Origin: Schmidtea nova | Lineage: Eukaryota | NCBI GenBank assembly: GCA_044892505.1 | Contig: CM097884.1 | Coordinates: 79,546,001 to 79,610,000 of the forward strand | Reading direction: 5' to 3' | DNA length: 64,000 nucleotides | In this document: one piece after another, positions 1 to 64,000 of the stretch | Layout: each line of letters begins with the position of its first letter | Numbering within the stretch: position 1 is the stretch's first letter | Program-made: the position numbers and the translations under genes | Notes under the pieces: model-generated | What the model was told of the DNA's origin: nothing | Seen by the model: the letters and a program-made list of their open reading frames with translations, nothing else | The model's database searches: none

Positions 1-1605
1 TTAAATTAATTATACATTAAAAAAATTTTCACTTTCTCCAAAACTCCCCTAAGAAATATTCCAAATTTACCGACAACCATATTTTAAAAATGACTAAACG
101 TTTTTTGGGAATTTTTTGTGTGAAATGTTTGCGGACTTCGAAAGTTTGTATGCTTTTTTCTTTATCTATTGTGTTTCTTTGATTGATGTACACAATCTTA
201 CTTATTAGCGGTGTGCAATCAAAGTGACGGAGGACAATTAGGAAATACTTCCGTATAAATCTACATTCATTAAAATTACAAATCATTAAAAACACAATTT
301 TGAGTTATTTACAAGTTAGATTGTTTTCCATTAAAACATAAAAAACATGACATGATGTGCAAATTATCTGCAAATTATCTGCTTGTATTAAATACAATTT
401 GGAAATTATTGAAGTAACTAAGTTAATAATTGACGGACTCCGCTAGTGGCAACATATTTTTGTTGGTAGTGTATTATTCGTCACATGTTACGTTTTCCCC
501 ATCGTAAATAATACGGTGCCTAAACAAGTTGCAGCTTGACATGTGTGCATCCTTTCTCAATTACTAGGAACGAATACGCGTATATATTCGACATAATCAT
601 TAAGAATAGAAAGCAAATTCATGATGCGAATAATTCATCATAAGCGCAACGCAGTACAATAAAACATATCGAGTATATACGAAATAAAATTACTTACGTC
701 AAGTTAATCAAACGTGTTATACAGAATATTTTTATTTTCAAAATTTTTGGGAAGAATTTTGAAACTGTTGCGTGGCAACGAGGCAGAGAGCATAGTGAGA
801 ATAAAAGAAATTAACGAAACTTTTACAAAAACCTTTTATTTGTTATTACAAAATGAAATATGTAAAATTTATTTATAATATTTTAATTCCTTTTTACAGT
901 TTAATAAAATTTGAAAATTTGATATTAAATTAATTAAATTTTTTTAAAGATTTTTAAAGATTTTTCAGCATTATTTAAAAGATGCATTGTATTCCTTGAT
1001 AAAAATAAAATTTGCGAATAAAGTATTCCAGTTAACCTTTATCCCATAGAGATAATGGTAATTTTATGTTCCTATATTTTACATGATATTTATTTTAAAA
1101 ATGAAATTTCTGGAAAATTAAACATCTAAACTTCTACAAGACTCCCAGATGAGATGAGCAAAGATCATGGGGATCAATAATTTGATTTTTACAACTACAG
1201 CTAAATGACGATTTATATTGACGGTAATTTTTTATAAATTGAAAATTTTTAATTTTATCGATTTAATTTTATAAATTTCTTTAAAAAATCGATTTTTTGA
1301 AATTATTATATTTTTCCTATTAATTATTACCATATCTTCCCGCATATAGCCCGTACCTTATTATACCTTTGAATAGTTTGGGATATTTTATAAAATTAAA
1401 GTTTAATGTTGGCAATGATATTTCGATCTACTTTGTATGTTTTTGTTTTACAATAAATAATTTCAACTGTTCCTACGGAAAAAGAATTGATATTCTCCAA
1501 AGATCTGGTATAGCTTGAGGGGTAAGCGCGGAACAATACGGTAGTTTTAAATTAATTAATAAATAAGTAACAAAATAAGCCTTTGCTGCAAAAATAATTT
1601 TATTA

Positions 1606-2893
1606 CGTGGTGCGCCTAATAAGTCGTGAGACAAATATAGAAATAATAATAGTAAAAAATTGATACAGACATATTTAAACTTCAATATATATAGGTAAAG
1701 AAAATGTATTTTGTTTTAATAATCCATTATTGTTTAAGTATATTTTTGCAAACATTCGAAAAATGCCTCTGGAAACTATTCAATACCGTAGCGTTATTCG
1801 CTTTCTCTTTCTGAAAGGAAAAAATAGAGAAGAGGTTCTTTCTGAACTGAAAGCTGTTTACCAACAAGAGTGCCATCCACAGCAGCAATTTATCGTTGGT
1901 TCAATTACTTTCAGAGTGGTAGAACCTCCGTGGTGGACGAAGAAAGATCTGGAAGACCCTCAGAAATTGATGAAAAAATAACGCAAAAGCTGCAGACATT
2001 CGTGCAAAACGAGAAAAAAAATAACGACGAGAGAGCTTGCAACCCGTCTATATGTGAGCAAAGGCACTGTGCATACTCTCCTCACTGAAAGTGGTATTCG
2101 AAAACTATGTTCCCGTTTTGTGCCATGCTTCTTAACGGTGGAAATGCGACAACGACGCTTGGAATGCTACTTGGAGAATCTGCAGATCAGGAGCAATGTT
2201 GGAGACCGTTTCATTGATAATATCATCACTGTGGACGAAACACCGTTGTCCCTTTATGTCCCTGAATCTAAAAGAGAGTCTCAAGAATGGAAACTGCCAG
2301 GAGAAAGCAGCTCACTGAAAATGCGGTCCTCAACTTGCCACCGAAAGGCTCTCATGCTGACGGTGTTTCGGTACGCCAATGGCATTATTCTGACTGACTG
2401 CTGAATCCGTCGTGAAGATCAATAGTTCTTACTACTCCAACATCGTGCAGCAAGCAAGGAAGTCAAGACGCAAGAGCAGAGTGTGTGATCTCTATTTTTA
2501 CACGATAATGCTACCGTCCACACCAGCAGCGTTCCCATGGCCAAAATTGAGCGTTGCGGGCTCAATTTGCTTCCCCATCTACCATAAAGCCCCGATTTGG
2601 CTCCCTCCGATTTTTTCCTGTTTAACCATTTTAAGAAGCATCTGCGGGGCCAGGTGTTTGCCAACAAACATGATTTGAGAGCAGCTCTGGAGAGCTTTCT
2701 GGGAGAAAAGCCTCCAGAATTCTTCAAAAACGCCTTCGAAAACCTCTTTATTTGCTGGGAAAATTGTGTCAGTGCAGAAGGAAATTATTTTGAGAAATGA
2801 TGCCTATTTACCATGCTTGTTCTAAATACAAAGTTTTGTGTTGATATCTTAAGTCTTTCTATTTTAGTCTCACGACTTATTGGGCGCACCACG
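1606..2893 (+). mobile_element. Mariner (DD34D) DNA transposon, full length (1288 bp), transposase disrupted
   Basis: TIRs CGTGGTGCGCCTAATAAGTCGTGAGAC / GTCTCACGACTTATTGGGCGCACCACG, flanked by TA at 1604-1605 and 2894-2895. ORF fragments carry HTH (ERSGRP), SRFVP, TVDET, HDNA and SPDLAPSDFFLF. Confidence 0.93.
1762..2800 (+). pseudogene. Mariner transposase pseudogene
   Basis: Mariner motifs are split over ORFs 1730-1981, 1870-2088, 2054-2404, 2412-2678 and 2597-2800 by frameshifts and stops. Confidence 0.9.
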
Positions 2894-3239
2894 TAAGTGA
2901 GAAAAATTTCGATTATAAAATAATCCTCGTCAATCTCTAATTCGGCAAATAACTGGTATCTTCATTCATTCTGTTGTTTCTTTTTCGTGATTTCTCTTCC
3001 TTTACAATGAAATTATTTTTGCAGCAAAGGCTTATATTGTTACTTATTTATTAATTAATTTAATACCTAATGCTGCTAAGTGTGTATAATAAAAATTGTA
3101 ATTTGTGTTGATCGTGAATAAATTGTTCTGTGTTGGGTTCATTGAATTCGATCATTAAAGAGCACGATGAGTCATGTCAGTAAACCGATCTTAACCGAAT
3201 AATAACCCAACACTACTTCCTGAGAAAGTACTGGCAGAA

Positions 3240-4111
3240 TCAGCCACATGGCAACAAGCAACGTTCAGGCCGCCCTAAACTTTTGAGCATCAGTTCACAG
3301 CAGCAGCTGAAACCACTTGTGGTGGCTCATCGTCGGTTCCCCTTGTCCAAGTTAGTGTCCACATTTAACACTGACCCTGTGCATGTCAGCATGTTCACAA
3401 TTCGTCGTGCATTATATTTTCATGGTTTCTATGGCAGCTACTGCGCAAGGAAGCCTTTGATTACAGAAACAATTCGTCGTCGTTGCTTGAAGTAGTGTCG
3501 GGAGATAATAAGTTGGATAGCAGAACAATGGCGTTCAGTCATTTGGAGTGATGAATCACTTTCCACTCTTTTCAAATCGGATGGACGCAATTTTGCTGGG
3601 TCGTATAGAAGAACGATTTCACCCTGACTGCATTCAGCCAACTGTGAAATATGGAGGAGGCTCCATCATGTTTTGGAGTCTTTTCTCAGCTAGTGGAACT
3701 GGCTCTCTAGTGAAGTGCAGCAATCACATGACGTCAGTGGAATACCGTGCAATTCTGGAAAATGATCTTGTTCCCTTTCTTCCAGAAATTGAGGGGATCA
3801 TTTTCCAACAGGATAATGCATCAATCCATACTTGGCACATTATGAAGGAATTCTTTCTGCAGCACAGCATCAATTTTTTGGATTGGGTTCTACAAAGCCC
3901 TGATCTGAATCCTATTGAGTTTCTGTTGAACGTCCTTGGTAGACGAGTTCGCAAAAAAATTCCCATTGCCCGTTACGCCTCCGAACTGGAAATGCATCTG
4001 CATGAGGAATAATCACACATCTCCCTTGATTTCCTGGCAAAAGTGGTCAATTCAATGCCTAAACGAGTGCGCCTTGTTATCCAGATGAAAGGTAATATAA
4101 CGAAGTGCTAA
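3240..4111 (+). pseudogene. Tc1-family (DD34E) transposase remnant
   Basis: Motifs GRPK, TIRRAL, ARKPLI, IWSDES, TVKYGGGSIMFW, FQQDNA.IH and QSPDLNPIE, with stops and frameshifts. TIRs not identified. Confidence 0.85.
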
Positions 4112-4797
4112 CTCTCTCAGCACTACAGACATTCAGTATTTGTGTGTGTTTGTGACACTTGTTCCCATTGCTGTTCATTATAAACTGCAATATGTAAATA
4201 ACTGCCTGACTGGAGACTTTTGGTATGCCGGCTATGATATGATGTTAGTTATTATAGATACAAATTTATTAAAACAAAAATTTTTATCAAAATTAAGAAG
4301 TTAATTTCAAATTCATAATGAAAATAATTATTTTGCCTTATTATTGAACAAGTATTATTGCATTGTATAAAACTCCTTAATGGAATTTATCAAAATTTTC
4401 AATATTATAAAAATAATATATTAATCACAATTTAATTTCTAATTAATTTTAAATCAAAAGTTTAAACAAACATCGTAATGTGGAATCAGATGAAATTCAT
4501 TTTCTAAACGAGATAGTTTCAATAATGTGGCCAATGATATTGATTCATGCTCATTTTTTATCCAATTAAAAATCGGTTAGAAGCAAAACAATTACTATAA
4601 AAGTACGTCAAGCGACATTGAATACAGATTTGACTAAATGAATAAAGTTATTGTTTTATTACTTTTTCTATTTATTGCATTAAGTTTGGAGGAGTCCTTC
4701 GTAAGTCAGTTTATGCGTTTTTTTGTTTTTATCAAGCCAATAGTTGTATTTATAATTTTCTATCAACATTGTGAAAGAACTATTTCTTTAGGCCTGT

Positions 4798-4834
<37 letters not shown>

Positions 4835-5872
4835 TATTTATTTATATTTATATTTCATTTTAGTTTGTATATCAATCTCTATTTACGATATACTATTACT
4901 AAATAAATATAACTAAATAATAATAAAAAATATAAATTCAATTTTATTCTTTATTGTTTATTCAAATTTTAATAAATTAAAATTTTCAATAATTTAAAAA
5001 TTTTGTTTAAATTATTTAATTTATGATCTATAATAAACTCTGTATGCAGTTTTATCTACCAATTTTTGTAATTATTTTATTCATTTAAACACATTATGAT
5101 TAAATAAACAATATTTAGCTAATTATAAATTGAAATGATATTTTTAATTATATATTTAAAAAAGATGTCTTGTATGTTATTTACAATAATATGTATATCA
5201 ATAAATTGTAAAAGGATGAATTTACATATTTTTTTCAATGTTGAATAACATTGCTTTCCAATTATTTGTTTGGTACCAATATTAGTATTTTATCCCTGAC
5301 TGGCAATTGTCTAATAATAGTTGAAAATTAAAAAGAATGTGTCAAAAAGGTTGGGCTAAAAGCGCGGATGAGGTAAACTAGAATTCCAAAAGCGTTACTG
5401 TTTTTAATATCAAATTTTCTCAAATGAAAATTTTCAAAACCATATTTGATTTCTTCGAAATTTCTCAAAAAAACACTGAACGGCTCATTTCTGAAGCTTA
5501 TAAACTAGCCTTGCTTTTAAAATATTCATTTTGCAAGAACAAAAAATATAAAAACTTTCAATTATTACTGAAAAACCTTAAAATAATTTATCATATGAAT
5601 AACTGTTATTAAAAACATTTATGATTTTCAATATCGATCAAGGCGAAATATTTCAACCAATCAAAATTAGTTAAGACAATTATCATTAATAAAAATATTT
5701 TATTATCAATACTGCTAAAATGACATGGATAAAATCGAAACGAATCACGCATCGACTTATTAAAATAATAATTTAGGTTTTTAGATGAAATCTAGAAGTT
5801 TCCTCATTTTTATTGCTTAAACATTGGCTTAAATATTTGTAAGTTTTTAAGTAGTGAAAATTTATATTTAAG

Positions 5873-6025
5873 NNNNNNNNNNNNNNNNNNNNNNNNNNNN
5901 NNNNNNNNNNNNNNNNNNNNNNNNNNNNNNNNNNNNNNNNNNNNNNNNNNNNNNNNNNNNNNNNNNNNNNNNNNNNNNNNNNNNNNNNNNNNNNNNNNNN
6001 NNNNNNNNNNNNNNNNNNNNNNNNN
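5873..6025. other. Assembly gap (N run)
   Basis: Run of n. Confidence 1.
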
Positions 6026-6262
6026 GTATATTCAAGACCCGGATGAAAATGATGCTTTTAGAGATTTCTATTTACGGAAAAGAATGGCAAAACACAGAGA
6101 TAAGAAGATAATCGATCCTATGACGTACGGCACTGGCTTTAGTAATTTATGAATTTCAACAAAATGATGAAACTGCTGTTTATGAATAAATATTTTCCAC
6201 GTTAATATTTATGATTCAAAAATTGTAATAAAATATTTCGGAAAAATAATGTATAATTTTTG

Positions 6263-7505
6263 GGTACATGGCGAAAATAGCTTGTTTTTGAGAAAATAGC
6301 ATGTTTTTGAATTTATTAATTTACCATTAAAAAATAATTAAATTAAATTAAATTTTTTTAAAACTGAAACACTATATTAATCGACAAACAAATAAATTTA
6401 TTCGAATCTCAATAACAGCTAAAACTTGTTAAACCTACTGCGTTTCGGAATTCCATATTCCCACATAAATTGTATCAAATATTCGCTCTTTTTCTCTCGC
6501 GAAATACCGTTCTTCTTTCTTAAAAAATACTTCGAACGCGACCACAAACCTTCAATATTTTGTGTGTGTATTTTGGGATCCAGTGGATCAACAAAGTTAA
6601 CGGAATGATTGATGGTCTCATGTTGCATAGATTCAAACCCCCTTAATGCCGCACCATACGCTCTCCATTGATCCGTAATAACTTGTGTACCGGAATGTAC
6701 ATTATTACTAATAATCCGTGCCATTGTATTAGTATTTCTGTTTTCCACTGGTAAGATAAAGATTTTTCGGGATCCCCTTTCAATCCCTCCAACAAACCAC
6801 TGATTATCCAACATTCTTCCGCGATTATATTTCCTCCGATAAAACAAACTCTCATCAATTTCCACAATCTTACTCGTTCCATCTCATTTGTAACCACCAA
6901 GAATTTCAGAATGATCTGCCATATACATACAAAGAGCTTGACGAACAAAGCATGCCCAAAAACCAGATGTATGTCGATCAATTGACAACTCATACGCAAC
7001 ATCAATGTGCTCGACTCCGTTTATATATTTATAAAATATTTTAAATAGCGTTCCCAAAGATGCTTTACTATTATAAAAAATGTATTGTGGCGAATCGAAT
7101 GCGTGGTTTTACATGGTCGCCTGCACACCCATTTGTAACCATCAATAGAATGTTTGTCTGTAATGTAAGACATGCGAGGTGTTCCATAACATAAATCACA
7201 GTGTTTTTCATTGTCGATTATCCCACATGAAGCTAGGAATTTGTTTTGAATTGTACAGTTTTCGAATACTGCAGTTAAGTATGCTTCATTGATTTTAGTT
7301 TCCAATATTGCATAGTCAGTTATTAAGTTTGACGTCTTAACAATCTCATATTTTGAAAGTCTAACCATTTTTTGATGTGTTTTAAAACAATTATTTTTTT
7401 TGGTTAATTTAATTATTTTTAATGGTAAATTAATAAATTCAAAAACATGCTATTTTGTCAAAAACATGCTATTTTGTCAAAAACATGCTTTTTTCGCCAT
7501 GTACC
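6263..7505 (-). mobile_element. Merlin (IS1016/ISXO2-like) DNA transposon, 1243 bp
   Basis: TIRs GGTACATGGCGAAAA... / ...TTTTCGCCATGTACC with internal subrepeats. Perfect 8-bp TSD AATTTTTG at 6255-6262 and 7506-7513. Confidence 0.92.
6419..7368 (-). pseudogene. Merlin/ISXO2-type DDE transposase, frameshifted
   Basis: N-terminal Cys cluster (CDLC...WVCRRPC), then EIDES, RKYNRGR, GGIERG, TDQWRAY, INHS.NFVDP and HTQNIEGLW, split across three ORFs. Confidence 0.88.
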
Positions 7506-10010
7506 AATTTTTGGAATTTTTTTATTGTTTTAATAAGTGGTTCTTAACCGATGGTACATGCACACCGTTGGGAGTGCATGTGAGCATATTTGGGAGGTGC
7601 GAAGTTGTAATTTTACAAGTTCACAATTGGATTTAAGTGAAACTAGTAAAATTAAAATCTAAAATTAAATATTTATTTTTATTAGTAAAAATTATTTTTA
7701 TCCACTAATTCCAAAATTTTCAAGCATAAATGAGCAAAAGTAAGGACAAAGTCATTAACCATAAATTTATATTTAGATAAAAATTAATATTTATTATAAA
7801 TAAATAATAAAACTGTGTTTGTTTGTTTTTACAATTTACATATTTAAATAATTTTGGATTAATGGTGCGAGAATATTATTTGAAAATTTTAGGTGTGTCG
7901 GTAGAGAAAGAGGTGAAGAACCCTTGGTTAAAATAAATAAAATCTTTAATTTCGAATAGTAAAACTGTCGAAGTTCGTCTAAAATGGTTCAACATGAGAC
8001 GAAAGTGCACGAGAGATTGGGGTCAAATCAATAAAAAACTGAAAAATGAAAAATTTATAATTGATAAATAAGTACAAAAAAATAATTAAAAATTAAAAAT
8101 AACATATCGTGGGGGAAATTGGTATGTACGAATATATATCCCTAGAAAAATATATTCAATAAATAAAAATTAATTAAAAATTAATCAATAATTTATTAGT
8201 TATGTAGAAAATCCGAGTACATATGAAACCCGAACAAAATTAAATTATCGGAGTCGGAGGCCAAAATGATTGAATTATAAGAAACAGCAATCATCTCAAT
8301 TCTGCGAAAATCAAATTATTAAAAAAGATAATTATATTATGTCCCCATTCTGGAAATTTAATTGATATGTTGACGCAATAAAAGAAATAGCAAAACGACA
8401 GTAAATCGATACTTTGGTAAGTGGGAAGAGTTTGATTATCAAAAACATTAGCAAATCAAAAGCGTATCACAAAGGGCGATATACCCTTGGTAGACCTACC
8501 CTGTCGTTGGAATAAAGAAGAGTGCGGATTAAATTGTGAAATTCAATAAAATTTATTGTGTTGGGTTTTGGTGATTTGTAATTATTAGAGCCCGAGGAGT
8601 CAGAGAAGAAACCGACTCAAAATAAATAACCCAACAAAACAACAATTTTCAGAAAATAATATTGCATTTTTTAATATTTATGTAATATTTTATGTTTATT
8701 ATTTCTGATCGAATGAAAGATTTGAACAAGTTCTAGGATGGGTTTGGAAATGCTTGTTAATTCCTACTCATTTGTATTTTTACTAGATTTTTTGAATTTT
8801 GAAACCGGTTATTTTCTAATAAAAATTTTTTTAGATTGTAATTTCCCTTAACTGCTCTCAATACAATTACTATGCAATAGGTAAGTTCAGCTTTCTAAAT
8901 TATTTATTATGGAATATTGTTCTAAATATAATTTATTAAATAATATAATTTATTTATTAAATGGATGGTCGACATCTACAATGTTTTGCGTATGCTCATT
9001 AAATAAAATAATTACCTCCTATTGTACTATTTTGTCTGTCATATTTCCCCTAAAGTAAAATATATAAAAATTTCAATAATTTCGGAACTCGCTTTGTAAA
9101 TTATTATTTTTTAAAATTTATATTTAAGGTTAAAGTTCCATTTTTGAAAAGAAGAGAATAAAGACTCAAAAGCAGCAAATCCGGAGGGAATCATTTATAA
9201 GAGAGTTACCCATCGTTCAATAACAGACGATGTTGTGAGGCTGTCACAGAATAATATTTAAAGGCCTTTCAATAAAATAAAAAACTGAATGAATATTGTG
9301 CTATTGTCAAATTTGTAAACAAATTGATATTGAAAATTTTTCAATTTCATTTATTTTTATTTTGTTTACTATGGTAAAAAATTATTCATCATCGAATACT
9401 AAATGAGGGTAAATGAACTTTGGGATATAAAATTTAGGTTATTTGAAATTAAACTAAAGGAAACGTTTTATAATCTAAAATTAATTAAATTCCAGACAAA
9501 TTTGATTTTGATATAAAATTGATATTGTTCATAATCTTTTTTTGGATTCTAGATAGATGGTAACTTTGAAAATAAATATATAAAATTACAGTGATAATTG
9601 ATGATTAACGTGAAATATTCTGATTAATTAAAACGTGTATTCAGGATATTTGTAAAGTTCGTAACCTAAAATATTTACAGTTTCTTTTCGTTGGTAATCA
9701 ACATATTTGTACGGACAAATTACTTTCTTGAGTATATTAGTTTGTTTTTCGCCACCATAAATCAGAAATCTACGATGAAATATAATGCGTTCTATATTGA
9801 TTCGTCGATTGATAGATTTAAACAGCGACGACTTATGGAGCACAATTCAAGATTTCATCTTTAATTTCTGGATAAATCTCAATAATTTATTAACAAGAAC
9901 TTCAACTCCAAATGCTTAAAAATTAATAATAAAATAATAGAGCACAAATTAACCCGTTTCGGAATTTTTTGTCATTGTAGAATAATTGGGAAAGAAAAGG
10001 CTTTCTGTTT

Positions 10011-10458
10011 TTATAGTGTTGATAAAGCAATTAAAATTTTTACATCCTGAACTATTTTATTGATCAACCAATCAAAATTAAGAGTTTTTAATCGGAGAAT
10101 AACTATTTTCCCACTAGAAAAGATATTTACACACAATGGTTTATAAGATTCAAATTTCAATGCAGGTAATATTTCTGGTTCATATACAAATTTTGTTTTT
10201 TTCACAAATAATGCAAGTTAATTTTTTGTTTTATATCAATAGTGATGGTCCATGATTGAAGAGAAACATATTTAATAATATAATGTATGCTTTCCAGAGG
10301 TTTCTTACATCCCATCATTCAAATTTCCCCTGTTTTGAAAAATATAATTGTATATTTATCATTTTACCTATAATTTATTAGAGTTTTCGTGCTGCAAATC
10401 TCATGTTAAGTATAATTTTCATAGGAACTCGTCCTTTGTAATTAATGCTTACCAACAT
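10011..10458 (-). pseudogene. TBP-like gene remnant, homologous to the intact ORF at 60715-61221
   Basis: C-terminal YEPEILPAL...VNIFSSGKIVI matches TBP YEPELFPGL...LIFxSGKxVI. The upstream reverse strand reads INYKG...IFFKTG..MMGCK with stops. Confidence 0.7.
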
Positions 10459-11749
10459 TAATGTAACTAATATTTATATAATTTATTGATTAAATCATTT
10501 AAATATTTAATGACAACCTAAATTATTTCTAAAACAAATATTTATTTTAAAACAATAACATCGTCTATCAAAAGTGTTTACACAACTCTCTTTTGATTAG
10601 TTCATTTACTTTTATCAACTAATCAAATATATACATACATCTTGCATTAACCAATCAAAATATGCATTAGTCTTACATAAATATTGATGACGTCAATTCA
10701 TTAATTTTTTATACAATGAATGATTATATAAATACAATTTTAATTGATTCGGTCATGGAAGTGATGATCAAATAGTTGTGTTTTAATCAAATAAATAAAA
10801 AGCAGAGTTTCAATGTACTATTGTTTTCACGCCAATTCTAATACCGAAAACAGAATGTCTTTAATTTGTTGTTTGGTTAAAATTAGTGTTTCAATGTTTA
10901 ATAATATTTATTATATATTTAAAAAATATTTATTAACTTTGACATTTACAACTTGAAACATTTATTTAAAATTAATTTGCACACTATTTTATTTCATGTT
11001 TAAATTCTTCATCAATGTAAGTATATTCACAATCTTTCACGATAGAACTTAATAATAGTGCTTCCGAATTACTATTCATTGTAACTATATTCAAATCTTG
11101 ATTCATTAACACAACATCATTCATTGATGTTTTTTTTCTTTTAATACCAAGTAACAATTTATATTTTCCATGATTTAGACAATTAGATTTTGATTAAAAA
11201 AATTAACTATTGAAATTTAAAAAACTGATTTTGCAGATTTTGCCATAAAAGTGAATTTAAAAATTGGAAAAGATTTATTATCATTCTGGATTTATTATCA
11301 TTCAATATCATGAATTTGGATCAATTGGAATTTAAAATTCGTCAAATTGGAAAATCCGGAAACTCTATAAAACTCTAGTTAAGGATTCAAAAGAATAACT
11401 AAGACAATTCAAGTAAATTTACAAAAGCAACTTTAGTTAATAATTAAAAAGAACGAACAGAGAAATTTAAAGAATTACGTGAGTACAAGTTTTACTACAA
11501 TTGTTAATAAATAATAAAAGTGGTTCTACAATTGTTGTTTATAGTTCATTTGTATATGCATTCACAACATACACAAGCACGCACGCACACATCCAGTCAT
11601 TTATATAGCATACACCCCATCTGTCTCGAGACAGAATTTTTACCCGAGACTCTTCTGGGCACGACAGATTTCTTTAAAACAATTAATAAATATAATACAA
11701 AATCTACAACAAATAATCCCAACAAAAGGTAAAAGATAAAATGAAACAC

Positions 11750-13003
11750 TACAATTTGTTATTTTTGTAATAAACCTATTTTACGGTTAAAGATCATGTC
11801 TATTATAGAGGTAAATACAGGGTGCAATTTCCTTTAAATGCAACTTTTCTCGGCAACGAAGATTCATCATGCCTATAATTTTTCATAACTTACGCGAATA
11901 AGATTTATATCATATCTTTTAATATAGTTTTAATAAATTTTCAAATTAGAATATAAGTTGTTTTTGACTTTACATGCAAGAGTCGATAATTTCACAATTA
12001 AATTTATTGATTCTTGCTAATTTGTAAGTTCCAGCTTAAAGGATACTGTAAACACTTTGACTTATTTTCCTCTTACTTCATCGGAATATATAGGGACTAT
12101 TATTACTTCCAAAGGAACATTTTCGTTTAAATTTGCAACTTCTTTAGAGGTTTTACAAAATGCATACGAGTTGCCACCGATTTGGGAGAGAGTTACAACT
12201 AAAGAGTATAAAAAAGCTCGACATATATGGGATGAATTTATTTGTGACCCATTGTTTGAATTTATGATGTTATACCTGAAATTGGATATTTTCTTACTTG
12301 TAGACTTTTTTTTCAGAATTTCAGGACAAAATACATTACACATAACAAACTTGAAACTCTTAATTTCAGTAATGTTTTAATTCCAGTAATGTCTTGGAAT
12401 TCCTCTTTGAAATCTCCGATTGAATTGCTCCAAGATATATAGATATATAATTTTTTCGAAGGGGCGATCCGTGTTGGGTTAACTTTTTTTTAACAAACAT
12501 CATGTTGTATCTTTCGACGACATTGAGCTTCTTTATACAGATATTAATAATTTATTAAAAGGTCTCTTAGCCAAAAGCTATAAATGAGTAATTGATATGG
12601 AAAAATTAAATAAAATAATTTACTACTGTGAATCTGATGATTTAGAAGAACTTACATTTGGGTTTACATTAGAAATCGATTTAAAAATTCTTGATCCTAT
12701 TCACAACAAGTTGGATGATTTTGTGCACCTGGCTCAAAAGTTGAGAAGTTGATGCTTACACATTATCCCAAGAAGAACTATGTTCTACATTGGAGACTTC
12801 TCAAACTATTTCTTTCTCTTGGAGTAAAAATAACTCATGTGCATAGGGCAATTAAATTAAAACAAGCATGTATTTTTAAGGAATTCATCAATACTAATAC
12901 CCGACTTCGGGCGGAATCAAGTAATGCTCTGGGTAAAGATTATTATAAATTAATTAATAATAGTCTCTACGGTAAAACTGTAGAAAATCTTAAAAATCGC
13001 ATA
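11750..13003 (+). pseudogene. Protein-primed family B DNA polymerase (Polinton/Maverick type), 5' part, decayed
   Basis: Fragments C..C...KDH...GKYR, IFHNL, FIDS, NYVLHWRLLK and KLINNSLYGKTVEN (PolB KxxxNSxYGK). Truncated at the TSD of an inserted Gypsy element. Confidence 0.85.
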
Positions 13004-13419
13004 TTTAATTATGATTAATTAAAATAAATTAATTATATAATGTAATGTATAAATTATAAATATGTTGGGCCCACCAATTGGTCTAAAAAGGCAAAAATAT
13101 TGTACTAATTTAAACAATAAATACAAATAATAACCACAAAAAACATTCGAAAAACCTAAATTAAAAATTAAAATAAAATAATAAATAATAAATAATAATT
13201 ACTAAATTTCCAGCAAAGGAAGAAAATCAAATTGACACGAGAACGAGCAGTATGGGGGTCTGAAATAAGAAAATTACAAATAAAATCAAATAAAAGTACA
13301 ATTAATTGGTTAATTACTTGAAAAAATCGAGACCACCCAGCGAGAAATCTGAACCGGAAATTTAAAATGGTTTATATTAAAATAAAATAACAAAATTACT
13401 TTGATGGACGGCCTGATCC

Positions 13420-13456
13420 TGATTGGTCAATCTGACCAACTGGATCAGTATAAATA
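13420..13456 (+). promoter_or_regulatory. Putative LTR promoter (ATTGG/CCAAT-type boxes followed by TATAAATA)
   Basis: GATTGGTCAATCTGACCAACTGG, then TATAAATA at 13449-13456. Motif match only. Confidence 0.5.
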
Positions 13457-14368
13457 CCGATCCAAAAATCATACAAAAAACACCTAAAAACTTAGCTACC
13501 GAACTGATCTATCATAGTCAGTTACACCAACTTTGATACGACGAATATTGTGTAAAATTTTGGAAACGCTGCATCTTGGATTTTAAGAGTAAATTTTGTT
13601 GTATTGTATTTGCATTAATTTTATGATATGTTTACATGATTCCCATTTATTTCATTTCATTTAATATAATTTATTACTATTAATTGCTCTATTTTTCTTA
13701 TGCTATTATTTTATGATATGATAAATATACTTCCTCAGTAGCTCACGCTGCGAGGGAGCAAGCCGTAAATGTGGGATTTCACCGTTCCACAAGATGGTGA
13801 GCAGAGTTTTTATTGGTATTTTTTATTTAATTTAATTTTATCGGAGGTTTCACGTTACGGTAAAGTTGTGCAGGGACAAGGACACGAGTAAAATTAGTAG
13901 ACAGTGTTTAACATTAGTCAATTAACATTCGATCAGACAGGAGAGAATAAACTACAGTATCAATTATCATGTCAATCGATTTCGCATATGCACACGATTT
14001 TTTTTGAACCCACATAGCTGATCGAAATAATGTCCGGACACACCGAGACGATTTCGACATTTCAACGATAATTTCAATTAGGATATAAATAACCACATAA
14101 TCAGATCGACGCTACTGATTGAATAAGTAAAATCGTAACCTGATCGCTGTAAATAGCGCAGGTGATAGTATGTAAATTTTTAATAAACATATCCCGATCG
14201 CTGTAGATAGCGACGGTGTTAATTGAATAGCTTAGAAAATATTTTTTTATTCCTCCCTTTCATATTTTTTTTGTTTTGTTGATCAACGAGAGAAACACAT
14301 TTCATCAGGTCTCACCAAAATTTGCGGATTCGTCACAGTAAAATTTATTAGCATTATTATTTTCTCAG

Positions 14369-14869
14369 ATGAAATCAACGATACTGGATGAATTTCTAAC
14401 AACCCAACGTCGTGTGGCACGGGACGAAAATCCTCAAATCCGGACGCAACAGAAGAAATTGAAGCCGCTTCCACAGGAACTTCTCAGAACGCTAAATGCA
14501 TTGATGTATAAATGGAGACGGGAACTAGGAAAGAAATGTCCATTTTCGATTTGGGCCGGTGGATTAGATACCATCATATATCGTGGAGGCCCCGGATGGG
14601 AAATTCAGGACGAAAGAGACCGGGAGACGACAGCTCTGTTCATCATAGTGGTGACAGACAGTGAAGGAAATCCAACGACAGTGATCCATTGGGGATATGT
14701 CTCACCGCTCAAGTTGCTTCAATTCGGGTTGATTCCGAATCACCTACCGAAAACGTGCCATGGACGCCCCAAACTAAACTATTCGATGGCTCACATCCGA
14801 CGAGATCCAGTCAATCACGGATTGCATATTACCCCCGTTCACGGCCTCAAGCGAAGCGTTTTTTACTAA
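14369..14869 (+). CDS. LTR-encoded ORF-A, 166 aa, unknown function
   Basis: ATG directly after a pyrimidine-rich AG (TTTTCTCAG). GC-richer than its flanks and open in both LTRs. Confidence 0.65.
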   Translation: MKSTILDEFLTTQRRVARDENPQIRTQQKKLKPLPQELLRTLNALMYKWRRELGKKCPFSIWAGGLDTIIYRGGPGWEIQDERDRETTALFIIVVTDSEGNPTTVIHWGYVSPLKLLQFGLIPNHLPKTCHGRPKLNYSMAHIRRDPVNHGLHITPVHGLKRSVFY

Positions 14870-15052
14870 ACATTATATTCACATTTTTATGAACTAAACT
14901 ATTTCCATAAATTAAATGGTATTGATCTGTGTTTTGTTTGTTCTTAGTTAAATTTATTTCTATTTATTTAATCATATAATTTTTTACTCGACGGATAATA
15001 TTAATCATTGGTAACATAATTGCTGCATCATAAAATGGGTTTGTTATTTAGT

Positions 15053-15643
15053 ATGACGGAAACTAGCCAACAGCGGGAATTGGATAAGGCGTGGAGAATC
15101 CGCCGAGCCTTAGAAAAGGAGCTAAATCAGGAAAAAGCATTACGAGCCAAGGCAGAAGCTCAGATTCAGTATTTACGGACCAGCTGGTTCGCCCCAGCCC
15201 GTATGAAGGAGCAGATGAGTCGGACAGAAAGGGCTCAAAAGACAGCTGACGATTATCGCACCGAATGGGAGGCCACAAAAATTGAGTTGCGCCGATGTCT
15301 CCATTCGGTGACGACCTCATTTATCGAGTCCGAATTGAAAGCACAAATCCGACCCATCACCTACCAGAAATGGGTAGGAGAACAGAAAGTGGCCTGCTCG
15401 GTCAGTACGGACACCGATGGGCTCGAGGCAACCACAGTGCAGAGTCGGGTGGAAACCACCACTGTACCAAACCCCGTCGGGAAAACGACCAAGCGAAAGC
15501 GAATCGGTTCCAAGCGCCGTCGCCAAAGAAAGCTGTTTTCTCAACAGTTGCAGACACAAGTAACCACTATGGCAGAAATGTCGGAAACCGAGTGGTTAGC
15601 AGAGATGTTCCCTCCTGAAGGAATTTTCAAAGAATTTCTGTAA
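15053..15643 (+). CDS. LTR-encoded ORF-B, coiled coil plus Arg/Lys-rich motif (KRKRIGSKRRRQRK), ~196 aa
   Basis: ATG at 15053 follows TTATTTAG. Heptad-like N-terminal half, basic NLS/ARM-like segment, acidic-hydrophobic C-terminus. Open in both LTRs. Confidence 0.65.
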   Translation: MTETSQQRELDKAWRIRRALEKELNQEKALRAKAEAQIQYLRTSWFAPARMKEQMSRTERAQKTADDYRTEWEATKIELRRCLHSVTTSFIESELKAQIRPITYQKWVGEQKVACSVSTDTDGLEATTVQSRVETTTVPNPVGKTTKRKRIGSKRRRQRKLFSQQLQTQVTTMAEMSETEWLAEMFPPEGIFKEFL

Positions 15644-16129
15644 CAGATAGAATACGATGTCAGATTTTGGAGTTAATTAAATCTTTGCTCGTTTTTGTTT
15701 TTGTTGTTGTTATTTCCTAAGTATTTCCTTCGATTACCTAATTCATATAATTAAATTACCCGTCACACAACGAAAGGAGTAGCGATAAAGTACTTAAATA
15801 TTATCAAATTCGTAGTTTCGTTTTGCTTGTTTGTTTTTTTTTTTGTTTTTACGATAAATACATAACCTCACACACACAATAGAACAATAATTGCGTAAGT
15901 CCTTCTACGGCCGCGTGAACCCGTAAGCATAAAGGGGGAGTAGTCCTAGCAATAGTGCTCACCTGCCCCTCATTGCTTAACCACCCTGCGCATCACCAAC
16001 TTGGTTATCAAGGGAAATAATCAAGGGCGCTCGAGTGTAGCTTACGACTATTTATGCATGATCATGGATGGGAGATCCCTAGCAATCATTAGAATTTTTA
16101 CCAAACCGTCCATGAACCCAGCATAAATT

Positions 16130-16147
16130 TGGGGGCTCAGCCGGGAT
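16130..16147 (+). promoter_or_regulatory. Primer binding site, tRNA-Pro
   Basis: TGGGGGCTCAGCCGGGAT starts 6 nt after the LTR end and matches the known tRNA-Pro PBS TGGGGGCTCGTCCGGGAT at 16/18 positions. Confidence 0.88.
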
Positions 16148-16497
16148 CAACTTCGTTTTATCGGAAAAATGTGAATGCAAAATCTGCAGAGAAGTTTAAA
16201 GTGCTCGTGTCGTGTGAATAAATTTAATAAAAACAGAAAATTTGTAATTAAATCTGATTATGTACAAAAATAAACAACAAACACAACAGCAAATAAAAGT
16301 AAAGTTATAAAAATCGAATGCATGCATAAATAATTTGTCGGGACGACAATTTTCGGAAACACGGGGAGAGTAAATAAATACTAAAAGATGCAAAACGAAA
16401 CATATTACCACGTTAAATATTAAAAGACAGAAAACGAGACATATTACTACTTTAAAATGATAAAACAACAAAGTTAAAACTATTATTTATTCAGCAA

Positions 16498-16959
16498 ATG
16501 GAGGAAAAACTGAAAGAAATCGAAGAATTTCTCAACACAGAAAACGAAACATTAGCAACAATTGGCAAGAAAATAAACCGATTTAGGGAAATTGAATTTC
16601 AAGAACCCACAACACAGACCGAGGAAACAGATGAATTAATAAAGATAACAGAAAGAACAAGTAAAATCGACATAAAAACCCGCTACAAATGGTACCGAGC
16701 ACGACTAGAGAATGCGGAGCTAAACATTAGATGCAGACAAATAGAACAACAATTAACCCCAACATACAATCGATGGAGGGCGCAAGGGGTAGAAGCAGCG
16801 AAAAAATACCGACAGTGCTATATATGTGAAAACAACGAGATACAAATTATGTTTTTACCTTGCGGACATTTCCGTTTTTGTAAGATCTGTGCCAGCAAGT
16901 GTGACCGATGTCCGATGTGCAACTTTACTGTGAATGAAAAAATTATAGTTTATTTGTAA
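16498..16959 (+). CDS. Coiled coil plus C-terminal IAP-type RING finger (putative E3 ligase), no BIR domain
   Basis: CYIC...IMFLPCGH..CKIC.....CPMC near the C-terminus, the IAP/MDM2-like RING pattern. Confidence 0.85.
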   Translation: MEEKLKEIEEFLNTENETLATIGKKINRFREIEFQEPTTQTEETDELIKITERTSKIDIKTRYKWYRARLENAELNIRCRQIEQQLTPTYNRWRAQGVEAAKKYRQCYICENNEIQIMFLPCGHFRFCKICASKCDRCPMCNFTVNEKIIVYL

Positions 16960-17431
16960 TAAATGTTTAGAGTTGATTAGTAAAATGTCGAATGGTGAAT
17001 CATGGGAACAATCATTGTATTTAAATAATTTTTGAGCTACTACAAGGTAGTCCGGTAAGAATCCACTGGGAGGCACCGATTGATCAACCCATTCAGAGCA
17101 TATAGAAAGGGGCCCATCGCAAATGTTGGAAAGTTTTTGTGATGTGATTGATCACCACATCCTGCATTAATAGACCAATGCGATCTTTTTGTATATTGTG
17201 GTTGGGGAGAGAGATAGGGAAATCTTGATGGAGTAAAGCGCGCATAAGAAAATAAATAAAAAGTTAAAGCAGACTGATCAGGAAATAGTTATGATAGAAT
17301 AGAGAGATAAATGACATTTTGAAAGAATAAAAGGTGCATAGTCAGCTCGCATAGAAGTAGTTATAACTCAGCTGAGAAATTTAAGTCGCTAGCGAAGTTA
17401 GGAATTGTGATTAACCGGTTAAGTAAAGTTA

Positions 17432-17637
17432 TAGGAGATTTGTCCCTTGAAACAAAGGGTTAGGAGATTTGTCCCTTGAAACAAAGGGTTAGGAGATTTG
17501 TCCCTTGAAACAAAGGGTTAGGAGATTTGTCCCTTCAAACAAAGGGTTAGGAGATTTGTCCCTTGAAACAAAGGGTTATTAGAGTTGTCCCTTGAAACAA
17601 AGGGTTATTAGCGGTTTGTCCCTTGAAAAAAAGGGTT
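17432..17637 (+). repeat. Tandem array, ~7 x 29 bp, each unit with a CCCTT-GAAACA-AAGGG hairpin
   Basis: Unit TAGGAGATTTGTCCCTTGAAACAAAGGGT read directly. Confidence 0.95.
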
Positions 17638-17679
17638 GAGGCCAACGAGCCTTATTGAATGACCTAGCTAGGCATTATG

Positions 17680-17933
17680 GAGAGATTAAATTGAGGCCAA
17701 TAGAGCCATTTGAGAGATTAAATTGAGGCCAATAGAGCCATTTGAGAGATTAAATTGAGGCCAATAGAGCCAATTGAGATATTAAATTGAGGCCAATAGA
17801 GCCAATTGAGATATTAAATTGAGGCCAATAGAGCCAATTGAGATATTAAATTGAGGCCAATAGAGCCAATTGAGATATTAAATTAAGGCCAATAGAGCCA
17901 TGTGAGATATAAAATTGAGGCCAAAGGAGCCAT
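17680..17933 (+). repeat. Tandem array, ~8 x 32 bp, rich in CCAAT
   Basis: Unit GAGA(G/T)ATTAAATTGAGGCCAATAGAGCCA(A/T)TT read directly. Confidence 0.95.
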
Positions 17934-18542
17934 AGTGGATTATAGAGATATCCGGATAAATAGTAACAGAGGGAATATAGACCCATAGTGTAATCGTCGA
18001 CGAGATTTAGAGTAGTGCGCACTAGTAGTTAAGAGAATGCGAGTAAGCTGATTATGCAACCTTAAGTAAAGCATGCAAGGAGAATAGAAAAAATTTGAGC
18101 TGACCGGAAAAACCGGCTGACTAGGTAAAACGATAGCTAGCAATGAGTAATGAATAGAGATGATAAAATAATGATAAACGAGTCAGAAAGACTCAGGGAA
18201 TTAGAGCGCTCGAGCGACCAATAAATTGGGAAACTGTGGGAAAAGTAATTGATTTGATAAAACATAGATAATTATTACGACCTAAATAGATAATTGTGAC
18301 CAGTCTATAGATAATTTAAATAGACTAAAAATAAAGGGGAATCTGGGAATGGGAAATAATGAAAACCCAGTAATAAGTAATCCCGAAAGAAAGGGAATAA
18401 AAGCGCGACGATAACAATAATGTATCGTTGAGGACCTTTGTATTTTAGATATACAAATCAATCAAATCAATCAATCAAGCAAGAAGAATCAGAACACGAT
18501 AAGAGATAGGACAAGAAAATTGAGTATACAAAAGTAATCCCC

Positions 18543-20426
18543 TTGAGAAAAGGAGCAAAGAGTGTAGTAGTAAAGCCAACGGAAAAGAAAGTCGGTAGCA
18601 ACATTAACAAAAAAGACAAAACTAGTACTACAACAAAATCAACAAAAAAGCAGAAAGCCGGCAAAGATAACCCACAAGGGAGTAAATCGAGGAAAATAAT
18701 AAGAGATAAATCGATTACCGAAAACGATAAATTGTCAATAGTAAGCAACAGCTCAAGTAACAAAGAAAACCAAGCCAAACCCAAGGAGAACCAAGCAAGT
18801 GAAATAGAGAGCGACGAAACTAACAACGATAATATCGAAGAAATAGAACACGAGATAGAACAAGAAGGAGAAATCGACGAAACTAACAACGATAATATCG
18901 AAGAAGTAGAAAACGAGGTAGAACCAGAGATAGAAATCAACGCGAGTGATAACGAAAGTATAATATCAGATAACGAAGGAATAAGAGAAACAGAAAGCGA
19001 TTCAAGCTCGAGTAAAACGGAAGACGAACATAACAACGAACTAGAAACAAGAGGAAACGAAAGTAAAATAACTCAAGACAGCGGAATTGAAATGGGTGAA
19101 CCAAGAGAAGAAATAAAGGATAAATTTTCAGGAGAACCGTTTAACGGAGATGCGAGTAAATTAGAAACCTTTTTAAAGGAATTTGGCATATTCGTGGAAG
19201 TATGCAAGTGGAAAGCGGAAACAACAGTAAGCAGAATTCAGTTATATTTGAAAGATAGTGCATTGGACCTATATTTGGAAGCGAAAAATGGTACCAATCC
19301 ACCTACAAGCTGGTCAGCGATCAAGGATTTTTTCCAACAAACATTTGGAATAAATAAAGTGCTAAGCGAGGCATTCATAGAATTTTCAATGAGGAAACAA
19401 AAGATGAATGAATCTAATGCGGTATACGCGAGCGAACTGAAAAAATTAGCAAAATCGGTATTCAAGGATGGGGGTTCAATAAACGAGGAATTAATGGCAG
19501 CCATCTTCATAGGAGGATTAAGAAGACCCGACATAAGAGCGCAAGTTGGATGCCAAGGATGCCAAACCATAGACCAAGCGTTAGAGACAGCTAACCGATT
19601 TGAATTGCATATGATAGGAAGTGAGGGCAGAATTTATTTAGCCATGGACAGAGCACAAACCGAACCAGAAGTAAATCTCAACAATCACATTCCAAATTCG
19701 CAACAATTAAACCGACCACCCCCTCAACGAAGGAACGAAGGAAATAAAGTGCAAAACTTTAGAAACCAAAACAATTACAATCCTCAAGGACAAACAAAAC
19801 AATGTAAAACATGTGGAAAATTGGGACATTGGCAGCAAGAATGCTATCAAAATTTGAATTGCGGAAAATGTGGAGTTAAAGGACACTCGGAGAGTAGATG
19901 TTCTACGATAATCTGTTTTAATTGCGGACGACCTGGTCACTACTCAAGGAATTGCGGACAAAAAGGTAATCAACGAGGAAATTGGCAGAACAACGGAAAC
20001 CGACCAAATTACGGAAATCAAACAAATACTGCAAATCGACAAGATTATGGAAACCAACAAGCCAATAATAACAATAATCAGAACAAAACTACCACCAAAG
20101 AAATACATTTGATGCAAGAAGTTCAAAGATTGACGGAACTTATAAACAATACGACGAGAGGGAACCCGCAAACCAATCAACAGCAAATTAGCATGATGAG
20201 AAAAATAGAAAACGAAAACGAACGATTGAATCGAGAAAGTCAAGCACGACACGCTCAGGAATGGGCAAGAATACAAAGAGAAGATGAACAAAAACAGAAA
20301 GAAAGAGAACGACAACCTCTAAGAATTAACATGATGAGAGTAACAAAGCAAACAGATAACCACGAGAAAGAAACCACACCGGAAATAAATTCGATAGACC
20401 CGAATCCAGCCGACAACGAAAGTTGA
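18543..20426 (+). CDS. gag: Gag: capsid-like domain, three CCHC zinc knuckles, Q/N-rich regions. First in-frame ATG at 19092.
   Basis: PFNGD...FL..F and Q...ES...Y...L capsid motifs. Three CX2CX4HX4C knuckles at 19803-19955. Start codon uncertain. Confidence 0.92.
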   Translation: MRKGAKSVVVKPTEKKVGSNINKKDKTSTTTKSTKKQKAGKDNPQGSKSRKIIRDKSITENDKLSIVSNSSSNKENQAKPKENQASEIESDETNNDNIEEIEHEIEQEGEIDETNNDNIEEVENEVEPEIEINASDNESIISDNEGIRETESDSSSSKTEDEHNNELETRGNESKITQDSGIEMGEPREEIKDKFSGEPFNGDASKLETFLKEFGIFVEVCKWKAETTVSRIQLYLKDSALDLYLEAKNGTNPPTSWSAIKDFFQQTFGINKVLSEAFIEFSMRKQKMNESNAVYASELKKLAKSVFKDGGSINEELMAAIFIGGLRRPDIRAQVGCQGCQTIDQALETANRFELHMIGSEGRIYLAMDRAQTEPEVNLNNHIPNSQQLNRPPPQRRNEGNKVQNFRNQNNYNPQGQTKQCKTCGKLGHWQQECYQNLNCGKCGVKGHSESRCSTIICFNCGRPGHYSRNCGQKGNQRGNWQNNGNRPNYGNQTNTANRQDYGNQQANNNNNQNKTTTKEIHLMQEVQRLTELINNTTRGNPQTNQQQISMMRKIENENERLNRESQARHAQEWARIQREDEQKQKERERQPLRINMMRVTKQTDNHEKETTPEINSIDPNPADNES

Positions 20427-20477
20427 AAAGAGTTAGTACAAAAAGATGAGGAAGTAAGAAAAGAAGCAGAAAAGGAA

Positions 20478-23400
20478 GTGGAAACTGAGATAAACCGAGG
20501 AGAGAGGAAGGAGATTTGGAAAAGAGGAATGATGGTAATCATGCCCAACAAATCCGTGTTTAGATTCCAGTATAACGTAAAAGAAGAAGTGAGAATATTA
20601 TTCAACAAAGTAAACCAGATGGTTCCAGGAGTAACGAAACTGCCCAGAGAAGCGTTCCTACAAATAGAAGGTGCGCCAAAAGTAAAGTTGGAAGTAACGG
20701 ATATATGGGAAAACATGGGAGTAGTAGAAACAAAAAGAAACGTGATGATTATTAAAGAAATAGAACCAGAAGAAATTCCACCACCAGTGCGTCACGAAAC
20801 CCGAATCAGCCGAATATTTAAAGGAAAAATGATAAGAAGACGGTTGAAAGAAATAGACGAGTTAGAGAAGAAAATGAGAAAAGTCGAAGTAATAGAGGAC
20901 AAGAGTGAACCAACACCGGAGATTGACAAAAACGAACCAGAACTAACGGAGAATATACAATGGGAAACGAACCAAATAGCACATATTAATATGTTAAGAA
21001 ATACCACCAGAGAGTTTTCCGATGAGGAAGAAGATAGTGACATCAGTAGCCTAGCAGGAGACCTATTAAACGAATCCGAAGACGAAAATAAAGAGAGAGA
21101 AGTAATAAAGACCTCAGAACCTACACAGATAAAAGTAGATGAAATCCAGAAATTACTAGATAACTCGCTAGAAGTAATATATAACGAAGAGTTCATGGAC
21201 AAGAAACAATATCGGAAATTCATGAAAGTATTATTACAAATGAACTACAAAGAATGGTTACAAGACCGGGAAGTAGACATGTTGAATCGATACGTAGGGA
21301 AATTAATAGAGGAACCACTCCTCAATTACACCATCTCAATAATAATAAACACATCTACACCAAGAATCTGGATTAAAACTCCATTTACAGACGATATCTA
21401 CAGATGGGTAGAGGACAGGCTAGGGAGCTCATATAAAAACAAATTCATTTATTCGCAGAATAGACTCGTAAAGAAAAGAACGCACTTAGTAGAAACAGGT
21501 ATATGGCCAGGAGAAATAACCCTGTTATCAATATGTGACGAAAAAGAAGAAGAGAACCTACAAGAAGTCGCTAAGGAGGCAAACACGTGCTTCGAAAGGA
21601 GAATAAAACCTCGGTTAGAATACGAGAAAGAACGAGTCTTACGAAAGAATCTAAATTCCCTGATAGAACAAATCATACCACAAGTCAAAAAACATAGAAA
21701 GGAGTTAATGAGAAGCGAATACGAGAAATTGAAACGATGTATTGAGTGCATACGTGACACAAGTCACACGAGATGGTCACAAATCTCACACGACAAATTA
21801 ATCGCAAAAATGGGAAAAACGATGTTCAGACAAGGGAAAATAACAGATCTAAAAATTTCAGTGGAACTGCCTAATGAAGACACCAAAGAAATTGAAGTAG
21901 TAGCGGATTGCACCATTAAAGAATTAATAAATGTCATCAACGAGACACTAGTGCAAAGAGAACCAGAAGACGAATGGGAAGACGACATAATCATACAATA
22001 TAACGAACATGTATTATGGGATCACGATGAGAGACGATTATATAAAATCGGTATATGGGATAATCACCAAACCATCCACGTTATCAGAATGGACGATACA
22101 CCCAGAGAAACTGCTAAAGATGAGAAAAGAGAACGGGAACGACGGAAAAAAGTTGTGCGCAAATTACAACAAATAGTAGAAATTTATCGAAATTGGCGAA
22201 CTTGGCCAGAGTGGGAAAATGTATTAGAAAAACTCAACCTCAACAGACGAATACGAACACCCGTAGAGAAACAATGGAACGAGAAAGGAAAATGTTGGGA
22301 ACCAAAAGAAGGGGAATATGAAGAAGAATATGAAAGAGAAATGGAAGATGACTGCAAACCAGAAATGGGAAGGGTTTGCATGGTGACAAGGAAAGCCACG
22401 CCAATAGACCTAGATGGACCAGAAACAGTGGCCATATGGTTAGAAAAGGAAAAGCAAAAAACGGAGGAATTTGTCGAATTATTAAAAACTAATGCGCACG
22501 GTAAGAGAAAAATAATAAAAGGTCTCGCAGATTTTTTCGTGGTTAATGGAGAAGATATAACATGCTTGCGTAAAGTGGCAAAAGCAATCGCAGAATATAA
22601 AAGAGTTAACGAGTGGTGTCCGGAACAACTAGACCACGTAATTAGGAAATGGAGAAATCAAGAATTCTCGCAAGAAATTCCACAAAAAGTACATTTAAGA
22701 ATAATATATCCAAACAAGGATAAGGAAGAGCTTTGGGTAGGAATAGCAGAAAAAATTCGAGATATTAAAAAGAAATTGAGATACGAACCACCGTTCCATT
22801 TACAACACCAAGGACGATCATTAGATAACAGTTTAGAAATTGGAATAACGCCAGCACAACTAGACCTCATGAATACCCTGACAGTGGAAGCAATAGCGGG
22901 GCAACCATTGAAACGCAAAGAAGAAAACCATAAACCACACGGAAGTATAAGTACGCCGAGCCCGATGAAATCAGTACTAACGCCAGGAACAAGTTCAAGA
23001 CGATCTGAGACAACACCCAGAGGGAATAGAGAAATGACTCCACCACAACCATATGACGTGGACGAAATATTAACAGACAGCGACGACATGATAGAAGAAC
23101 TAACCGAATTAACAGAGGAAAAAGACGACAACATTTTCGAAAGAATACAAGAACTACCTACGACAATACAAGCAACCAACCCCGGAGAAACAGAAGTCGA
23201 AGAAGAGATAATAATAGAAGAAATAAACGATTTGGCAGAAGACGAAACGAGAGGAACGAATGTCGAAAATGTACGATTAACACAAGAAATGGAAAGATGG
23301 TTGGAAGAAAGAGCTAACGAACCAAGAGATGTTACGGAAGAAACCGGACGAGCAACAAGATTTGTGGAAACGGGTACAGGAATGGATAGACGACCTCGAG

Positions 23401-26400
23401 GTAGACCCAAGACAGATCCGGCAAATGTAGTCATCAGAAATAAGGATGAAAAGAGACAAGATCAATGGGAAGTATGTTTAAAGAAATTAAATAAAATCGC
23501 GGAGATAAAAGAAAAAGAGACAACACCAATATGTCAAGGTGAGGAATGGATATCGAAAACAATAATGGAAATATTGGCAATAATTGATCCGGAATTGAAA
23601 AAATACTGGCGTATAACTGAAATAAGCGAAAAAGCAAAGTCATTGCACAGCGCAATAGCACCCATCTTACCGGAATTCATAAAAGAAAAGACGAAGTCAA
23701 ATCATTTAGACTGGCAAGGAACCACTACGCTAATAAAGAAATTGACAGAAGGAGCGGAAACAGATAACAAATACGTGATAGCCATTGCATACACCATCTA
23801 CAACCTACTAACACTGAGTAGAGGTCGACCAAAACCCACTGCGTTGGAAAGACACATAAAAAATACCGCAAAAATTATAGCCAGAGAAATAGAACCATAC
23901 ATCATTAACAAAGGAGGATGGGAAACATTTATCAAAACTAACCAGAAGAAAACGCAAGCCAAGAATATGAAAAAGAAATTCGAAAAAATATTGGAAGAGT
24001 TAGAAAAAGAACAAGCAGGAACAGGAAACGCGAAGTCATCAATGAATTTGAGTTCTATAATAATGATGATGTTGATATGGATGATTAGCACCGATAGCGC
24101 AACAGCATTCGAAGTGTTTGATTGCGACCAAATGAAGTTAGGAGAAAAGTATTCATTGAGAGGCACGGAGCAATGCAAAGATGCAACTCCAGTAGAGTTG
24201 CAAAAGATTAAAAAAGAACAATGGTACCACGTGTATCAAGAAGCAGAACTCATAAAGACAATGGTGAATGAATGTAAGGTGCAGAAGACGAGATTCGCAT
24301 TCTACTGCGGGAGAGGACATTATTCAGCAATTGTCATGCCAGGAACGGAAAGAGAACCAATCGTGTTACAAGGAGAGGACTGCGAAGCACTATTTAAACA
24401 TGGAGAAGTAACAACAAGGGATAAAATCAAGATAAGAGGAAAGCCAGGAATGATGCTGCAACAGACATACTATGTAGCAGGACGGATTACGGGAGGAGAA
24501 GGATATTGTCAAGGAGAAACCTACCCGATATTCGGAGTACCCGCAACCAACTTAGTGGTGATGGATACGTATATAGTCGAATTGAAAAGCTATGAAGCAT
24601 TCTTTGAACCAACAACGGGAGAAATGAAAACGTTATCCATGTGTAAAATCGACAGGAGCATGTGTCAAACGGGAATGTCAACATTAGTATACAAACCAAA
24701 GGTGAACGAATGTCAATTACAACTGCTACAAGGAGCAAAGTTCGACGAAATCCAAGGAAAAACATTCCAGGAAGAAGACGATGACGACAAAGCTAGAGCA
24801 AAGCATCTCAAGGAAGCTTTAGAGAATAAAAAACAATTGAAACCGGATCATAGAGAAAAACGGATAGAGATGAGAGCCACACCAACAGTATTGATAACCA
24901 CAAATCAGGATGTGGGAATGAGATTCATAAAAGGGAAAGCAACCCTTAAGTGTAGTACAACGGTATACGAAACAAATTATCCAGGAATATATGTGTCAAA
25001 ACAAGAAGTACCAAATGCGAAACCCAAAATCGACACAATGGATATCAAACTACACCTGTATGTGAATAATAAAATGGATTTCCTATTCCATAGAGGACAA
25101 GCCTCATTACAAAAAGTGTACTACGATCTGATAAACAATGATTGTATACTGAATAGAGAAATATTAAAGACAAAGTTGGCCGTAGCGATTACGAATCCAG
25201 ATAGCGCGATGCCATTATTACCACTGAGAGAAGGACATTTCGGAAGAGTGGTCGGAGAAGCAATGTACGTATACATTTGTGAAAAGACACACGCGCCGCT
25301 AGCAGCAACAACGCAGTTGAAACCTGGAACCTGTACAAATGAGTTGGAAATCGATTACAAAGGAAAAGTACGATACGTTCAACCAGTGACGAGAATCATC
25401 AATCCACCAGGGTTTGAACCAAATCCATTCAACTGTAGTAATGCGTATGGACCACTTTATCAGAAACCAGATGGTAAATGGGTTATGTTCCCAGGAAGAT
25501 CCGAAGTGATAGCACCAAGAGAATTCGAGCTAATGCAGTTGTCAAAGGATAGGCAATTCAGCGACGTAGATGTCTCAAACAACGGAATATATAGTCCAAA
25601 GGATTTAGAAGCAGCAAGGCAGAATATATTATTTCCAGCGAGAAGAGAAGCATTACTGTCAAATATCGTAACGATAACGGGAGGAACGAATTATCGAGAA
25701 GGACCAAATTATGAATTGTTGCTGTCACCAGCACATTTCAAGAAAGCCACAGAAAATATGATGAAAGCAATGTGGGGAAGATTCCTGATATTTGGACAAA
25801 TGATGGCTGGAATACTAGGGGTTATATTAATAATACAAATCGTCAGAGTGATAATAACGCAAATGCTTGCGTGTTTTGACATCTACAAGAGAGAAAAGAA
25901 AGTGAATTGGAAAATGGTAGTAGGGTTTTTACCATTCCTTGCGAAAACAATGGTGTTGCATGGACACTCAAAAGATATCCATCGAATAAAAAGACTCCTA
26001 AAGATACTAGCAAAAATGAAGGGAACAGATGAAGAAGTAGGACGAAAATTTAAAAAGATAATGAATGACGAACAAGCAAGACAACAGCTCAAGAGAGAAA
26101 GAAAAGGTTTATGGGAGAGGGTGAAAGGATATAAAACCCAAAATGATTCGAGTGACGACGATGATGACGATGACGACTATAAGGGAGGACAAGTCTATAA
26201 GAACCAAGCACCCCAATACATTGAAAAGAATCCAGCCGACGCGTGGAAATGTTACGCACCTCCACCAACCATGTATCAAGAACCACTACAAGGAGGAAGA
26301 ACGACAACAATGCAAATGATGCCAATGACAAATGTATACCCCATGATACCAGAAGATTATAAAATGAGAAGATGTAGAAGTGTAGATCCACAAGGAGACG

Positions 26401-29400
26401 CACATACAATCGCCGTAATGTCATCAAACACAGGTCCAGTACTAACCACGACAATAGAGATTAACGGAAGAGAAATCGAAGCAATGATCGACACTGGAGC
26501 AAACATTTCCGCCATCGACATCAAATGGATACCACAGGAGCAAAGACGAGAAATAGAAAGGACAAACGTCCACGTAATTGCATGTAGCAAAGAAGTTGTA
26601 GAAGTAGCAGGAAGATGGTGGGTAAAAATACGCCACTTAAACACAGAAATCGATACGTACGTAGCAGTCATACCAGCATTAAGCGTACCTTGCATTATCG
26701 GAACAGATTTGATGCCAGCATTATTTAAAGAGATTGTAATCGATCTCGGAACAATGAGACTAAAAGATCGCACAGGACAAATATGCGCAATAGAAGCCAA
26801 AGTGACAAGTTCAAAGCAAATGATAATACCCGCAAGAAAGGAGAAAATATGTTATGTAAAAATAGATCCGACAATCCAAGGGGATATGATTTTCGAACCA
26901 AGCAAAAGATTCGAGAAAAGAAAAGCATTGCCAATGGCAAGAGGACTAGTCAACATAAATGATAATGGAGAAATCCCAATAAACGTGGTAAATTTCAACG
27001 AGGAGGATAAAATAATCTACGAAAACGAAAGATTAGGTAAATTAACCCCAATGATGGATATAGAACTACCAATAGCAGGAGCAGAGAAAGATAAAGAACC
27101 AACATGGAATATTGATAGTGAATTATTAAATGAGAATCAAAAGAAGCAATTAGAAAAACTGCTGACAGAGTATAAGGACATATTTGCAACATCCGATTTG
27201 GATCTAGGAACATGTGATGTCACACTACATACAATACCATTAACGGATGAAACACCAATTGCATTAAGACCGTACAAATTAGCGGAAGCACAGAAAGCAG
27301 TAGCGGAAGCAGAAGTGAAGAAAATGTTGGATGCAGAAGTAATCGAACCAAGTTGCTCACCCTGGCAATTTCCAGTGGTAATGGTAAAGAAGAAAGACGG
27401 AACACAAAGATTCTGCATAGATTATCGAAGATTGAACACAGTGACCAAACGAGATACTTACCCATTACCGGACATCAACGAAATGTTACTAACACTACAA
27501 GGAGCAGTACATTTTACGTCGTTAGATCTGAAAAGCGGATATTGGCAAATAAAAATGAAGGAAGAAGATAAGGAGAAAACTGCCTTTACCATCGGTAGAG
27601 ACTTATACCAATTTCGGAAAATGCCATTTGGATTAACCAACGCACCAGCATCATTTCAGAGATGCATGAATTTCGTCACCCATGGAATAAAACAGTGTAT
27701 GGTCTACATAGACGACTTATTGATTTACTCTAGTACATTCGAACAACACATACAGGATATTCGAGATGTATTCGTTAGACTTAGACAGTGGAAGTTAAAA
27801 CTCAAGCCATCAAAATGCGATTGGGCAAAAGAAAAGGTTACATTTTTAGGACATATAGTGTCAGCAAAAGGAAAAGAACCGGATCCTAGAAACATCGACA
27901 AGGTAAAAGAATGTCCAGTACCAAAAACAATAACCCAGATACAAGAGTTTCTTGGATTGTGTGGATACTACAGAAAGTTTATAAAAGATTACGCCGGAAT
28001 AGCAAAACCTATACAGGAACTAGTCAAGAAAGATGTATCATTCATATGGGGAGATGAACAACAAACAGCCTTTGAAACATTGAGAGATAAACTGATAACC
28101 GCACCTATATTGGTACACCCAGACTTCAAGAAGCCATTCCTACTTGCAACGGATGCAAGCGGATATGCAGCAGGAGCAGTATTAGGACAATACGACGACG
28201 AAGGAAAAGAACGGGTAATCGGATATTATAGCCGGACATTCAAAAAGCACGAAAAAAATTACTCGGTGACAGAACGGGAAGCATTAGCAATTATACTAGC
28301 AATTAAACACTTTAAATATTTATTATGGGGACACATCATCTGCATAACAACAGATCACCAACCGCTTGTATGGTTAGGACAGCATAAGGAAACATCCAGT
28401 AGATTAATGCGATGGGCAATGCAGCTACAGGAGTACTCACCAGACATAAAATTTAAATCAGGAAGAGCGAATGCGAATGCAGATTGTATGTCAAGACTGA
28501 CATTTCCAGAACTAACCGATCCTGATGTACAACGAATTTGTGTGTTAATAGCGGAAGATTTAGATTTTAGTGAGTTAAAGAAAGATCAACAGGAAGACAA
28601 AGAATTAGGACAGATCATAGAGTTCCTAACATCTCGAAATATGGAAGTATTCAAGGATAATAAGGAATTAAAGGAACATATAGGAAAGTATCAACATCGA
28701 TATATAATAAATAAAGGATGGTTGTTAATACAAGATGGTGAAAAGAGATCGATGTGTTTACCGGAAAACAGAAGGAAAGAGATAATGATCCAATACCATG
28801 ATGGAAAATTAGGAGGACATATGTCAGAGAAAAAGACAATAAATCGTATGAGACAAAAATATTATTGGCGAACAATGGAAGAAGATATAAAAGAATGGAT
28901 TAAAAATTGTCTAACTTGCGCAACTAGAAAGGATAGTGGGAAGAAATGGAAAAACCCACTACAACCAATGCCAATACCAGCAGAACCAATGACAACTATA
29001 GCAATGGACGTAATAGGACCATTACCAGAAAGTTTAAACGGAAATATTTATATACTGGTAATAACGGATTACCTGACGAAATTCCCGGAAGCATTTGCCA
29101 TGCAAGACCAAAAAGCAAAAACCGTAGCAAAAATTCTAGTGGAAGAAATATGTTGCAGATACGGAACTCCAAAACAAATACTCACAGACCAAGGAACTAA
29201 TTTTATGAGTGAGTTATTGAACGAGGTGACAAACTATTTCAGAATAGCAAAATTGAGAACTTCACCATATCACCCACAAACGAATGGACAAACAGAGAGA
29301 TTCAATGGTACATTGATTAGAATGCTATCCAACTATGTCAGCAGACACCAAACTGATTGGGACGAATACATAAAATTATGTTTAATGGCATACCGAATGT

Positions 29401-32400
29401 CGATACATGCAGCAACAAAACTAAGCCCGTTTCAACTCATGTATGGAAGAGAATGCAACATGCCCATAGATTTAGAGTATCAGCCACCATTATCGCAATA
29501 TATGGAAGATGACGACTACGTAACCAAATTCAAAGAAAGAATGCAGGAAATATGGAAAACGGCAGAACTCAACATTAAATTTTATCAGGAAAGTTATAAG
29601 GACTTACACGACCAGAAGAAAAACGTTAAAGCGAACGACCTAAAACCAGGAGACTGGGTGATAATAGAAACTCCCGAAATAATACCAGGAACGGTTAAGA
29701 AACTCCAAAGACCTGGAAGAGGACCTTATGAAATTATATACAAAAAGGACAATAATGTCAAAGTTAAGCTAATAAATCGACCGTTAATACGACCCATATA
29801 TGTAAACACCTGCAGATGTAAGAAGGTGCCTAAAACGATAACTACAACACCAGAAAATCGAATAATAACTAGATCACAAACAGCCAGGATAAATATGCTC
29901 AGAGCTAATGCAACTGAAGACGACAAAGCAGAAATAAGGCAAAAAGAAATCAGAAATAAAGAAATCATACTGAAGGCGAGAGAGATAATGGGAAGATGGC
30001 ATGTTAGAGACGAAGCAGGCATATCAAGGGACATTAGACATATAATTAGCCGTTACGCACAAGGATTACCAACCGAACCAATTATTTCTGAATTATTGAT
30101 AAAAATCCCGGAAATACTCTTATTGAAAGATGTAGGAGGACAACCAGCCTTACACAATGCGATAGAGTGTAAAAACATTGAAAGAGCAAAAGAATTCCTA
30201 AAAATCGCAAAAGAAACAAACCAAAACTTGGACGTAGGGAATCGTGAACAAGAAACTCCATTAATGACAGCCGCAATCCACCAAGCAGATAAAGAAATGA
30301 TAGATCTATTGATAAAAGCTCATTTCAGTTGGACAGAACGAGATAGAGAAGACAAAACAGTGCTAAATCACGTAATATGGAGTTCTCACCAACCAATGCT
30401 GAAATACATAATAGCTAACTCCACTTGGGAGATAGACGAACTAGTTAAAGGAGACATTATCAAAGAGGCAATCAAAATTGGTAAATGCAACACGATCCGT
30501 AAGTTAATCAAATGGAAACGACCAGAAGATGATACATGGGTCTTAGACATAAACGAAGTGTACAGCGAAGGACAAAACGCACTGTTAAGATACCTTTTGA
30601 AATTTACTTGTGATCAGAAGACATTACTAACCTTATTAGACAGGGGAAACATAAACATCACAAAGAATGAAGAAGAACACAAATTCGATAAAGAGAAGGA
30701 GGTCTTATTCAACAAAATTAGGAAATGGTGTGCGAAACCACTTGATAAACTAATAACATACAAAGACATAAATAATTTTAACGATAAATACCAGACGATA
30801 GTAAGTGAGTACGAGGAATTAGTAAAAATCTTAAACCATCCCGAAAAATGCAAACAGGTTTTGGAGAAAAAAGAAAGAGAAAGTAACAAGAAACTCACAC
30901 CACTCTTCAAAGCAGAAGCACCATATCAAGCTAGACTAGATGCGATACAAGAAAAAGCAAAAGAATTGTTACCGGAATTCGAGAATAGTAAACATGCACT
31001 GGAAATACTCGGTGCATTAGTTGAAAAAGTACACGCATACGCAAAAGGAACATACAATGGTAACGATATAACGACTATAAAAAAGGAGATGCCAGTAACA
31101 TTTTTACTACCAAAGGACAGAATAATGCCCATACATAGAGCTCTACGAAATGGCAAAGATAAAAAAGTAATGGAAATTGCAAGAGTAATGTTAAGCTGCG
31201 GAAGCAACATGAATATGGTAGACGAGAAAGGAGATACACTCATGATATTTGCAGCAAGGGCCAAAACGAAAACAAAAGTGCTGGAAGAACTATACAAAGC
31301 AGGTGCAGGACTTACAGGAAAGACAGACAAAGATAATTCAATTCTGGATGTAGCATTACTAACACATAATTGGGAAATGGTCAACTTCATTAAAACAATC
31401 TCAAATCAGGAAGAAATAGATTACCTAACTGATACGGTCAGGAAACCCAGTGTACTAACAATGATGCATAATGTCGAACTAACAGAAGCAATACTTACGT
31501 GGATAAATCCGAATACTAACGAACCAGCATTCAGGATTAATGAGTTTACAGAACATAACCAAAATTGGTGCATAAGAAGTGCCTTAATAACGTATAAATG
31601 GCCAGAGATATTGAAGATGTTTATGGAAAGAAAGGATCTAAGGATCACAACCAGCCCGAAGGAAGAAAAGTACACAGGCAAATGGAAAGAATTGATGAAG
31701 ACATACATCAACAATTGGATCAAGGCCAAAAAGGAAATCTTGGAATATAAATCCACTAACAAAGTAATACCGGAGCAGGTAGAAACACAAGAATTTGAGG
31801 CAAGTAATCTAACGACATTAGCATATGCAAAATTGATAGAAGAAATCAATGTCGAGGACGACATTTTCGACGAGCCAGGGGGAGATGACAATACAGATAG
31901 TGACGACGATAACAACTCAGAAAATTCGAACGATCACGAACCACCCGATAAAGAGGAAAACGAGAGAAAAGACAAGAAACGAGACAAAGAAGAAAAGAAA
32001 AATGAAGACGAAAAACAAAAAGATGAAGATGGAGAACAAGGAAAAAACGACCAAGGAGATAAAAATGACACCCAAAGAACAGGTTATAAATCAACCATAA
32101 AACCATTCTTCAAACCAGAATTACTATTATTAACAGTGATTTTAACGTTAATTAACCCAAGTCAAGGAATGACATGTGAAGAAAGGGCAATAATACAAAT
32201 AAAAAACGCGAAAGGAATCGAACGAGTATGTTGGTCAAAAAAAGACAAAATCACGGAACAAAATAGCCCGATGGATTGCAGAATCTCAGAACACGAACAA
32301 GAAATCATAGAGATCAACGACCTAGATCTAAATACCTGGTACAAAATATGCACCGTTAGAAAACAAAAGCATCCAAGATCACACAACACAATCGCATGTG

Positions 32401-35400
32401 CAAAATACCAAACACCTAAAGCAGCCATGACAATACAACAGTCACCCAAAGGAGATTACATCATCGAAAAATGTGGAAGAACAGAGACACAGGGAACAGA
32501 AAACAAAAAACCCCAGGCAATAGATAAGCAAACAACACCAACTATACGAATTACAATAGAGAGGCCCGAAGCGAGAGTTGCCACAAACGAAACCGAAAGA
32601 GTGACTTACCAAATGGAAGTATTATGCTTAGCACTCATACTAATAATAATAAAACGACTAGAGGAAGGGATAGAAATCGAAACTATGACAATAACAGAAG
32701 TAGAAGATACACAGAATACTAACATAAAATGTTGGGCGAGGAATAACGAGGAAATCGGCGTAAATGAAATAAGGAAAAGTCGAAAACCAACAACGAATAA
32801 AGTAATTAAAGTATCCGAAGTAAAAGCAGATAAAACGTACAAACTATGCCTACTAGAAAAAGAGAGAAACAAGAAAGGTACCACAAAATGTAAAACATTC
32901 CAACCTGGAGAAGTAATAAAGTTCAGAAGGAGAACGAGGAAGAGAAATAAACAAATCAAGCGGAAAGTAAACATAACATTAGAAATAAAAGAGATAGAAC
33001 CAAATGTGAAAGGAGTATGCTGGAGGAAGTACGAAAAAGAAGTAAATAAAAGAACGACACCACAATGTCGAACAAACACAGGAACAACGACGATTCAAAT
33101 AAAAGGTTTAGAAAGTAAACAAACCTACGAAATATGTTTGGTAAAGAAAAATGATCAGATAACGATAAACGACCTAGAATGCGGAATATATACAACTTCA
33201 TCCGGAACAAGAACCAAAACGTTAACACGGAAAAATAAAAGGAAACAACAAAACAAAGAAAAACCGAAGTACACCACTACCTTTAAAAACAATAAACAAC
33301 CAACAAACCAAGAAGTTACGACGAAACCCGAGAGAAAAACATCAGCAACTCTAACATTATGGAAAATAGAGAATAAAACATTAGAAATATGTTGGATAAT
33401 AGTACAGAAACATATAAGAAGACAATCAAGAGAATGCAGAAAAACAAATAAAGAAATCAAGATCGAAAAACTACAATTTAATAGCGAGTATGAAGTATGC
33501 GCAATAGAAATAATGGACGCACTAGGAAACCAACAAGAAAGATGCGAAACCTACTATACACCAGCGAACGCAACATCAAAAGGAATAACAAGGAAACTCG
33601 AATTCAGGGAACTAAGCCAAACGAATGAACAAATGGACGCAGAAAAAACAATAACCGACCCTCAAGCAAAATGGACACCCGAAGAAGTTATCAAAGAAGT
33701 CAAAAGAAAGCAAGAGGAACGAGAACAATTAATGAGAAAACTAAAGGGACAATATGGAATAATGTTCAACCAAAGCGAATCTATACAAACAGACGAGAAT
33801 AAAGAAATTAAAGAACTAATCGGCTTAGGAATATTAACAGCGACCATACCAGTAATAATCGCGTTATCAGCTATATGGATACGCAAGATAAGCCCAAGAA
33901 AATCAACAACCCAATGGCTAAATATAGATAATACAAGCCATGGAGTCGAAATACTAGAAGCACGAGAAGAACCAAGATCGACCAGGAATGAGAAAGAAGC
34001 AAAAGGCGGAAAACTGGGAATGAACAACGAAGACAAAGAAATAGAAGAGATTAAAAGCAAAGAGACGAAATATGAAAGGCGAACCAGAAGCCTACCGCAG
34101 AGTTCAAAATGGTTGGGTCTAACAATAATATTGACATTAATCAATAGGGAAGAAGCAATAAACCCACAGACAGGGATAAAAGTAATAAATGTTCAGGAAG
34201 TCGAGAAAATATGTTGGTATAGAGAAGATGAACCAATTGGAGAAAATAACCCACTAAAATGCATAATCCGAAAATCCGACCAGGATATAGTACGAATAGA
34301 AGAAATGGATGGAGGGACCATGCATCGGATATGCATAATAAAAAAGGAAAAGAAGTCGGGGCTACCTAAGACAGTCGTATGTCAAAAATATGAAACACCT
34401 AGACTTGAATGGTATAGAGTAAAACCAACAAAGAAAGAAATCAAAAACACAATAGATCAACCAGCAACTCAGATAAGAAACACAACGGATAAACCAGGAG
34501 AAGGGGAGAGAAGCACCAATAACACGAGAGAAAGAATATCACCTCAACAGGAGTGCGTATGCATAGCATTAATACTAGCAATGTCCAAACGTCTCGACAG
34601 AGGAATAATAATAGAACAAATGGCCATAACAATAAGAAAAACAAGCAGCAACAAACTATGCTGGGGAACATACAACGAACCAAGGAAGGAATACCAAGTT
34701 CAGACAAGCGACGAATCACAAACAAACAAGGAAATCGAAATACAAGAAATACAAATGAATGAAGAAGGAAGTATATGTATCTGGGAGAGAGGAATCCAAG
34801 AGGGAATAGAGCATTGCAAGACATTCCAAAAAGGAGAGGTACTGAAATTCGATGAAGAAAAATTAACAAAGACAGAAAGAACTCTGACAATAACAGGACT
34901 CGATCAAACAGTTAAAGGAATATGTTGGACAAAGCATAACCCAGAAGGGGAAGAAGACAATCTAACCCACTGTAAAGAAACAGGGAATAAGGAAAAAGTC
35001 GAATTAAAGAAAATGGAAGTAAATAAGACATACGCGATATGTACCTTCACCAGAAAAGGTTCAGAAAAACCAGAATGCGGATTATATCAGATCTCAGAGA
35101 AACTTCAACAACAGATCAAACCAGGAAACGTGGAAAACCGAACAAAAGAAAATAACGTCAAACAACTACTAAACCGCCATTGGTCTACCCAAGAAGTAAT
35201 GAACAAAGTCAAGAGTCAAATACAAAAAGAGAAGAAGCCAGAGGCTCAAACCCAAAATGAGATAAAAGCGAATCAGAAGAAAATCAAAGCAACAAACCGT
35301 GGAAAAACCGTAATAGGACTAATCAGTATAGGAATATTAATAGCATATGGAATACTGACGACAAGCATAATAGTATATTGGAGATACAGAAAGAGAAACA

Positions 35401-35564
35401 AAGCGACAGCCATACAATGGCCAGATATCAAAATTATGAAACAAGGAATAGAAATACCAGAAGGGATACAAAAAGAATTTCAAAGAAGAACGAAAGGTAA
35501 AGAATTCTGGAAACAAATAGAAGATAAAGAACGATACGACAGAAGGACAATAATGAAGGTATAG
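20478..35564 (+). CDS. pol: 5028-aa polyprotein: Ubl x3 / AT-hook / Bcl-2-like / Env / PR / dUTPase-like / RT / RNase H / IN / ankyrin x2 / two FN3-like membrane proteins
   Basis: Uninterrupted 15-kb ORF in frame with gag. DTGA (26490), YIDD (27705), TDASG, HHCC, D-D-E and GPY motifs are all intact. Confidence 0.96.
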   Translation: METEINRGERKEIWKRGMMVIMPNKSVFRFQYNVKEEVRILFNKVNQMVPGVTKLPREAFLQIEGAPKVKLEVTDIWENMGVVETKRNVMIIKEIEPEEIPPPVRHETRISRIFKGKMIRRRLKEIDELEKKMRKVEVIEDKSEPTPEIDKNEPELTENIQWETNQIAHINMLRNTTREFSDEEEDSDISSLAGDLLNESEDENKEREVIKTSEPTQIKVDEIQKLLDNSLEVIYNEEFMDKKQYRKFMKVLLQMNYKEWLQDREVDMLNRYVGKLIEEPLLNYTISIIINTSTPRIWIKTPFTDDIYRWVEDRLGSSYKNKFIYSQNRLVKKRTHLVETGIWPGEITLLSICDEKEEENLQEVAKEANTCFERRIKPRLEYEKERVLRKNLNSLIEQIIPQVKKHRKELMRSEYEKLKRCIECIRDTSHTRWSQISHDKLIAKMGKTMFRQGKITDLKISVELPNEDTKEIEVVADCTIKELINVINETLVQREPEDEWEDDIIIQYNEHVLWDHDERRLYKIGIWDNHQTIHVIRMDDTPRETAKDEKRERERRKKVVRKLQQIVEIYRNWRTWPEWENVLEKLNLNRRIRTPVEKQWNEKGKCWEPKEGEYEEEYEREMEDDCKPEMGRVCMVTRKATPIDLDGPETVAIWLEKEKQKTEEFVELLKTNAHGKRKIIKGLADFFVVNGEDITCLRKVAKAIAEYKRVNEWCPEQLDHVIRKWRNQEFSQEIPQKVHLRIIYPNKDKEELWVGIAEKIRDIKKKLRYEPPFHLQHQGRSLDNSLEIGITPAQLDLMNTLTVEAIAGQPLKRKEENHKPHGSISTPSPMKSVLTPGTSSRRSETTPRGNREMTPPQPYDVDEILTDSDDMIEELTELTEEKDDNIFERIQELPTTIQATNPGETEVEEEIIIEEINDLAEDETRGTNVENVRLTQEMERWLEERANEPRDVTEETGRATRFVETGTGMDRRPRGRPKTDPANVVIRNKDEKRQDQWEVCLKKLNKIAEIKEKETTPICQGEEWISKTIMEILAIIDPELKKYWRITEISEKAKSLHSAIAPILPEFIKEKTKSNHLDWQGTTTLIKKLTEGAETDNKYVIAIAYTIYNLLTLSRGRPKPTALERHIKNTAKIIAREIEPYIINKGGWETFIKTNQKKTQAKNMKKKFEKILEELEKEQAGTGNAKSSMNLSSIIMMMLIWMISTDSATAFEVFDCDQMKLGEKYSLRGTEQCKDATPVELQKIKKEQWYHVYQEAELIKTMVNECKVQKTRFAFYCGRGHYSAIVMPGTEREPIVLQGEDCEALFKHGEVTTRDKIKIRGKPGMMLQQTYYVAGRITGGEGYCQGETYPIFGVPATNLVVMDTYIVELKSYEAFFEPTTGEMKTLSMCKIDRSMCQTGMSTLVYKPKVNECQLQLLQGAKFDEIQGKTFQEEDDDDKARAKHLKEALENKKQLKPDHREKRIEMRATPTVLITTNQDVGMRFIKGKATLKCSTTVYETNYPGIYVSKQEVPNAKPKIDTMDIKLHLYVNNKMDFLFHRGQASLQKVYYDLINNDCILNREILKTKLAVAITNPDSAMPLLPLREGHFGRVVGEAMYVYICEKTHAPLAATTQLKPGTCTNELEIDYKGKVRYVQPVTRIINPPGFEPNPFNCSNAYGPLYQKPDGKWVMFPGRSEVIAPREFELMQLSKDRQFSDVDVSNNGIYSPKDLEAARQNILFPARREALLSNIVTITGGTNYREGPNYELLLSPAHFKKATENMMKAMWGRFLIFGQMMAGILGVILIIQIVRVIITQMLACFDIYKREKKVNWKMVVGFLPFLAKTMVLHGHSKDIHRIKRLLKILAKMKGTDEEVGRKFKKIMNDEQARQQLKRERKGLWERVKGYKTQNDSSDDDDDDDDYKGGQVYKNQAPQYIEKNPADAWKCYAPPPTMYQEPLQGGRTTTMQMMPMTNVYPMIPEDYKMRRCRSVDPQGDAHTIAVMSSNTGPVLTTTIEINGREIEAMIDTGANISAIDIKWIPQEQRREIERTNVHVIACSKEVVEVAGRWWVKIRHLNTEIDTYVAVIPALSVPCIIGTDLMPALFKEIVIDLGTMRLKDRTGQICAIEAKVTSSKQMIIPARKEKICYVKIDPTIQGDMIFEPSKRFEKRKALPMARGLVNINDNGEIPINVVNFNEEDKIIYENERLGKLTPMMDIELPIAGAEKDKEPTWNIDSELLNENQKKQLEKLLTEYKDIFATSDLDLGTCDVTLHTIPLTDETPIALRPYKLAEAQKAVAEAEVKKMLDAEVIEPSCSPWQFPVVMVKKKDGTQRFCIDYRRLNTVTKRDTYPLPDINEMLLTLQGAVHFTSLDLKSGYWQIKMKEEDKEKTAFTIGRDLYQFRKMPFGLTNAPASFQRCMNFVTHGIKQCMVYIDDLLIYSSTFEQHIQDIRDVFVRLRQWKLKLKPSKCDWAKEKVTFLGHIVSAKGKEPDPRNIDKVKECPVPKTITQIQEFLGLCGYYRKFIKDYAGIAKPIQELVKKDVSFIWGDEQQTAFETLRDKLITAPILVHPDFKKPFLLATDASGYAAGAVLGQYDDEGKERVIGYYSRTFKKHEKNYSVTEREALAIILAIKHFKYLLWGHIICITTDHQPLVWLGQHKETSSRLMRWAMQLQEYSPDIKFKSGRANANADCMSRLTFPELTDPDVQRICVLIAEDLDFSELKKDQQEDKELGQIIEFLTSRNMEVFKDNKELKEHIGKYQHRYIINKGWLLIQDGEKRSMCLPENRRKEIMIQYHDGKLGGHMSEKKTINRMRQKYYWRTMEEDIKEWIKNCLTCATRKDSGKKWKNPLQPMPIPAEPMTTIAMDVIGPLPESLNGNIYILVITDYLTKFPEAFAMQDQKAKTVAKILVEEICCRYGTPKQILTDQGTNFMSELLNEVTNYFRIAKLRTSPYHPQTNGQTERFNGTLIRMLSNYVSRHQTDWDEYIKLCLMAYRMSIHAATKLSPFQLMYGRECNMPIDLEYQPPLSQYMEDDDYVTKFKERMQEIWKTAELNIKFYQESYKDLHDQKKNVKANDLKPGDWVIIETPEIIPGTVKKLQRPGRGPYEIIYKKDNNVKVKLINRPLIRPIYVNTCRCKKVPKTITTTPENRIITRSQTARINMLRANATEDDKAEIRQKEIRNKEIILKAREIMGRWHVRDEAGISRDIRHIISRYAQGLPTEPIISELLIKIPEILLLKDVGGQPALHNAIECKNIERAKEFLKIAKETNQNLDVGNREQETPLMTAAIHQADKEMIDLLIKAHFSWTERDREDKTVLNHVIWSSHQPMLKYIIANSTWEIDELVKGDIIKEAIKIGKCNTIRKLIKWKRPEDDTWVLDINEVYSEGQNALLRYLLKFTCDQKTLLTLLDRGNINITKNEEEHKFDKEKEVLFNKIRKWCAKPLDKLITYKDINNFNDKYQTIVSEYEELVKILNHPEKCKQVLEKKERESNKKLTPLFKAEAPYQARLDAIQEKAKELLPEFENSKHALEILGALVEKVHAYAKGTYNGNDITTIKKEMPVTFLLPKDRIMPIHRALRNGKDKKVMEIARVMLSCGSNMNMVDEKGDTLMIFAARAKTKTKVLEELYKAGAGLTGKTDKDNSILDVALLTHNWEMVNFIKTISNQEEIDYLTDTVRKPSVLTMMHNVELTEAILTWINPNTNEPAFRINEFTEHNQNWCIRSALITYKWPEILKMFMERKDLRITTSPKEEKYTGKWKELMKTYINNWIKAKKEILEYKSTNKVIPEQVETQEFEASNLTTLAYAKLIEEINVEDDIFDEPGGDDNTDSDDDNNSENSNDHEPPDKEENERKDKKRDKEEKKNEDEKQKDEDGEQGKNDQGDKNDTQRTGYKSTIKPFFKPELLLLTVILTLINPSQGMTCEERAIIQIKNAKGIERVCWSKKDKITEQNSPMDCRISEHEQEIIEINDLDLNTWYKICTVRKQKHPRSHNTIACAKYQTPKAAMTIQQSPKGDYIIEKCGRTETQGTENKKPQAIDKQTTPTIRITIERPEARVATNETERVTYQMEVLCLALILIIIKRLEEGIEIETMTITEVEDTQNTNIKCWARNNEEIGVNEIRKSRKPTTNKVIKVSEVKADKTYKLCLLEKERNKKGTTKCKTFQPGEVIKFRRRTRKRNKQIKRKVNITLEIKEIEPNVKGVCWRKYEKEVNKRTTPQCRTNTGTTTIQIKGLESKQTYEICLVKKNDQITINDLECGIYTTSSGTRTKTLTRKNKRKQQNKEKPKYTTTFKNNKQPTNQEVTTKPERKTSATLTLWKIENKTLEICWIIVQKHIRRQSRECRKTNKEIKIEKLQFNSEYEVCAIEIMDALGNQQERCETYYTPANATSKGITRKLEFRELSQTNEQMDAEKTITDPQAKWTPEEVIKEVKRKQEEREQLMRKLKGQYGIMFNQSESIQTDENKEIKELIGLGILTATIPVIIALSAIWIRKISPRKSTTQWLNIDNTSHGVEILEAREEPRSTRNEKEAKGGKLGMNNEDKEIEEIKSKETKYERRTRSLPQSSKWLGLTIILTLINREEAINPQTGIKVINVQEVEKICWYREDEPIGENNPLKCIIRKSDQDIVRIEEMDGGTMHRICIIKKEKKSGLPKTVVCQKYETPRLEWYRVKPTKKEIKNTIDQPATQIRNTTDKPGEGERSTNNTRERISPQQECVCIALILAMSKRLDRGIIIEQMAITIRKTSSNKLCWGTYNEPRKEYQVQTSDESQTNKEIEIQEIQMNEEGSICIWERGIQEGIEHCKTFQKGEVLKFDEEKLTKTERTLTITGLDQTVKGICWTKHNPEGEEDNLTHCKETGNKEKVELKKMEVNKTYAICTFTRKGSEKPECGLYQISEKLQQQIKPGNVENRTKENNVKQLLNRHWSTQEVMNKVKSQIQKEKKPEAQTQNEIKANQKKIKATNRGKTVIGLISIGILIAYGILTTSIIVYWRYRKRNKATAIQWPDIKIMKQGIEIPEGIQKEFQRRTKGKEFWKQIEDKERYDRRTIMKV
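21330..22890 (+). other. Three ubiquitin-like (beta-grasp) domains in the polyprotein (~21330-21535, 21849-22090, 22689-22890)
   Basis: Second copy LKISVELPNEDTKEIEV...TIKEL...IQYNEHVL..ERRLYKIGI....TIHVI follows the ubiquitin pattern. The other two are weaker. No terminal GG. Confidence 0.55.
23540..23940 (+). other. Bcl-2-like domain in the polyprotein
   Basis: BH2-like IEPYIINKGGWETFIK (compare WIxxxGGWxxF), preceded by helical segments. The BH1 position lacks the canonical NWGR. Confidence 0.6.
24048..25970 (+). other. env: Envelope glycoprotein domain, chuvirus G-like: signal 24048-24107, ectodomain from 24108, TM ~25782-25856
   Basis: Signal-like SIIMMMLIWMISTDSATA, then FEVFDC...SL....C...Q...V.EC.......CG..H.S.....C....G. 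About 560 aa of Cys-rich ectodomain and a TM helix. Confidence 0.8.
26430..26780 (+). other. Aspartic protease domain
   Basis: AMIDTGANIS and CIIGTDLM. Confidence 0.93.
26795..27055 (+). other. Degenerate dUTPase-like beta domain between PR and RT
   Basis: IPAR......V...ARGLV.....IPINVVN......I....RLG pattern. Catalytic motifs not evident. Confidence 0.55.
27130..28500 (+). other. Reverse transcriptase and RNase H
   Basis: RFCIDYRRLN, LDLKSGYWQI, MPFGLTNAP, YIDD, FLGH, TDASG, EREALAI, TDHQPL and NADCMSR. Confidence 0.97.
28530..29880 (+). other. Integrase (HHCC, DDE, GPY/F)
   Basis: H...GGH...CLTC, MDVIGP, TDQG, YHPQTNGQTERFN and GPYEI. Confidence 0.96.
30050..31650 (+). other. Two blocks of ankyrin repeats in the polyprotein
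   Basis: GQPALHNAI, ETPLMTAA, KTVLNHVI and QNALL, then MPIHRAL, GDTLMIFAA and NSILDVAL, at ~33-35-aa spacing. Confidence 0.85.
32121..35564 (+). other. Two tandem paralogous type-I membrane protein units with Cys-containing FN3-like repeats (4 + 3 modules)
   Basis: Signals at 32121-32168 and 34110-34157, TMs at 33816-33881 and 35310-35381. Repeated module CW...C...I..L....Y.IC...C..Y.T. Confidence 0.7.
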
Positions 35565-35689
35565 GGGCGGATTATGACTGTAAATAATAGTGTAAATAAC
35601 AAAGCATTACCGTAATAGTATGGGTATCGATATTATAAAAATTGTAAAAAGATAGAAAAGCAAAGTAAATGATGTATATAATTTAGAAA

Positions 35690-36046
35690 ATGACCGAACA
35701 GGACGAAACAACTGAAATAACTATGGCCATGAGATGGAAAGCACAATGCGATTTATTAGTACGGGCAGTCAACTCATTACAGAACCAATTAGCGGAAAAA
35801 CAAATGTTACTATCAGAAAGTTACAATAATTGTTTTGAACAATTACACAGAATAGAGGAACAACAAAGAGTGATAACCGAGCTCACCAGAGAAAATCAAA
35901 CTATAAGCAACATCAATCAAAGACAAGCGATAGAAATAAACCACTTGACACGAGGAGAAAGAGAAGAATCTGAAGAAGGATGGATGAGTTGGGTAATAAA
36001 TAGATTAAACAACGAAGCGGAACCAGATTCAACGAATGAGCCATAG
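35690..36046 (+). CDS. Small coiled-coil protein, 118 aa
   Basis: Clean ATG to stop, heptad pattern, same codon style as the element. Confidence 0.7.
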   Translation: MTEQDETTEITMAMRWKAQCDLLVRAVNSLQNQLAEKQMLLSESYNNCFEQLHRIEEQQRVITELTRENQTISNINQRQAIEINHLTRGEREESEEGWMSWVINRLNNEAEPDSTNEP

Positions 36047-36138
36047 ATAAATAAAGCGAAAAACTGTAAATATGTAAAAATAAAAACAAGAAAAATCAAA
36101 AATAAATGACAAGTCGAATGTATATATTATTGTAGAAA

Positions 36139-37515
36139 ATGGACAGAGAAGAACGAACAATCGAAATCTTGAGATTAGAAAACAGAAAATGGAGCAAGAG
36201 GCTCACATGCGGGAAGTGTAACAATTTATTACGAGAACCTAGACAAACGATATGTGGATGTAGAATATGTACAAAATGTATACAAGAATTAGATGCAACA
36301 GGAATAACAACATGCCCAGAATGTAAAGAAGGAAGAATAGTGTTGGACGAAACCAGAACGGATAAAGCAACCCAGAGAGAAATTATGAGCACCATAACGG
36401 AGTGCGTAAATACACCTTGTACATGGCAAGGACAAATAAGCAATCTAGAAAATCACATGGAAAATTGCGAAGAGAAAAGAGCCGAATGCGAGAAGTGTCA
36501 ACAGATAATAATTCTAAAGAAGAAAGAACAACACAAGGACGAATGTAAAGAAGAAGAAATCGCATGCAAGTATTGTGAAACTCGAGAGACAAGGAGGAGA
36601 ATCGAAGAAGAACACTTAAATATAACAGAGGAGAAAGTATGCGGACAATATGTAAGCAAATGTCCAAACAATTGCGAAATAACAGAAGAAATAAAGTTAC
36701 ATGAACATTGGAAAATATGTACCGAAAGGCCAAGAGAATGTCCATATAACAAGCATGGATGCAAGGAAAAGCGGACGCGAAAAACAATGAAACAACACTT
36801 GGAGGAAGCAGCATTAATGCATGTGGAGATGACAAACGAGGCGGCAAAAGAAACAGAACAGACAATCCAGAAACTGGAAAAGGAAGTAGAATCACATAAA
36901 ATAATGATGAGTTTACTACTAGAAACAAGAGAGCAGTTTGAACTAACTCGCAAAAGAATGGAAGAAAAAATAATAGCCATAGAAGAATTGGGAAAAGGAA
37001 TGAAAATACAATATAATCAATTAATACGAGAAATTGACGAAAGAAAGGACTTACCAATTGCACCTTACCTATGGAAAATAACAGATTTTAGAGACAAACT
37101 AACAGAGGCCCGAAATATGACTAAAACAGCAGTAATAAGCCCACCATTTTATTTATGGAAAAATGGGGTTAAAATAAGATTGAAAGTATACCCAAATGGA
37201 GACGGAAGAGGACAAGGAACACACGTGTCAATATTTTTCTCGTTATGTAAAGGAGAATACGATGACCTAATAGAATGGCCCTTGAAAGTAGGAGTCATTA
37301 TAAGAATCAAAAGTATAGGAAAACCAGTAGAAAAGTTCTTTGAAACAGACAAACATACGAGTACAAGCGAAAAACCAACAACAGAATGCGGACTAGCAGC
37401 AGGAGAACCAATGTTTATAAGGAAAGAAAACCTATGGGAGCGACTGTATGCAGACACGCTATACATAGAGATGGAGAGGCATGAGAAAACAGACAGAAAA
37501 GGATGGTTGGCGTAA
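36139..37515 (+). CDS. TRAF-family protein (RING, TRAF zinc fingers, coiled coil, MATH), intronless
   Basis: CGKC...CGCRICTKC...CPEC, several TRAF-type zinc fingers, and MATH motifs YLWKITDF, SPPFY and YPNGDGRGQGTHVSIF...GEYDDLIEWP. Confidence 0.95.
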   Translation: MDREERTIEILRLENRKWSKRLTCGKCNNLLREPRQTICGCRICTKCIQELDATGITTCPECKEGRIVLDETRTDKATQREIMSTITECVNTPCTWQGQISNLENHMENCEEKRAECEKCQQIIILKKKEQHKDECKEEEIACKYCETRETRRRIEEEHLNITEEKVCGQYVSKCPNNCEITEEIKLHEHWKICTERPRECPYNKHGCKEKRTRKTMKQHLEEAALMHVEMTNEAAKETEQTIQKLEKEVESHKIMMSLLLETREQFELTRKRMEEKIIAIEELGKGMKIQYNQLIREIDERKDLPIAPYLWKITDFRDKLTEARNMTKTAVISPPFYLWKNGVKIRLKVYPNGDGRGQGTHVSIFFSLCKGEYDDLIEWPLKVGVIIRIKSIGKPVEKFFETDKHTSTSEKPTTECGLAAGEPMFIRKENLWERLYADTLYIEMERHEKTDRKGWLA

Positions 37516-37626
37516 TGAAGAAAGTAACCATGTAAATAAACTGTATAAAACAATATGAAATAACAAATAATCAAAAACAATAAAAATAAAAACTGATTAA
37601 ATATTCTTTTATCTGTAATTATAGAA

Positions 37627-38689
37627 ATGGGAAATATAGAGGTAACCTTACAAGAAGTAACCGTACATCAAGACGAAATGATCAGAAATCACATGGAGCG
37701 GATTGGGATATGGATTCACGCCTATTATCGAAAACAGGAGGAATTAGAAAGACAAACCCAAGCACTAAGAGAAGCCGAGAAATCGAATCAAAGAAGTCGA
37801 GAAAAAATAGAAGAAGTCTACAAACTGCTAAGACAACAAAACGAATACTACAAAGGGATGATGAAAGAGCGACGAGAGGATAGGGATAGACAACAGATAA
37901 AAACAGACCATAAGATTCAGTCAATCACAGAACAAGCAAGATATTGGAAAAAAAGAGGCAAAAGACTCTTACAAGGAAGCAAGGGAGATAATAGAACGAA
38001 CAGCGTACAGCGATGATTGGAAACTGTTTAAAGAGATCGATGAATTAAAAGAAGAATTAGGGAAAAAGATCAGTCAAGAAGCGTCAAATAAAGTATGGAG
38101 TAAGAAAAGACAACAATTCATCAGGGAACAAGCCAAGAAAATTAAAGAATTAACTCACCAAGTGCAAAGAATGGGAGAAGATTTAGCCAATCAAGAACAA
38201 TTAAAAGGTATGCTGACCGGAATGTGGAATCACAAGGAAGAAAACATGAAAAGAGACATAAATGGATATCAAGGAGTGATTACCCAGAAGAAAATAGAAT
38301 TAAAAAGAACTAAAGAAAGACTGGAAGAAACGAGGCAGAGTTATGAAGAGAACATAACAAATTTGACAAAAGAAAACGAAGAACTGAGAAAGAAGCTAAC
38401 AGAAAAACCAGTACCCACAAAGGAAACAAGTATCACAGCAGCAGTGACCGAAATGATAGAGAAAGAAGAGAGAGAGAAAAAATTAGCAGAACTAGAAAAA
38501 CAAATAGAAACCCTAACAGAGCAGGCGAACTATCTGGAATACTTATTAGATGAAGAGATCCAGATATCCCACACGTACCGAGAGGAAGTGGAAATGTGGA
38601 GGAGTACGGTAATATGGATGCCACTCCCCATAAATCAGGTGGAACCTCAAGACGAAGGTTTTCACGAACCTAACGAAACCCTCGTGTAA
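37627..38689 (+). CDS. Long coiled-coil protein (~353 aa) split by a 1-nt frameshift in an A7 run at 37948-37954
   Basis: Removing one A joins ORF 37627 to an open frame (KEAKDSYKEARE...) that continues into ORF 38162-38689. Confidence 0.7.
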
Positions 38690-38768
38690 ATGAGCGGAAA
38701 CCAATTGTAAATAGATGATGTAAAATAAAAAGCGTCAAGCTGTATTGACTCCTATGTAAAGATAGAAA

Positions 38769-39329
38769 ATGAGAAAGCTCGCAATACCAATACTCCTAGG
38801 GTTAATAACCATCACCCTACAGAGAGAAGATCTACAACTTACCGAAACCCAATTACGAGTTCTACCCGACAAAACCTACCAAAAAGTAGACAGCCTAATC
38901 GAAGAAGTAATTAAAGAAATCAACGAATTCCGACAGAAATATCCCCACAATCAAGATCATCAAATCCAACAAATCTTAGATAACCAACAACTGAAACTAA
39001 AAGAAACCCAAAAAACCCTGAAAGAAGGTAGAGAGCCCATAAAAAGCCTAGCCCAAGCTGAAATAGAATATCAAGAGAAATGGATCATAGCAATCATCAT
39101 AATCCTCTCAATCAGCGTAACTATCATCGCAATCACAATCCTGATTGCCTCCTACCGGATAAAAATCCTCAAACAGAAACAAACCATCGTCAACCAAACA
39201 TCAAGGCGAGACAACCGAACCCAAAGACGTATGAGAAACCATCTAGATCGAATTCAGACCCACTACGAATTAGCTACAATCAATGAGAGAACTCAAACCC
39301 AACCCAATGCGAGCCGGAGGATCGAATAG
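38769..39329 (+). CDS. Small type-I membrane protein (signal peptide, helical ectodomain, TM, basic tail), 186 aa
   Basis: MRKLAIPILLGLITITLQ and WIIAIIIILSISVTIIAITILIA. Confidence 0.75.
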   Translation: MRKLAIPILLGLITITLQREDLQLTETQLRVLPDKTYQKVDSLIEEVIKEINEFRQKYPHNQDHQIQQILDNQQLKLKETQKTLKEGREPIKSLAQAEIEYQEKWIIAIIIILSISVTIIAITILIASYRIKILKQKQTIVNQTSRRDNRTQRRMRNHLDRIQTHYELATINERTQTQPNASRRIE

Positions 39330-40853
39330 ACTTTGTGAACATTTCTGATGAACCTTTGACTATCCTGTGACAATAATCTGATAATATTCAACTATCCTAT
39401 GACAAATCTTATGATGTATATAAATTCTATCACCTTAAGTGATTTTCTTTGTGTTTATGTGTATATCTGTAAAACTTTTTATGTATGATGTTATAAGTAG
39501 ATATGTATAATTAATTGCGGGACGCAATTTTAGGGGTCCCCGAGTGATGTTGGGCCCACCAATTGGTCTAAAAAGGCAAAAATATTGTACTAATTTAAAC
39601 AATAAATACAAATAATAACCACAAAAAACATTCGAAAAACCTAAATTAAAAATTAAAATAAAATAATAAATAATAAATAATAATTACTAAATTTCCAGCA
39701 AAGGAAGAAAATCAAATTGACACGAGAACGAGCAGTATGGGGGTCTGAAATAAGAAAATTACAAATAAAATCAAATAAAAGTACAATTAATTGGTTAATT
39801 ACTTGAAAAAATCGAGACCACCCAGCGAGAAATCTGAACCGGAAATTTAAAATGGTTTATATTAAAATAAAATAACAAAATTACTTTGATGGACGGCCTG
39901 ATCCTGATTGGTCAATCTGACCAACTGGATCAGTATAAATACCGATCCAAAAATCATACAAAAAACACCTAAAAACTTAGCTACCGAACTAATCTATCAT
40001 AGTCAGTTACACCAACTTTGATACGACGAATATTGTGTAAAATTTTGGAAACGCTGCATCTTGGATTTTAAGAGTAAATTTTGTTGTATTGTATTTGCAT
40101 TAATTTTATGATATGTTTACATGATTCCCATTTATTTCATTTCATTTAATATAATTTATTACTATTAATTGCTCTATTTTTCTTATGCTATTATTTTATG
40201 ATATGATAAATATACTTCCTCAGTAGCTCACGCTGCGAGGGAGCAAGCCGTAAATGTGGGATTTCACCGTTCCACAAGATGGTGAGCAGAGTTTTTATTG
40301 GTATTTTTTATTTAATTTAATTTTATCGGAGGTTTCACGTTACGGTAAAGTTGTGCAGGGACAAGGACACGAGTAAAATTAGTAGACAGTGTTTAACATT
40401 AGTCAATTAACATTCGATCAGACAGGAGAGAATAAACTACAGTATCAATTATCATGTCAATCGATTTCGCATATGCACACGATTTTTTTTGAACCCACAT
40501 AGCTGATCGAAATAATGTCCGGACACACCGAGACGATTTCGACATTTCAACGATAATTTCAATTAGGATATAAATAACCACATAATCAGATCGACGCTAC
40601 TGATTGAATAAGTAAAATCGTAACCTGATCGCTGTAAATAGCGCAGGTGATAGTATGTAAATTTTTAATAAACATATCCCGATCGCTGTAGATAGCGACG
40701 GTGTTAATTGAATAGCTTAGAAAATATTTTTTTATTCCTCCCTTTCATATTTTTTTTGTTTTGTTGATCAACGAGAGAAACACATTTCATCAGGTCTCAC
40801 CAAAATTTGCGGATTCGTCACAGTAAAATTTATTAGCATTATTATTTTCTCAG

Positions 40854-41354
40854 ATGAAATCAACGATACTGGATGAATTTCTAACAACCCAACGTCGTGT
40901 GGCACGGGACGAAAATCCTCAAATCCGGACGCAACAGAAGAAATTGAAGCCGCTTCCACAGGAACTTCTCAGAACGCTAAATGCATTGATGTATAAATGG
41001 AGACGGGAACTAGGAAAGAAATGTCCATTTTCGATTTGGGCCGGTGGATTAGATACCATCATATATCGTGGAGGCCCCGGATGGGAAATTCAGGACGAAA
41101 GAGACCGGGAGACGACAGCTCTGTTCATCATAGTGGTGACAGACAGTGAAGGAAATCCAACGACAGTGATCCATTGGGGATATGTCTCACCGCTCAAGTT
41201 GCTTCAATTCGGGTTGATTCCGAATCACCTACCGAAAACGTGCCATGGACGCCCCAAACTAAACTGTTCGATCGCTCACATCCGACGAGATCCAGTCAAT
41301 CACGGATTGCATATTACCCCCGTTCACGGCCTCAAGCGAAGCGTTTTTTACTAA
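40854..41354 (+). CDS. LTR ORF-A, 3' LTR copy
   Basis: Same as 14369-14869 except Y>C and M>I. Confidence 0.6.
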   Translation: MKSTILDEFLTTQRRVARDENPQIRTQQKKLKPLPQELLRTLNALMYKWRRELGKKCPFSIWAGGLDTIIYRGGPGWEIQDERDRETTALFIIVVTDSEGNPTTVIHWGYVSPLKLLQFGLIPNHLPKTCHGRPKLNCSIAHIRRDPVNHGLHITPVHGLKRSVFY

Positions 41355-41537
41355 ACATTATATTCACATTTTTATGAACTAAACTATTTCCATAAATTAA
41401 ATGGTATTGATCTGTGTTTTGTTTGTTCTTAGTTAAATTTATTTCTATTTATTTAATCATATAATTTTTTACTCGACGGATAATATTAATCATTGGTAAC
41501 ATAATTGCTGCATCATAAAATGGGTTTGTTATTTAGT

Positions 41538-42128
41538 ATGACGGAAACTAGCCAACAGCGGGAATTGGATAAGGCGTGGAGAATCCGCCGAGCCTTAGAA
41601 AAGGAGCTAAATCAGGAAAAAGCATTACGAGCCAAGGCAGAAGCTCAGATTCAGTATTTACGGACCAGCTGGTTCACCCCAGCCCGTATGAAGGAGCAGA
41701 TGAGTCGGACAGAAAGGGCTCAAAAGACAGCTGACGATTATCGCACCGAATGGGAGGCCACAAAAATTGAGTTGCGCCGATGTTTCCATTCGGTGACGAC
41801 CTCATTTATCGAGTCCGAATTGAAAGCACAAATCCGACCCATCACCTACCAGAAATGGGTAGGAGAACAGAAAGTGGCCTGCTCGGTCAGTACGGACACC
41901 GATGGGCTCGAGGCAACCACAGTGCAGAGTCGGGTGGAAACCACCACTGTACCAAACCCCGTCGGGAAAACGACCAAGCGAAAGCGAATCGGTTCCAAGC
42001 GCCGTCGCCAAAGAAAGCTGTTTTCTCAACAGTTGCAGACACAAGTAACCACTATGGCAGAAATGTCGGAAACCGAGTGGTTAGCAGAGATGTTCCCTCC
42101 TGAAGGAATTTTCAAAGAATTTCTGTAA
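41538..42128 (+). CDS. LTR ORF-B, 3' LTR copy
   Basis: Same as 15053-15643 except A>T and L>F. Confidence 0.6.
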   Translation: MTETSQQRELDKAWRIRRALEKELNQEKALRAKAEAQIQYLRTSWFTPARMKEQMSRTERAQKTADDYRTEWEATKIELRRCFHSVTTSFIESELKAQIRPITYQKWVGEQKVACSVSTDTDGLEATTVQSRVETTTVPNPVGKTTKRKRIGSKRRRQRKLFSQQLQTQVTTMAEMSETEWLAEMFPPEGIFKEFL

Positions 42129-43179
42129 CAGATAGAATACGATGTCAGATTTTGGAGTTAATTAAATCTTTGCTCGTTTTTGTTTTTGTTGTTGTTATTT
42201 CCTAAGTATTTCCTTCGATTACCTAATTCATATAATTAAATTACCCGTCACACAACGAAAGGAGTAGCGATAAAGAACTTAAATATTATCAAATTCGTAG
42301 TTTCGTTTTGCTTGTTTGTTTTTTTTTGTTTTTACGATAAATACATAACCTCACACACACAATAGAACAATAATTGCGTAAGTCCTTCTACGGCCGCGTG
42401 AACCCGTAAGCATAAAGGGGGAGTAGTCCTAGCAATAGTGCTCACCTGCCCTCATTGCTTAACCACCCTGCGCATCACCAACTTGGTTATCAAGGGAAAT
42501 AATCAAGGGCGCTCGAGTGTAGCTTACGACTATTTATGCATGATCATGGATGGGAGATCCCTAGCAATCATTAGAATTTTTACCAAACCGTCCATGAACC
42601 CAGCAAATATATAAGTTCAAATTCGAAATTGATTTATTAAATTTGTAATTAATTTTCGCTTTACGTATTTACACGCATTTCAATGTACATTAAAACAAAA
42701 AGAAAACACATAAGGTATAGTAACTACAAGAGTTACTTACATATATCCCCCCGGAAAAAGTGCGGCGCATGTGGAAACCATTGTCTGGAGCGAACACACT
42801 TTTTATTTACATATTTATTTACAGGTGTATATAGATTTGCGACAACTTTGGGGAGGTAGAGAAAACAAATAAAAAAAGGGTTTATTGTAGGTTTTCTTTT
42901 TATTATAAGTGTTTTTAGGTTATTTTATGGTGCGTATCAACCGTGTAGGGGTATTTTCCGGGTGTCCTACTGTTCTTTCACGTACGCAATATGCGAAAGA
43001 TTTCTTTTTGGATCTTGTATTTGATGAAGGTCTGTCTTGTTGATTGTTTTTTAGAATCGATTTTTTGTTTGATTGTTTGTTCTTTATGTCTTGAGTTTCA
43101 AATGATGTGTTTGGTTTGTATGTTTGTTCGGTGTTGTTTGGTATTGTTGTATTTGTCTGAAAATCATTCGTTTGATTTT

Positions 43180-45450
43180 AATTATGGATATTGATTTGAT
43201 GAATGTAGCCGTCATTTGGACTGGTACTTAAATGTTGATTGTCCATGAAATTGTGGTTTCTTTTTATGACGTGTTCGACTTCATGGTCTTGTGAATATGT
43301 TAGTTTGATGATACCTAATGTTGGTTTTAATCGACTTAACTTTTGTGTCTGATTTTGTACATCTATGACCACATGTGCGTGATTATTAATGATCTTAGAA
43401 AGTTTGTGTGGGCCTAGATATCTCGGTTTTAAACCAGAGTCAGATGTTGTTCTGATCCAAACGTGAGTTGCTTTTTCAAAACTTCTATGGATATAAGGTT
43501 TGTATGTGGTACTTGTTGTGAATTAATGGTTTGAGTTGATAGTGAAGAAGTGCGCTCTTGCTGTCTCGAGTTCCTCTAAAGTAGGACTGTTTCCAAAATC
43601 TATGATCTCGGAAAGTAATGAAGTTTGTGTTCCGAATAGAAGTCAAGAAGGAGTTGATGGAGTGTTTCTATATCCCATTAAAACGAAAGGTAATGACTTT
43701 GTCCAACCTTTTGAGATAGAGAGTATTCTCAGAGAGGTTTTCAAAGTTCTGTGAAATCGTTCTAATAGACCATTTGTCGGCGGGTGGTATGCTGTAGAGC
43801 TTAAATGCATGATTCCTAATCTTTCAGTGAGATGCTTGAAGATTTGGGATTCAAATTGTGCTCCACAGTGTGTTATGATGTTTCTAAGAACACCGTAACC
43901 GTAAACCCAATTCTGAACGATTTTAGTTGCAACGTTTTTGGCTGAAATTGTTATTAATGGGATCGATTTAAATCAGTGTGTTTTTCTGTCAATCATATTA
44001 AGTATGTGACTATATCCGTTATCCATTGGTAATGGGCCTACTAGGTCGATGTGTACAACATCAAATCGATTTCCAGTTGGAAAATTCATTATCGGCGGTT
44101 TAGTGTTTTTGCTTATTTTGTTTTGTTGAAAAAACAAACATTGTGATATCCAATCTTTTATATCTTTTCTCATGAAAGACCATACAACCCTGGTTCGCAG
44201 GAATTCGTATGTTGATGAAGTCCCTGTGGGGTGTTAGTCGTGAATTGCTGAAAATGCGAGTTTACGTAATGGGACTGCGAGTATAGGTCTCATGCAGCCT
44301 GAAATTGAAATGTCATAGTCGACGACATCGAGATTGAGATGCCCAGGTCAGAAAACGGATGTCTTCTTTTGTTGGCTTGTCTCTCTTGAGTTCGTCGACT
44401 GAAAAGAGTGGCCCGTGAGTTATTGCGCAGGAATTTCTAGAAAAACAATCTGCAACAAGGTTTTCTCTGCCAGCTATATATGTGATCGTGAAACCGTATT
44501 CAGCAATATATGAAATTTGTCTCTGGTGTCGAGGAGATGGGTCTCTGTTAGTTATAGTAAAGTTTCGTCCTTACAAAATATGTGAAAAATATTTAATGGA
44601 GAGGTAAACTGCTAAGAGTTCACGGACGAAAGTTGAGTACTTATGTTGTGCTGCGTTCAGTTTTTGTGAATGGAATTCTAAAGGTTCAGGAGTTCCATGA
44701 TTGATTTGGTGCAACACAGCTCCGATTGCTGTATTCAATGCTTCCATCGTCAAGGTGATCAGAAGATCTGGTTTAATGTATGCCAGTGTTTGTATTTTTA
44801 TTCGTGACTCTTTAACTCTAATAAAAGAGTGTAGAGCTTCGGTGCTCTATTCGACTAGTTAATTTTTCTTTCCATTCGATTAATTTGTCATTGGTGCTAG
44901 GATTTCTGAGATCTTAGGTATGAATCTATGGCAGTAATTTATTCTACCAAGAAAACTTCGAAGTTGTGTCACCATTTTTGGTAGTTTAAAATTTTTGATG
45001 CAATATAGTCTTTCTTGAAAAGGTCTAATCCCAACACTTCTAATGACATGTCCTAAAAACGGGCTTCTTCTTGAAAGAACGAAAATTTTTTATGGTTCAT
45101 TTGTAAGTTATCGGAATTTAGTGCGTTAAAGACTAAATTAAGATGCTTTTCGTGTTCAGTGGTATTTTTGGACCCTATTAAGATATCATCAAGCGACAAC
45201 AAAGTTAAATTTTCCAAATATGTTGTCGATATGTCTCTGGAAGGTTTGTGCTGCGTTTCTTAGTCCAAAAGGCATGTTTTTCATACATCCGTGGGAATCA
45301 TTGGTATTTTGTGATATGCTTTCTATAAGTGAATGGTTACAAAGATTTTGGCGTTCGTTAAACGGCGTAAAACTTCATTTATTAATGGCATTGTTGAGTC
45401 TCCTATAGTCGTCACACGGTCGGTAGGTACCATCTTTCTTGAGTAATAAT
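43180..45450 (-). pseudogene. Decayed Gypsy pol (RT, RNase H, integrase). Gag and PR appear deleted.
   Basis: Fragments GAVLHQ...KYSTFVRELLAVY (RNase H), VHIDLVGPLP (IN), YHPPTNGLLERFH and RT pieces, with many stops. Confidence 0.88.
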
Positions 45451-45766
45451 TGTATTTTTTATTTTCTTTAGAAAAGTTTCAGAATTCATATTTTCAATCA
45501 TATTTCCGTATAGCATAGATTCATCTGATAATGATTGATGTAAAGATTCTACTGCCTCTTCTGACACCATTTTAATTTTAATTAATTAAAATACATCAAT
45601 TATATAATGTAATGTATAAATTATAAATATATATGTTCAAATGCGTAATTGATTTATTAAATTTGTAATTAATTTTCGCTTTACGTATTTACACGTATTT
45701 CAATGTACATTAAAACAAAACGAAAACCTATAAAATATAGTAACTACAAGAGTTACTTACAGCATA

Positions 45767-46420
45767 AATTTTAGGTTTTAATTCGGCTTCTAGTTTGATG
45801 AGATACTTCTAAGCCAACTTTCAAAAGATCTTTCGAAATTGATGATTATTTGGTTACAGTCTTGCTGAAAAAGGAATTTATATGTTTGAATAAATCCAAC
45901 TACAGACTGTACTGGATCTATCTAAATTTATAATGTATTATCTCCAGTATGAAGGGTTACAAAAATATCGTAACCAATTAAACTGAGAAATTAACATCGT
46001 TGCTAGTGACACAGATTCGTTCTTTCTTAGGTTAGAAAATTTATGCTTGATATTCTTTTATCGGCCATGATAAAAGAGATAACTTGCTATGATGCAAATT
46101 ACCCTTTGTATTCAAAGAACCTTTATACTGTCATTGGCAAGTTCAAAGGCGAGAAGAAAAGATTGAAGTATAAGGAGTGTGTGTTTTTCAGGCCAAAATG
46201 TTAGTCTTTTAGGTGACAACGAAATTTAAAAAAGCTAAAGGGGTACCATTGAATGGGTACTGGCATAAAACATTAGTCGTACCTGTATTGTTTTATTAAT
46301 AACGAAATATTTTCTATTCCTTAAACCAGAATCACAAGTAAAAATCATCAAATATTTTCCATTAAAAAGGAAGACTGTACGAATCAACGTTCCAAATGAA
46401 ATAGTATGGCATAATACCTT
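45767..46420 (+). pseudogene. Polinton-type PolB, 3' part (continues 11750-13003)
   Basis: DTDSFF (~46008), GKFK.E, RPK and KAKGV motifs downstream of the second GCATA TSD. Confidence 0.82.
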
Positions 46421-49020
46421 CTTATCGTCGTTCGGCTTAAAATTTTATGAATATACGTCCTGACCATCAAACCATTCCTCTTTCCTCCTTAGGTGCATTT
46501 ACGTAGATCGTTGATAAATTTCTTATAAAAACCGTTCTGCGTCATACCAATAAAAAAATGAGAAGTATTAGAGAACATTCGTTTACTTTTTGTAAGATGA
46601 AAGTCAAAATTGTAATCATTATACGTGCAGAAGCTTTTCGCGACCACCTGTCAACAGCGGAATGCTTATTTCATTTGAATGACAAACGTACATTTTATAT
46701 TTATGCTATGTCCAAAAACAATTAACAAATATACGGCGCAAACGAAAAGATGATAAACTAGTAGCTGTCAGTCAATTTCGAAATTGTCTACTACTAAACT
46801 CATTCACTTTTATGTATCTAATAATTCCCTGACAGTAGAAGAAAAGCTCTGTGGTTTATTAGGATATGGTTCTGGTTGAAAAAGGAATCCATCTTAATAC
46901 GGCATTTAATATTTTAGCTGTTATACTTAAATGGGTATGCTGCGGATATTACTTTATTCCTGCAAAAATAATATCATCCGAACTGTGGGACTGGCAAACA
47001 GACTAATCTCCATTTGGTACGACTCTATTATGCTACACATAGGATCATATTCATAGATCGATGTTTCTACCCTTTCTCTCTAATTGATAAGCTTAGTACT
47101 AATGTATGAAGAATGACAGGAACTATCACTGTTCATCGTTTTGACGTACCACGTCAAATAAATGCCTACCCGAAAGATATTCAGCTCAGTTTAAATAGAA
47201 CCATCCTAAGAGAAATAAGAATGTTCTTCTCATCATTTACACGCATACAAGTTATTCAATTGCTGACCGTGAAAGCAGTAAAGACTTTACGGACTCTTGC
47301 ATTGAGAATTTTATTGCAAACAAAGGACTAACCAATACCCATTTAGTTTTTTGCAATATTCTTAATGTGGCTCTACTTAATTTATTTAATTTTTCTAAGT
47401 CTTAATAGTATGCTGATAATTGAAAGGTATTCATCAAACAAGTGATTTAAGATCAGTTCGCTGCTGAAAATATTTTCTATCGTTTCAATAATACTCACAT
47501 CTACGCATATAACACCATTTATTTCAATTTGGCGTTCATCACAATGCAGTGCCAGACTCATTAACAACGGTGCCTAGAAAACTGGCGAATATTATTTACC
47601 TGTGCTAGGCTGATAGAATTGAAATAAAAATTTTTAATGCATCGAGAAATAAATGCATACAGATAGAGACAAATTCGAAGCATACGATAAAAAATAAAAG
47701 CATAAAGCGTTAAAATAAAACCAAAGGAACTTAAATTATTAAAGCACAAGTATCAGGCATATGAACCGAATTTCATAAGTCAATCGAGGTAAGGGAAGCG
47801 ATGTTGGTGTCCAGATAAATAATTAAGGCCCATGAAAGGTATTAAGAGATCATTTTCTATTGCCTAAATTAAGAGCAACCAATTGAATATGCGAATATTG
47901 GAAAATGAATTGATTTTAAAAAAATCGTATTTTGCGTAAATAATCAATAAATAGGAAATGAAATGATATTATATTATTATTGATAGAGAATAGATAATTA
48001 ATGACTATATTGATAATTTATAAATTGTAGGGAAATGTAGAAAGAAAATGAAAGAAGTATAAAATGAAGTATTTCTGACAAGACTCAGGAGAATATATAA
48101 GTGCGAAAATCGGGTGTCAAGCACCGAAATTTTCAAGAAGGGAAAGAAGACAACAAGAAAGCACAATTCCAGCCATGAATCAGTTTATAACCTGTTTAGA
48201 AATACAAATAATAAAATATGTCAAGCAGTGAAACATCTAAGTAGTGGATACTATAAAGAAAAAAATTGAATTATTCAATATACTTGTCAAATTTTAATTT
48301 TCGCGATTAAAGTTCACAAGGAAAATGCGAAATACCGACTACTAATTATTTCGTTGGTTTAAAAGCAGAAATCACTAAGTCAAAAACATAGTTAGGGATT
48401 TCTGCTTGCATGATAATAGCACAATTGACTTAGTGCAATAAATGTGCCCTTAAAAACCCTCAACAATATCAGTTTACGACTTATAAGGTTTTGCCAATAT
48501 AAAGTTGGCATTATAATGACTTGATTTAGTACAAAAAACAAAAACTTGGAAAATGTACTTAGTGAATTTTGCTTATAAACCAACGATTTATTCATTTAGC
48601 CTACTATTTCTAAAGACAGCAAGAAAAAATAAAGAACAGAAATTGATAATATTGATACTATTCATTCTTCATGTAAAATTAGCAGAACTTGGAACTGAAA
48701 AATATAAATTATTTTGATAATATCCAATAATATGAAATCTGTTGGCAGACAGTATTCCAATTTAGGATAGCCGATTGCGCGAAATAATGTGCTAAGCAAG
48801 TCAACTGCTATCTGAGTCAAATTTTGATATGATGTGTATTGTATGTCGCTAACTTGAACTGTTTTCTAAGTATAGTTAAAAATTTGGAGTTCTACTAGCA
48901 CCCATTCCAAGCAAGCACTGCATAAACTTTATACATAAATGATTTCGAAGCATTTAAAATATGAGATTATCCTAAAATAAGAGTTGGAATTTATATTACG
49001 GCAAGATTAATCAGAGTCCC

Positions 49021-49806
49021 TTAACAGCCTTGAATCATTATCGACGACGCTCCACCCCCGCCATTACAGATAGATGCTACTCCTAGCTCATTCTCCTTTA
49101 AATTATAAGCCAAGTGTAAAATCAACCTCGCACCAGACATTCTGAACAAAATTAGAATTCATAACAAATATAATGGAACTTGTTACCCTATTGGATGACC
49201 CATACTTACAGCTCCTCCGTGAATATTAACTTTTGATGGATCGATTCCTGTAACAGTTTTTATATTTGCCAATACAACAACTGCAAAAGCCTCATTTATT
49301 TCCCACATTGTGATATCTTCAGCAGTTTTATCACAAAGCTTAAGTAGTTTTCTGATTGATTCTGCCGGAGCTATTGGGAAATCGATTGGTTGCAGTGCAG
49401 CATCCGCAAAACCTTTAGGAGATAAGAAAACTACGGAAATAATTTTAATACCTAATATTTTTGCCATTGGAGTTAATTTGTACTTTTTTACAGCGCTTTC
49501 TGATACAATTAATAACGAAGCCGCGCCATCGTTCAATGAACTAGCATTGGCAGCTGTAACTGTACCGTTTGTTTTAAACGCTGCCTTAAGAGATTTGAAT
49601 TTATCAAAATTTACTAGCTTATATTCCTCATCTTCATCAAATATCATTTCCTCATTTTTATTTTTAATAGGAACAGCAACTATTTCCTTTTTGAAGACTC
49701 CATTTTTAGCACTATTTTGACTTTTCTTGTATGAAGCTAAGGCGAATTGATCTTGATCATCTCTACTAATATTCAATGTAGCTGCAGTATTTTCTGCACA
49801 AACTCC
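49021..49806 (-). CDS. ACAT1: Acetyl-CoA acetyltransferase (thiolase, ACAT1-like), last three exons of a host gene
   Basis: [42 protein letters not shown] and [14 protein letters not shown] introns of ~39 bp (near 49413-49451) and ~45 bp (49142-49186). Confidence 0.9.
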
Positions 49807-50886
49807 CTATTTGAAATATTATATTTAAAATCTGGCACTTTTAAAATTAAAAAAAAACATTTACTTAGATAATATCATAATAATCTTCTGGTTTCATCTT
49901 TGATCTATTTTTATTTATATCAATAATTTTCAAAATAACAACTGTATGACAATAGATAAAAATTATTTTTGGTATTATTGGTACACGATTTTTCGAGGAA
50001 AGCCTTTATTTAGGTGTATTTTCTTGATAAAGGAAACTTACACAGTTGATAAAGACTGGGTCAAAATATCGTGTACCAAAAAAAACAAAAAGCTGTTGAT
50101 CTATAGTCATACAATTATAAAAATTATTGATACCTAATGATAAAAAAAAGTAAAATCGCTACATAATCATAAATAATATATAGATTATTTAATAAAAACA
50201 GTTTGATTTACTAAATTTTGGAAAGAAAAAAGATGCAATCCGGCTTTGAATATTCTCGTATCAAAACAGACAATTTTCAAACAAATAATCAACTGTATTG
50301 TTGGGTTTATTTTTAAGTCAGTATAAATATAATTTTCCTCGTGCCCTTTCAAAATCAATTGAAGTCACCCAACACAATAACTTTTATTTGAGTTCAATAC
50401 AAAATTACAATAGCCAACACTTTTAATAGAATTTATACTCTTCCGGCGTTAAGGCTAAGTCTTCCAACGAGAGATCTCTCTTTGTCGTATACAAATAATT
50501 GATTTGATATGCTTGATCTTCTCTGTTTTAACATGTTCTACTAACCTTTTCAAATATATCTTCGACAAACTGGTAAATAGAAAATTTTAGGATCCCTTAT
50601 ATAGGGCTTTCTAAAACAACAAAATAATTAAATTATCTATTTTTAGGAATTCTCCTGAAAGCAATCCAACAATCGAGCTATTATTATTGCTTCCTATTTC
50701 CCCCAATCTCCTAAATTTATTCTTCTTCCCAATTACACAGGTGAAGGCTTTTTCTATTAATTTAATTTATTATTTTTATTAACCGCTCGGGTTCTTTGTT
50801 GGTTCGAGCTTTCCATAATCTCGGGCTTACCATTATCCAATTAAGTTAATTTATAATTTAAAAAAAAATTTGTATTTTCTTAATAC

Positions 50887-50966
50887 ACTAAAACCTCGAT
50901 TTGCGTCGTTAATTGGGACTTGAAAAAGATGACGCAAATCGAAACGACGCAAATCGAGTTTTTAGT
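50887..50966. repeat. Short foldback/MITE with ~24-bp arms. A further partial arm lies near 51172-51197.
   Basis: ACTAAAACCTCGATTTGCGTCGTT ... AACGACGCAAATCGAGTTTTTAGT. Confidence 0.65.
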
Positions 50967-51806
50967 ATTGACGTATGTATAACTATATTTTGTTAATAAG
51001 TACTAACAGAAAACAATTCCTTGTATCAAAAACTATGTATATGTATATAATATGTAGATAATACCAACATAAATGGGACATCCTATTTATATAAAATTTA
51101 AATGAGGCAAACCAAAGTTTTAACGATGCAACTCTGAAATGACGAAAATTCAAGAACGAATCAACTTCGAAAACAACGCAAATCGAGGTTCTAGTATTTT
51201 TTTGTCGGTCCTGTATTGATTTTATATTATTATATCTGTTCTCGTCTCATCGTTTGACATCCGCTCATATCAGTTTCCCCGGAAAAATATTAATCTTTCA
51301 AATTTTTATATAATTTATTTGTTAGTTGTTGAATTTTTACGAATTTACCCTTATCAATCCACAACCGTGTATCAATCCATGCCAGGTGTAATACATGTGA
51401 CTAGAAATGGGGTCAAAGTTTTCGATAAATTAAGTGATAAATTAACCGAGTTCTGGAGAATTGAGTGGAATTAAAGTCGATTTGATAAATAGGAAGAAAT
51501 TGACCTAAAACTTGGACAACGAAAGTATCAAATTTCTTTCCTTAAGTATAGTAAAAGGAGTATAAGGAAAAGGAGAGATGTGGTTCAGAATTTTGATGGT
51601 CAATTGCTGAGTATTTCGAACGTTAACCAGTATGAATACGACGATTGGAAAACTACCTATAAAAACACAAAAATAGGTAAAACATTTCGCGAAATAGATA
51701 CCACAATGTTTGTTAGCAAGATTCAGACAAATTATTATACAATAAGATGATCCTGAAACACATTACATAACACGTCTACCGAAAATTTTTATTTGAATAA
51801 ATAGAT

Positions 51807-51954
51807 CATCGGTCCGGAACCGGCGGCTCTGGAGCCCCATGCGGCTCTTAGCTTCAATATAGCTCGAATATGTCTGTGACTGCGGCTCTTAAATTTCATT
51901 TTTTTGAAATTTTTTGTTGATTTGACTCTACTTAAAAAAGGTTCCCGACCGCTG
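51807..51954. mobile_element. hAT-type MITE (148 bp)
   Basis: TIRs CATCGGTCCGGAACC / GGTTCCCGACCGCTG with a perfect 8-bp TSD AAATAGAT (51799-51806, 51955-51962). Confidence 0.85.
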
Positions 51955-53063
51955 AAATAGATGAACATCGGATGAATGAAACTTTAGTAATGGCCACGCA
52001 CACACGACATAAACTTTCAGGACTTGAAATCTGTATGAATTACGGCAAATTTAGGGTATAAACATCTAATCATAAAATCCGGCGAAAATATAGATCAAAA
52101 GGCGAATCTCACGCGTCAAATTCATGCGTTTATAATACCTAGACAAAATGAATACGATATCTTCAACGGATAACATTAAAGAAGAGGGACCGAAACTAAA
52201 TGCTTATAGTTCCAATCAGAGACAAAGCGACCTCCAACTGAAGGGTTTCGGCAATCTCAAGCCCGTTTCATCGGAAATACGATGAGAAGTGGATATAGCC
52301 ATGTGGAAATGGAAACAAGATCTGAAAATCATATTTTATGATTACGTTATTAGAATTTTATTTACACAGATTTTATTTGATCCTTTGGGTATCAGGCTAA
52401 TTTATGATTTTCAAATCCAGGGGTTTTCAATGTAGGTAATCGAGTAACAAAAAGGGTCTATATATAACGATCTCCTCAAACACTAATAAAGTAATAACAC
52501 AATAAATTTTTATTTTTAAATCAAAGTTTTTTTCTCATTTTATTTAATTTGTCAAATTTTCTGTAAAACATTTTTCTTTTATATTTTTCTGAGTTTTTAG
52601 GGTAAAAATCGAAAATTTCCTCCAATAATTTGTTAATTTTTTGAATCTGTAATTTTTCTCCATAATTGATGTTTTTATATTATTTGTTTTTCACGTGTAT
52701 ATTTGATGCGCTCTTGTTCAGTTTTATTTTTAAACGTGTTTTAATAAATTATTTATGTGTTTTGTTGTTACTTTGTTTTACTCGATGTTTCTCTCGATCA
52801 TATTTTAAGTTTACTTCGTGCGCGCTCTCGAAGTGCTGTAATACTGCGTTATTTAAACAAAATTTAGTTTTTGCCCAAAAATACTATCAATTAATAATTT
52901 CACAAAAAAATTAATTATTATTGTGTATTGTAATAAGATTTTATTGTGTTATTGTGAAGGTATATGTATAGGGGATATCTGTTGAGCCCAGTCGAATCAC
53001 ATGTAAAAGTGTACCAGGACAGCTGGGGTGTGAGCTGTATATATGCGTGGATACTAAACAATA

Positions 53064-53101
<38 letters not shown>

Positions 53102-54187
53102 ATTTGCAATGCCTCCGCATTCGACGACTTTCCGGCCTTTTAGTCGGCGAAACGCAAATCAACCAGTCGATTATGCTTGGCGTTTTCGACGGTCATTCGT
53201 AGAATTTCATCCAATTTTTGTTCTGCGTTCATTTCAAGAATTAGTGCATAACATTCAAAAAGCATTTATTTCATCATCTAACAGTCTACAACAAGCAAAC
53301 AAAAGATTCACTCTATTTTACAATTAAATTTAACAATTGTTTTCGGTTTATCACACTTTCACCACTGAATTCTTAAGTCTAACTTGCAAAGAAAATATTA
53401 TGTTCGGGGAAAATCAATCTGCTCGCTATTTTCACATTCGATTATCAATAGTTATGATTCTTTGAATTTTTGGTATTTTTATGTATAAAATAAAATTAAA
53501 GTTCTCTCGAGATGTTAATCCTAATGTCTGTCTTGCTTATTTAAAGAAAATCTCTAGCATTTTATTAAAATTTAATATTTCAACTTTTCAAAAATTTGCC
53601 GAGGACCTGGCAACGGGTAACGAAGCAAATTTTTCCAATATTTTGTTTTTTAATCCATAGATTTATTTAAAGATTTTGTGGATTTTATTCTTACTTTTGA
53701 ATTTTAAGATATGTTTTAATTTAGGAACTGGACTCTCGGACGGCCCGAGGTCAATTCCATCCATAAGATACTGATTTAGAAGAATCTATATAAGCGAAGA
53801 TACGAGAACTCACTAATTGTGATTGGTCGGTTATAGTAGGGGAATTATTTTCCAAATCATAATTATTGATTGTTTTTATTTTTAAATTTAGAATGGAGTT
53901 TCTTCGTGCTTCAACAATCCAATTGATTACCAAGGTTTTGCCGTAAGTTGCTTTATGTTTCATGTTTTAGGTAAATTATATTTGATTGTTTTAGAAAATT
54001 AAACAATGTTCCTAACACAGAAGATACGAGCTCCGCAATCTATCGTTCCTTTTGGTGGGTTGTTGATCGTCAATATAACCTTGACGTTACTATGGCTCTC
54101 ATCAAGAACTCAACACATAAAACATTAGATTAACCATCTTGTTGCCCGTCACAATGTAACGTTGGTAATGCAACAAATGGGTGGGTA

Positions 54188-55201
54188 TGTTCGGTTCGTA
54201 TCAGTGGTTACGACGAACACAGAAAAATTTATTTAATTGTAGATTGATTATCGGACTCCAAACGATAATCCGCTTATTTAATAAGTAAAATATATGTGTT
54301 AGGTTGTGTATAACGATAATAAAACTAATTCTTTTTAATAAGATTTATTGTGATATATGTATAATAATGTACAAAATAGATAACAAAAATGGCTGCAAAG
54401 CAAAAGTTAGAAAATCGGTTATTCAAACCGTCCTCAGAAATGAAGAACGAAAGCTGGACCTAAAAGGCTCAACAGCTCCGGCTAAAAGATAGGACAAAAG
54501 ATGAGGGATTCCCGGTAGTTTACGCTATAGTGATAACCCAGAAATGGTTATCACTGTATCCTAATAAATTCCCTTCTAATATTTTATGTTGTCTTTTTAT
54601 TAGTTTGAACTGAAGGGGAAAAATAGTAAGATAACTATTACCCCGTGATCGACTTAGATATTATAAAACTAAAAATTTACCAGCTAAATATTTTACAATT
54701 CTTTCAAAGATTAATCCAAGTTCTGAAAATTTTCTCTACTAATAAAACTGTCTGTCTAGTAACTTTCTCAAATTTCTCTCATGATAACTTCTGTGAAACT
54801 ACTATTCTAACTGATTTAACAATCAGTTTATATATAATTTGAACGATAGTAGGTTTACTACTACACTCGCTAATTTCTACTCACAATAAAGCGGTTGTGT
54901 TCCACGCGCATGACCTTTATAAATATCTATAATTATTATATTTTTATTTAAAGTAATTTATTATTATTATTATTACTATTTATAATTTTATCTTATTTAT
55001 CAATTACCATATTTATTATATACTATTTAATTATTACTATATTTAATCTATATTTATTTATAGTAATTATTTATTTACTATTACTATTTATATATTTATT
55101 TATAGTATTTTTAAATTACTAATAATATTTATTTAACATATTTATTTATTTTAATAAAAATTTATACAAAACCCGAGATTTCTTGATCTCGAACCCTAAC
55201 A
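54188..55201 (-). mobile_element. Probable solo LTR (1014 bp)
   Basis: Termini TGTTCGGTTCG ... CGAACCCTAACA. It interrupts copy 1 of the direct repeat where copy 2 is contiguous. TSD imperfect. Confidence 0.6.
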
Positions 55202-55370
55202 TGTCTTCACAATCAGTGAGCGTCGAAAATTCGAAACTATGATTCAACACAATTCTACATAACATAAACTACAAGATAAAATATTATCTATTCAATTCAT
55301 GAAATCACATCAGTGTTATGTCTATTACTTCCAACGACTCTTTGCGTAATTGATCCAACAATCGCGTTTC

Positions 55371-55859
55371 TTAGCGACGTCTTCGTCGAGCCCTCACTCC
55401 TTTGCTGGGTTTCTGACGCGTAGACTTCTCCGGAGCGGGAGGTGTCAGGATTCTTTCCTCGACCTTTACTGGGAACAATTCCTGAGGTGGAAGCTGTGAT
55501 TTTGGCAATATGGCAGAGATGATGCCACTATCAACCCTTAATTTTTCGATCAGGAGCTCCTGCTCTCTCATCGTGACTTGGCACGCGCGCAATCTCATCG
55601 CGTTTTCAGCAGCCTGTTGAAGAAGCAATTGGTTTTGTTTCTTTAATTTATCGACAGTCTTCTTGTCGGACCAGGTCGATTCCATTTCTCCACAGCGAGC
55701 TCTGAATTTCTCCATCCGGGAGGTCATGATTTGTAGGGCGTCGGAATTTGATGCTTTCGTTTTCTCCAGCTCGGCGAAGCACTTATCCACCCGGCGATTG
55801 TGTCTGGCATTTTCCAGAGTTAGTCGGTGAATCTCTTCCAACTTTTGCTCAAGGTTCAT
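55371..55859 (-). CDS. 162-aa coiled-coil protein with Arg-rich C-terminus, probably element-derived
   Basis: ATG follows TTTCAGAA. GC-rich island in AT-rich DNA, ending KGVRARRRR. Confidence 0.55.
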   Translation of the reverse strand: MNLEQKLEEIHRLTLENARHNRRVDKCFAELEKTKASNSDALQIMTSRMEKFRARCGEMESTWSDKKTVDKLKKQNQLLLQQAAENAMRLRACQVTMREQELLIEKLRVDSGIISAILPKSQLPPQELFPVKVEERILTPPAPEKSTRQKPSKGVRARRRRR

Positions 55860-58800
55860 TTCTGAAATCTAATATCACACATTCAAAACGCATTTAAGCC
55901 ATCATTTAGCATCACAATTTAATTACAGATATCCATTTTAAATTAGCAAGATGAAATAATTTTATCGATAAAAATTTATTAATTTTTCACAATCAACTAT
56001 TATACACCGTATTATCTCAAAACGCAAAAATTTTCGTGCACCTATTTTTATTTGTAATGGTGGGTTGTTGATCGTCAATGTGACCTTGTCGTTACTATGG
56101 CTCTCATCAACAACTCAACACATAAAACATTAGAGTAACCATCTTGTTGTCCGTCACAATGTAACGTTGGTAGTGCAACAAATGGGTGGGTATTCGCAAT
56201 CAGTGAGCGTCGTCAATACGAAACTATGATTGACCGAATATCTCCTGGGTCCAAGGGCTACCGATAGAAGGTTTAATGCTCATTTTGTCCCTTCTCACAT
56301 GATTTAACTACGGATATTCATTTCAATTTAAAAGAAGACATAAATAGTTCCATCAATATAAATTTATTAATTTTTTCCAATTCATCATTATACATAGTAT
56401 TATCCAAACGCACAGGAGTTTTCGCGCAATTATTTTTATTCGTAAGCTCGTACTCAAGCATATCATCGCAATCTCAATTCGGGAATCGAAGAATCTTTGA
56501 TCATCACATATATTTGGGGTATACGATGTCTGTTGATTTTAACTAAAATTTTATTATTTTCAAGATTTTTTAAATTTGTATATTTTTGTGTCGGTAAATC
56601 TAACTAAAATTTCATTTATACCCTATACTTAATGTCTATCTTGCTTTAAAACTTATATTATATTTTTATCAAAAATGTTAATGTGAAGGATTTAAATCAT
56701 CGCCGAGGCCTTAGTAACGACTTTGATTCGGTAAAACAAATTTTTGTTTTATAATTCATAAGCCACAAATTTTAGAGTTTTAGCATGATTTTATTGTTTA
56801 TTTCCCATTTCAAATTACCTTTAAATTTAAAGTGAACTTGAAAAAAAAATTTTTGACGAAAACATTTAATCGAAAACTTTAATTAGAAGTTGGTCATTTT
56901 GTTTAAAATGCCAGAAATTTTAAACTCTTAAATATTCACAACGCTCTCAGCGTGATTGGTGGATTTGGATAAAGTAAGGAATTTTCTTACCATATAATTA
57001 TCGATTTTTTACTTCTATTTTTAGGCATTAGTAATTTTCTCCACGACAAATTTTCCGATGGTAAACGATAAGTTTCTCGCTTTTAGAGTTCAAATGATTT
57101 CGAAGAAGAAATTGCTGAAATTAAAGAAAAATTTTGGTAAATGATTGATTTTTTTCCCTTTAAAATATTTCGTTTATTGTCAGTCTAGCTCTTAGGGGAA
57201 CTTTCAACAGAAAAATTCGACGAACCGGTTTTTTCTGTGCATTTATATCAAAATCTGGATTTTATCGACAATTCAACTTTATACTTGTCTCTATCGTCTC
57301 AAATCAATAACTTAGAGAAGTTCAGAATTTATGTGATTTGGGTGATTTAACTTATCCTAATTTGGAATCATTTACAAAATTTACTCCTGCATACTATTCT
57401 GCCGTCGTTGATTTGGTGGTATCGTCGTCATCAGCTGGATCATGTGTATACACTACAATACACTTACAGAATACATCTCTTTTTGATGAAATAAATTTCT
57501 CGGAATGCTGGTTTTGTTATTTCATCGATGGGAAAGACTTTCAGATGAATTCATGATGTTTTACAGAAATGTTATACAAATAAAACCGCCCTGTTTCAAT
57601 AAAATTTAACTTTTGTTGCTTTTTAATGTTTATTAAGCACTATCGTATGTTAACCTACGTATTCGTCTGCAATACAATTTTCGGATTTTTAAATATCTCT
57701 CGTAGTACAATAAGAGATTCTTGTAGGATCTCAATAACATTGTTGGGGGTTTCTTATGGGCATTTTCAATGGGTTTTCCGCCTATTCTAATTTTCAAACG
57801 TTCTTCTTTTGACGACTTTTAATTTTTCTCGAAATTTCAGTGTAAGAACTTGCAAATTCACAGCTAGCGCGTTCTTTACTGGTTAATGTGCTTGAGTCCA
57901 CTTCACCTTTTTCGGTGTTTTTCACTTAATCACTTCGGTTTTTAATGAATGTTTGGATTAAAATTGAATCTTGCGCGCTTTCTACTTATGGGGTTATTGC
58001 TTCATTAAAACAATTTGTAGTTTTTGCCCAACAGTAAGCTTATACTCAAGTATACCATCACAAACTCAATTCGGGGATAAATTATTCCTTTAGAAAAAAT
58101 ACATATATTTCAGAATATTCGATTACCATTATTTAGACCTGAATATTTTTATCATTCTCGCGATTTTTCTAGATTATTATGTTTCTAATATTTAAAATCC
58201 AAATAAACTTTATTTATATCCTAGTCCTATTGCCTATCTTGCGTTATTATTTTAATAAAATTTTTATTAAAAATCCGTAAATTATAGCATTTGAATTCTC
58301 GCCGAGGCCTTAGACGGCAATAATGTATATTCTCTAATTTACATGCTAATTTGATTTTACTGAAAATCTTCTTATTTACAAATTTTAATTTTAAATTTCA
58401 ATTTCAGATTAAATTTATAATTAGGAAATCCGATCTCGACCGCCATTCCCTCAAAACCCTCAACGTTCCCCCGATAAGAAGGAATACTATATAAAGGGAA
58501 AACAAAATTTCATGAGTTCTGATTGGCTAATTCATCGTGTAAATTTAATTTCCATAATAAAACTATTGATTTTAATTTATTTTTAGATCTCTGGAATTCC
58601 TTTTCTACTTGATGATTCTAAGTAAATTGATTTTATGTTGTTACTGTATATTTAATGATTTTAGCTAAAAGGTCAAATTCAGACTCCCTGATGGAAATTC
58701 TGAGTGGAACTAATGAAAACGAGAATCAGATTTTTCTTATCTGCTATAATAGAGGTAATATTCTTGTTGTCAACAAACGCAATAAATATGTAAAATTTTT

Positions 58801-59517
58801 CAGATTGTATATTCGCTCTATTACGAACTGTCTATCAGTTTGACTTCCACTTCGAGGATACTACATTCTCTCTGGATAGTTTGAGGATGGAAGGTTTATC
58901 ATCGAATTTTCCATACAGTTTACAAATCACTCTCGTTGGATCAATTACTTCGTCAGCGTCTGGATGTCACTATAAACTCAATTTATGGAATTTATCCTAT
59001 TTGTGATGAGGCTTTTCTAAGCCAGTTTTCGTCTGATCTATTGTAAGGGAATGTGGTCGAAACTTTTTAATTTTGTAAATGGATTTTCTGTTAATTGGAT
59101 TTTTCTAAATCAATAACTTTTTGATATAATAAATTGTGTCTGGAGTTTATTTTTAAAATTAATACAAATAGAGTTATGTTTTAGGAGTTGTAGTATGGCG
59201 AAATTAATGTTCGAAATACCAATATGTTACTGAACAGCAGTACCAGAATCTTGACGTCAATTTTTTTTGCACCAAAAATTTTTTGTAACACAAATTTTTT
59301 TTAACACAAATATGAGTCATCAAAGACATTGCTATCCATGTGCAATATTAACAAAGACATTGCAATCTATGTGCAACATAAAAATAAAGTAGTTTAAAGT
59401 AGTTTAAAACTTAAATAATAATAATAATAATAATCTTTTGGGTTCGTCCAAATCTTCTCCATTCCAACAAGAAGATTTAAAGTTTAAATTTAGATTAGGT
59501 AATGATTGACCCATTGT

Positions 59518-60013
59518 TTATGACTTTCTTTTTCTCAATAAACCAGCACCTCCCAATAATGATAAAGCTAGTGGTAGCAATGCTGCGATAAAACCACCTT
59601 GTTGTTTATATATTATTTTGCGCATAAGATTTCGATTTTTTGTGTTTACAAGTGATAACAATGGTTTTTTATGCTTGTTCAACAACCGTCGATTAGATGG
59701 ACTTAGATTCATTTTACCTCGCACTACTTTAATTAAAATAGCGATAATCAATGACGTAATAAGGAAACGATTGAAGAATACCCATTCTTCTAACAGAGGG
59801 GGCTTTAAGCAATGCATTAAAAAACGGTAAACTACGATTATGTATTTGTTTAGCATTAGATTTCAAATTAATTTGATTATTTTTGGGAATATTATCCATA
59901 AGTATTTTCTTGGACGGTGTATAACTTGTTTTTGATTTCTTTCTTGATTTCTTTGTAATTGGTTTCTTTGTTTTCTTATCCGCTTTTTTGATAGTTGTTC
60001 TAGCCTTTATCAA
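59518..60013 (-). pseudogene. Basic Polinton core-protein-like gene, frameshifted
   Basis: Lys-rich N-terminus. The C-terminus KQQGGFIAALLPLALSLLGG resembles the adenoviral pX-type xGG|F cleavage site and hydrophobic tail. Confidence 0.6.
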
Positions 60014-60021
60014 ACTTTACT

Positions 60022-60660
60022 CTAGATTTCATTAACATTATTAGTACTGTAAATAGATTTAACTTTGTTTATAAACCATGGCTCCTTCATTGTTAAATCA
60101 TCGCTGCATTGTTGAGTAAAATCCAGGAAAACATATCCATGAGGAGATTTTGTAGCATCTTGAAAGGCTTCAATCAAAAAGTTACGGTTTGAAGGATAAG
60201 CTTGTCTTGCTAGAAAATCAATAACTGTTGCATCTCTAGTATTTTTAAACACAACAAGATATTGAACATTTAAATTACGAGTTCGATGACTGCCGCCCTG
60301 ATGAAATAAATTCTGAGTGATAAAAATAACTGTAACACCTTTGTGTCTACTGATTTTCGTAAATAAATTATTGAAATCCTTCTATTTATATGCTTCTTGA
60401 TACAAGTCATCAATGATAATCACATCACCTTGGCGCAATCTAGATGACCAGTTTTTATTGAAACCTTTTATAATTGTCATTTTTATTTTACAAAATCGAT
60501 CTTGAGTCATTCCGCTTTCGTCGTCAGCACCCCTATGGCAATAAATTTTATTGAATTTTGATTTGAATAATTTCGACTGCAATAATTTACAAACAAATAA
60601 TGTTTTTCCACTCCCGCTCGGACCAACAATTTGAAACACTGCATCATTTCTTAATTCCAT
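60022..60660 (-). pseudogene. A32/FtsK-like DNA packaging ATPase (Polinton type), frameshifted
   Basis: Walker A GPSGSGKT, Walker B VIIIDD, then FTKISRH...IFITQNLF, FKNTRD and PHGYVFLD. Confidence 0.85.
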
Positions 60661-60714
60661 ATTTAAAAATTATATTTAATTAATATTATTGTTTATATTT
60701 GTTTTAAATACTCG

Positions 60715-61221
60715 TTGTCAAAGTATTTGTTTCATTTAAAAATATTTTCAGAAATGATTAGAAACATTAATTATAAAGGTAAGACCGATGTGTCACACAT
60801 GCAATTTCCAAATGGAAAACCACAGCAAATTGTAGATAGAAGCGGGAAGTATCCAATAATATACTTTAAGACAGGCAGATATAGAATAATGGGATGTAAG
60901 GAATTTATTAGTGATGAACAAGTTCAGTTTTACGATTTAACAATACAATCGATAACTGTAACTGCAGATTTAAAATTTATTTGTAATTTAAATGAATTAT
61001 CTAAATTGATAGAATGTGTTTACGAACCAGAATTATTTCCAGCTTTGAGATATATAAAATATAATCCCATGTGTGTAAATATATTTGCAAGTGGGAAATT
61101 AGTGATATTAGGATTAAAAAACAAAGAATATTCAACTATAGTTGATAATATTATTAACGATATAAAATCAATTATTGAAGATAAAGCCTTTGTTGATTTT
61201 ATACTAACATGTGACTCATGA
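60715..61221 (+). CDS. TBP-like protein (likely ATG at 60754), divergent from the ATPase
   Basis: Two TBP-like half-repeats: IYFKTGRYRIMG and YEPELFPAL...VNIFASGKLVILG. Confidence 0.75.
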   Translation: MSKYLFHLKIFSEMIRNINYKGKTDVSHMQFPNGKPQQIVDRSGKYPIIYFKTGRYRIMGCKEFISDEQVQFYDLTIQSITVTADLKFICNLNELSKLIECVYEPELFPALRYIKYNPMCVNIFASGKLVILGLKNKEYSTIVDNIINDIKSIIEDKAFVDFILTCDS

Positions 61222-62220
61222 CTGCAATATTGATGCAATTGAAATGCACGATTCTGATTGGTCGAGTGTGTATTTCGAGAATAAAGACATGTTTTGCATG
61301 CTTGAATCTGATTGGTTCAATGTGTATTATTTTGCAAATGATGTGTGTTTCTTTCATATATAAACTATGAACAATTTAACATAATCTAGATATTATTAAA
61401 ATGTGTATTACTGAAACTCTGATTAAAATCCGTAAGGATTTTAATAATTTATTTTCAATGTTAATATTATTTCTTTTTCAGAAAAACTTATGAATGTAAT
61501 ATATGGAAAATTGGAGGAGATCTTTCCAAACTTGATGCCAGCCCTGGCTTATACAGCGCCAGAAATGTTCCCATTTAGGATCAAGGTATTGACTGGTATC
61601 GATGTCAACCAGATCGTACTGGACCATATGACCAATCAAAACGACTGATGATAATTCTGTAGATGATAATTGTCAATCTCTTGGTGGTGGACCAATGGAT
61701 ATGTAAATTTTATTGTCATTATTAGTTTAATAAACGTTTTTCATTTTATTTTTAGTTTTGATTTTATTATAAGTTATTTTTATATTATTTGTAAGAACTT
61801 TTTATTTAAGTGTTTTGGGTTTTAGTTAATAAACTTGTAATTATTTTTTTTTATTAAAGTTTTTATTAAGTGTAAATTAGTAAGAAAGTATTTCTTTTTT
61901 TTAAGAAAAATACTAATTATTGTGAAATAAATACAAAACATATTTTATCTACTAGCAGAACATTAGTACCAGAACATTGCGAACAGAACATTCAGTAGCA
62001 GAACCTATTCTGTGATGGTTTTTATGAGCAAAAGCTCATTACTTGAACATATACAAAAATAATAAACAAACACACACATACAACAAAGATATGCATAACG
62101 TGTACAATACAAATGCATGATTGTGATTAGACAAAGACATCCAGTCATTACTATAAATACAAAGTCGTTTTTTACAAATTAGTCACAATCTATAAAAATG
62201 GAATCCAGAAAACGAAATTA

Positions 62221-62610
62221 TTGTCAGAAGAAAAAATATTCCCGACTGAGGTAAAACCAGTCCAGATGTACTATGATAGCCGAATTTATTTTTTGGTTCA
62301 AGAAATACCATTTCGCTTGTCTTATCCCGTAAAGTTAACAAAGTCTTTGTATGATAGTTTAGCGATTATTATTGATAAAGAAGATATTATCGCACTAAAT
62401 AAAGTTTTTTCAAAAATAAATTTGAATTTAATTTGTAAAGAAACGATGTATATTAATAACAAAAAAATTCGTTTCCATGATGCTTTTCAAACAATCGAAT
62501 TCAAGGATCAAGAACACTGGTTCGTTACGATAATTATTCAAGGATACAAGATTGATAAAAAGGAAGTGATTACTCCAATTTGGAGAGTTGACAATGCACG
62601 ATATGCATAA
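62221..62610 (+). CDS. Hypothetical protein in the Polinton-like region
   Basis: 129-aa ORF with an upstream TATAAA and a downstream AATAAA. No recognised motif. Confidence 0.4.
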   Translation: MSEEKIFPTEVKPVQMYYDSRIYFLVQEIPFRLSYPVKLTKSLYDSLAIIIDKEDIIALNKVFSKINLNLICKETMYINNKKIRFHDAFQTIEFKDQEHWFVTIIIQGYKIDKKEVITPIWRVDNARYA

Positions 62611-62674
62611 TTGTTATTTAATAAATTTTTACTATGAACAATTTTAGTTTTTATATTAGTTTTTTGTTTTTAAA

Positions 62675-63181
62675 ATGAAATTAAATATAGTTATATTATT
62701 ATTATTATGTGTTCACAATACCGAAGGAGAACAAGCTTTGTCTTCTTGTCAATCAACCCATCCGTTTAGAAGAAAAGATAGTACTTGCGCGAATTATAAT
62801 GAAATATATGTTTACTCAAACACTGAATGCAGTCAAATAAAATTACAATGTGATCAATGTCCTTCAAAAAATAATTTAATTAATAATGAAATTGAAAAAA
62901 TAATTAGCAAAATAAGATTACAATGTGATCAATGTCCTTCAAAAAATGATTTGATTAATAATGAAATGGAAAAAATAATTATGAAAATAATGATGAAAAT
63001 TGTTGAAAGATTCAAATGTACACATCAAACATTTGTTAAAAAACAATATGAAGTCAGATGCCAAAATCAAACAGTTGAAATTGAAAACGAAAAAACAACC
63101 GTAGTATTAAATTATATAAGTTTTGATATTAATAATTATCTTGATATTATCAACATCTATAAGATTAGAGAAAATATCTAA
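62675..63181 (+). CDS. Putative secreted Cys-rich protein with an internal 24-aa duplication
   Basis: Signal MKLNIVILLLLCVHNTEG and two copies of I(K/R)LQCDQCPSKN(N/D)LINNE(I/M)EKII. Confidence 0.5.
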   Translation: MKLNIVILLLLCVHNTEGEQALSSCQSTHPFRRKDSTCANYNEIYVYSNTECSQIKLQCDQCPSKNNLINNEIEKIISKIRLQCDQCPSKNDLINNEMEKIIMKIMMKIVERFKCTHQTFVKKQYEVRCQNQTVEIENEKTTVVLNYISFDINNYLDIINIYKIRENI

Positions 63182-63350
63182 TATTCCAAAGAATAATATT
63201 CCTAAAAATAATAATATTCCGATGAATAATATTACAATGAATAATATTCCGAGTAATAATTTAGATGTGAATAATTTTGAATCAAAATTTTGTACACGCA
63301 CACAACAATATATTTATAAATAAATTTTATTTTTGACTTTTTTATGACTT

Positions 63351-63657
63351 NNNNNNNNNNNNNNNNNNNNNNNNNNNNNNNNNNNNNNNNNNNNNNNNNN
63401 NNNNNNNNNNNNNNNNNNNNNNNNNNNNNNNNNNNNNNNNNNNNNNNNNNNNNNNNNNNNNNNNNNNNNNNNNNNNNNNNNNNNNNNNNNNNNNNNNNNN
63501 NNNNNNNNNNNNNNNNNNNNNNNNNNNNNNNNNNNNNNNNNNNNNNNNNNNNNNNNNNNNNNNNNNNNNNNNNNNNNNNNNNNNNNNNNNNNNNNNNNNN
63601 NNNNNNNNNNNNNNNNNNNNNNNNNNNNNNNNNNNNNNNNNNNNNNNNNNNNNNNNN
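63351..63657. other. Assembly gap (N run)
   Basis: Run of n. Confidence 1.
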
Positions 63658-64000
63658 TCTCTGTAGTTATTATTTTTAATGTCTTTGTTAATATTGCATA
63701 TGGATTGCAGTGTCTTTGTTAATATTGCACCTGGATTGCAATGTCTTTGATGACTCATATTTGTGTTAAAAAAATTTGTTAAAAAAAAATTTATGTTAAA
63801 AAAATTGTGTTAAAAAAATTGTGTTAAAAAAATTTGCGAAAAATAATTTTGAAAAAAATTTTTGCCGCAAAAAAAAATTTGAAAAAAAATTACCGCCGGG
63901 GGGTATGTCTTTGTTCTTTTTTCCGCCCACGCCACCCACGCAATGAGTCATAATGTCTTTGTTCCCGGCTCCACAGATCTACCTACTCATGTGCAATACA

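Follow-up and report, generated by a model that had tools for sequence, protein, structure and literature searches.

The locus examined here raises the question of whether a giant retroelement of Schmidtea nova is an intact, virus-like agent equipped with functional cell-death and immunity genes, as a sequence-only reading had proposed. The window analyzed is a 64,000-nucleotide stretch of contig CM097884.1, and the element occupies 29,543 bp of it (13063..42605; features lie on the forward strand unless stated otherwise). It is bounded by a 5' LTR of 3,061 bp (13063..16123) and a 3' LTR of 3,058 bp (39548..42605), which have TG..CA ends and are 99.7% identical (3052 identities, 6 mismatches, and 3 gap bases), and it is flanked by the TSD AATA (13059..13062 and 42606-42609); an exact 4-bp TSD was also found in four of five evaluable other copies. 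Downstream of the 5' LTR are a PBS complementary to the 3' end of a host tRNA-Pro(TGG) (16130..16147) and two leader tandem arrays (17432..17932; 29 bp x7 and 32 bp x8). In place of a polypurine tract before the 3' LTR is a conserved hairpin with a G/C run (39512..39547), which gives a 7-bp stem on folding and is common to a sister family discussed below. The insertion target was one LTR of a small, decayed Gypsy element on the reverse strand (42606..45761), whose other LTR provides the empty-site twin (45571-45761). The LTRs, TSD, and PBS claimed initially therefore hold, and together with a gypsy-type RT in PR-RT-RH-IN order they identify a Ty3/gypsy (Metaviridae) LTR retroelement.

The family has roughly 140-220 copies, based on 223 PBS-leader matches and 142 TRAF-start matches in the genome; a count of 428 from an LTR-PBS pattern was dropped, as 12 of 20 sampled matches belonged to other elements. 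Nine of the 10 copies chosen are colinear with the window copy, at other loci and with their own TSDs, which confirms that the element is real. Within nine copies, the two LTRs of each pair share 99.0-99.9% identity, whereas the copies themselves are ~5% apart, so many lineages replicated recently. Altogether, the LTR pair, TSD, PBS, and copy number show ordinary retrotransposition. The description of the element as intact, however, does not stand. A TGA (20424..20426) parts gag from a 5,045-codon env-pol frame in the window copy, and because this position holds a sense codon in all of the 29 other copies, it is a break (a mutation or an assembly error) and programmed readthrough is ruled out; no frameshift or readthrough site was found in the element. 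Further, a frame-changing indel near 37,940 splits an accessory ORF, and all nine covering copies differ from the window copy at that place. In other copies the polyprotein is a single frame of ~5,500 codons in the order gag-Ubl-Bcl2-Env-PR-RT-RH-IN-ANK-FN3/TM, in which 18 stops were seen, every one a singleton. In every one of 10 full-length copies the frame is broken one to six times, and therefore none of them can make the polyprotein as written. The window element is thus a young, recently inserted but broken copy of a multi-copy family.

Ahead of the first gag Met is an open frame of 194 codons (18510..19091; pN/pS 0.37) that begins after a conserved TAG|G and is probably reached by splicing or a non-AUG start. 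Gag itself (19092..20423; pN/pS 0.11) has a capsid region and CCHC knuckles. Env (24042..25958) is a gB-type, class III glycoprotein (PF24664, E 6e-71) with an internal signal sequence, an ectodomain with 14 Cys, and a transmembrane segment by hydropathy, in agreement with the Env-like glycoprotein first noticed. Next come an aspartic protease, with its DTGA at 26490, and a domain without a Pfam match that occupies the position of the dUTPase-like domain in Burro (26433..27071 together), and then RT (YIDD at 27705), RNase H, and integrase (HHCC, D-D35-E) at 27324..29831, with a dN/dS of 0.02-0.03. The zinc knuckles and the catalytic motifs DTGA, YIDD, and D-D35-E are all present, as originally read. 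Env with its signal and TM segment lies before pol, as in the gB-type GAG-ENV-POL errantiviruses, and in a quick RT tree a branch (SH-aLRT 96) separated 21 elements with a gB Env in their polyprotein from the rest. The Env/Pol topology used below was derived from hydropathy only, and a second hydrophobic stretch (1830-1844) behind the Env TM segment, also seen by hydropathy, could alter it.

Between gag and Env the polyprotein has three ubiquitin-like domains (21324-21551, 21846-22094, and 22683-22898), with profile matches to a ubiquitin design (E 4e-4) and ubiquilin (E 0.017). They lack di-glycine ends, and a role as deubiquitinase processing signals was dropped. A Bcl-2-fold domain follows (23439..23951), with a BH2 GGW motif; the canonical BH1 NWGR was not seen. 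Pfam gave E 0.12 for this region alone and a profile search E 7e-5 to Bcl-xL, and all Foldseek matches listed against the PDB were Bcl-2-family chains (best E 5e-3), at 7-19% identity to solved structures. Searches of the region alone against PDB sequences, and of the Ubl-Bcl2 region against short proteins, gave no match. In four families (window, sister, and two further ones) BH2 lies ~35-50 residues ahead of the Env signal. Behind the integrase are two ankyrin blocks (29934..31766), which match generic repeats only, and seven FN3-like repeats with an invariant CW..C..C, an internal signal-like segment, and two transmembrane segments (32109..35561), which are predicted to form two type-I membrane proteins. 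The tentative FN3 assignment draws on an Atlas lead (0.92), Pfam (E 0.008), and TIE2 (E 0.2), and a repeat of the sister family exceeds the fn3 cut-off; one repeat folded as a single sequence reached pLDDT 53, too low for use, and the first half of the module had no relative among 1.84 billion representatives. The ubiquitin-like, Bcl-2-like, and ankyrin calls of the sequence-only reading thus passed profile or fold searches, and the three membrane proteins that it listed were recovered besides Env.

The remaining genes are separate ORFs. Each LTR contains two of them, given here for the 5' LTR and repeated in the 3' LTR: LTR-ORF1 (14369..14869; 166 aa; pN/pS 0.37), whose ATG is directly behind a pyrimidine-rich CAG and which has no Pfam or Atlas match, and LTR-ORF2 (15035..15643; 202 aa; pN/pS 0.20). 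In a second LTR type, LTR-ORF1 has a counterpart of similar length (40% aa identity) and LTR-ORF2 one with 58-60% aa identity; LTR-ORF2 is also 39% identical over 82 aa in one sister LTR. In the leader, a 153-aa ORF (16498..16959) ends in an IAP-type RING, best matched by the cIAP2/XIAP RING (E 3e-10), and has a homolog in the corresponding position of the sister family. The IAP-type RING called initially therefore stands. An IAP protein proper has at least one BIR; Pfam found no BIR in any ORF of the element, and the sister family has one. Downstream of the polyprotein are a 118-aa coiled-coil ORF (35690..36046; pN/pS 0.09), with a 34% identical homolog before TRAF in the sister family; a full-length, intronless TRAF of 458 aa (36139..37515) with RING, Zn fingers, coiled coil, and MATH, best matching TRAF3/5/2 and so bearing out the full TRAF that had been called; a coiled-coil ORF of ~353 aa in most copies (37627..38689; pN/pS 0.07-0.11), which is the one split by frameshift in the window copy; and a 186-aa protein with a signal peptide and a transmembrane segment (38769..39329; pN/pS 0.21). 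Of the six accessory ORFs, every one except LTR-ORF2 begins within 3 nt of a YAG, compared with 48 of 609 ATGs, and the AG before those five is kept in every covering copy. Among the matches listed from four contig sets of unspecified kind, no clear GT..AG joints were seen, which speaks neither for nor against splicing.

All cargo modules have a pN/pS of 0.07-0.37 across copies (Env 0.07, Bcl-2 0.11, TRAF 0.12, ANK 0.13, Ubl 0.14, FN3 0.21 and 0.33, RING ORF 0.22), compared with 0.86-0.97 in shifted frames and 0.53 in an intergenic control; the in-frame linkers of the polyprotein are higher, at 0.24-0.29, and Env is as conserved as the protease. The dN/dS sample was restricted to copies with TRAF and pol; among eight family copies drawn without this bias, three were deleted. 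Every module is also present in the sister family, at saturated synonymous sites. Purifying selection on all cargo is thereby shown, and the possibility that it is absent from other copies or evolves neutrally there is not borne out. Since Env and the cell-death and signaling genes are under selection, the family likely travels in particles wrapped in membrane and probably affects the survival of host cells.

The sister family is 89% identical to the window family in RT-RH and 25-44% in cargo; an RT/IN swap between the two was ruled out, with synonymous sites saturated throughout. Its layout matches that published for Burro1, with MATH inside an ORF1 of ~4,900 aa, and its TRAF and BIR-RING IAP genes adjoin. 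It exists mostly as a cargo-only derivative (14 of 20 sampled; 2,407 sites) without gag core, env, RT, or IN, in which TRAF (0.12), ankyrin (0.13), and IAP (0.27) remain under selection. Two of the 20 sister copies have their own gag, and both, when followed further, also have env and pol, so the window family is not needed as a helper.

The window element likely belongs to the planarian Burro group, a placement based on how it is built, on the sister family, and on resemblance by eye to published S. mediterranea env fragments. In the available part of the review by Arkhipova and Yushenova (2019; PMC6431247), Burro is listed with MATH/TRAF, BIR, ankyrin, BCL2, Ubi/SUMO, and an in-frame env, with BIR given for Burro1-4 and MATH as a separate ORF in a D. 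tigrina element. As far as Burro1-4 and GYPSM1 are described there, they share with the window family a size of ~30 kb, tandem repeats, high copy number, an IAP-type RING, and TRAF/MATH accessory ORFs, as well as one very large ORF that encodes gag, Ubl, BCL2, PR-(dUTPase-like)-RT-RH-IN, and ankyrins, with env placed between gag and pol. Relative to that description, the window family lacks BIR and has no MATH inside ORF1, its TRAF being a full-length 3' gene, and it has an ORF of ~5,500 codons, seven FN3-like repeats, two TM segments, and two ORFs per LTR. We file it as a Burro variant rather than Burro1 because BIR is absent. The idea of a Burro-like giant Gypsy element with real, selected cargo is supported by the size, single ORF, cargo, and pN/pS; as for novelty, most of the cargo and the architecture appear in the published Burro descriptions available, to which this analysis adds pN/pS, the seven FN3-like repeats, the LTR ORFs, the splice-acceptor-like AGs, the position of Bcl-2 before the Env signal, and the predicted attachment of Pol to the tail of Env.

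Other known systems resemble the element in part. The platyhelminth GAG-ENV-POL errantiviruses (Smed_errantivirus_1-6) have a gB-type Env between gag and pol in spans of 14.5-18 kb (PMC13524379); by eye, the window env is ~40% identical to that of Smed_errantivirus_5, the sister env ~57% to that of Smed_errantivirus_6, and another env family of the host genome ~85% to that of Smed_errantivirus_1. That paper treats Env and Pol, and its main text has no mention of Burro, ankyrin, fibronectin, immunoglobulin, or accessory genes; foamy-like ERVs are mentioned in PMC6431247. The window element shares with complex retroviruses and foamy-like ERVs the accessory ORFs 3' of pol and in the LTR, the apparent splice acceptors, and tRNA-Pro priming. 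In complex retroviruses, accessory genes are expressed from spliced RNAs. Unlike in complex retroviruses, RT here is of the Ty3/gypsy type, Env is class III rather than class I, and env precedes pol in one frame. Large DNA viruses (vBcl-2, baculovirus IAP, poxvirus ankyrins) use the same folds as the cargo, and a viral fold search of the Bcl-2 domain had viral Bcl-2 proteins on top (best E 0.04); however, cellular Bcl-xL outscores the viral homologs, and nothing points to transfer from DNA viruses.

We consider it likely that the window holds a recent, broken Burro-group copy whose family makes a polyprotein cut by host signal peptidase and its own protease, buds in an envelope, and carries cargo that dampens cell death. 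The internal signal would send Env into the ER lumen and, after cleavage, the signal helix may remain on the Bcl-2 domain as its C-terminal anchor, an arrangement known from cellular Bcl-2 proteins. The Env TM helix would then return the chain to the cytosol, so that Pol would start as the tail of Env instead of being joined to Gag. Packaging of Pol would then be confined to sites where Env accumulates, and no copying, within or between cells, could proceed without budding and later membrane fusion. A conserved word at the PR, RH/IN, and IN/ANK borders in both families is a candidate mark of the protease cuts; the pattern was drawn with the sequence already in view, which biases the shuffle test on it (7 vs. 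1.7). The RING, TRAF, coiled-coil, membrane, and LTR ORFs may be expressed from spliced RNAs, similar to complex-retrovirus accessory genes; Bcl-2, RING, and TRAF would act on apoptosis and ubiquitin signaling and keep the producing cell alive, and the FN3 proteins would act at the cell surface.

The family could also be a true infectious virus, whose enveloped particles would leave the soma, for example, to infect stem cells or the germ line, or would pass to other worms, using FN3 proteins for attachment and the cargo for immune evasion. Its gB-type fusogen, the conservation of Env at the level of the protease, and relatives that likewise have a post-integrase signal, an Ig or other ectodomain, and a TM segment are in its favor, and earlier authors proposed integrated proviruses (PMC6431247). 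We regard it as possible but doubtful: related families recur in S. mediterranea, by a by-eye match to published env fragments, a pattern consistent with the vertical inheritance that PMC13524379 argues for in errantiviruses, and the predicted attachment of Pol to the tail of Env would explain conservation of Env without an extracellular step. Pol on the Env tail is thus predicted to make the envelope obligatory without proving infection, and a conserved env alone is not evidence of infection. An extended version is speculative and, in our judgment, unlikely: obligately enveloped flatworm retroviruses with Pol on the Env tail, Bcl-2 anchored by the Env signal, and FN3 proteins for attachment or as decoys, whose particles would move between cells or worms and carry a more numerous cargo-only satellite delivering TRAF and IAP to stem cells.

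Rather unlikely, too, is a mutualism in which the cargo persists mainly because it helps the worm (in regeneration and the survival of stem cells), with the element as its delivery vehicle. The Burro1 IAP was reported to be anti-apoptotic and to protect stem cells (cited in PMC13465017), and the cargo-only form, with TRAF, ankyrin, and IAP selected, is in the majority in the sister family. However, BIR is absent from the window family, and selection acting among scattered copies would be expected just as well if the cargo helped the element to copy itself. The signal in the derivative may partly come from autonomous parents by recombination, and a PIWI phenotype was not rescued by RNAi of Burro1, with Burro being a piRNA target (PMC8532177).

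The sequence-only reading had the cargo converge, as a coordinated block, on the TNF-receptor/TRAF/cIAP/NF-kB pathway, which is left unsupported and which we hold to be improbable. The TRAF is TRAF2/3/5-like, the RING is cIAP-like, the two gene types adjoin in the sister family, and planarian RHD-ANK proteins exist (PMC6211748). Against this, the ankyrins match generic repeats only, and clear NF-kB homologs were not identified in S. mediterranea (PMC13563047). A Rel-homology search of the host genome gave no match, as did its positive control. The usual TRAF-cIAP contact runs via BIR1, and it would be missing in the window family because there is no BIR. That the element is an assembly artefact or neutral passenger DNA is extremely improbable and ruled out for the element as such by the colinear copies with TSDs and the purifying selection in every module, even if errors in the sequence could account for the stop and the frameshift peculiar to the window copy.

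We therefore return to the preferred reading of a Burro-group family with an envelope and cell-death cargo. Burro elements as proviruses meddling with apoptosis were an earlier open idea (PMC6431247); the selection data make Env and each cargo module working parts of a replicating family rather than passengers, and the predicted Pol-on-Env topology would give a concrete reason for env standing before pol. For planarian biology, hundreds to thousands of element-borne intronless TRAF/IAP genes may underlie some of the TRAF expansion that planarian transcriptome studies describe (PMC6109357, PMC7586133) and, if so, the RNAi results on that expansion would read differently.

The element at 13063-42605 is very probably a Burro element, one of the giant Ty3/gypsy elements described from planarians. 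Its LTRs (3,061 and 3,058 bp) start with TG, end with CA, differ at six bases and three gap positions, and are flanked on both sides by AATA; the insertion target is an LTR of a decayed small Gypsy element, whose second LTR (45571-45761) displays the uninterrupted (empty) site. The PBS sequence complements the 3' end of a tRNA-Pro(TGG) gene present in G000, the genome searched for copies, where such genes lie in a long tandem array that repeats every 308 bp (locus L168 on C1; 1,106 pattern matches genome-wide). Pfam matches include CCHC knuckles, protease (PR), RT, RNase H (RH), integrase (IN), ankyrins (ANK), RING, zf-TRAF, and MATH, the catalytic motifs are present, and Env matches a Monjiviricetes (gB-type) fusion protein (E 6e-71). 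The LTRs, target site duplication, PBS, gag, catalytic motifs, Env-like glycoprotein, ankyrins, and full TRAF of the sequence-only reading are thereby confirmed. Upstream of the 3' LTR (39512-39547), no clear polypurine tract is seen; the site instead has a hairpin and G/C run kept across two families with saturated synonymous sites. Each LTR contains two ORFs (LTR-ORF1 and LTR-ORF2) with no function assigned. Nearby, a host thiolase exon lies at 49186-49806 (minus strand), and the element may sit inside or close to this gene. Remnants of small DNA transposons, with transposase-like ORFs and terminal inverted repeats, occur at 1544-3066, 3184-4009, and 6263-7505.

The weaker calls, Bcl-2 and ubiquitin-like (Ubl), hold with added profile and predicted-fold evidence. 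A profile built from ten natural Bcl-2-like regions matches Bcl-xL (E 7e-5); the best of five models of the region reached pLDDT 76 (the remaining four 42-56), and all PDB matches listed for it by Foldseek are Bcl-2-family chains (best E 5e-3). A profile of six Ubl regions matches a ubiquitin design (E 4e-4). The claimed IAP-type RING stands as far as its nearest relatives are the cIAP2 and XIAP RINGs; no BIR domain was found beside it in the element.

This copy is not intact as had been supposed, because a TGA (20424-20426) follows gag and an indel near 37,940 changes the frame. The TGA shares its frame with an env-pol ORF of 5,045 codons, and the codon is sense in 29 of 29 other copies (the best 30 of 40 scored matches minus the window locus itself); at the indel the copy differs from all nine copies that cover it, the majority of them with a 353-aa ORF at that place. 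Both could be either mutations or assembly errors. Ten other copies were compared: nine share the colinear layout (one of these without its 3' end), and the tenth carries a large deletion. No stop in their long frame recurs (18 stops, each a singleton), and the ten full-length frames, including this one, have 1-6 breaks each. The window family thus encodes a single polyprotein, broken in this copy.

The cargo is under selection, as a comparison across genomic copies demonstrates. With each variant counted once in 6-11 copies picked for having both pol and TRAF, pN/pS was 0.03 for RT and 0.07-0.37 elsewhere, vs. 0.86 and 0.97 in shifted frames and 0.53 in intergenic sequence: Env 0.07, Bcl-2 and gag 0.11, TRAF 0.12, ANK 0.13, Ubl 0.14, LTR-ORF2 0.20, a 186-aa TM protein 0.21, the RING ORF 0.22, the FN3 module 0.21 and 0.33, and LTR-ORF1 and the gag leader 0.37. 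Values of ~0.35 are weak taken alone because of the intergenic control; LTR-ORF1 is further supported by a 40% identical ORF in a second LTR type.

A PBS-plus-leader pattern matched 223 sites in G000 and a TRAF-start pattern 142. A looser LTR-PBS pattern matched 428, which was rejected as a copy number since just 8 of 20 evenly spaced matches belong to the window family (five whole through env, three deleted); nine others have a different gag and three nothing related. Those nine (L195, L197, L198, L200, L201, L205, L207, L212, L213) form a third family sharing the LTR end and PBS, with a ~1,030-codon gag-like ORF (47% identical, one additional knuckle); neither Ubl nor env occurs within 10 kb, and the family may be a gag-only form. 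LTR pairs in eight other window-family copies are 99.0-99.9% identical, with 4-bp TSDs, while copies are ~5% apart and even among private variants most are synonymous, which suggests recent replication of many source lineages. Two LTR types (68-75% alike in their alignable parts) occur on one shared internal region (94-96% identical in the second type, at L035, L043, L050, and L062), which points to LTR exchange within the family.

The final 1,150 polyprotein residues contain seven repeats with an invariant CW..C..C, between signal-like and two transmembrane segments. These repeats look FN3-like, judging from leads in Atlas (below its recognition threshold) and Pfam (E 0.008) and from one sister-family repeat that exceeds the fn3 cut-off; the first half of the module had no relative among 1.84 billion representatives. 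Eleven metagenomic polyproteins have the same gag-env-pol order. Hydrophobic segments follow integrase in all seven checked, and Ig domains in two. In the metagenomic gag-env-pol relatives P0017, P0019, P0020, P0021, P0024, and P0027, the aspartic protease domain occurs two or three times, once behind integrase. Five of six accessory ORFs start no more than 3 nt from a YAG, and the AG of that triplet is conserved in all covering copies (background, 48 of 609 ATGs). A short word, its pattern drawn post hoc, is repeated in both the window and the sister family, at the PR, RH/IN, and IN/ANK borders. The FN3-like repeats, LTR ORF pairs, YAG-linked starts, and border word are additions to the sequence-only reading, which had left them unresolved.

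Family searches of G000 gave 1,295 BIR, 1,679 Bcl-2, and 3,413 Env candidates. The BIR matches fall in the sister family, which shares with the window family its PBS, LTR start, and pre-LTR hairpin, and has a 3' row of coiled-coil, TRAF, BIR-RING IAP, coiled-coil, TM, and TM proteins. Its LTR-PBS junction matched 2,407 sites. Among 20 evenly spaced copies, 14 encode RING, Ubl, protease, and ankyrin without gag core, env, RT, or IN, two are full, one has another deletion, and three are uninformative; 16 of 18 further, BIR-selected copies are also short. This cargo-only element of 23-26 kb (e.g., L133/L078/L166, L171-L190), the majority of the ~2,400 sites, contains RING, Ubl-protease-ankyrin-TM, TRAF, BIR-RING IAP, and two TM proteins; its protease motif looks intact in all 21 copies checked. 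Sister LTR pairs in two copies are 99.7-99.8% identical, and cargo dN/dS is 0.12-0.27 for TRAF, ANK, and IAP, 0.57 for Ubl, and 0.51 for BIR alone (few sites). Every module of the full sister has its homologue in the window element, with saturated synonymous sites (identity: RT-RH 89%, Env 32-75%, Bcl-2 32%, ANK 25-31%). In a quick tree of RT-RH with 39 rows, its outgroup limited to plant, algal, arachnid, and unnamed gypsy rows, the 21 elements whose polyprotein includes a gB Env lie on one side of a branch (SH-aLRT 96). Two more env-in-polyprotein families in G000 (L104, L122-L123, L128-L129, L141-L146) have a Bcl-2-like domain ahead of the Env signal and hydrophobic segments after integrase. 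Separately, a 4.5-kb element at 59293-63777 with 90-bp terminal inverted repeats has a TBP-like ORF (Pfam E 9e-14) and a split packaging-ATPase-like ORF, the motif of which we take to be Polinton-like; the N-terminal 37 aa of its secreted-type ORF (62660-63178) match a sister Burro membrane cargo protein (E 4e-11), suggesting possible cargo sharing between DNA and retroelements.

Most of this element is known. According to PMC6431247, Burro elements have MATH_TRAF_C, BIR, ankyrin, BCL2-like, Ubi/SUMO, and dUTPase-like domains and an in-frame env between gag and pol, and are proposed as proviruses meddling with apoptosis. The full sister, with MATH inside a ~4,900-aa ORF1, matches the published Burro1 layout. 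The window element is real and very probably a Burro variant that is BIR-less, FN3-expanded, and broken in this copy. Other sources report gB-type GAG-ENV-POL elements in flatworms, six of them in S. mediterranea (PMC13524379); abundant, PIWI-controlled Burro1 (PMC8532177), whose BIR-RING protein reportedly protects stem cells (Lee et al., 2026, as cited in PMC13465017); over 100 MATH transcripts (PMC6109357, PMC7586133); RHD-ANK proteins and a planarian nidovirus with ankyrins (PMC6211748); and, for S. mediterranea, no clearly identified homologue of NF-kB (PMC13563047). The passages considered from PMC11410931 and PMC13238120 add nothing on cargo. In our literature search nothing describing FN3 proteins, LTR ORFs, cargo dN/dS, or the cargo-only form came up; Grohme 2018, Jurka 2007, and Lee 2026 with supplements, outside its reach, may describe them.

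To the demonstrated retrotransposition signals, single family polyprotein, and selected cargo we would add the following steps. Signal peptidase may free Env and leave the signal helix behind to anchor the Bcl-2 domain by its tail; this would account for the position of BH2, ~35-50 residues ahead of the Env signal, in four families. The Env TM segment would leave PR-RT-RH-IN as a cytosolic tail of Env, a step for and against which we see about equal odds; Pol would then get into particles through Env, budding and fusion would be obligatory, and Env would be conserved with or without an extracellular stage. An infectious window element, which the sequence-only reading raised as a possibility, seems rather unlikely. 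The element protease would then release the enzymes, and spliced RNAs would give the accessory proteins. We consider this scheme as a whole the probable best explanation, in which Bcl-2, RING, and TRAF would likely keep the producing cell alive.

Follow-up and report, generated by a model that had tools for sequence, protein, structure and literature searches.

Among described systems, the closest to the locus studied here are the planarian gypsy-like elements Burro and GYPSM1. According to the part of their description drawn on here (PMC6431247), these are about 30 kb long, carry multi-kb LTRs and encode one huge polyprotein in the order UBL/SUMO-like, BCL2-like, Env, PR, RT, RH and IN, together with ankyrins and MATH/TRAF, and their Env is of mononegaviral type and lies between gag and pol. 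The same sections place a BCL2-like motif between the SUMO-like domain and Env in Burro-2, -3 and -4, and a BCL2-like domain before env in Burro-type elements is already in print; the account of Burro in those sections mentions no signal peptide, anchor or loss of BH1. An anti-apoptotic cargo of the same element class is the B-IAP of Burro1 (Lee et al. 2026, as cited in the relevant section of PMC13465017), which has been functionally tested and is reported to protect stem cells. It is, however, a RING/BIR inhibitor acting at the level of caspases and not a Bcl-2 fold. For an envelope signal peptide kept on an upstream protein, a precedent is provided by the rubella virus capsid, on which the E2 signal peptide stays, giving membrane and mitochondrial association, and is required for mitochondrial targeting (PMC3040668, in part). 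The rubella capsid is likewise anti-apoptotic, but it is no Bcl-2 homologue, and its retained peptide is not needed for blocking apoptosis in the same portion of that study. The reading of an Env signal peptide retained as a Bcl-2 anchor was not found in the literature searched; Grohme 2018, Lee 2026 and supplements may contain it.

We analysed a window of 64,000 nucleotides of Schmidtea nova DNA, the whole stretch presented above, which contains a young Burro-type gypsy element of about 29.5 kb with env between gag and pol. Its main features are the following.

13063..16123, forward strand: 5' LTR (TG...CA), 99.7% identical to the 3' LTR
16130..16147, forward strand: primer-binding-site-like 18-mer, just inside the 5' LTR
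18510..20426, forward strand: Gag frame with CCHC knuckles, ending at an in-frame TGA
20427..35564, forward strand: frame of 5,045 codons with accessory region, Bcl-2-like domain, Env, PR, RT, RNase H, integrase, ankyrin repeats and C-terminal membrane modules
36136..37515, forward strand: accessory TRAF-like gene (RING, zf-TRAF, MATH), 3' of the polyprotein frame
39548..42605, forward strand: 3' LTR, 99.7% identical to the 5' LTR

The four bases AATA flank both outer LTR ends and are likely a target-site duplication, and the 18-mer presumably resembles a tRNA-Pro site. A giant LTR element, an env in frame between gag and pol and the order UBL-BCL2-Env agree with the Burro type in a comparison made by description only; the element differs from Burro in having TRAF downstream of the polyprotein, and its scanned frames gave no BIR domain. 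When we scored 150 of 1,244 candidate places in the same genome for copies of the Bcl-2-like domain, all 150 matched at 94-100%. The in-frame TGA of the Gag frame directly precedes the 5,045-codon frame in the window copy; since by our count about 35 of the 150 scored copies have open frames of more than 5,600 codons, Gag is normally part of the polyprotein. A sister subfamily (L113), with 86% identity across the domain, shows numerous open frames of 5,140 codons. This equals the length of a Burro-like ORF1 given in the pertinent section of PMC6431247, the match being one of length alone.

Each LTR holds two open frames of 175 and 207 codons with no Pfam match (14342-14869 and 15020-15643, recurring in the 3' LTR at 40827-41354 and 41505-42128), and the leader 5' of gag (17396-17964) carries tandem arrays with 29- and 32-nt units. 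The accessory frames before the 3' LTR (36136-39329) comprise the TRAF-like gene, a coiled-coil frame with weak likeness to intermediate filaments (E 0.001) and a frame with one hydrophobic stretch. After the ankyrins, positions 32097-35400 encode a further four short signal-like stretches along with two genuine membrane helices, arranged as two similar Cys-bearing modules with no Pfam match; two of the signal-like stretches are consecutive, no membrane helix separating them, which is a topological puzzle.

The preliminary description had reported, at the end of a helical region upstream of Env, a BH2-like motif and had read the region as a Bcl-2-like domain of the viral type, in which BH1 is often divergent. 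The motif is found as described.

23490..23945, forward strand: Bcl-2-like helical domain, N-terminal border uncertain
23757..23774, forward strand: BH1-equivalent ETDNKY, in which NWGR reads TDNK
23898..23930, forward strand: BH2-like motif YIINKGGWETF, aa 1158-1168 of the 5,045-codon frame

Single-sequence comparison gave low scores, with Pfam Bcl-2 (PF00452) matching at E 0.085 and 13.9 bits against a cut-off of 31.4 and Bcl-xL appearing at E 1.2 in a search of PDB. These nonsignificant scores and a search of the Atlas with the domain, which gave no usable match, are what one would expect if the BH2-like word were a chance match in a helical region. We consider that hardly credible, as it is largely refuted by profile searches, a shuffle control and conservation across lineages. 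A profile of 10 host-like Bcl-2 pieces, recognised by short frames and position without annotation, assigned 21.3 bits to the domain, whereas no shuffle exceeded 12.7 (2,000 shuffles, 1,996 of them scored), and its best match in the whole 5,045-aa frame was aa 1063-1167 (E 3.4e-5). An element-only profile (12 rows) matched Bcl-xL at E 5.3e-8 and Bax at 9e-6, and all 60 matches listed, out of 147, belong to the Bcl-2 family. Bcl-xL was again ranked first by a control profile made from three families not found via Bcl-2 (E 0.0011), while profile-profile comparison with the host-like pieces reached a probability of 95.8% (E 8e-9, 64 columns) and PF00452 matched 11 of the 12 rows at E <= 0.1, the sister families reaching the Pfam cut-off. 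Homology was detected solely at 23727-23921 (helices 4-8, BH1-BH2), and neither the element-only profile nor profile-profile comparison detected any to Bcl-2 in helices 1-3. A search of a representative library returned one 106-aa fragment (E 4.8e-4), and no relatives were found in the large protein database searched for the domain. These profiles show the domain to be a genuine, though divergent, homologue of Bcl-2, as had been proposed.

The GGW of BH2 is invariant in the 28 of 28 aligned rows, and the pattern W/Y-I-x-x-x-G-G-W is present, with Tyr for the first Trp in the window family. BH1 is indeed divergent: the NWGR of canonical pro-survival Bcl-2 is replaced by TDNK in the window, with Lys at the Arg position, and across the rows Trp and Gly are lost in 9/9 and the Arg position is basic (Lys/Arg) in 6/9. 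Cellular Bcl-xL, Mcl-1 and Bak and the herpes- and poxviral vBcl-2s share with the window domain a BH1-BH2 core with GGW and a hydrophobic stretch C-terminal to BH2; in contrast to them, the window domain has lost NWGR and is embedded in a polyprotein, and its anchor would be a co-translational signal peptide and not a post-translational tail anchor. An unrooted tree with long branches separates the element domains from the host-like pieces by a single branch (support 95/92), as would be expected for one capture. Several of the host-like pieces (L031-L039, L050; n=10) also have a divergent BH1, and most of their frames stop shortly after GGW, as at an intron. An NWDR at BH1 in a single element copy (L041) was rejected as a family trait because the other aligned copies of that family read NRDR.

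AlphaFold models of the region were all-helical and of low confidence, with pLDDT 42.7 from the single sequence and pLDDT 45.0 and pTM 0.34 from the 28-row alignment; as the latter model began at aa 1026, it may lack a first helix. In a Foldseek search with a low-confidence model, 42 of the 45 rows listed were Bcl-2-family by title (best E 0.23, in a score that includes sequence). With VIA-align, BAK, Bcl-2 and Bcl-xL scored Z 7.0-7.6 across 110-130 residues, level with helical proteins that are unrelated, in a superposition whose register agrees with that of the sequence alignment. On the test that the preliminary description had set, these models therefore neither establish a Bcl-2 helical bundle nor speak against one. 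No match in the viral structure library reached significance (best E 0.17, with vBcl-2 ranked 10), and a complex prediction of the domain with a host Bak-like BH3 stretch scored 0.05 with the alignment unused and carries no evidential weight. The presence of BAK in the top group of structural matches (Z 7.0 over 112 residues, rmsd 4.1, a score that is not significant) and the membrane-proximal position of the domain beside a fusogen could point to a Bax/Bak-like module that permeabilises or remodels membranes and aids particle exit from a compartment or the cell; such a module seems improbable, given that the sequence profile is nearer Bcl-xL (E 5e-8) than Bax and that the structural scores are not significant.

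Downstream of the Bcl-2-like domain, the polyprotein frame continues into Env.

23931..24041, forward strand: charged linker of about 37 aa
24042..24107, forward strand: predicted internal signal peptide of Env, ending A-T-A, which would stay on the upstream product
24108..26400, forward strand: Env, a chuvirus-like/Monjiviricetes fusion glycoprotein (Pfam PF24664, E 2.4e-71)

The apolar run LSSIIMMMLIWMIST (aa 1208-1222) starts about 40 residues past BH2, where the preliminary description had seen it, and is followed by DSATA|FEVFDC and then by Env, whose membrane helix lies at about 25800-25856. In cellular Bcl-2 proteins the distance from BH2 to the hydrophobic stretch is shorter. The stretch had been taken for a membrane anchor that doubles as the Env signal peptide, and the second half of that claim fits the data well. 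Because the PF24664 profile begins on the stretch (profile position 3-5) in 5/5 families, it is by homology Env's own signal peptide; an h-region stands at the N-terminus of the glycoprotein, with small residues at -3/-1 of the predicted cut in 9/9 rows, the cut position having been picked by us from the alignment. The anchor half fares less well. In the window its best 19-residue hydropathy is 1.37, whereas the polyprotein's three true membrane helices reach 2.28-2.55 and the stretch in the sister families 1.5-2.45, and the apolar run counts 15 residues in the window and 10-17 across rows. The stretch has an Asp five residues from its end in the window, lacks a basic tail and a conserved basic C-terminal flank, and varies between families. 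In the window family it would make a poor, weak tail anchor.

Signal-peptidase cleavage necessarily leaves an internal signal peptide on the upstream chain. The stretch could nevertheless be a signal peptide only, one that briefly tethers a Gag-bearing precursor beside Env or is removed by intramembrane cleavage, as in the processing of the hepacivirus core, in which case the domain would be a matrix-like assembly adaptor with no part in cell death. We find this rather unlikely, weighing the homology of the stretch to the signal with which separately encoded viral glycoproteins begin, its shortness and weak hydrophobicity, the need for an internal signal wherever env follows gag in frame and the later signal-like stretches that have no preceding Bcl-2 against the invariance of BH2 and, as a suggestion only, a decayed env- and pol-less lineage that kept Bcl-2 and signal in frame with a membrane helix.

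Searches of the same genome with PF00452, PF24664 and single proteins brought to light five more lineages, along with three closely related sister subfamilies. Two of the lineages were discovered through the Bcl-2 profile, one through those two and two through Env alone, so that three are selected for Bcl-2, having been found directly or indirectly via its profile. In the alignments, which left out duplicates and rows with stops, the order Bcl-2, linker, hydrophobic stretch and [YF]DC Env start is kept in six lineages, and the domains of the other lineages are only 16-25% identical to that of the window. Of the homology and this conserved order we are nearly certain. Between the window and a sister family, dN/dS was 0.04 in both halves of the domain, indicating purifying selection; the acidic linker gave 0.11 and RT 0.01, and the signal stretch had dN 0.058 with synonymous sites saturated; as the whole polyprotein is under purifying selection, the Bcl-2 domain is not singled out. 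In two further pairs of families the domain has diverged more than Env (identity of 58% versus 89% and 55% versus 82%). On these comparisons the domain is a constrained yet fast-drifting part of the polyprotein.

Signal-peptidase cleavage had been expected to leave a tail-anchored viral-type Bcl-2. The stretch would indeed remain on the Bcl-2 side, but the compact product finds little favour when the upstream region is considered.

22368..22391, forward strand: last protease-like word (RVCMV) before the Bcl-2 domain, a putative cut site
22683..22904, forward strand: ubiquitin-like domain, whose family profile matches ISG15 (E 7.6e-6)
23388..23411, forward strand: RRPRGRPK word, after the acidic linker

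By the Pfam spans, a protease-like word, [IV][NCAH][MVAL][MLIV], sits at the edges of PR, at those of RNase H/integrase and where integrase ends, and it also occurs away from any border; none was found between aa 650 and aa 1995 of the polyprotein frame. Because the last such word upstream lies at aa ~650, a product of ~575 aa, or the whole Gag-bearing precursor, is more likely than a compact vBcl-2. From the sequence, the product is likely aa ~652-1227 and would consist of a helical part, the ubiquitin-like domain, the acidic linker, the RGRPK word, the Bcl-2 domain and the signal peptide. A small tail-anchored vBcl-2 is less likely than this larger product, anchored at the ER first. A separately initiated small vBcl-2 is without support, as a search by one simple pattern in the sequence immediately 5' of the domain turned up no Met accompanied by a splice-acceptor-like site. 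The RRPRGRPK word is one that we take to be AT-hook-like, and an RGRP(R/K) word stands ahead of the Bcl-2 domain in two of the lineages (window 23388-23411; L043), none having been seen in the other four.

We propose that a diverged Bcl-2 domain stands before the Env signal and that the retained peptide tethers the ~575-residue UBL/acidic/Bcl-2 product, which would most likely damp host cell death; we put the probability of this reading at roughly 0.45. Its steps differ in strength. Cleavage by signal peptidase at the predicted site, ATA|FEV, is highly probable, and the element's own protease would probably release the upstream product from Gag near aa 650. That the retained signal peptide then gives lasting anchorage, at the ER first, has slightly better than even odds; such anchoring is plausible by analogy with rubella, which offers a precedent. 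Anti-apoptotic action, which would have to proceed through a non-canonical groove, falls a little short of even odds, and it is weakened because BH1 Gly and Arg matter for BH3 binding (PMC9027176, in part) and the Gly is lost in all nine rows.

The loss of the groove motif in all rows, the TRAF and ankyrin cargo of the same element and the UBL in the same predicted product could also suit a Bcl-2-fold scaffold that acts against innate-immune or stress signalling alongside the TRAF, ankyrin and ubiquitin-like cargo, in the manner of the poxviral inhibitors of NF-kB and IRF3 that have a Bcl-2 fold. We regard a scaffold of this kind as unlikely, since the BH1 region and BH2 are still recognisably cellular and since vBcl-2s without BH motifs (F1L, DPV022) still bind pro-apoptotic proteins, according to the section of PMC11209288 used.

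If the tethered product does damp cell death, a retroelement-encoded vBcl-2 would form a second anti-apoptotic arm beside the Burro1 IAP. With an anchored, working Bcl-2, envelope synthesis would be coupled one-to-one to a cell-death suppressor, and this coupling would bear on the persistence of giant elements in regenerating stem cells. Doubtful, by comparison, is the broader generalisation that Burro elements reuse the Env signal peptide as the anchor of a viral-type Bcl-2, with one death suppressor made per Env, and that the env-less lineage represents the module selected independently.

That decayed lineage (L126-L140, e.g. L105:1223-1702) is without env and pol and keeps the Bcl-2 domain and signal stretch. 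At the junction the signal stretch runs up to its predicted cut and then passes directly into the C-terminal end of a sister family's polyprotein, of which the last ~20 residues, the membrane helix and the basic tail are present. Of the 40 places scored, 15 span this junction (two look like duplicates); about 6 kb comprising env and pol is absent there, and most copies keep the join in frame. Identity of the env-less copies to the query copy is 80-92%, and stops or frameshifts interrupt the translated stretch in most of them. Such a lineage is consistent with the anchored module having a function independent of Env but is only suggestive, because a non-autonomous element needs no protein. In most copies, the new loop of ~20 residues at the junction starts with an N-x-T sequon.

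Follow-up and report, generated by a model that had tools for sequence, protein, structure and literature searches.

The Element and Its Polyprotein

The window, a stretch of 64,000 nucleotides from the genome of Schmidtea nova, contains what is by its layout a 29.5-kb Burro-like Ty3/gypsy LTR element (13063-42605). The two LTRs (~3.06 kb each) share 99.7% identity over 3062 nt, and an unoccupied copy of the target repeat of the element lies near 45600. Pfam profiles give the order CCHC gag, fusion glycoprotein, protease, reverse transcriptase (RT), RNase H, integrase and ankyrin repeats, with a TRAF-like gene past the polyprotein stop:

13063-16123, + strand: 5′ LTR with TG..CA ends, preceded by the target-site duplication AATA
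18510-20426, + strand: gag-like frame with CCHC zinc knuckles (Pfam), which stops at an in-frame TGA in this copy
24039-25880, + strand: env-like fusion glycoprotein with internal signal, ectodomain and membrane helix (PF24664 and hydropathy)
26448-29831, + strand: protease, RT, RNase H and integrase (Pfam)
30150-31346, + strand: ankyrin-repeat block between integrase and the first C-terminal unit (PF12796, E = 5e-15)
36136-37515, + strand: accessory TRAF-like gene (RING, zinc fingers, MATH), a separate gene 3′ of the polyprotein stop
39548-42605, + strand: 3′ LTR with TG..CA ends, followed by the target-site duplication AATA

The in-frame TGA separates gag from the remaining polyprotein in the window copy, and a single open frame of 5640-5690 aa is present in 20 of the 70 listed copies of the window family (defined as “F1”). 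This family is large, as all the scored candidates matched (70/70 and 150/150, from 3472 and 2234 candidates). The window polyprotein ORF spans 20427-35564 (5045 aa), and its last 1150 residues comprise two likely membrane protein units (A and B). Contigs from four runs of unrecorded kind also span this region, which does not bear on its expression. A recurring RINML-type word occurs after the integrase and may mark a protease release point of the cargo.

The fusion glycoprotein is of the Monjiviricetes type (PF24664, E = 1.1e-72, match at 24111-25880) and is encoded between gag and pol, upstream of the protease. A reading of the DNA made from the sequence alone (the sequence-only reading) had placed the two units where env normally sits. 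This holds loosely, but the fusogen is upstream, and ~700 residues, including the ankyrin repeats, part the integrase from the units. Replacement of env by the units was rejected, as neither unit matches a fusion family and the env-like fusogen is at 24111-25880.

Burro/GYPSM1, a planarian giant Ty3/gypsy element of ~30 kb, has long LTRs and a huge polyprotein in which env lies in frame between gag and pol, and its cargo includes ankyrin repeats, TRAF/MATH, RING and a Bcl-2-like region (PMC6431247). The window element, which we compared with the published Burro1-4 by description, shares the size (~30 kb), long LTRs (3.06 kb, with the AATA duplication), in-frame env and ankyrin and TRAF cargo. 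It differs in that the polyprotein is longer (to ~5690 aa) and TRAF is a separate downstream gene. The text of the Burro description names no FN3 domain or second membrane protein, and “fibronectin” and “FN3” occur 0 times each in it (PMC6431247). In the accessible parts of the literature, Grohme (2018) and Lee (2026, Dev Cell) aside, FN3 membrane proteins are not described for Burro or for any other gypsy element; these two studies or supplements could already annotate such domains.

Two Related Units with Seven Modules

Each unit has a putative internal signal, an ectodomain with a conserved internal hydrophobic segment (hydA or hydB), a stalk, a membrane helix and a tail. The features are:

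32112-32168, + strand: probable internal signal of unit A (hydropathy; homologous ends in unit B and in families F7 and F6, below)
32169-32420, + strand: module M1, predicted FN3-like strands B-G (models, fold searches)
32610-32669, + strand: hydA, conserved internal hydrophobic segment with a cysteine, likely lumenal and not cleaved
32670-32909, + strand: module M2, without the second cysteine, low-confidence model
32952-33200, + strand: module M3, predicted FN3-like strands B-G (model, fold search)
33330-33569, + strand: module M4, in unit A only, defined by alignment
33570-34097, + strand: stalk, membrane helix (33819-33881) and tail of unit A, with two N-glycosylation sequons common to F7
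34098-34157, + strand: probable internal signal of unit B (hydropathy, homology)
34158-35096, + strand: ectodomain of unit B, with a fold suggested by paralogy
34158-34403, 34545-34604, 34605-34835 and 34860-35096, + strand: M5, hydB, M6 and M7 of unit B, respectively
35097-35564, + strand: stalk, membrane helix (35310-35378) and tail of unit B, and polyprotein stop

The order of signal, ectodomain, membrane helix and tail had been described as occurring twice by duplication. We found 30% identity between units A and B over 411 columns (E = 8e-57), with clear helices and signals that are probable from sequence. The seven CW motifs that had been reported are present, and four of them fall in unit A and three in unit B. 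All 21 module pairs score above shuffled sequences (≤10/500 shuffles reach the score), and the best partners are M1-M5, M2-M6 and M3-M7, leaving M4 unpartnered in unit B. The other motifs of the sequence-only reading were less general: C..Y.T is exact in just 4 of the 7 modules, and the second cysteine is absent from M2 and M6. The linkers and tails quoted in that reading do occur in the translation. The internal hydrophobic linkers and the tails of A and B are related beyond chance (0/1000 shuffles each), but the likeness of the WTPEEV/WSTQEV stalks, which had been listed with them, is not significant when taken alone (124/1000 shuffles). A module tree supported 3 of 12 branches, was mostly unresolved, and does not give the order of the module duplications. 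The units are duplicates of one another and likely type I membrane glycoproteins.

Predicted Fold of the Modules

We searched a profile of the seven modules against 1.84 billion representative proteins and matched 50 proteins, with a best E-value of 3e-9 by summed repeats. Pfam fn3 is present in 44 of the 50 (27/28 at E ≤ 1e-5; 17/22 at E ≤ 1e-9), and 48 have a G[VIF]CW motif. As single domains score ≤19 bits, these matches show likeness of fold and not descent. No relative from a planarian element and no clear animal donor was detected among the representatives. A word-based search of 5.8 billion proteins with unit A and with seven- and ten-module alignments found no homologue, which by the tool's own account is weak evidence.

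An AlphaFold model of the signal and M1, which used 18 aligned modules, has seven strands (pLDDT 83), with the signal set as strand A at ~70. This M1 model matches FN3 domains with a Foldseek probability of 1.0 but an E-value of 0.006, and aligns with Z = 9.3 and rmsd 2.6 over 84 residues. In a model of mature M1-M3 (mean pLDDT 54), M1 (57-73) and M3 (mostly ~80) have six strands each, M2 is weak, and hydA is a low-confidence helix. This model matches tandem FN3 fragments with E = 4e-6. The alignment of mature M1 with fibronectin FN10 (1fna; Z = 8.2) starts at residue 14, and M3 aligns with LAR FN5 (6x39) from residue 721, vs. 713 for the first model. Strand A thus appears to be absent from mature M1 and is not confident in M3, and the signal fills that place if left on.

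The sole conserved Trp precedes the E-F loop by 26-32 residues, in the register of strand C. The strand-B tryptophan of FN3 was not found in the modules, and the one HMMER alignment that placed Trp there did so at the cost of a 9-residue gap. The PF00041 cut-off of 25 bits was not reached (best module 13.3 bits, E = 0.099; 1/7 modules listed). Both cysteines of the F-G pair are invariant in 15/15 aligned modules, the bond itself being predicted. In combination, the modules are predicted to be FN3-like sandwiches of strands B-G without strand A, with likely C-C′ and F-G disulfides. The proposed FN3-like fold thus stands on the profile search, two AlphaFold models and fold searches, with a strand A that is apparently missing. 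Module by module, the M1 and M3 models match FN3 strands B-G and that of M2 is of low confidence.

Compared with FN3 domains of known structure (FNfn10, 1fna; LAR FN5, 6x39; Tie2 FN3a-c, 5utk), strands B-G of the modules follow in the same order and at the same spacing (Z = 8.2-9.3, rmsd 2.6-2.7). The modules differ in the apparently missing strand A, a Trp in strand C, two likely disulfides, 10-18% identity and scores below the Pfam cut-off. FN3 domains of the ELFN1/ELFN2 type, the closest described kind with an F-G pair, have the same cysteine pair between strands F and G and the same order of FN3, stalk, helix and tail. The ELFN-type matches are not significant (9y2f_C, E = 0.063; 25tv_C, E = 1.5; Fn3_ELFN, E = 0.14 and 0.08), and all 11 rows of the search that gave 9y2f_C are FN3-bearing proteins. 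Unlike LRR-FN3 proteins (ELFN, FLRT, LRFN), the units and the preceding block gave no LRR family in the Pfam scan. Bacterial-type FN3 arrays (RGVCW), which the profile search had matched, have CW in strand C and the same 29-residue spacing to the E-F loop in 125 of 147 repeats, but reach ≤19 bits per domain and have the strand-F cysteine in just 10 of 147; by sequence the likeness is probably convergence. A class I cytokine receptor, a type against which a structural comparison had been suggested, was rejected: WSXWS and C-x-W are both absent from the translation, the motif here being CW.

Foldseek found no match to viral models at E ≤ 0.001. In a search for a host donor in this genome, Fn3_ELFN gave four matches, all below the cut-off, and 24 host loci (~20 chosen from 150 fn3 rows) scored ≤10.7 bits, none with the F-G cysteine motif. 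Atlas matches to fn3 were 0.89 for the window modules and 0.92 for two of the families below (F2/F3), and are leads only.

Related Giant Families in the Same Genome

Pfam profiles for the fusogen, Bcl-2, MATH and BIR, when run against the genome, revealed six further giant families (F2-F7). In all six fusogen-bearing families examined, the polyprotein ends with signal, ectodomain, helix and tail, and the ectodomains have 1, about 3, 4 or 4+3 FN3-like domains. Of these six, two have strong and two have moderate support for FN3, and for the remaining two it is no more than a lead. In an RT tree of F1-F5 (F6 and F7 left out), F1, F2/F3 and F4/F5 form three well-separated lineages, and the RT of F2-F5 is 46-50% identical to that of the window.

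F7 has a pol 84-87% identical to that of F1 and ends with one four-module unit. This unit and unit A share 37% identity, and its tail resembles that of unit B. The ankyrin blocks of F1 and F7 share 45% identity. Among 20 TRAF-anchored F7 copies, 16 structural cysteines are kept in 19/19 or 19/20, and dN/dS is 0.09-0.30. From these sequence comparisons, F1 likely arose by tandem duplication of an F7-like single four-module unit, after which unit B likely lost M4 and now varies more.

In F4/F5, the integrase is directly followed at 8 of 9 loci by a signal, one FN3-like domain with an F-G pair, and then stalk, helix and tail; at the ninth, the sequence ends early. The window profile scores 14.9 and 12.1 bits against F4 (0/300 shuffles each) and 5.0 bits against F5 (10/300 shuffles), and hhalign gives only 7.8% for the F4/F5 domain vs. 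the window modules. At 5/5 loci, F2/F3 encode a signal and an ectodomain of ~330 residues, in which three stretches look FN3-like by eye, followed by a helix and a tail. This ectodomain has no detectable homology to the window modules (hhalign 1.5%; 73-91/300 shuffles). The likeness of the window stalks and tails to those of F2, F4 and F5 is also not significant. Given this lack of detectable homology in F2/F3, the recurrence at the polyprotein end may be convergence. In F2-F5, the tails close with ETFV, STLV or STLC, endings that fit a PDZ-binding pattern. The elements also carry other host-like membrane cargo as separate genes.

Membrane Topology

Each unit starts with 10-11 hydrophobic residues after basic ones (by a crude hydropathy scale) and has one membrane helix with basic residues on its C-terminal side; helix A is invariant in 17/17 copies. 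We infer two signals from the hydrophobic stretch, the preceding basic residues and a shared end that resembles a cleavage site. The four homologous signals end SQG, EEA, GEA and TEA, directly ahead of strand B, and have an n/h/c-like pattern by sequence, although AlphaFold drew the first as a strand. Units A and B and the F7 unit share a strongly conserved internal segment (E..C.ALIL...KR). In F7 it ends MED and is not cleavable at the matching place. As a membrane helix, hydA and the F7 segment are borderline, and hydB is too short and polar. The stalk sequon is kept in 34/35 F1 and 19/20 F7 matches and the sequon after M4 in 26/26 and 12/20, respectively. Given these sequons, common to F1 and F7 at 37% identity, and the basic residues behind the helices, the ectodomain would be on the lumenal side. 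The internal segment would then pass into the lumen and pack on M2 or M6, perhaps through its cysteine. The stricter proposal that this cysteine must pair with the unpartnered CW cysteine was weakened, as the F7 signal has a cysteine there too.

We consider a different topology very unlikely. In it, the signals would be strand A of M1 and M5, or the hydrophobic segments would be stop-transfer helices, so that some modules would be cytosolic or each unit would give two products. The setting of the first signal as strand A by AlphaFold (pLDDT ~70) is consistent with this, as are the acidic residues before and KR after hydA (with a weak helix score on the crude scale) and the apparent paralogy of hydrophobic segments and signals. 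However, hydB would be a poor helix by length and polarity, stop-transfer would orient A and B oppositely, and conserved sequons and cysteine pairs lie downstream of the segments. The signal ends (SQG, EEA, GEA, TEA) also differ from the MED of the F7 segment.

Selection and Copy Variation

The units are under purifying selection. For F1 we took the 20 copies ranked highest by their likeness to the query, a ranking that can bias cysteine counts, and used the 17 with an unbroken frame over the region; the other three, which carry stops or frameshifts, were dropped. In them, 30 of 31 cysteines are invariant (17/17), and module dN/dS is 0.31, or 0.23 for shared variants (0.09-0.36 for the modules of unit A and 0.29-0.51 for those of unit B). 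A second sample comprised 20 loci found via an upstream anchor and selected for being likely outliers. The 4+3 set is present in 12 of them, although one of these lacks part of M5. Another two have an interruption inside the fetched stretch, and six have larger deletions (five with broken frames, one open). No structural cysteine is missing from more than one copy of this sample. The 4+3 set in these outliers indicates that module number, the variation of which among copies had been suggested as a check, is stable within F1 and differs between families. That the units are a functionless passenger, i.e., a host exon that was captured and then multiplied through slippage or recombination, is hardly credible and largely refuted by the selection data in two families: part or all of the units is deleted in 6/20 likely-outlier loci, but 5 of these 6 copies are frame-broken, dN/dS is well below 1, and the cysteines are near-invariant in F1 and F7.

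At eight loci of F6, we found no match to the window fusogen, RT or gag. This family keeps protease and ankyrin. At its end, a signal is followed by a single M1-type module and then the stop, and an anchor is absent. Among 20 BIR-anchored copies, all four module cysteines are present in eight, and the signal core has a lysine in 11. Module dN/dS is 0.44-0.45, vs. 0.15-0.22 for ankyrin and 0.11-0.14 for MATH. In 30 query-ranked copies all cysteines are kept, indicating that ranking biases such counts. The sequences are suggestive of decay of the module where the particle genes are gone and the host-directed cargo is kept. As the remnant also lacks the membrane anchor and M2-M4, its decay may follow truncation and not loss of the fusogen.

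Possible Functions of the Units

The functions that had been offered for the units were attachment, decoy receptors and superinfection block. Comparison of the families modestly favors the first, given the recurrence in 6/6 fusogen-bearing families and the decay in F6. We thus favor, with slightly more doubt than confidence, the view that the units are attachment or adhesion proteins on element particles, beside a separate fusion glycoprotein. The element protease would free the ankyrin block, and each internal signal would re-enter the ER, where signal peptidase would cleave it in the manner of the fusion glycoprotein. The modules would carry disulfides and glycans, with the internal segment drawn into the lumen and packed on M2 or M6, possibly by its cysteine. 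The FN3-like proteins would be released on budding particles together with Gag and the fusogen and would bind a surface molecule of the host, and may engage target cells before the fusogen acts.

Paramyxoviruses and herpesviruses have separate attachment and fusion proteins. Their two-component entry resembles the arrangement here, by analogy only, in that a receptor-like, fast-evolving stalked glycoprotein is found beside a fusion protein. The folds of their attachment proteins differ from that of the window units. Against this reading, many class III-type fusogens bind receptors unaided. A complex prediction of the fusogen ectodomain with hydA-M2-M3-M4-stalk scored 0.00, in a run in which alignments were not used and the fold of the partner was uncertain, and it counts neither for nor against attachment. 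The identity of unit A between F1 and F7 (37%, vs. 84-87% for pol) is a divergence pattern usual for host-facing proteins. As the ankyrin block diverges almost as fast (45%), rapid divergence does not single out a role on the particle.

A somewhat unlikely but substantial alternative is that the units are host-directed mimics on the expressing cell, i.e., decoy receptors or adhesion molecules that alter signaling, survival or niche contact. The PDZ-like tail ends of F2-F5 point to such action in the host cell. The architecture is receptor-like, and the F-G cysteine pair is as in ELFN-type FN3 (E = 0.06). The element is rich in host-interfering cargo such as TRAF, ankyrin and Bcl-2-like proteins (see also PMC6431247), and one report describes a Burro1 cargo as protecting stem cells (PMC13465017). 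However, the non-autonomous F6 strongly constrains ankyrin and MATH, yet its FN3 remnant decays. The protein also stays in the frame of the particle genes in 6/6 families, whereas TRAF and BIR are separate genes, and the Pfam scan recognized no signaling domain in the window tails.

Superinfection exclusion, in which the units would bind or mask the receptor of their own or related fusogens in the producing cell, is in our view decidedly unlikely. That the units co-occur with the fusogen and decay in its absence fits exclusion as well as attachment, and the fast, family-specific divergence is also consistent with it. Retroviral exclusion, however, is usually done by env itself, and hundreds to thousands of candidate copies from several families share the genome.

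Implications for Burro-Like Elements

The feature is real and under selection. It represents a new class of cargo for a known kind of giant retroelement, and a slot that recurs in the architecture of such elements. Descriptions of enveloped retrotransposons usually include a single env. Combining attachment with the family comparison, we suggest tentatively, and with appreciable doubt, that Burro-like elements are enveloped virus-like retroelements with a fusogen of negative-strand-virus type and a captured adhesion-type FN3 attachment protein. The latter would have been kept at the polyprotein end across deep lineages, with the number of domains tuned (1, ~3, 4, 4+3), and would here be disulfide-stabilized and without strand A.

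If true, a six-stranded FN3 with two disulfides would be a structural variant worth solving. The families provide a natural series, from one domain to seven plus a decaying remnant, that makes the question of function testable. A second conserved, fast-evolving glycoprotein would imply either cell-to-cell movement with a separate attachment step or a reshaped host-cell surface. Either outcome would be relevant to whether Burro elements qualify as true endogenous viruses, and to the links with planarian stem cells and tissue-specific expression that have been reported for them.

Accessory genes and leader of the window's element

Within the Burro-like Ty3/gypsy element, a sequence 3′ of the 5′ LTR (16130-16147) resembles a primer-binding site of the tRNA-Pro type. 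Two adjoining tandem arrays, with units of 29 nt and 32 nt, lie upstream of gag (17396-17964). Each LTR carries two ORFs, for which Pfam returned no match in either copy. The following ORFs were called inside the element.

14342-14869 and 15020-15643, two ORFs of the 5′ LTR
40827-42128, the same set repeated in the 3′ LTR
16456-16959, RING-finger ORF between the 5′ LTR and gag (Pfam, E 4e-11)
37901-38689, accessory coiled-coil protein, no significant Pfam match
38766-39329, accessory small protein with a signal, a helical ectodomain and a membrane helix, no significant Pfam match

Immediately upstream of the fusogen signal we recognised by eye a Bcl-2-like region (about 23540-23900), for which the Pfam scan of the window gave no match; Bcl-2 matches in the fusogen-bearing giant families F2 and F3 are weak (Pfam, E 0.002-0.007).

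Two ORFs and a transposase fragment with Pfam matches lie outside the element.

3521-4012, DDE transposase fragment
60667-61221, TBP-like ORF (E 9e-14)
62660-63181, cyclin-like ORF, weak

Elsewhere in the genome, MATH/TRAF-domain matches are densely clustered at G000:C2:405-455 Mb, many of them in tandem and with short open frames. These are probably host genes.

Copies and contig joints lacking FN3-like units or modules

One copy of the window's family (L034) has lost, in frame, the hydrophobic segment before module M2 together with M2 and M3. Another, broken copy (L028) retains only unit A, the first of the two paralogous FN3-like membrane proteins, and its spacing suggests recombination between the tails of the two units. 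Low-depth contig joints (31867 to 34117 and 33708 to 35470; four contig runs) bypass unit A or unit B, and may be derived from single-unit relatives such as the sister family F7.

Cargo genes in other giant families

Downstream of the polyprotein stop, F2-F5 carry a gene with acidic motifs that resemble, by eye, those of DEDD-type exonucleases; neither of the two post-stop genes scanned had a Pfam match to this type.

L042:3087-4535, DEDD-like motifs
L045:2951-3943, DEDD-like motifs
L054, DEDD-like motifs
L056:7009-8928, DEDD-like motifs
L059:6452-8398, DEDD-like motifs

The giant family F6 encodes a protease, ankyrin, TRAF and BIR-RING proteins plus further small membrane genes (loci L093-L098, L106, L107 and L108-L157). 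One copy adds an optional 484-aa signal-ectodomain-helix gene (L107:5688-7139), which is not listed in L094 or L097. F6 is very abundant, with 3125 candidates in the genome, and apparently non-autonomous.

Follow-up and report, generated by a model that had tools for sequence, protein, structure and literature searches.

The 64,000-nt stretch of Schmidtea nova DNA analysed here (the window) contains a Burro-like Ty3/gypsy element of 29.5 kb (13063-42605), the 3' end of which is a cassette of four genes, each with an acceptor-like YAG just before its ATG. This feature is real and conserved. Judging from the sequence, the cassette genes are accessory genes, whose messages are probably made by cis-splicing from one leader in the 5' LTR. 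Acceptor function is supported for gene A and is likely for genes B and C, and less so for gene D, the basis for genes B to D being the conservation of their candidate sites.

The element and its 3' gene cassette

The main parts of the element are the following.

13063-16123, plus strand: 5' LTR of 3061 nt with TG...CA ends and two ORFs inside
19092-35564, plus strand: Gag-Env-Pol polyprotein frame, from Pfam domains and frame reading
35565-35689, plus strand: spacer 1, with two TGTAAATA, TGAT and the presumptive acceptor TAG ending at 35686
35690-36046, plus strand: gene A, 118 aa, without a Pfam match above the cut-off
36047-36138, plus strand: spacer 2, with TGTAAATA, TGAC and an acceptor-like TAG ending at 36135
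36139-37515, plus strand: gene B, 458 aa, TRAF-like, with TRAF zinc fingers and MATH in Pfam
37516-37626, plus strand: spacer 3, with TGTAAATA, CTGAT, a T-rich tract and an acceptor-like TAG ending at 37624
37627-38689, plus strand: gene C, coiled-coil-like, with a frame shift near 37.95 kb in the present copy
38690-38768, plus strand: spacer 4, with TGTAAATA, TTGAC and a TAG ending at 38765 (AAG type in 32 of 60 copies)
38769-39329, plus strand: gene D, 186 aa, no Pfam family
39548-42605, plus strand: 3' LTR, preceded by a purine-tract-like stretch

The two LTRs, each about 3060 nt (3.06 kb), were 99.7% identical to each other. The long polyprotein frame has CCHC Gag and the env-like fusion protein, of Monjiviricetes type, placed before PR-RT-RNase H-IN, followed by ankyrin and a membrane tail, all in a single frame; in Pfam, the CCHC Gag is separate from a 5011-aa frame with the fusion protein, protease, RT, RNase H, integrase and ankyrins. 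In the present copy it is interrupted by an in-frame stop at 20424-20426, which other copies do not have, and the frame is the same on both sides. The extra domains RING, TRAF/MATH and ankyrin were all detected with Pfam; BIR and BCL2-like motifs gave no Pfam match at E 0.01. Gene C of the present copy is split into pieces of 129 and 172 aa, and it forms a single 353-aa ORF in 54 of the 62 copies in which its start was found. Gene D, judged by eye, has a hydrophobic N-terminus plus one further hydrophobic segment. The genome holds at least 182 copies of the start of the TRAF gene (gene B).

The kind of element is already known. In the portions of the published account cited here, the planarian giants Burro and GYPSM1 share with the present element a size of about 30 kb, long LTRs, a single very long Gag-Env-Pol frame in which env sits between gag and pol, CCHC knuckles, ankyrin, RING, TRAF/MATH, tandem repeats and many copies (PMC6431247); this likeness is to the published description. 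The present element differs in that its TRAF has a gene to itself behind pol, whereas that of Burro1 lies in ORF1 and that of the D. tigrina element lies upstream, and in that it has four downstream genes with acceptor-like starts, whereas splicing is unmentioned in those portions of the Burro account (PMC6431247). The literature searched, to which the main Burro1 study and supplements did not belong, yielded no account of spliced Burro messages, and such transcripts may already be in print.

Conservation of the gene starts and spacers

The initial annotation gave spacers of 125, 92, 111 and 79 nt before four same-strand genes, with AGs ending at 35686, 36135, 37624 and 38765, and all of these values proved right. 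Each TAG is followed by three, three, two and three A, respectively, and then by ATG. In shuffled spacers, a YAG at most 3 nt before the ATG occurred with p of 0.12, 0.09, 0.07 and 0.13 for genes A to D, respectively, and with a joint p of 9e-5. A similarly placed YAG was present at 15 of 164 internal in-frame Met codons, and TAG-AA(A) preceded none of the 139 Met codons of the polyprotein. Furthermore, two to four ATGs lie upstream of the AG in every spacer.

For the comparison within the family, 70 copies were taken, namely the best 30 matches and 40 picked by an exact match to site B, and 61 of them were aligned. Spacers 1 to 3 showed variation of 1.2, 1.8 and 2.1%, respectively, compared to 7.6% at 222 fourfold sites; spacer 4, with 9.3%, was no more conserved than the fourfold sites. 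TAG was retained at gene A in 58 of 59 copies, at gene C in 62 of 62, and at gene B in 61 of 61, the last count being partly circular through the 40 copies selected on an exact site B match. At gene D, TAG was retained in 27 of 60 copies, and 32 had an AAG 2 nt before the ATG with little T tract, one match being spurious. Because TAG is kept there in only 27 of 60 copies, site D is the weakest of the four candidate acceptors.

A sister family, F2, was found by a MATH profile. It has the same four genes, with 32-58% protein identity, in all five copies examined; its spacers measure 123, 89-90, 89-90 and 73 nt, and gene C stops early in one copy. The YAG of F2 lies 6-7, 1, 1 and 2 nt ahead of the four ATGs and reads CAG for genes C and D. 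Since a start context would keep a fixed distance to the ATG, the shift of the YAG and the swap of T for C make these sites acceptor-like, and the variable distance and the T/C exchange thus fit an acceptor rather than a fixed start context. Tiny upstream ORFs closing on the TAG were rejected as a candidate, holding for genes A and B only, with CAG instead of TAG in F2. Among three smaller, distant elements, two have TTTTAG shortly before an ORF behind pol.

The other signals reported for the spacers fared unevenly. A TGAY upstream of each AG is present, with its A located 14, 26, 28 and 17 nt before the AG, although each occurrence is individually weak (p 0.09-0.18) and the TGAY of gene A differs among copies (TAAT, CGAT). 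AATAAA was found in three of the four spacers, as had been claimed, but not above chance: the counts for spacers 1 to 4 were 0, 3, 3 and 1, with 0.7, 1.35, 1.4 and 0.3 expected. The strand is A-rich, and the coding sequence of pol itself has 2.4 AATAAA per kb. Across the present family and F2, three of eight spacers lack the word. With AATAAA at chance level, the poly(A) part of the earlier operon-like reading was not borne out; planarians also use variant poly(A) signals, as stated in the excerpts cited (PMC5068929).

A further and stronger motif, TGTAAATA, absent from the initial annotation, lies 14-18 nt after the stop codon in all four spacers, with counts of 2, 1, 1 and 1 compared to 0.01-0.03 expected, and none was found in 15 kb of pol. 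In F2, the post-stop motif follows every stop at 15-20 nt. In each of the eight spacers of the two families, the stop is followed at 14-20 nt by TGTAAATA or TGTAAAAA, on the sense strand only and at a position tied to the upstream stop rather than the downstream start, and a G(C/T)G(G/A)A word precedes the motif in seven. We take TGTAAATA to resemble a Pumilio element; presumably it can also be read as a Forkhead-type DNA site.

Predicted leader donor, upstream sites and deletion copies

The features bearing on splicing outside the cassette are the following.

13449-13456, plus strand: TATA box, read from the sequence
about 13480-13588, plus strand: predicted leader exon with a predicted start site and no ATG
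13589-13594, plus strand: GTAAAT, predicted to be the major splice donor, about 140 nt behind the TATA box and with T-rich sequence after it
14369-14869, plus strand: LTR ORF1, 166 aa, with CAG directly before the ATG
15053-15643, plus strand: LTR ORF2, with its ATG behind the TAG at 15051 and its longest frame from the ATG at 15035
16498-16959, plus strand: RING-finger gene, with a YAG 3 nt before the ATG and the AG ending at 16494
18437-18448, plus strand: acceptor-like T-rich motif ahead of gag, followed by 643 ATG-free nt
32083-35686, plus strand: GT...AG stretch missing from one copy (L117/L125), with a probably cryptic donor at 32083

The predicted leader donor is conserved across divergent LTR types. 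A GTAAAT, GTAATT or GTATGT site lies 81-117 nt behind TATA+30 in 42 distinct leader variants, which were selected by a script using a donor-like expression and include F2 and LTR types barely alignable in this region. ATG is absent from 37 of the 42 leaders, and five F2 leaders have one. In the LTRs matching the 20-mer upstream of the donor, the next base was G in 104 of 104. In F2, AATAAA precedes the donor-like site, which may act there in 3' end formation. Two further candidates in the LTR were discarded. ATG/GTGAG at 13797, considered as an AUG-supplying donor or an SL-like module, is missing from other LTR types and has no Rfam match, and its sole non-G copy is a point variant; the AG at 13737, considered as an acceptor, is not retained in a second LTR subtype.

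The AG-then-ATG layout described earlier at the RING gene (16494) and at both LTR ORFs (14368 and 15051) was found as given. The AG at 15051 lies inside the longest ORF, which starts at the ATG at 15035, and ahead of a second ATG at 15053; the second LTR subtype has TAG-A-ATG at LTR ORF2 too. The YAG of the RING gene is CAG in 14 and TAG in 6 of 20 copies, and a stop codon directly follows the AG in 14 of the 20. From the motif ending at 18448 to the gag ATG, no ATG occurs over 643 nt in 17 of 19 copies, compared to 8.5 expected and 0 of 5000 shuffles, and the matching stretch in one F2 copy is likewise ATG-free. Because these 643 nt are free of ATG, Gag is likely read from a processed 5' end. 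An in-frame TAG at 18507-18509 was dismissed as a gag acceptor taking an SL AUG, its phase being different in F2.

The cis-splicing reading is further suggested by the copy L117/L125, from which exactly 32083-35686 is missing. The missing stretch starts with GT and ends with the AG at 35686, the acceptor-like site of gene A, and its two ends share 2 nt. The copy was found through the spacing of search matches, which marked six copies as too short, and not through a junction pattern. Of the 13 large deletions seen, 10 had both ends located to the base, and GT-AG ends occurred in L117/L125 only. The chance of a GT together with one of the four AGs is about 3e-4, that of the right end alone hitting one of these AGs 0.01, and that of any GT...AG pair 0.17. 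L117/L125 alone lacked the T at -3 of the gene A start among 93 exact starts, about half of the family having no exact start and standing outside this count. One half of its 5' LTR survives and matches the 3' LTR of the copy at 99.9% over 1526 nt; a search of 13 kb did not turn up the other half. The simplest reading is that the deletion most likely arose by reverse transcription of a once-spliced genomic RNA; a chance DNA deletion is conceivable as its origin. The event would then show that the gene A acceptor is competent in cis, and does not reveal its normal partner. The GT at 32083, in pol, is probably a cryptic donor, because no such site was seen in F2 and 3 of 21 copies of the family have a changed one.

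Other rearranged copies come near to splice sites. L190, an F2 copy, lacks the spacer between genes A and B, the gap beginning within 1 nt of a GT and closing within 1 nt of the acceptor; the copy is one base away from an exact splice, and a parent allele that would make it exact was looked for and not found. In L188, whose own full LTR is absent, the 5' part of an LTR breaks off within 1 nt of the homologous donor position and is joined about 40 nt upstream of the AG at 36135, near the TGAC word; such a join might, speculatively, have come from template switching on a splicing intermediate. No coincidence of this sort with a donor or acceptor was seen in L015 and L163, two further deletions that run from the LTR into the interior. 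The genome searches, in which the pattern for site D covered the three-A variant only, turned up no copy with a clean junction of leader and cassette; this blank is weak, because such an RNA would be without the primer site. Searches for junction copies at the RING, gag, LTR ORF1 and F2 sites returned only point variants or unrelated matches. In four sequence runs, whose contigs are of unrecorded type and evenly covered as DNA would be, the 15 of 43 joints listed included no GT-AG junction at the four AGs, a result without bearing on expression. A long A run in spacer 1 of L181 was not accepted as a poly(A) tail; it falls within an A run already present there, next to a secondary insertion.

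Routes of expression of the cassette

The initial annotation proposed that the cassette messages arise by SL trans-splicing or from an LTR leader. The AGs do behave as acceptors, as indicated by the L117/L125 deletion and the F2 YAGs, and the evidence, namely the conserved LTR donor and the cis junction, leans towards LTR-leader cis-splicing; neither a leader-to-cassette nor an SL junction was seen in the copies. Considering these results, we propose the following scenario. Each cassette gene would be translated from its own message, in which the short, mostly AUG-free leader exon of the 5' LTR (donor 13589) is cis-spliced to the AG before the respective ATG. The LTR donor would be the normal partner, giving cassette introns of 22-25 kb, and all messages would have a common 3' end in the LTR. 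The L117/L125 deletion would be a reverse-transcribed splice, and the AGs of genes B to D would work as that of gene A. TGTAAATA, 14-18 nt after the stops, is a putative protein-binding site in the 3' UTR, possibly protecting messages with long 3' UTRs.

Alternatively, the cassette may be a retrotransposon-borne operon in which each AG receives the host SL by trans-splicing, whether or not the message of the preceding gene is also cleaved at its 3' end within the spacer; we regard this as rather unlikely. The same-strand genes with short spacers and a trans-splice-type YAG suit it, and, in the passages of the reports cited, flatworm operon spacings of under 200 or under 300 nt accommodate spacers of 73-125 nt (PMC5832876, PMC12582326), SL trans-splicing is known in Schmidtea (PMC10899757, PMC12582326), flatworm acceptors are often common to cis- and trans-splicing, with trans-spliced introns typically longer (PMC5832876, PMC12582326), and the Cer1 RNA of Caenorhabditis elegans receives SL1 (PMC3315495). 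However, AATAAA is not enriched and is missing from three of the eight spacers, a stop codon stands straight after the RING AG in 14 of 20 copies, and the one recorded junction is a cis junction, with a conserved cis donor in the LTR. Furthermore, the AG-to-ATG distance of 0-7 nt covers all frames, although the SL of parasitic flatworms ends in AUG according to the cited part of one report (PMC12582326). These points lower SL trans-splicing as the main route, and some use of it is possible. In a variant of this reading, the element, as a retrotransposon or an env-bearing provirus, would carry a genuine eukaryotic operon, its cassette being cut into single-gene messages by the SL machinery of the host. 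A repeated junction module would serve for this, in which the stop is followed at 14-20 nt by a Pumilio-type element and then by a branch site, YAG and ATG, alongside or instead of leader cis-splicing; the variant is similarly doubtful.

Routes other than leader cis-splicing and the SL operon are, even taken together, unlikely. An internal promoter in each spacer, with TGTAAATA as a Forkhead-type site and TAG-AAA-ATG as nothing but start context, would account for the strong spacer conservation, the TATA-like words in some spacers and the weak gene D acceptor in half of the copies. It is nevertheless improbable: a start context alone is argued against because the GT...AG deletion ends on 35686 and because F2 keeps the YAG at a variable distance, 1-7 nt between the families; moreover, two to four ATGs precede the AG in each spacer, and TGTAAATA is tied to the upstream stop, on the sense strand only in all eight spacers. 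A single polycistronic RNA with termination and re-initiation guided by the post-stop motif would draw on the regular position of TGTAAATA or TGTAAAAA in all eight spacers and on the G(C/T)G(G/A)A word that precedes it in seven, but stop-start gaps of 73-125 nt with intervening ATGs tell against it, and it leaves the conservation of the YAG and the GT-AG deletion unexplained, which makes it very unlikely as well. Gene-junction signals like those of mononegaviruses, considered as a parallel, were set aside, with no RdRp domain found in Pfam.

HIV-1 and foamy viruses use one donor in a 5' leader with several acceptors, each just before an accessory ORF, and their unspliced RNA is the genome. Leader cis-splicing in the present element would share with these complex retroviruses the one leader donor and the many acceptors before accessory ORFs, with the leader junctions here predicted only. 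It differs in that the element is of the Ty3/gypsy type, its predicted donor is located in the LTR itself, ahead of the primer site, and up to eight acceptors are spread over 25 kb. If true, one leader serving up to eight acceptors would be retrovirus-like complexity arisen in a Ty3/gypsy lineage; if the SL is used, the element would be a mobile operon. The cited portions of the Cer1 report describe, for this gypsy element of C. elegans, a subgenomic RNA that is cis-spliced and can take the host SL and a long RNA that skips the sites, but a single spliced message and no multi-gene cassette (PMC3315495). SL-resolved flatworm operons, in the excerpts cited, likewise have same-strand genes with gaps of under 300 nt, the downstream gene being preceded by an acceptor, but consist of host genes, mostly two per operon (PMC12582326, PMC5832876). 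The coordinates given here make leader splicing directly checkable in RNA data. Planarian genomes are rich in Burro elements, and one of the accessory proteins has been reported to protect stem cells in regeneration (as cited in the consulted part of PMC13465017).

Motif following the stop codons 5' of the cassette genes

A short motif was located 14-20 nt 3' of the stop codon in 8/8 of the spacers preceding cassette genes, across two families, with one spacer carrying TGTAAAAA instead of TGTAAATA. Among 61 copies, TGTAAATA was almost without variation.

Window 35579, 36065, 37531 and 38706, and also the spacers of element copy L100: post-stop motif, TGTAAATA/TGTAAAAA

Open frame ahead of gag and LTR subtypes

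At window 18510-19091, 194-197 codons without a stop precede the first gag ATG in the gag frame, and Met was absent from this stretch in 18/19 copies parsed. The pN/pS ratio was 0.32 in the pre-ATG frame compared to 0.05 in gag proper, and the sister family F2 has 121 open gag-frame codons before its first ATG. Two readings of the stretch are considered: Gag may be extended at its N-terminus from a non-AUG start, or this may be a 5' UTR that is kept free of AUG under constraint.

The LTR subtypes (window 13063-16123 and element copies L126, L113, L004, L169, and L188) share their first 400 nt and last 240 nt and differ in the middle. Two ORFs with acceptor-like starts were retained in the subtypes despite the differing interiors. 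On sequence comparison, LTR interiors are exchanged within the element family.

In smaller relatives of 15-17 kb (L086, 2586-2690; L090, 2357-2460; and L095), a conserved 34-codon open frame lies 5' of the gag ATG, and donor-like GTAAA and acceptor-like TTTAG are separated by about 32 nt.

Polyprotein C-terminal part, deletions and tandem arrays

The C-terminal 1160 aa of the polyprotein (window 32083-35564), for which Pfam gave no match, contain apparent repeats, each comprising a hydrophobic segment and a cysteine-containing domain, and terminate in a membrane segment. At about residues 1050-1140 of the polyprotein, a stretch ending with NKGGWETF, which resembles a BCL2 BH2 motif, likewise had no Pfam match.

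Three independent deletions, in element copies L015, L024, and L163, have ends <40 nt apart at window 35147-35184, about 500 nt 5' of gene A. Two tandem arrays with 29-nt and 32-nt units, both varying in copy number, lie between the RING gene and gag (window 17396-17964). In the searched genome, four near-identical partial cassette matches occur one every ~33 kb (G000:C1:590.84-590.94 Mb); these are either arrayed in tandem or produced by the assembly.

Follow-up and report, generated by a model that had tools for sequence, protein, structure and literature searches.

A full-length TRAF gene carried by a Burro-like LTR retroelement in Schmidtea nova

The expansion of the TRAF family in planarians is a published puzzle, with 121 MATH domains in one account (PMC6109357) and 282 contigs in another (PMC7586133). 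The window analyzed here, a 64,000-nt stretch of Schmidtea nova DNA, contains a TRAF-like open reading frame inside a retroelement. This raises the question of whether the gene is a recent passenger or an established part of the element, what it might do there, and how far such elements account for the TRAF expansion. The original prediction described a captured, intronless mRNA that acts as a signaling modulator and suggested that such elements could inflate or drive the expansion.

The TRAF gene and its carrier element

Positions 36139-37515 of the plus strand form a single open frame of 458 aa, running from ATG to TAA without N, with a RING (36208-36324), zinc fingers extending to about 36800, a coiled coil (36811-37038), and a MATH domain (37066-37473). 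Pfam detected MATH_2 at residues 310-445 (E 4e-21) and zf-TRAF at residues 166-220 (E 5e-7), and the RING at residues 24-62 gave a weak match (E 0.02-0.03). The N-terminal RING-zinc region aligned with the solved N-termini of TRAF6, TRAF2, and TRAF5 (E 2e-12 to 1e-10), with all eight RING cysteines in register, and the best PDB chains for the MATH domain were those of TRAF3, TRAF5, and TRAF2. An AlphaFold model based on a 13-row alignment (pLDDT 83.6, pTM 0.40) showed a single helix at residues 225-300 (pLDDT about 90), which is the coiled coil ahead of the MATH domain, and a Foldseek search with this model returned TRAF3, TRAF2, and TRAF5 (E 3e-15 to 1e-14). The gene is a TRAF of the TRAF2/3/5-like type, with a MATH/TRAF-C domain, a RING plus TRAF zinc fingers, and a coiled coil; the complete architecture claimed for it was borne out by Pfam, by the alignment with solved structures, and by AlphaFold and Foldseek.

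The CGC in the RING (C39-G40-C41) had been regarded as a departure from the usual sequence. It is present, but the same CGC occurs in the RING of every host full-length TRAF read (L011, L012, L015, L021, L033, L141, and L142) and in the named Dendrocoelum TRAFs, indicating that it is a planarian trait and not a special change of this gene. The cysteine serving as the fourth ligand is likewise the same as in the host planarian TRAFs. The window RING carries K26 and N28 at the positions of an I and an L in TRAF6, which we take to be E2-binding residues; TRAF2 also has no hydrophobic residues at these positions. At the second position past the first RING cysteine, six of seven host TRAFs and two of six element lineages have a hydrophobic residue. 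When R393, Y395, and the serine triad of what we assume to be TRAF2 numbering were placed onto the aligned window motif, the alignment to TRAF3 gave K349 for the arginine, Y351 as a kept tyrosine, and a T407-S408-T409 triad, so that the sites were partly kept. According to PMC6125299, R393, Y395, and the serine triad are hot spots through which Px(Q/E)E peptides of receptors are bound. The corresponding residues varied among the element lineages and among hosts, and the serine triad was variable in host planarian TRAFs.

The prediction that a retroelement carries the gene was confirmed. The TRAF sits between two LTRs, at 13063-16123 and 39548-42605 on the plus strand, of a 29,543-bp element (13063-42605) with TG...CA ends and a 4-bp target duplication, AATA, at 13059-13062 and 42606-42609. 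The LTRs were 99.7% identical over 3,062 nt, with six base differences and three gap positions, and the insertion is therefore very young. Each LTR contains two ORFs without a Pfam match, one of 166 aa (14369-14869, again at 40854) and one of 202 aa (15035-15643, again at 41520), both of balanced base composition, and a strong acceptor-like, T-rich CAG lies immediately before the ATG of the first.

All internal features lie on the plus strand. The 5' LTR is followed by a stretch (16130-16147) that presumably resembles a tRNA-Pro primer-binding site and by an accessory ORF of 153 aa (16498-16959) with an IAP-type C-terminal RING (zf-C3HC4_3, E 3e-11) and a T-rich CAG 3 nt before its ATG; Pfam found no BIR domain in the window element. 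In the leader before gag (17432-17932), a 29-bp unit is repeated 7 times in tandem and a 32-bp unit 8 times. The gag frame with CCHC knuckles (18510-20426) ends at a stop in the window copy and continues into the long ORF in the related copies L085, L048, L165, and L167. The following 5,045-aa polyprotein frame (20427-35564) encodes a fusion glycoprotein, protease, RT, RNase H, integrase, ankyrin repeats, and a long C-terminal region. The Pfam matches were Monjiviricetes_fusion (mononegavirus-type, E 2e-71), RT (E 3e-37), and Ank (E 5e-13), and the fusion glycoprotein lies in frame upstream of the protease, between gag and pol. Bcl-2-like (E 0.08, about 23577-23996) and ubiquitin-like (E 0.055) segments fell below the cut-off and lie at the published Burro places, and a phmmer match to ribosomal S18 (E 0.009) was treated as chance. 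The tail of the polyprotein (32400-35500) consists of repeated units bearing Cys and Trp, with membrane-like segments and no Pfam match.

Downstream of the polyprotein, a coiled-coil-like ORF of 118 aa, orfA (35690-36046), has a T-rich TAG 3 nt before its ATG and is found upstream of the TRAF in all six lineages. The TRAF is followed by a coiled-coil gene, orfB/orfC (37627-38689), which is split into two frames in the window copy and reads as a single frame in 16 of the 20 copies sampled (362-372 aa), and by orfD (186 aa, 38769-39329), which by sequence reading has a hydrophobic N-terminus and one membrane-like segment and belongs to no clear family. Neither the gag stop nor the split orfB/C of the window copy was found in most of the relatives read. 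Elsewhere in the window, remains of DNA transposons with terminal inverted repeats, including Tc1/mariner-type DDE pieces and an ISXO2/Merlin-like transposase piece, were observed at 1544-4012 and 6263-7505. Two host-like exons were also seen, one with a thiolase match at 49186-49806 on the minus strand (E 4e-33) and one with a TBP-like domain at 60667-61221 on the plus strand (E 9e-14), the latter inside inverted repeats at 59293-63777.

Copies, lineages, selection, and expression signal

All 40 scored matches to the window TRAF DNA were full-length at 95-100% identity. A 29-mer count in the genome gave about 271 TRAF copies for the window family (reversed control, 0), and an RT 29-mer gave 413 copies, probably including sister families. 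On C1, at least 41 of 61 exact RT matches had an exact TRAF match 9.3-10.1 kb downstream on the same strand. Among 20 window-family copies sampled in genome order, the whole TRAF was present in every one (92-95% DNA identity) and its frame was open in 16; the polyprotein end was retained in 18 and orfC plus orfD in 19, and L098 was a fragment next to part of an LTR. At their 3' ends, these copies (L081-L100) had LTRs of two subtypes, about 74-76% alike, on internal regions that were 94-95% alike, with the window subtype in 5 of 20, which suggests either LTR exchange or faster change of the LTRs. Four copies (L085, L088, L093, and L161) were internally deleted and retained the accessory block with the TRAF.

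A MATH family search revealed a sister family, F2, with 132 copies (reversed control, 0) and a TRAF about 52% identical at the same place; one F2 copy adjoins an (AAT)n-rich satellite that extends over more than 20 kb (L044-L046, G000:C2:179.24-179.27 Mb), with a GIY-YIG/Penelope-like RT frame noticed by eye. In total, at least six element lineages carry a TRAF at the same place with 37-77% identity. The lineages among the motif places fetched had TRAFs 77, 70, 64, 45, and 37% identical to that of the window, always after orfA, and the order polyprotein-orfA-TRAF-orfB/C was the same in six lineages. The identities fell in step for the TRAF (77, 70, 51, 44, and 38%), protease (96, 89, 76, 75, and 51%), and orfA (75, 64, 52, 44, and 34%); the protease and ankyrin trees were weak, and co-divergence of TRAF and element rests on this rank order. 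The gene is thus not a one-off passenger nearly identical to a host gene, being present in about 271 copies and at least six lineages with about 30% identity to host genes. No TRAF was found in the 16-17-kb env-bearing gypsy relatives (4 of 4 copies), which spread without it. These relatives comprise two families (L061-L076; G000:C2:299.55 Mb, C1:5.98 Mb, C2:246.27 Mb, and C1:179.39 Mb) with gag-Bcl-2-like-env-pol frames of 3,393-3,401 aa and a downstream ORF of 469-483 aa without a Pfam match.

The most abundant matches belonged to family X, with about 1,225 TRAF motif matches (reversed control, 0). Three copies (L121/L101/L102/L103, G000:C1 1.51-1.54 Mb; L122-L124/L109, 5.78-5.81 Mb; L125-L127/L110, 10.27-10.29 Mb) were traced to their LTRs and measured 25-27 kb, with LTRs of 4.2-5.6 kb at 99.7-100% identity. 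Their ORFs were a RING ORF, a frame of about 1,040 aa with SUMO-like, protease, and ankyrin parts, orfA, the TRAF, a 399-aa BIR...RING protein, orfC, and two more. The BIR...RING protein adjoins the TRAF and is an IAP (BIR E 5e-16; best solved match cIAP1); because Pfam found no BIR in the window element, the TRAF-IAP pairing is limited to family X. This family also carries a second IAP-type RING. Env, RT, integrase, and gag were not found in the three copies traced to LTRs, and another copy, L105, gave a weak gag match. The lineages represented by L112/L119 and L162 also have no RT-integrase and have kept the TRAF. In family X the TRAF frame was open in 12 of 17 loci.

Pairwise dN/dS was calculated with two transition weights, and both values are given. 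The TRAF of the window family gave 0.12/0.17 over 20 copies (RING-zinc region, 0.13/0.20; MATH, 0.10/0.13), which was the level of the ankyrin region (0.11/0.15), and the polyprotein tail, at 0.30/0.42, is under weaker selection. The F2 TRAF gave 0.12/0.17 in 10 copies that were chosen by score and are therefore biased toward intact ones, and in family X the values were 0.19/0.27 for the TRAF (16 of 17 loci) and 0.22/0.32 for the IAP (15 loci). TRAF variants shared by copies were more synonymous than private ones in the window family, F2, and family X (p 1e-4, 1.5e-4, and 0.014, respectively), the pattern expected if selection acts via replicating lineages; for the family X IAP, the difference was not significant (p 0.4). 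Between the window family and F2, the TRAFs had a dS of about 0.9-2.2 and a dN of 0.36-0.40, and the dN of RT-IN was 0.09. The frequency of A at four-fold sites was 0.73 in the window TRAF and 0.58-0.65 in three other element TRAFs and the element RT-IN (RT-IN, 0.65), compared with 0.30-0.39 in six host TRAFs. The long residence suggested by the A-rich codons therefore agrees with the codon style, the six-lineage clade, and the saturated dS between families.

The TRAF ORF starts 23 kb from the 5' end of the element, on a strand poor in T and directly behind a predicted 3' splice acceptor (36121-36135, plus strand), a T-rich run ending in TAG 3 nt before the ATG. All five internal accessory ORFs have a YAG 2-3 nt before the ATG, four of them with a T-rich run. 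Other ATGs had a YAG in 109 of 513 cases and a YAG plus T-rich run in 4 of 513, and the respective counts for spacer ATGs were 11 of 52 and 2 of 52. Comparison of 4/5 with 2/52 gave p about 2e-4, calculated by hand with a T>=0.4 cut-off that was set after the sites had been seen. The signal before the TRAF was kept in 20 of 20 copies, and a T-rich YAG occurred 1-3 nt before the ATG in all six lineages read despite their differing N-termini, suggesting a spliced sub-genomic mRNA as the likely source of the protein. The acceptor could be joined by cis or by spliced-leader splicing, with which the signal would be equally compatible. An AUG supplied by the spliced leader was rejected as the start, the spacing to the ATG (0-4 nt) not being frame-consistent. 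Several donor-like words occur in the LTR and leader and none stands out. The junctions in L093, L088, and L085, considered as reverse-transcribed spliced copies, were microhomology deletions, and contig joints from three runs of unrecorded kind were short and contained no splice evidence.

Element and host TRAFs in the genome

A generic TRAF-type MATH motif gave 1,852 matches in the genome (control, 98), recovering 19 of 20 window-family copies, 10 of 10 F2 copies, and 25 of 30 host loci. The first 100 places comprised 69 of family X, 29 of other element types, and 2 that were chance-like. A Cys before the MATH "KG" marks element TRAFs and was present in 0 of 30 host loci; the Cys form of the motif accounted for 1,746 matches, or 94% of the 1,852 (control, 2), these counts being of motif matches and not of intact genes. 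The remaining 106 matches include chance and mutated copies, so that after correction for recall the host TRAF-type loci number at most about 130; the MATH family search contained about 55 host-type rows. Of about 1,750 element-type loci, 57 were examined, and 56 of these were flanked by element ORFs or an LTR, the exception (L137) being a decayed, unplaced piece. One genome thus holds two separated TRAF pools, about 1,750 element copies and at most about 130 host loci, which a one-residue marker tells apart, and planarian gene-family counts and RNA-seq "TRAF" signals need an element filter.

Trees were built with FastTree (89 rows) and IQ-TREE under LG+G4 (27-37 rows), the latter leaving out near-identical element rows and the long or gappy host rows L033 and, later, L031; all carry long-branch and composition warnings. 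The element TRAFs formed one clade (97 with FastTree on 89 rows; 96/92 and 96/91 with IQ-TREE; 88/33 in a MATH-only tree) nested in the planarian TRAF group (96; 99/97; 100/99), with the unnamed protein P0035 as its sister. Two host clades each contained Dendrocoelum genes together with genes of this genome, and the element TRAFs fell outside both, which suggests, on long and compositionally odd branches, that the gain is older than that split. This placement would fit one ancient acquisition of a planarian TRAF. Grouping of the element TRAFs with host L015 or L011 was rejected (AU p 0.0002 and 0.0001, respectively). The best identity to the host TRAFs found was about 30-35%, no protein in a library of 1.84 billion exceeded about 35% identity to the window TRAF, and a homologous-protein search returned nine distant matches, none of them close. 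By comparison, host L015 was 70% identical to D. japonica TRAF-2A, in keeping with a triclad host.

Intronlessness had been taken as a sign of mRNA capture. It does not prove capture, since seven host TRAFs (L011, L012, L015, L021, L033, L141, and L142) are equally single-ORF from RING to MATH; no carrier element was seen in their flanks where these were read. No parent gene of the element TRAF was identified among the host genes, and the closest host TRAFs have no coding-region intron either. Three host TRAFs with a single ORF (L141, L142, and L153; G000:C3:43.80-43.90 Mb) are related to Dendrocoelum TRAF-2/TRAF-5. The host cluster at C2:405-455 Mb, in which RING and MATH lie in separate frames, formed its own clade (100/100) and has host codon style. 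This region (L011-L040) is dense in tandem, near-identical TRAFs, many with a RING plus one zinc finger and a MATH in separate frames, and in L024 a single frame holds two MATH domains. The proposed comparison of host and element copies therefore gave one old element clade and no seeding of the host expansion. Elements inflate TRAF counts, as anticipated, with 94% of the motif matches, but they did not seed the sampled host genes, which lie in other clades and have host codons; the host expansion is a separate tandem cluster.

Possible roles and relation to known systems

The earlier suggestion of a signaling modulator is plausible on the sequence evidence. The explanation we lean toward, at somewhat better than even confidence, is a fixed accessory gene under purifying selection in a Burro-type clade, likely spliced and likely a pro-survival TNFR/TRAF scaffold. 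The protein would form trimers, would act jointly with the IAP-type RING, Bcl-2-like, and ankyrin cargo, and may tilt host TNFR/TRAF signaling toward survival of the element-expressing cell. TRAF domains trimerize and connect receptors to kinases and cIAP ligases (PMC6125299), and RNAi of host TRAF in S. mediterranea kills animals with raised cell death (PMC7586133). The lineages that have no RT or integrase and retain the TRAF count in favor of a selected, pro-survival accessory gene. In contrast, the spread of the TRAF-less gypsy relatives counts against it, as does the finding that RNAi of BURRO1, which is PIWI-silenced and expressed on SMEDWI-2 loss, left the smedwi-2 phenotype unchanged (PMC8532177). 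A broader and more doubtful proposal is that Burro elements are complex retroviruses with a spliced TNF-receptor-survival kit (TRAF, IAP, Bcl-2-like, and ankyrin) and that family X owes its spread to this kit, which would keep cells expressing the element alive. If so, most of the TRAF coding capacity of this genome would belong to parasites and could influence the death decisions of the animal's stem cells.

K26, N28, and the altered hot spots fit a decoy equally well and so count against a pro-survival scaffold. Such a decoy, which we consider unlikely, would be a selected, likely spliced TRAF that poisons host TRAF trimers or occupies receptor tails, dampening anti-element innate immunity. 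The uneven distribution of the hydrophobic RING residue between host and element TRAFs speaks for it, and the ankyrin cargo could act like IkB. However, all eight RING cysteines and the zinc fingers are kept at a dN/dS of 0.13-0.20, whereas classic dominant-negative TRAFs have no RING; TRAF2 also lacks the hydrophobic RING residues, and the serine triad is variable in host planarian TRAFs too. Rather improbable in our judgment is a role in the element cycle, as an adaptor in the assembly or traffic of particles or in the ubiquitin-mediated clearance of a restriction factor, with host death signaling incidental. Selection via replicating lineages, a MATH surface changed in five of six lineages, and the neighboring orfA and orfB/C, which are equally fixed and have no known family, would suit such a role. 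Against it, family X, which makes no Gag, Env, RT, or integrase and could obtain particle functions from a helper, has kept the TRAF; in addition, the IAP and Bcl-2-like cargo nearby points to the death pathway, and the TRAF-less gypsy relatives spread well. Still less probable is a benefit to the host, in which copies aid survival of stress or injury as a mutualist or partly domesticated cassette. The pol-less family X is very abundant with TRAF and IAP frames open, and private variants have a pN/pS below 1 (0.27-0.45), but the latter is expected if sampled copies sit on unsampled replicating branches. The LTR pairs at 99.7-100% identity mark the copies as young and mobile, stops and frameshifts accumulate (4 of 20 and 4 of 17), and BURRO1 is PIWI-silenced (PMC8532177). 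A host mRNA recently caught and carried along neutrally is hardly credible given about 30% identity to the closest host TRAF, a dN/dS of 0.12-0.27, six lineages, element codon style, and the rejected grouping with L015 or L011.

Burro elements have been known to carry MATH/TRAF cargo since 2007, and section 7 of PMC6431247 lists MATH_TRAF_C, BIR, ankyrin, and BCL2-like motifs for Burro / GYPSM1 and proposes, as a guess, that Burro meddles with apoptosis and ubiquitination in the role of "tinkerer". Compared by description with that source, the window element resembles Burro in its size of about 30 kb, in a single very large Gag-Env-PR-RT-RH-IN frame that has env placed between gag and pol, and in the ankyrin cargo of an ORF of about 5,000 aa; the ubiquitin-like and Bcl-2-like cargo that Burro also has is matched here only below the cut-off. 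For published Burro, that source names no TRAF part other than a MATH_TRAF_C domain, placed within ORF1 in S. mediterranea and in an accessory ORF further upstream in D. tigrina, whereas in the window element the gene is complete from RING through zinc fingers and coiled coil to MATH, follows the polyprotein, and has an acceptor-like signal to itself. Section 7 contains no TRAF selection, monophyly, share of genomic TRAFs, or pol-less TRAF+IAP family. TRAF or MATH as whole words were absent from PMC11410931 and 10.64898/2025.12.11.693146. A full-length element-borne planarian TRAF was not found in the literature searched; Grohme 2018 with its supplements and Jurka 2007, outside that scope, may show such ORFs. 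Nor did these searches turn up the clade of the full-length downstream gene, the selection on it, its acceptor, its 94% share, or a pol-less family with TRAF and IAP.

A TRAF-like gene in another genetic parasite, ORF111L of the fish large DNA virus ISKNV, also acts on TNFR-pathway proteins; likened here by description and not by sequence, this one tested viral TRAF that was found is reported to be pro-apoptotic via TRADD and caspase 8 (PMC3352826), so that a pro-survival direction is not a given. The element TRAFs share their architecture, CGC RING, and single-ORF coding region with planarian host TRAFs as far as these are described (Smed-TRAF-2A/B, D. japonica TRAF-2A, and D. lacteum TRAF-2/4/5; PMC7586133, PMC6109357). 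They differ from them in the low identity (about 30%), A-rich codons, separate clade, and Cys before "KG", and are dispersed in LTR elements, in contrast to the tandem clusters of host TRAFs. Complex retroviruses modulate the host through accessory genes, small ORFs that lie 3' of pol and are each preceded by a splice acceptor. The window element differs from these in its Ty3/gypsy carrier, its recognizable host signaling genes, and splicing that is predicted only. An identity of about 30% to host TRAFs allows the element TRAF to be assayed, or targeted by knockdown, separately from them.

Follow-up and report, generated by a model that had tools for sequence, protein, structure and literature searches.

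A Polinton-encoded TBP family and a YATAAACR box before packaging, capsid and core genes

Besides ORF24 of KSHV, the herpesvirus mimics of TBP include EBV BcRF1 and HCMV UL87. In the available parts of PMC12529657, ORF24 is described as a beta/gammaherpesvirus TBP mimic for TATT late promoters and as a 752-aa multidomain protein working in a multi-protein viral complex. It has polar replacements at V122, T124, V161 and L205 and keeps N69, F116, F190, P191 and F207; it does not have the TFIIB glutamates, and a clash with TFIIB is predicted. Nucleocytoviruses encode their own TBP, in which surfaces for host regulators are lost, and in the accessible passages these systems are mostly accompanied by a viral TFIIB and often by a viral RNA polymerase (PMC7221094; for poxvirus VITF-3 see PMC12917281). 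In yeast, the variant TBPm3 is changed at three positions (I194F, V203T and L205V; excerpt of PMC1636458).

A Polinton-related TBP-like gene was noted before: the legend of Fig. 5 in Starrett 2021 (PMC8502044) uses the label 'TBP' in MELD viruses with adintovirus-like PolB. It is a label only, which may or may not stand for the family described here; in the main text as available the word 'promoter' occurs 0 times, and in one supplement there is no TBP or TATA. The passages available from PMC10748475, PMC11161782 and 10.64898/2026.06.19.733378 contain no TATA, TBP or promoter (TBP was sought in two of the three). In the literature searched, the TBP label is tied to such elements only in PMC8502044 and its preprint; subscription papers, Repbase, figures and bioRxiv supplements may name the gene. 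Pairing 'ATAAAC' with 'polinton' retrieved only papers that are unrelated by title and abstract start.

The Polinton protein described here shares with ORF24 the viral TBP fold and, on our reading, the use of host Pol II and a variant TATA before late genes. It is likewise changed at V122, T124 and L205, and the five residues kept in ORF24 are kept here too. In contrast to ORF24, it retains the TFIIB glutamates, its box YATAAACR is different, F99 is not kept, and it is a bare saddle of 145-180 aa for which no viral partner was found; a common origin of the two is not established. The additional domains of the herpesvirus proteins (Pol II-binding N-terminal, C-terminal) are absent from the single 155-aa domain. 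Judged from sequence, the Polinton TBP may work like a herpesvirus mimic, with a box before structural and not before early-type genes, yet it stands outside that family and outside canonical TBP. With the nucleocytovirus proteins it has in common the loss of host-regulator surfaces, but neither a viral TFIIB nor a viral RNA polymerase was found with the clade in the loci scanned. The three TBPm3 positions are changed here as well, though to R, C/S and N, which are natural and fixed, and repeat 1 is changed in addition. Cellular TBP and TRF (PF00352) are alike in the saddle, in N69, F116, F190, P191 and F207 and in the EPELFP stirrup. Compared with them, the Polinton short form has no repeat-1 H1 and H2, is about 30% identical, replaces V71, F99, V122, T124, N159, I194, V203, L205 and T215, and falls in a separate long-branch clade.

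The TBP gene and its Polinton family

In the window, which is the whole analysed stretch of 64,000 nt from Schmidtea nova, the intact TBP-like ORF proposed in the initial annotation was found on the plus strand. It encodes 155 aa, from the ATG at 60754 to the stop at 61221; the start given originally, 60715, corresponds to a TTG that lies in frame ahead of this ATG. It is a Polinton TBP-like gene of the short form. The head-to-head packaging ATPase was recovered as well. This A32-like gene (60022..60660, minus strand; 89% to an intact family member) starts at 60660, leaving a gap of 93 nt to the TBP gene, and has an in-frame stop in the window copy. Between the two genes lies the box TATAAACA (60690..60697, minus strand), 36 nt before the ATPase start. 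A second YATAAACR box (60066..60073, minus strand) is located ahead of a frameshifted basic gene with a QQGGF motif (59518..60016, minus strand), which we take to be core-protein-like, and another one (59515..59522, minus strand) at the site that is followed by the integrase gene in other copies.

The window element, about 4.7 kb between its inverted arms, has undergone internal deletion; its left arm is at 59251..59382 and its right terminal repeat region at 63678..63990. It has lost the genes for integrase, penton, capsid and PolB, and the ATPase gene is the only one left of the PolB/integrase/ATPase set. On the plus strand, the region 61254..61650 contains two CCAAT boxes and a canonical TATATAAA (61357-61364), behind which lies a truncated accessory gene of the o212 class. 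It is followed by an accessory gene without a Pfam match (62198..62610, plus strand), a frequent neighbour of the TBP gene, which stands behind a canonical TATAAATA, has a disrupted start and is presumably OB-fold/SSB-like, and by a truncated accessory gene with a signal-peptide-like start (62675..63320, plus strand). The SSB-like and o212-like accessory genes (L084-L107; about 61430-61485 in the window) seem to be spliced, with GT...AG before the main exon.

The decayed homologue annotated near a Polinton PolB is indeed present at the left of the window (10011..10458, minus strand). It contains stops and frameshifts, is 37-51% identical to the ORF at 60754-61221, and belongs with a second TBP family of the same genome (53-71% identity). 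Decayed PolB fragments lie at 11821..13018 (plus strand; PF03175, E 1.5e-7) and C-terminal ones at 45805..46396 (plus strand), past an inserted LTR element. This LTR retrotransposon of 29.5 kb (13062-42605), which splits the PolB gene, has 3.06-kb LTRs that are 99.7% alike. One ORF of 5011 aa comprises a fusion glycoprotein (PF24664) along with protease, RT, RNase H, integrase and ankyrin, and RING, CCHC and TRAF/MATH ORFs are also present; we take the element to resemble the giant Burro-type elements. Further features of the window are a DDE_3 transposase ORF (3551-4012), an ISXO2-like transposase flanked by short inverted repeats (6419-7449) and a thiolase fragment (49183-49647).

At least 150 copies of the TBP gene with 94-100% identity exist in the 1.25-Gb host genome (150 of 19,156 candidates were scored). 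Linkage to Polinton genes had been set beforehand as a check, and it was found: the ATPase gene adjoins the TBP gene in 30 of the 30 own-genome loci fetched. PolB (PF03175), integrase (rve and chromo) and ATPase (Pox_A32) genes are present in order in other copies. In longer stretches the full gene order is PolB, exonuclease-like, capsid, pX-like, penton-like, integrase, core-like and ATPase, then TBP and three accessory genes, where names of cassette genes without a Pfam match are our assumption. The capsid candidate, an ORF of 406 aa, has no Pfam match; its relative L133 has weak matches to capsids of the PF21738 type (about 21%, E 1e-8 to 1e-4). The terminal inverted repeats have a length of about 1 kb and are 89% identical between L035 and L167; those of the second family measure 3.5-3.9 kb (99.6%).

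Beyond the host genome we found 53 database matches, and 57 clusters at E 1e-30 or better. Out of 131 metagenome loci, 80 were kept; a Polinton core gene is present in 36 of these 80 and in 19 of the 23 loci of at least 4 kb. Gene order differs among lineages, and SSB-like genes frequently neighbour the TBP gene. The Atlas search matched TBP clusters only, the taxa of which rest on 1-35 members and were left out of account. In IMG/VR no relatives were detected with the TBP, ATPase and capsid alignments, and a wider ATPase alignment gave 2 weak matches. A distant capsid protein searched against this genome gave matches that were assigned to the same family on frame length alone. The clade is a widespread Polinton family and neither a small lineage nor a peculiarity of this window; the proposed Polinton lineage with a TATA factor of its own is supported, with the qualification that the box it reads is probably not a canonical TATA.

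The TBP gene is under purifying selection. Its pooled pN/pS is 0.155 (29 of 33 loci intact) compared with 0.153 for the ATPase gene (18 of 33 intact), the loci having been picked by best match, a choice biased towards intact TBP genes. In phylogenies of 74 and 46 subsampled sequences, rooted with a single archaeal-type sequence and leaving the source of the clade unplaced, the family groups as a single clade on a long branch, separate from host TBP and from the sampled giant-virus TBPs (support 0.865; SH-aLRT 94). The trees put it beside fast-evolving host paralogues, a grouping that is probably due to long-branch attraction. Besides canonical TBP, the host has several divergent paralogues (30-64% to the canonical one), two of them very long-branched (L177-L183, L186, L187).

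Fold and DNA-facing residues

The Polinton protein has the TBP fold. Residues 62-134 match Pfam TBP (PF00352, E 4e-14), all 35 of the 35 matches in a PDB sequence search are TBPs or TBP fusions, and an AlphaFold model based on a 41-sequence alignment reached a pLDDT of 91.6. Compared with solved structures by VIA-align, the model fits TBPs with Z 12.0-12.6 and an rmsd of 2.4-2.9 over 141-149 aligned residues; the best unrelated fold has a Z of only 5.9, and Foldseek also returned TBPs. Residues 1-150 superpose on yeast TBP 66-240. The two repeats that had been annotated are both recognizable by their strands; repeat 2 is complete, but repeat 1 of the model is without its helices H1 and H2. Apart from a 3-residue turn there is no helix in model residues 1-62, so the H2 surface for TFIIA, TAF1, Brf1 and Mot1 is absent. 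The family includes a short form of 145-160 aa and a long form of 165-185 aa; in the longer members, repeat-1 segments of helix length are present with other residues.

Residues were counted in 143 sequences below 80% identity, drawn from 174 full-length ones, in yeast numbering with the gaps near F99 and at 105-108 placed by eye. Canonical residues are kept at N69 (135 of 143), F116 (=F38; 142), F190 (=F95; 142), P191 (130) and F207 (=F111; 143), and so are the TFIIB-type glutamates E91 (yeast E186; 137/143) and E93 (yeast E188; 141/143). The hydrophobic DNA face of canonical TBP (V71, V122, I194, L205) is not retained, and its replacements are near-invariant. In repeat 1 we found V71N (N6) in 138, V122R (R44) in 142 and T124M (M46) in all 143 sequences, and at the TBPm3 positions I194R (R99) in 124, V203C (C107) in 121 and L205N (N109) in 143. 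N159 is replaced by S in 134/143. The column of F99 is variable; the other three canonical phenylalanines (F116, F190, F207) are retained.

The YATAAACR box

The box was first spotted by eye as ATAAAC in upstream regions. Near-duplicates were removed before counting, ATAAAC was scored in the 90 nt before the gene start (0.3-1.6 expected per box class), and gene classes were grouped only after the motif had been seen. It precedes the ATPase gene in 20 of 23 cases (1.3 expected), the capsid gene in 11/11 (0.8 expected), the exonuclease-like gene in 16/20, PLA2 in 10/12 and the core gene in 13/16, followed by integrase (8/13), penton (6/10) and protease (3/5). It is scarce before the SSB-like (2/18), PolB (1/4) and pX-like (1/7) genes and before the classes c14 (2/7), c22 (1/6), c15 (1/6) and c12 (0/5). 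When the box-class regions are pooled, ATAAAC is the top hexamer (90/110 versus 9.3 expected), with counts that are not independent events since the metagenome loci share ancestry. The flanks extend it to (T/C)ATAAAC(A/G), a pyrimidine preceding it in 87/95 and a purine following it in 93/95 sites. It is strand-specific, with 0-1 ATAAAC per class on the reverse strand, and GTAAAC (6 versus 3.8 expected) and AATAAA (24 versus 22.3 expected) are not enriched. Since TATAAAC, found at 60/95 sites, is one base off canonical TATA, host TBP or a host paralogue might read these sites.

The commonest distance between box and ATG is 31-41 nt, mostly about 35 nt; canonical TATA boxes of the same elements are mostly 35-47 nt from the ATG. 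Of the sites placed, 51 are intergenic, 27 lie in coding sequence in two frames and 15 over a stop. After the stop of the TBP gene the box is present in 15/18 cases when a box-class gene comes next and in 8/47 otherwise. Thus, it tracks the class of the downstream gene and not the upstream gene. In the host genome, a box was found in the intergenic region between ATPase and TBP genes in 27/30 loci and, 34-40 nt before the gene, ahead of the core-like gene in 8/8 family copies. Altogether the box precedes 6/7 cassette genes of the own-genome family at fixed distances, and two accessory genes have a canonical TATA. The promoters of the TBP genes themselves contain the box in 6/53 cases (3.2 expected) and a canonical TATA in 19/53 (4.2 expected). 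These promoters (L081-L162) also share the words TGTTTTA/TTTGTTT (13-14/53) and an Inr-like TCAT(A/T)AT (9-13/53).

In a held-out locus that was found later by its ATPase (L228), the family TBP is present and the box stands before 5/6 non-TBP genes. A second Polinton group of the same genome, with a PF21738 capsid, has the box in 1/36 regions (3.1 expected). TBP matches occur near 5/10 regions of this group, in family-A-like pieces; as their place and orientation vary, they were treated as separate insertions. In a 22.9-kb Polinton (L261/L262; G003:C86), a different TBP-like gene of 189 aa, without the signature, the glutamates or the EPE stirrup, has a TFIIB-like gene (252 aa; PF00382, PF08271) immediately behind it, and no box precedes its ATPase, capsid, integrase and protease genes. 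A TFIIB profile run over 110 loci, many of them partial contigs, matched L262 only and none of the 109 others. The TBP of L150 has kept V71 and carries Q/H at I194/V203, and its locus contains 0 YATAAACR, a covariation seen at a single locus. In three further loci (L229-L231), neither the contigs nor the bins contain a TBP, and there is no box; they are weak TBP-less controls because of incomplete contigs and a GC content of 51-56%, and L229 and L230 carry TATAAGA before one gene. In these two related Polintons, whose contigs lack a TBP gene, TATAAGAC precedes the core-like gene (L229:5202, L229:9056, L230:905).

A young capsidless family (G000, e.g. L161-L164; C2:425.67 Mb, C1:78.36 Mb) consists of elements with a central PolB and without capsid, ATPase and integrase genes, the copies of which are about 99% alike. 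Each of its terminal inverted repeats of 3.5-3.9 kb contains TBP, SSB-like, Bcl-2-like (PF00452) and o212-like genes, and TBP genes occur dozens of times as inverted pairs with a spacing of about 10 kb. Both TBP genes are intact with the full signature and a pN/pS of about 0.33 (28 non-independent pairs), and none of the four ORFs is preceded by the box. The TBP of this family either acts in trans on full elements or has a second job. Long PolB frames were also seen as inverted pairs, spaced by about 10-11 kb (e.g. C2:401.70 Mb, C3:118.28 Mb, C1:287.93 Mb); they may belong to a further element whose arms are duplicated.

A possible promoter switch and its alternatives

We consider it probable that the Polinton protein is an altered-specificity TBP which binds the box of its own element and recruits host TFIIB and Pol II to the packaging, capsid, core and integrase genes. 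Host TBP would start the TBP gene and replication-type genes from canonical promoters; we infer that the TBP gene is early, since canonical TATA, and not the box, is overrepresented in its promoters. Then the Polinton TBP would bind YATAAACR, dock host TFIIB via E91/E93 and start Pol II at late-type genes. In the passages available, repeat 1 (N-terminal) contacts the 3' half of the box, and I194, V203 and L205 are the TBPm3 positions (PMC1636458). The repeat-1 swaps V71N, V122R and T124M together with the F99 change would accept C at box position 7, and I194R, V203C and L205N would make position 1 less strict, so that it can be T or C. Two glutamates of TBP bind TFIIB, and H2 of the N-lobe is the surface for TFIIA, TAF1, Brf1 and Mot1 (accessible part of PMC7221094); loss of the repeat-1 helix H2 would free the protein from their control. 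The canonical TATA box is probably not what the Polinton TBP reads. Two roles had been suggested for it initially, at its own promoters or in interference with host transcription, and the box counts (90/110 versus 9.3, with 1/36 in the second Polinton group) lend sequence support to the former.

The box could instead be a real core promoter read by host TBP or a paralogue, with the Polinton protein being a TFIIB-binding decoy that damps host transcription. Near-invariant TFIIB glutamates, a TBP gene without box in the capsidless family, the predominance of TATAAAC and the existence of several host TBP paralogues would suit such a decoy. However, its invariant new DNA-face residues and three kept phenylalanines would then be needless, Polintons of the second group, which share the host genome, make no use of the box, and TBP sites disfavour C in their downstream half, as shown for TBPm3 (available part of PMC1636458); we regard a decoy as unlikely. 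Similarly, the protein may bind the box but repress or time genes, for example by quieting integrated copies, or may have a second target in the terminal repeats or a replication origin. The capsidless family, which keeps TBP in both terminal repeats beside replication-type genes, and the SSB-like genes that often adjoin TBP speak for this, but the kept TFIIB glutamates fit activation and the box lies at TATA distance, and we give this possibility a rather small chance.

A motif unrelated to the TBP gene deserves consideration because TATAAA and CATAAA look like variants of the poly(A) hexamer, ATAAACA fits the Forkhead consensus, and 42/93 sites fall within the upstream gene or across its end. 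Poly(A) signals, Forkhead sites and a coding by-product were rejected: AATAAA and GTAAAC are unenriched, and the box occurs on one strand, in several frames and in dependence on the downstream class. Moreover, the 27/30 boxes before the ATPase gene have no same-strand upstream gene. This origin of the motif is therefore very improbable. Polintons carry cargo genes, and the trees set the clade by fast-evolving host paralogues, as expected of a captured paralogue kept as neutral cargo. This is already contradicted by selection and conservation, namely by a pN/pS on par with that of the ATPase, a single clade (SH-aLRT 94) that spans numerous unrelated samples and by invariant derived residues, and we find it scarcely credible.

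Returning to the altered-specificity TBP, it is tempting to combine it with the awkward cases. A widespread animal Polinton clade would run an early-to-late programme via one orthogonal TBP of 150 residues and host TFIIB, sister clades would have co-evolved other TBP/box pairs, and the capsidless, integrase-less family would be a satellite which, with two TBP copies in its terminal repeats, activates in trans the genes for integrase and capsid that resident full elements carry. We put this joint reading forward tentatively, at a little short of an even chance. If it is true, we know of no smaller viral promoter-switch system than a single TBP of about 150 residues.

The Polinton protein would represent a natural rewiring of TBP specificity at the TBPm3/ORF24 positions with the TFIIB contact kept, and TBP and box are possibly an orthogonal pair for studies of eukaryotic transcription. 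For the timing of Polinton genes and a possible viral programme, TBP plus box offers direct handles: if the proposed mechanism is true, late genes can be predicted by the box with nothing but the sequence at hand, and a TBP transcript would be a sign that the element is activated.
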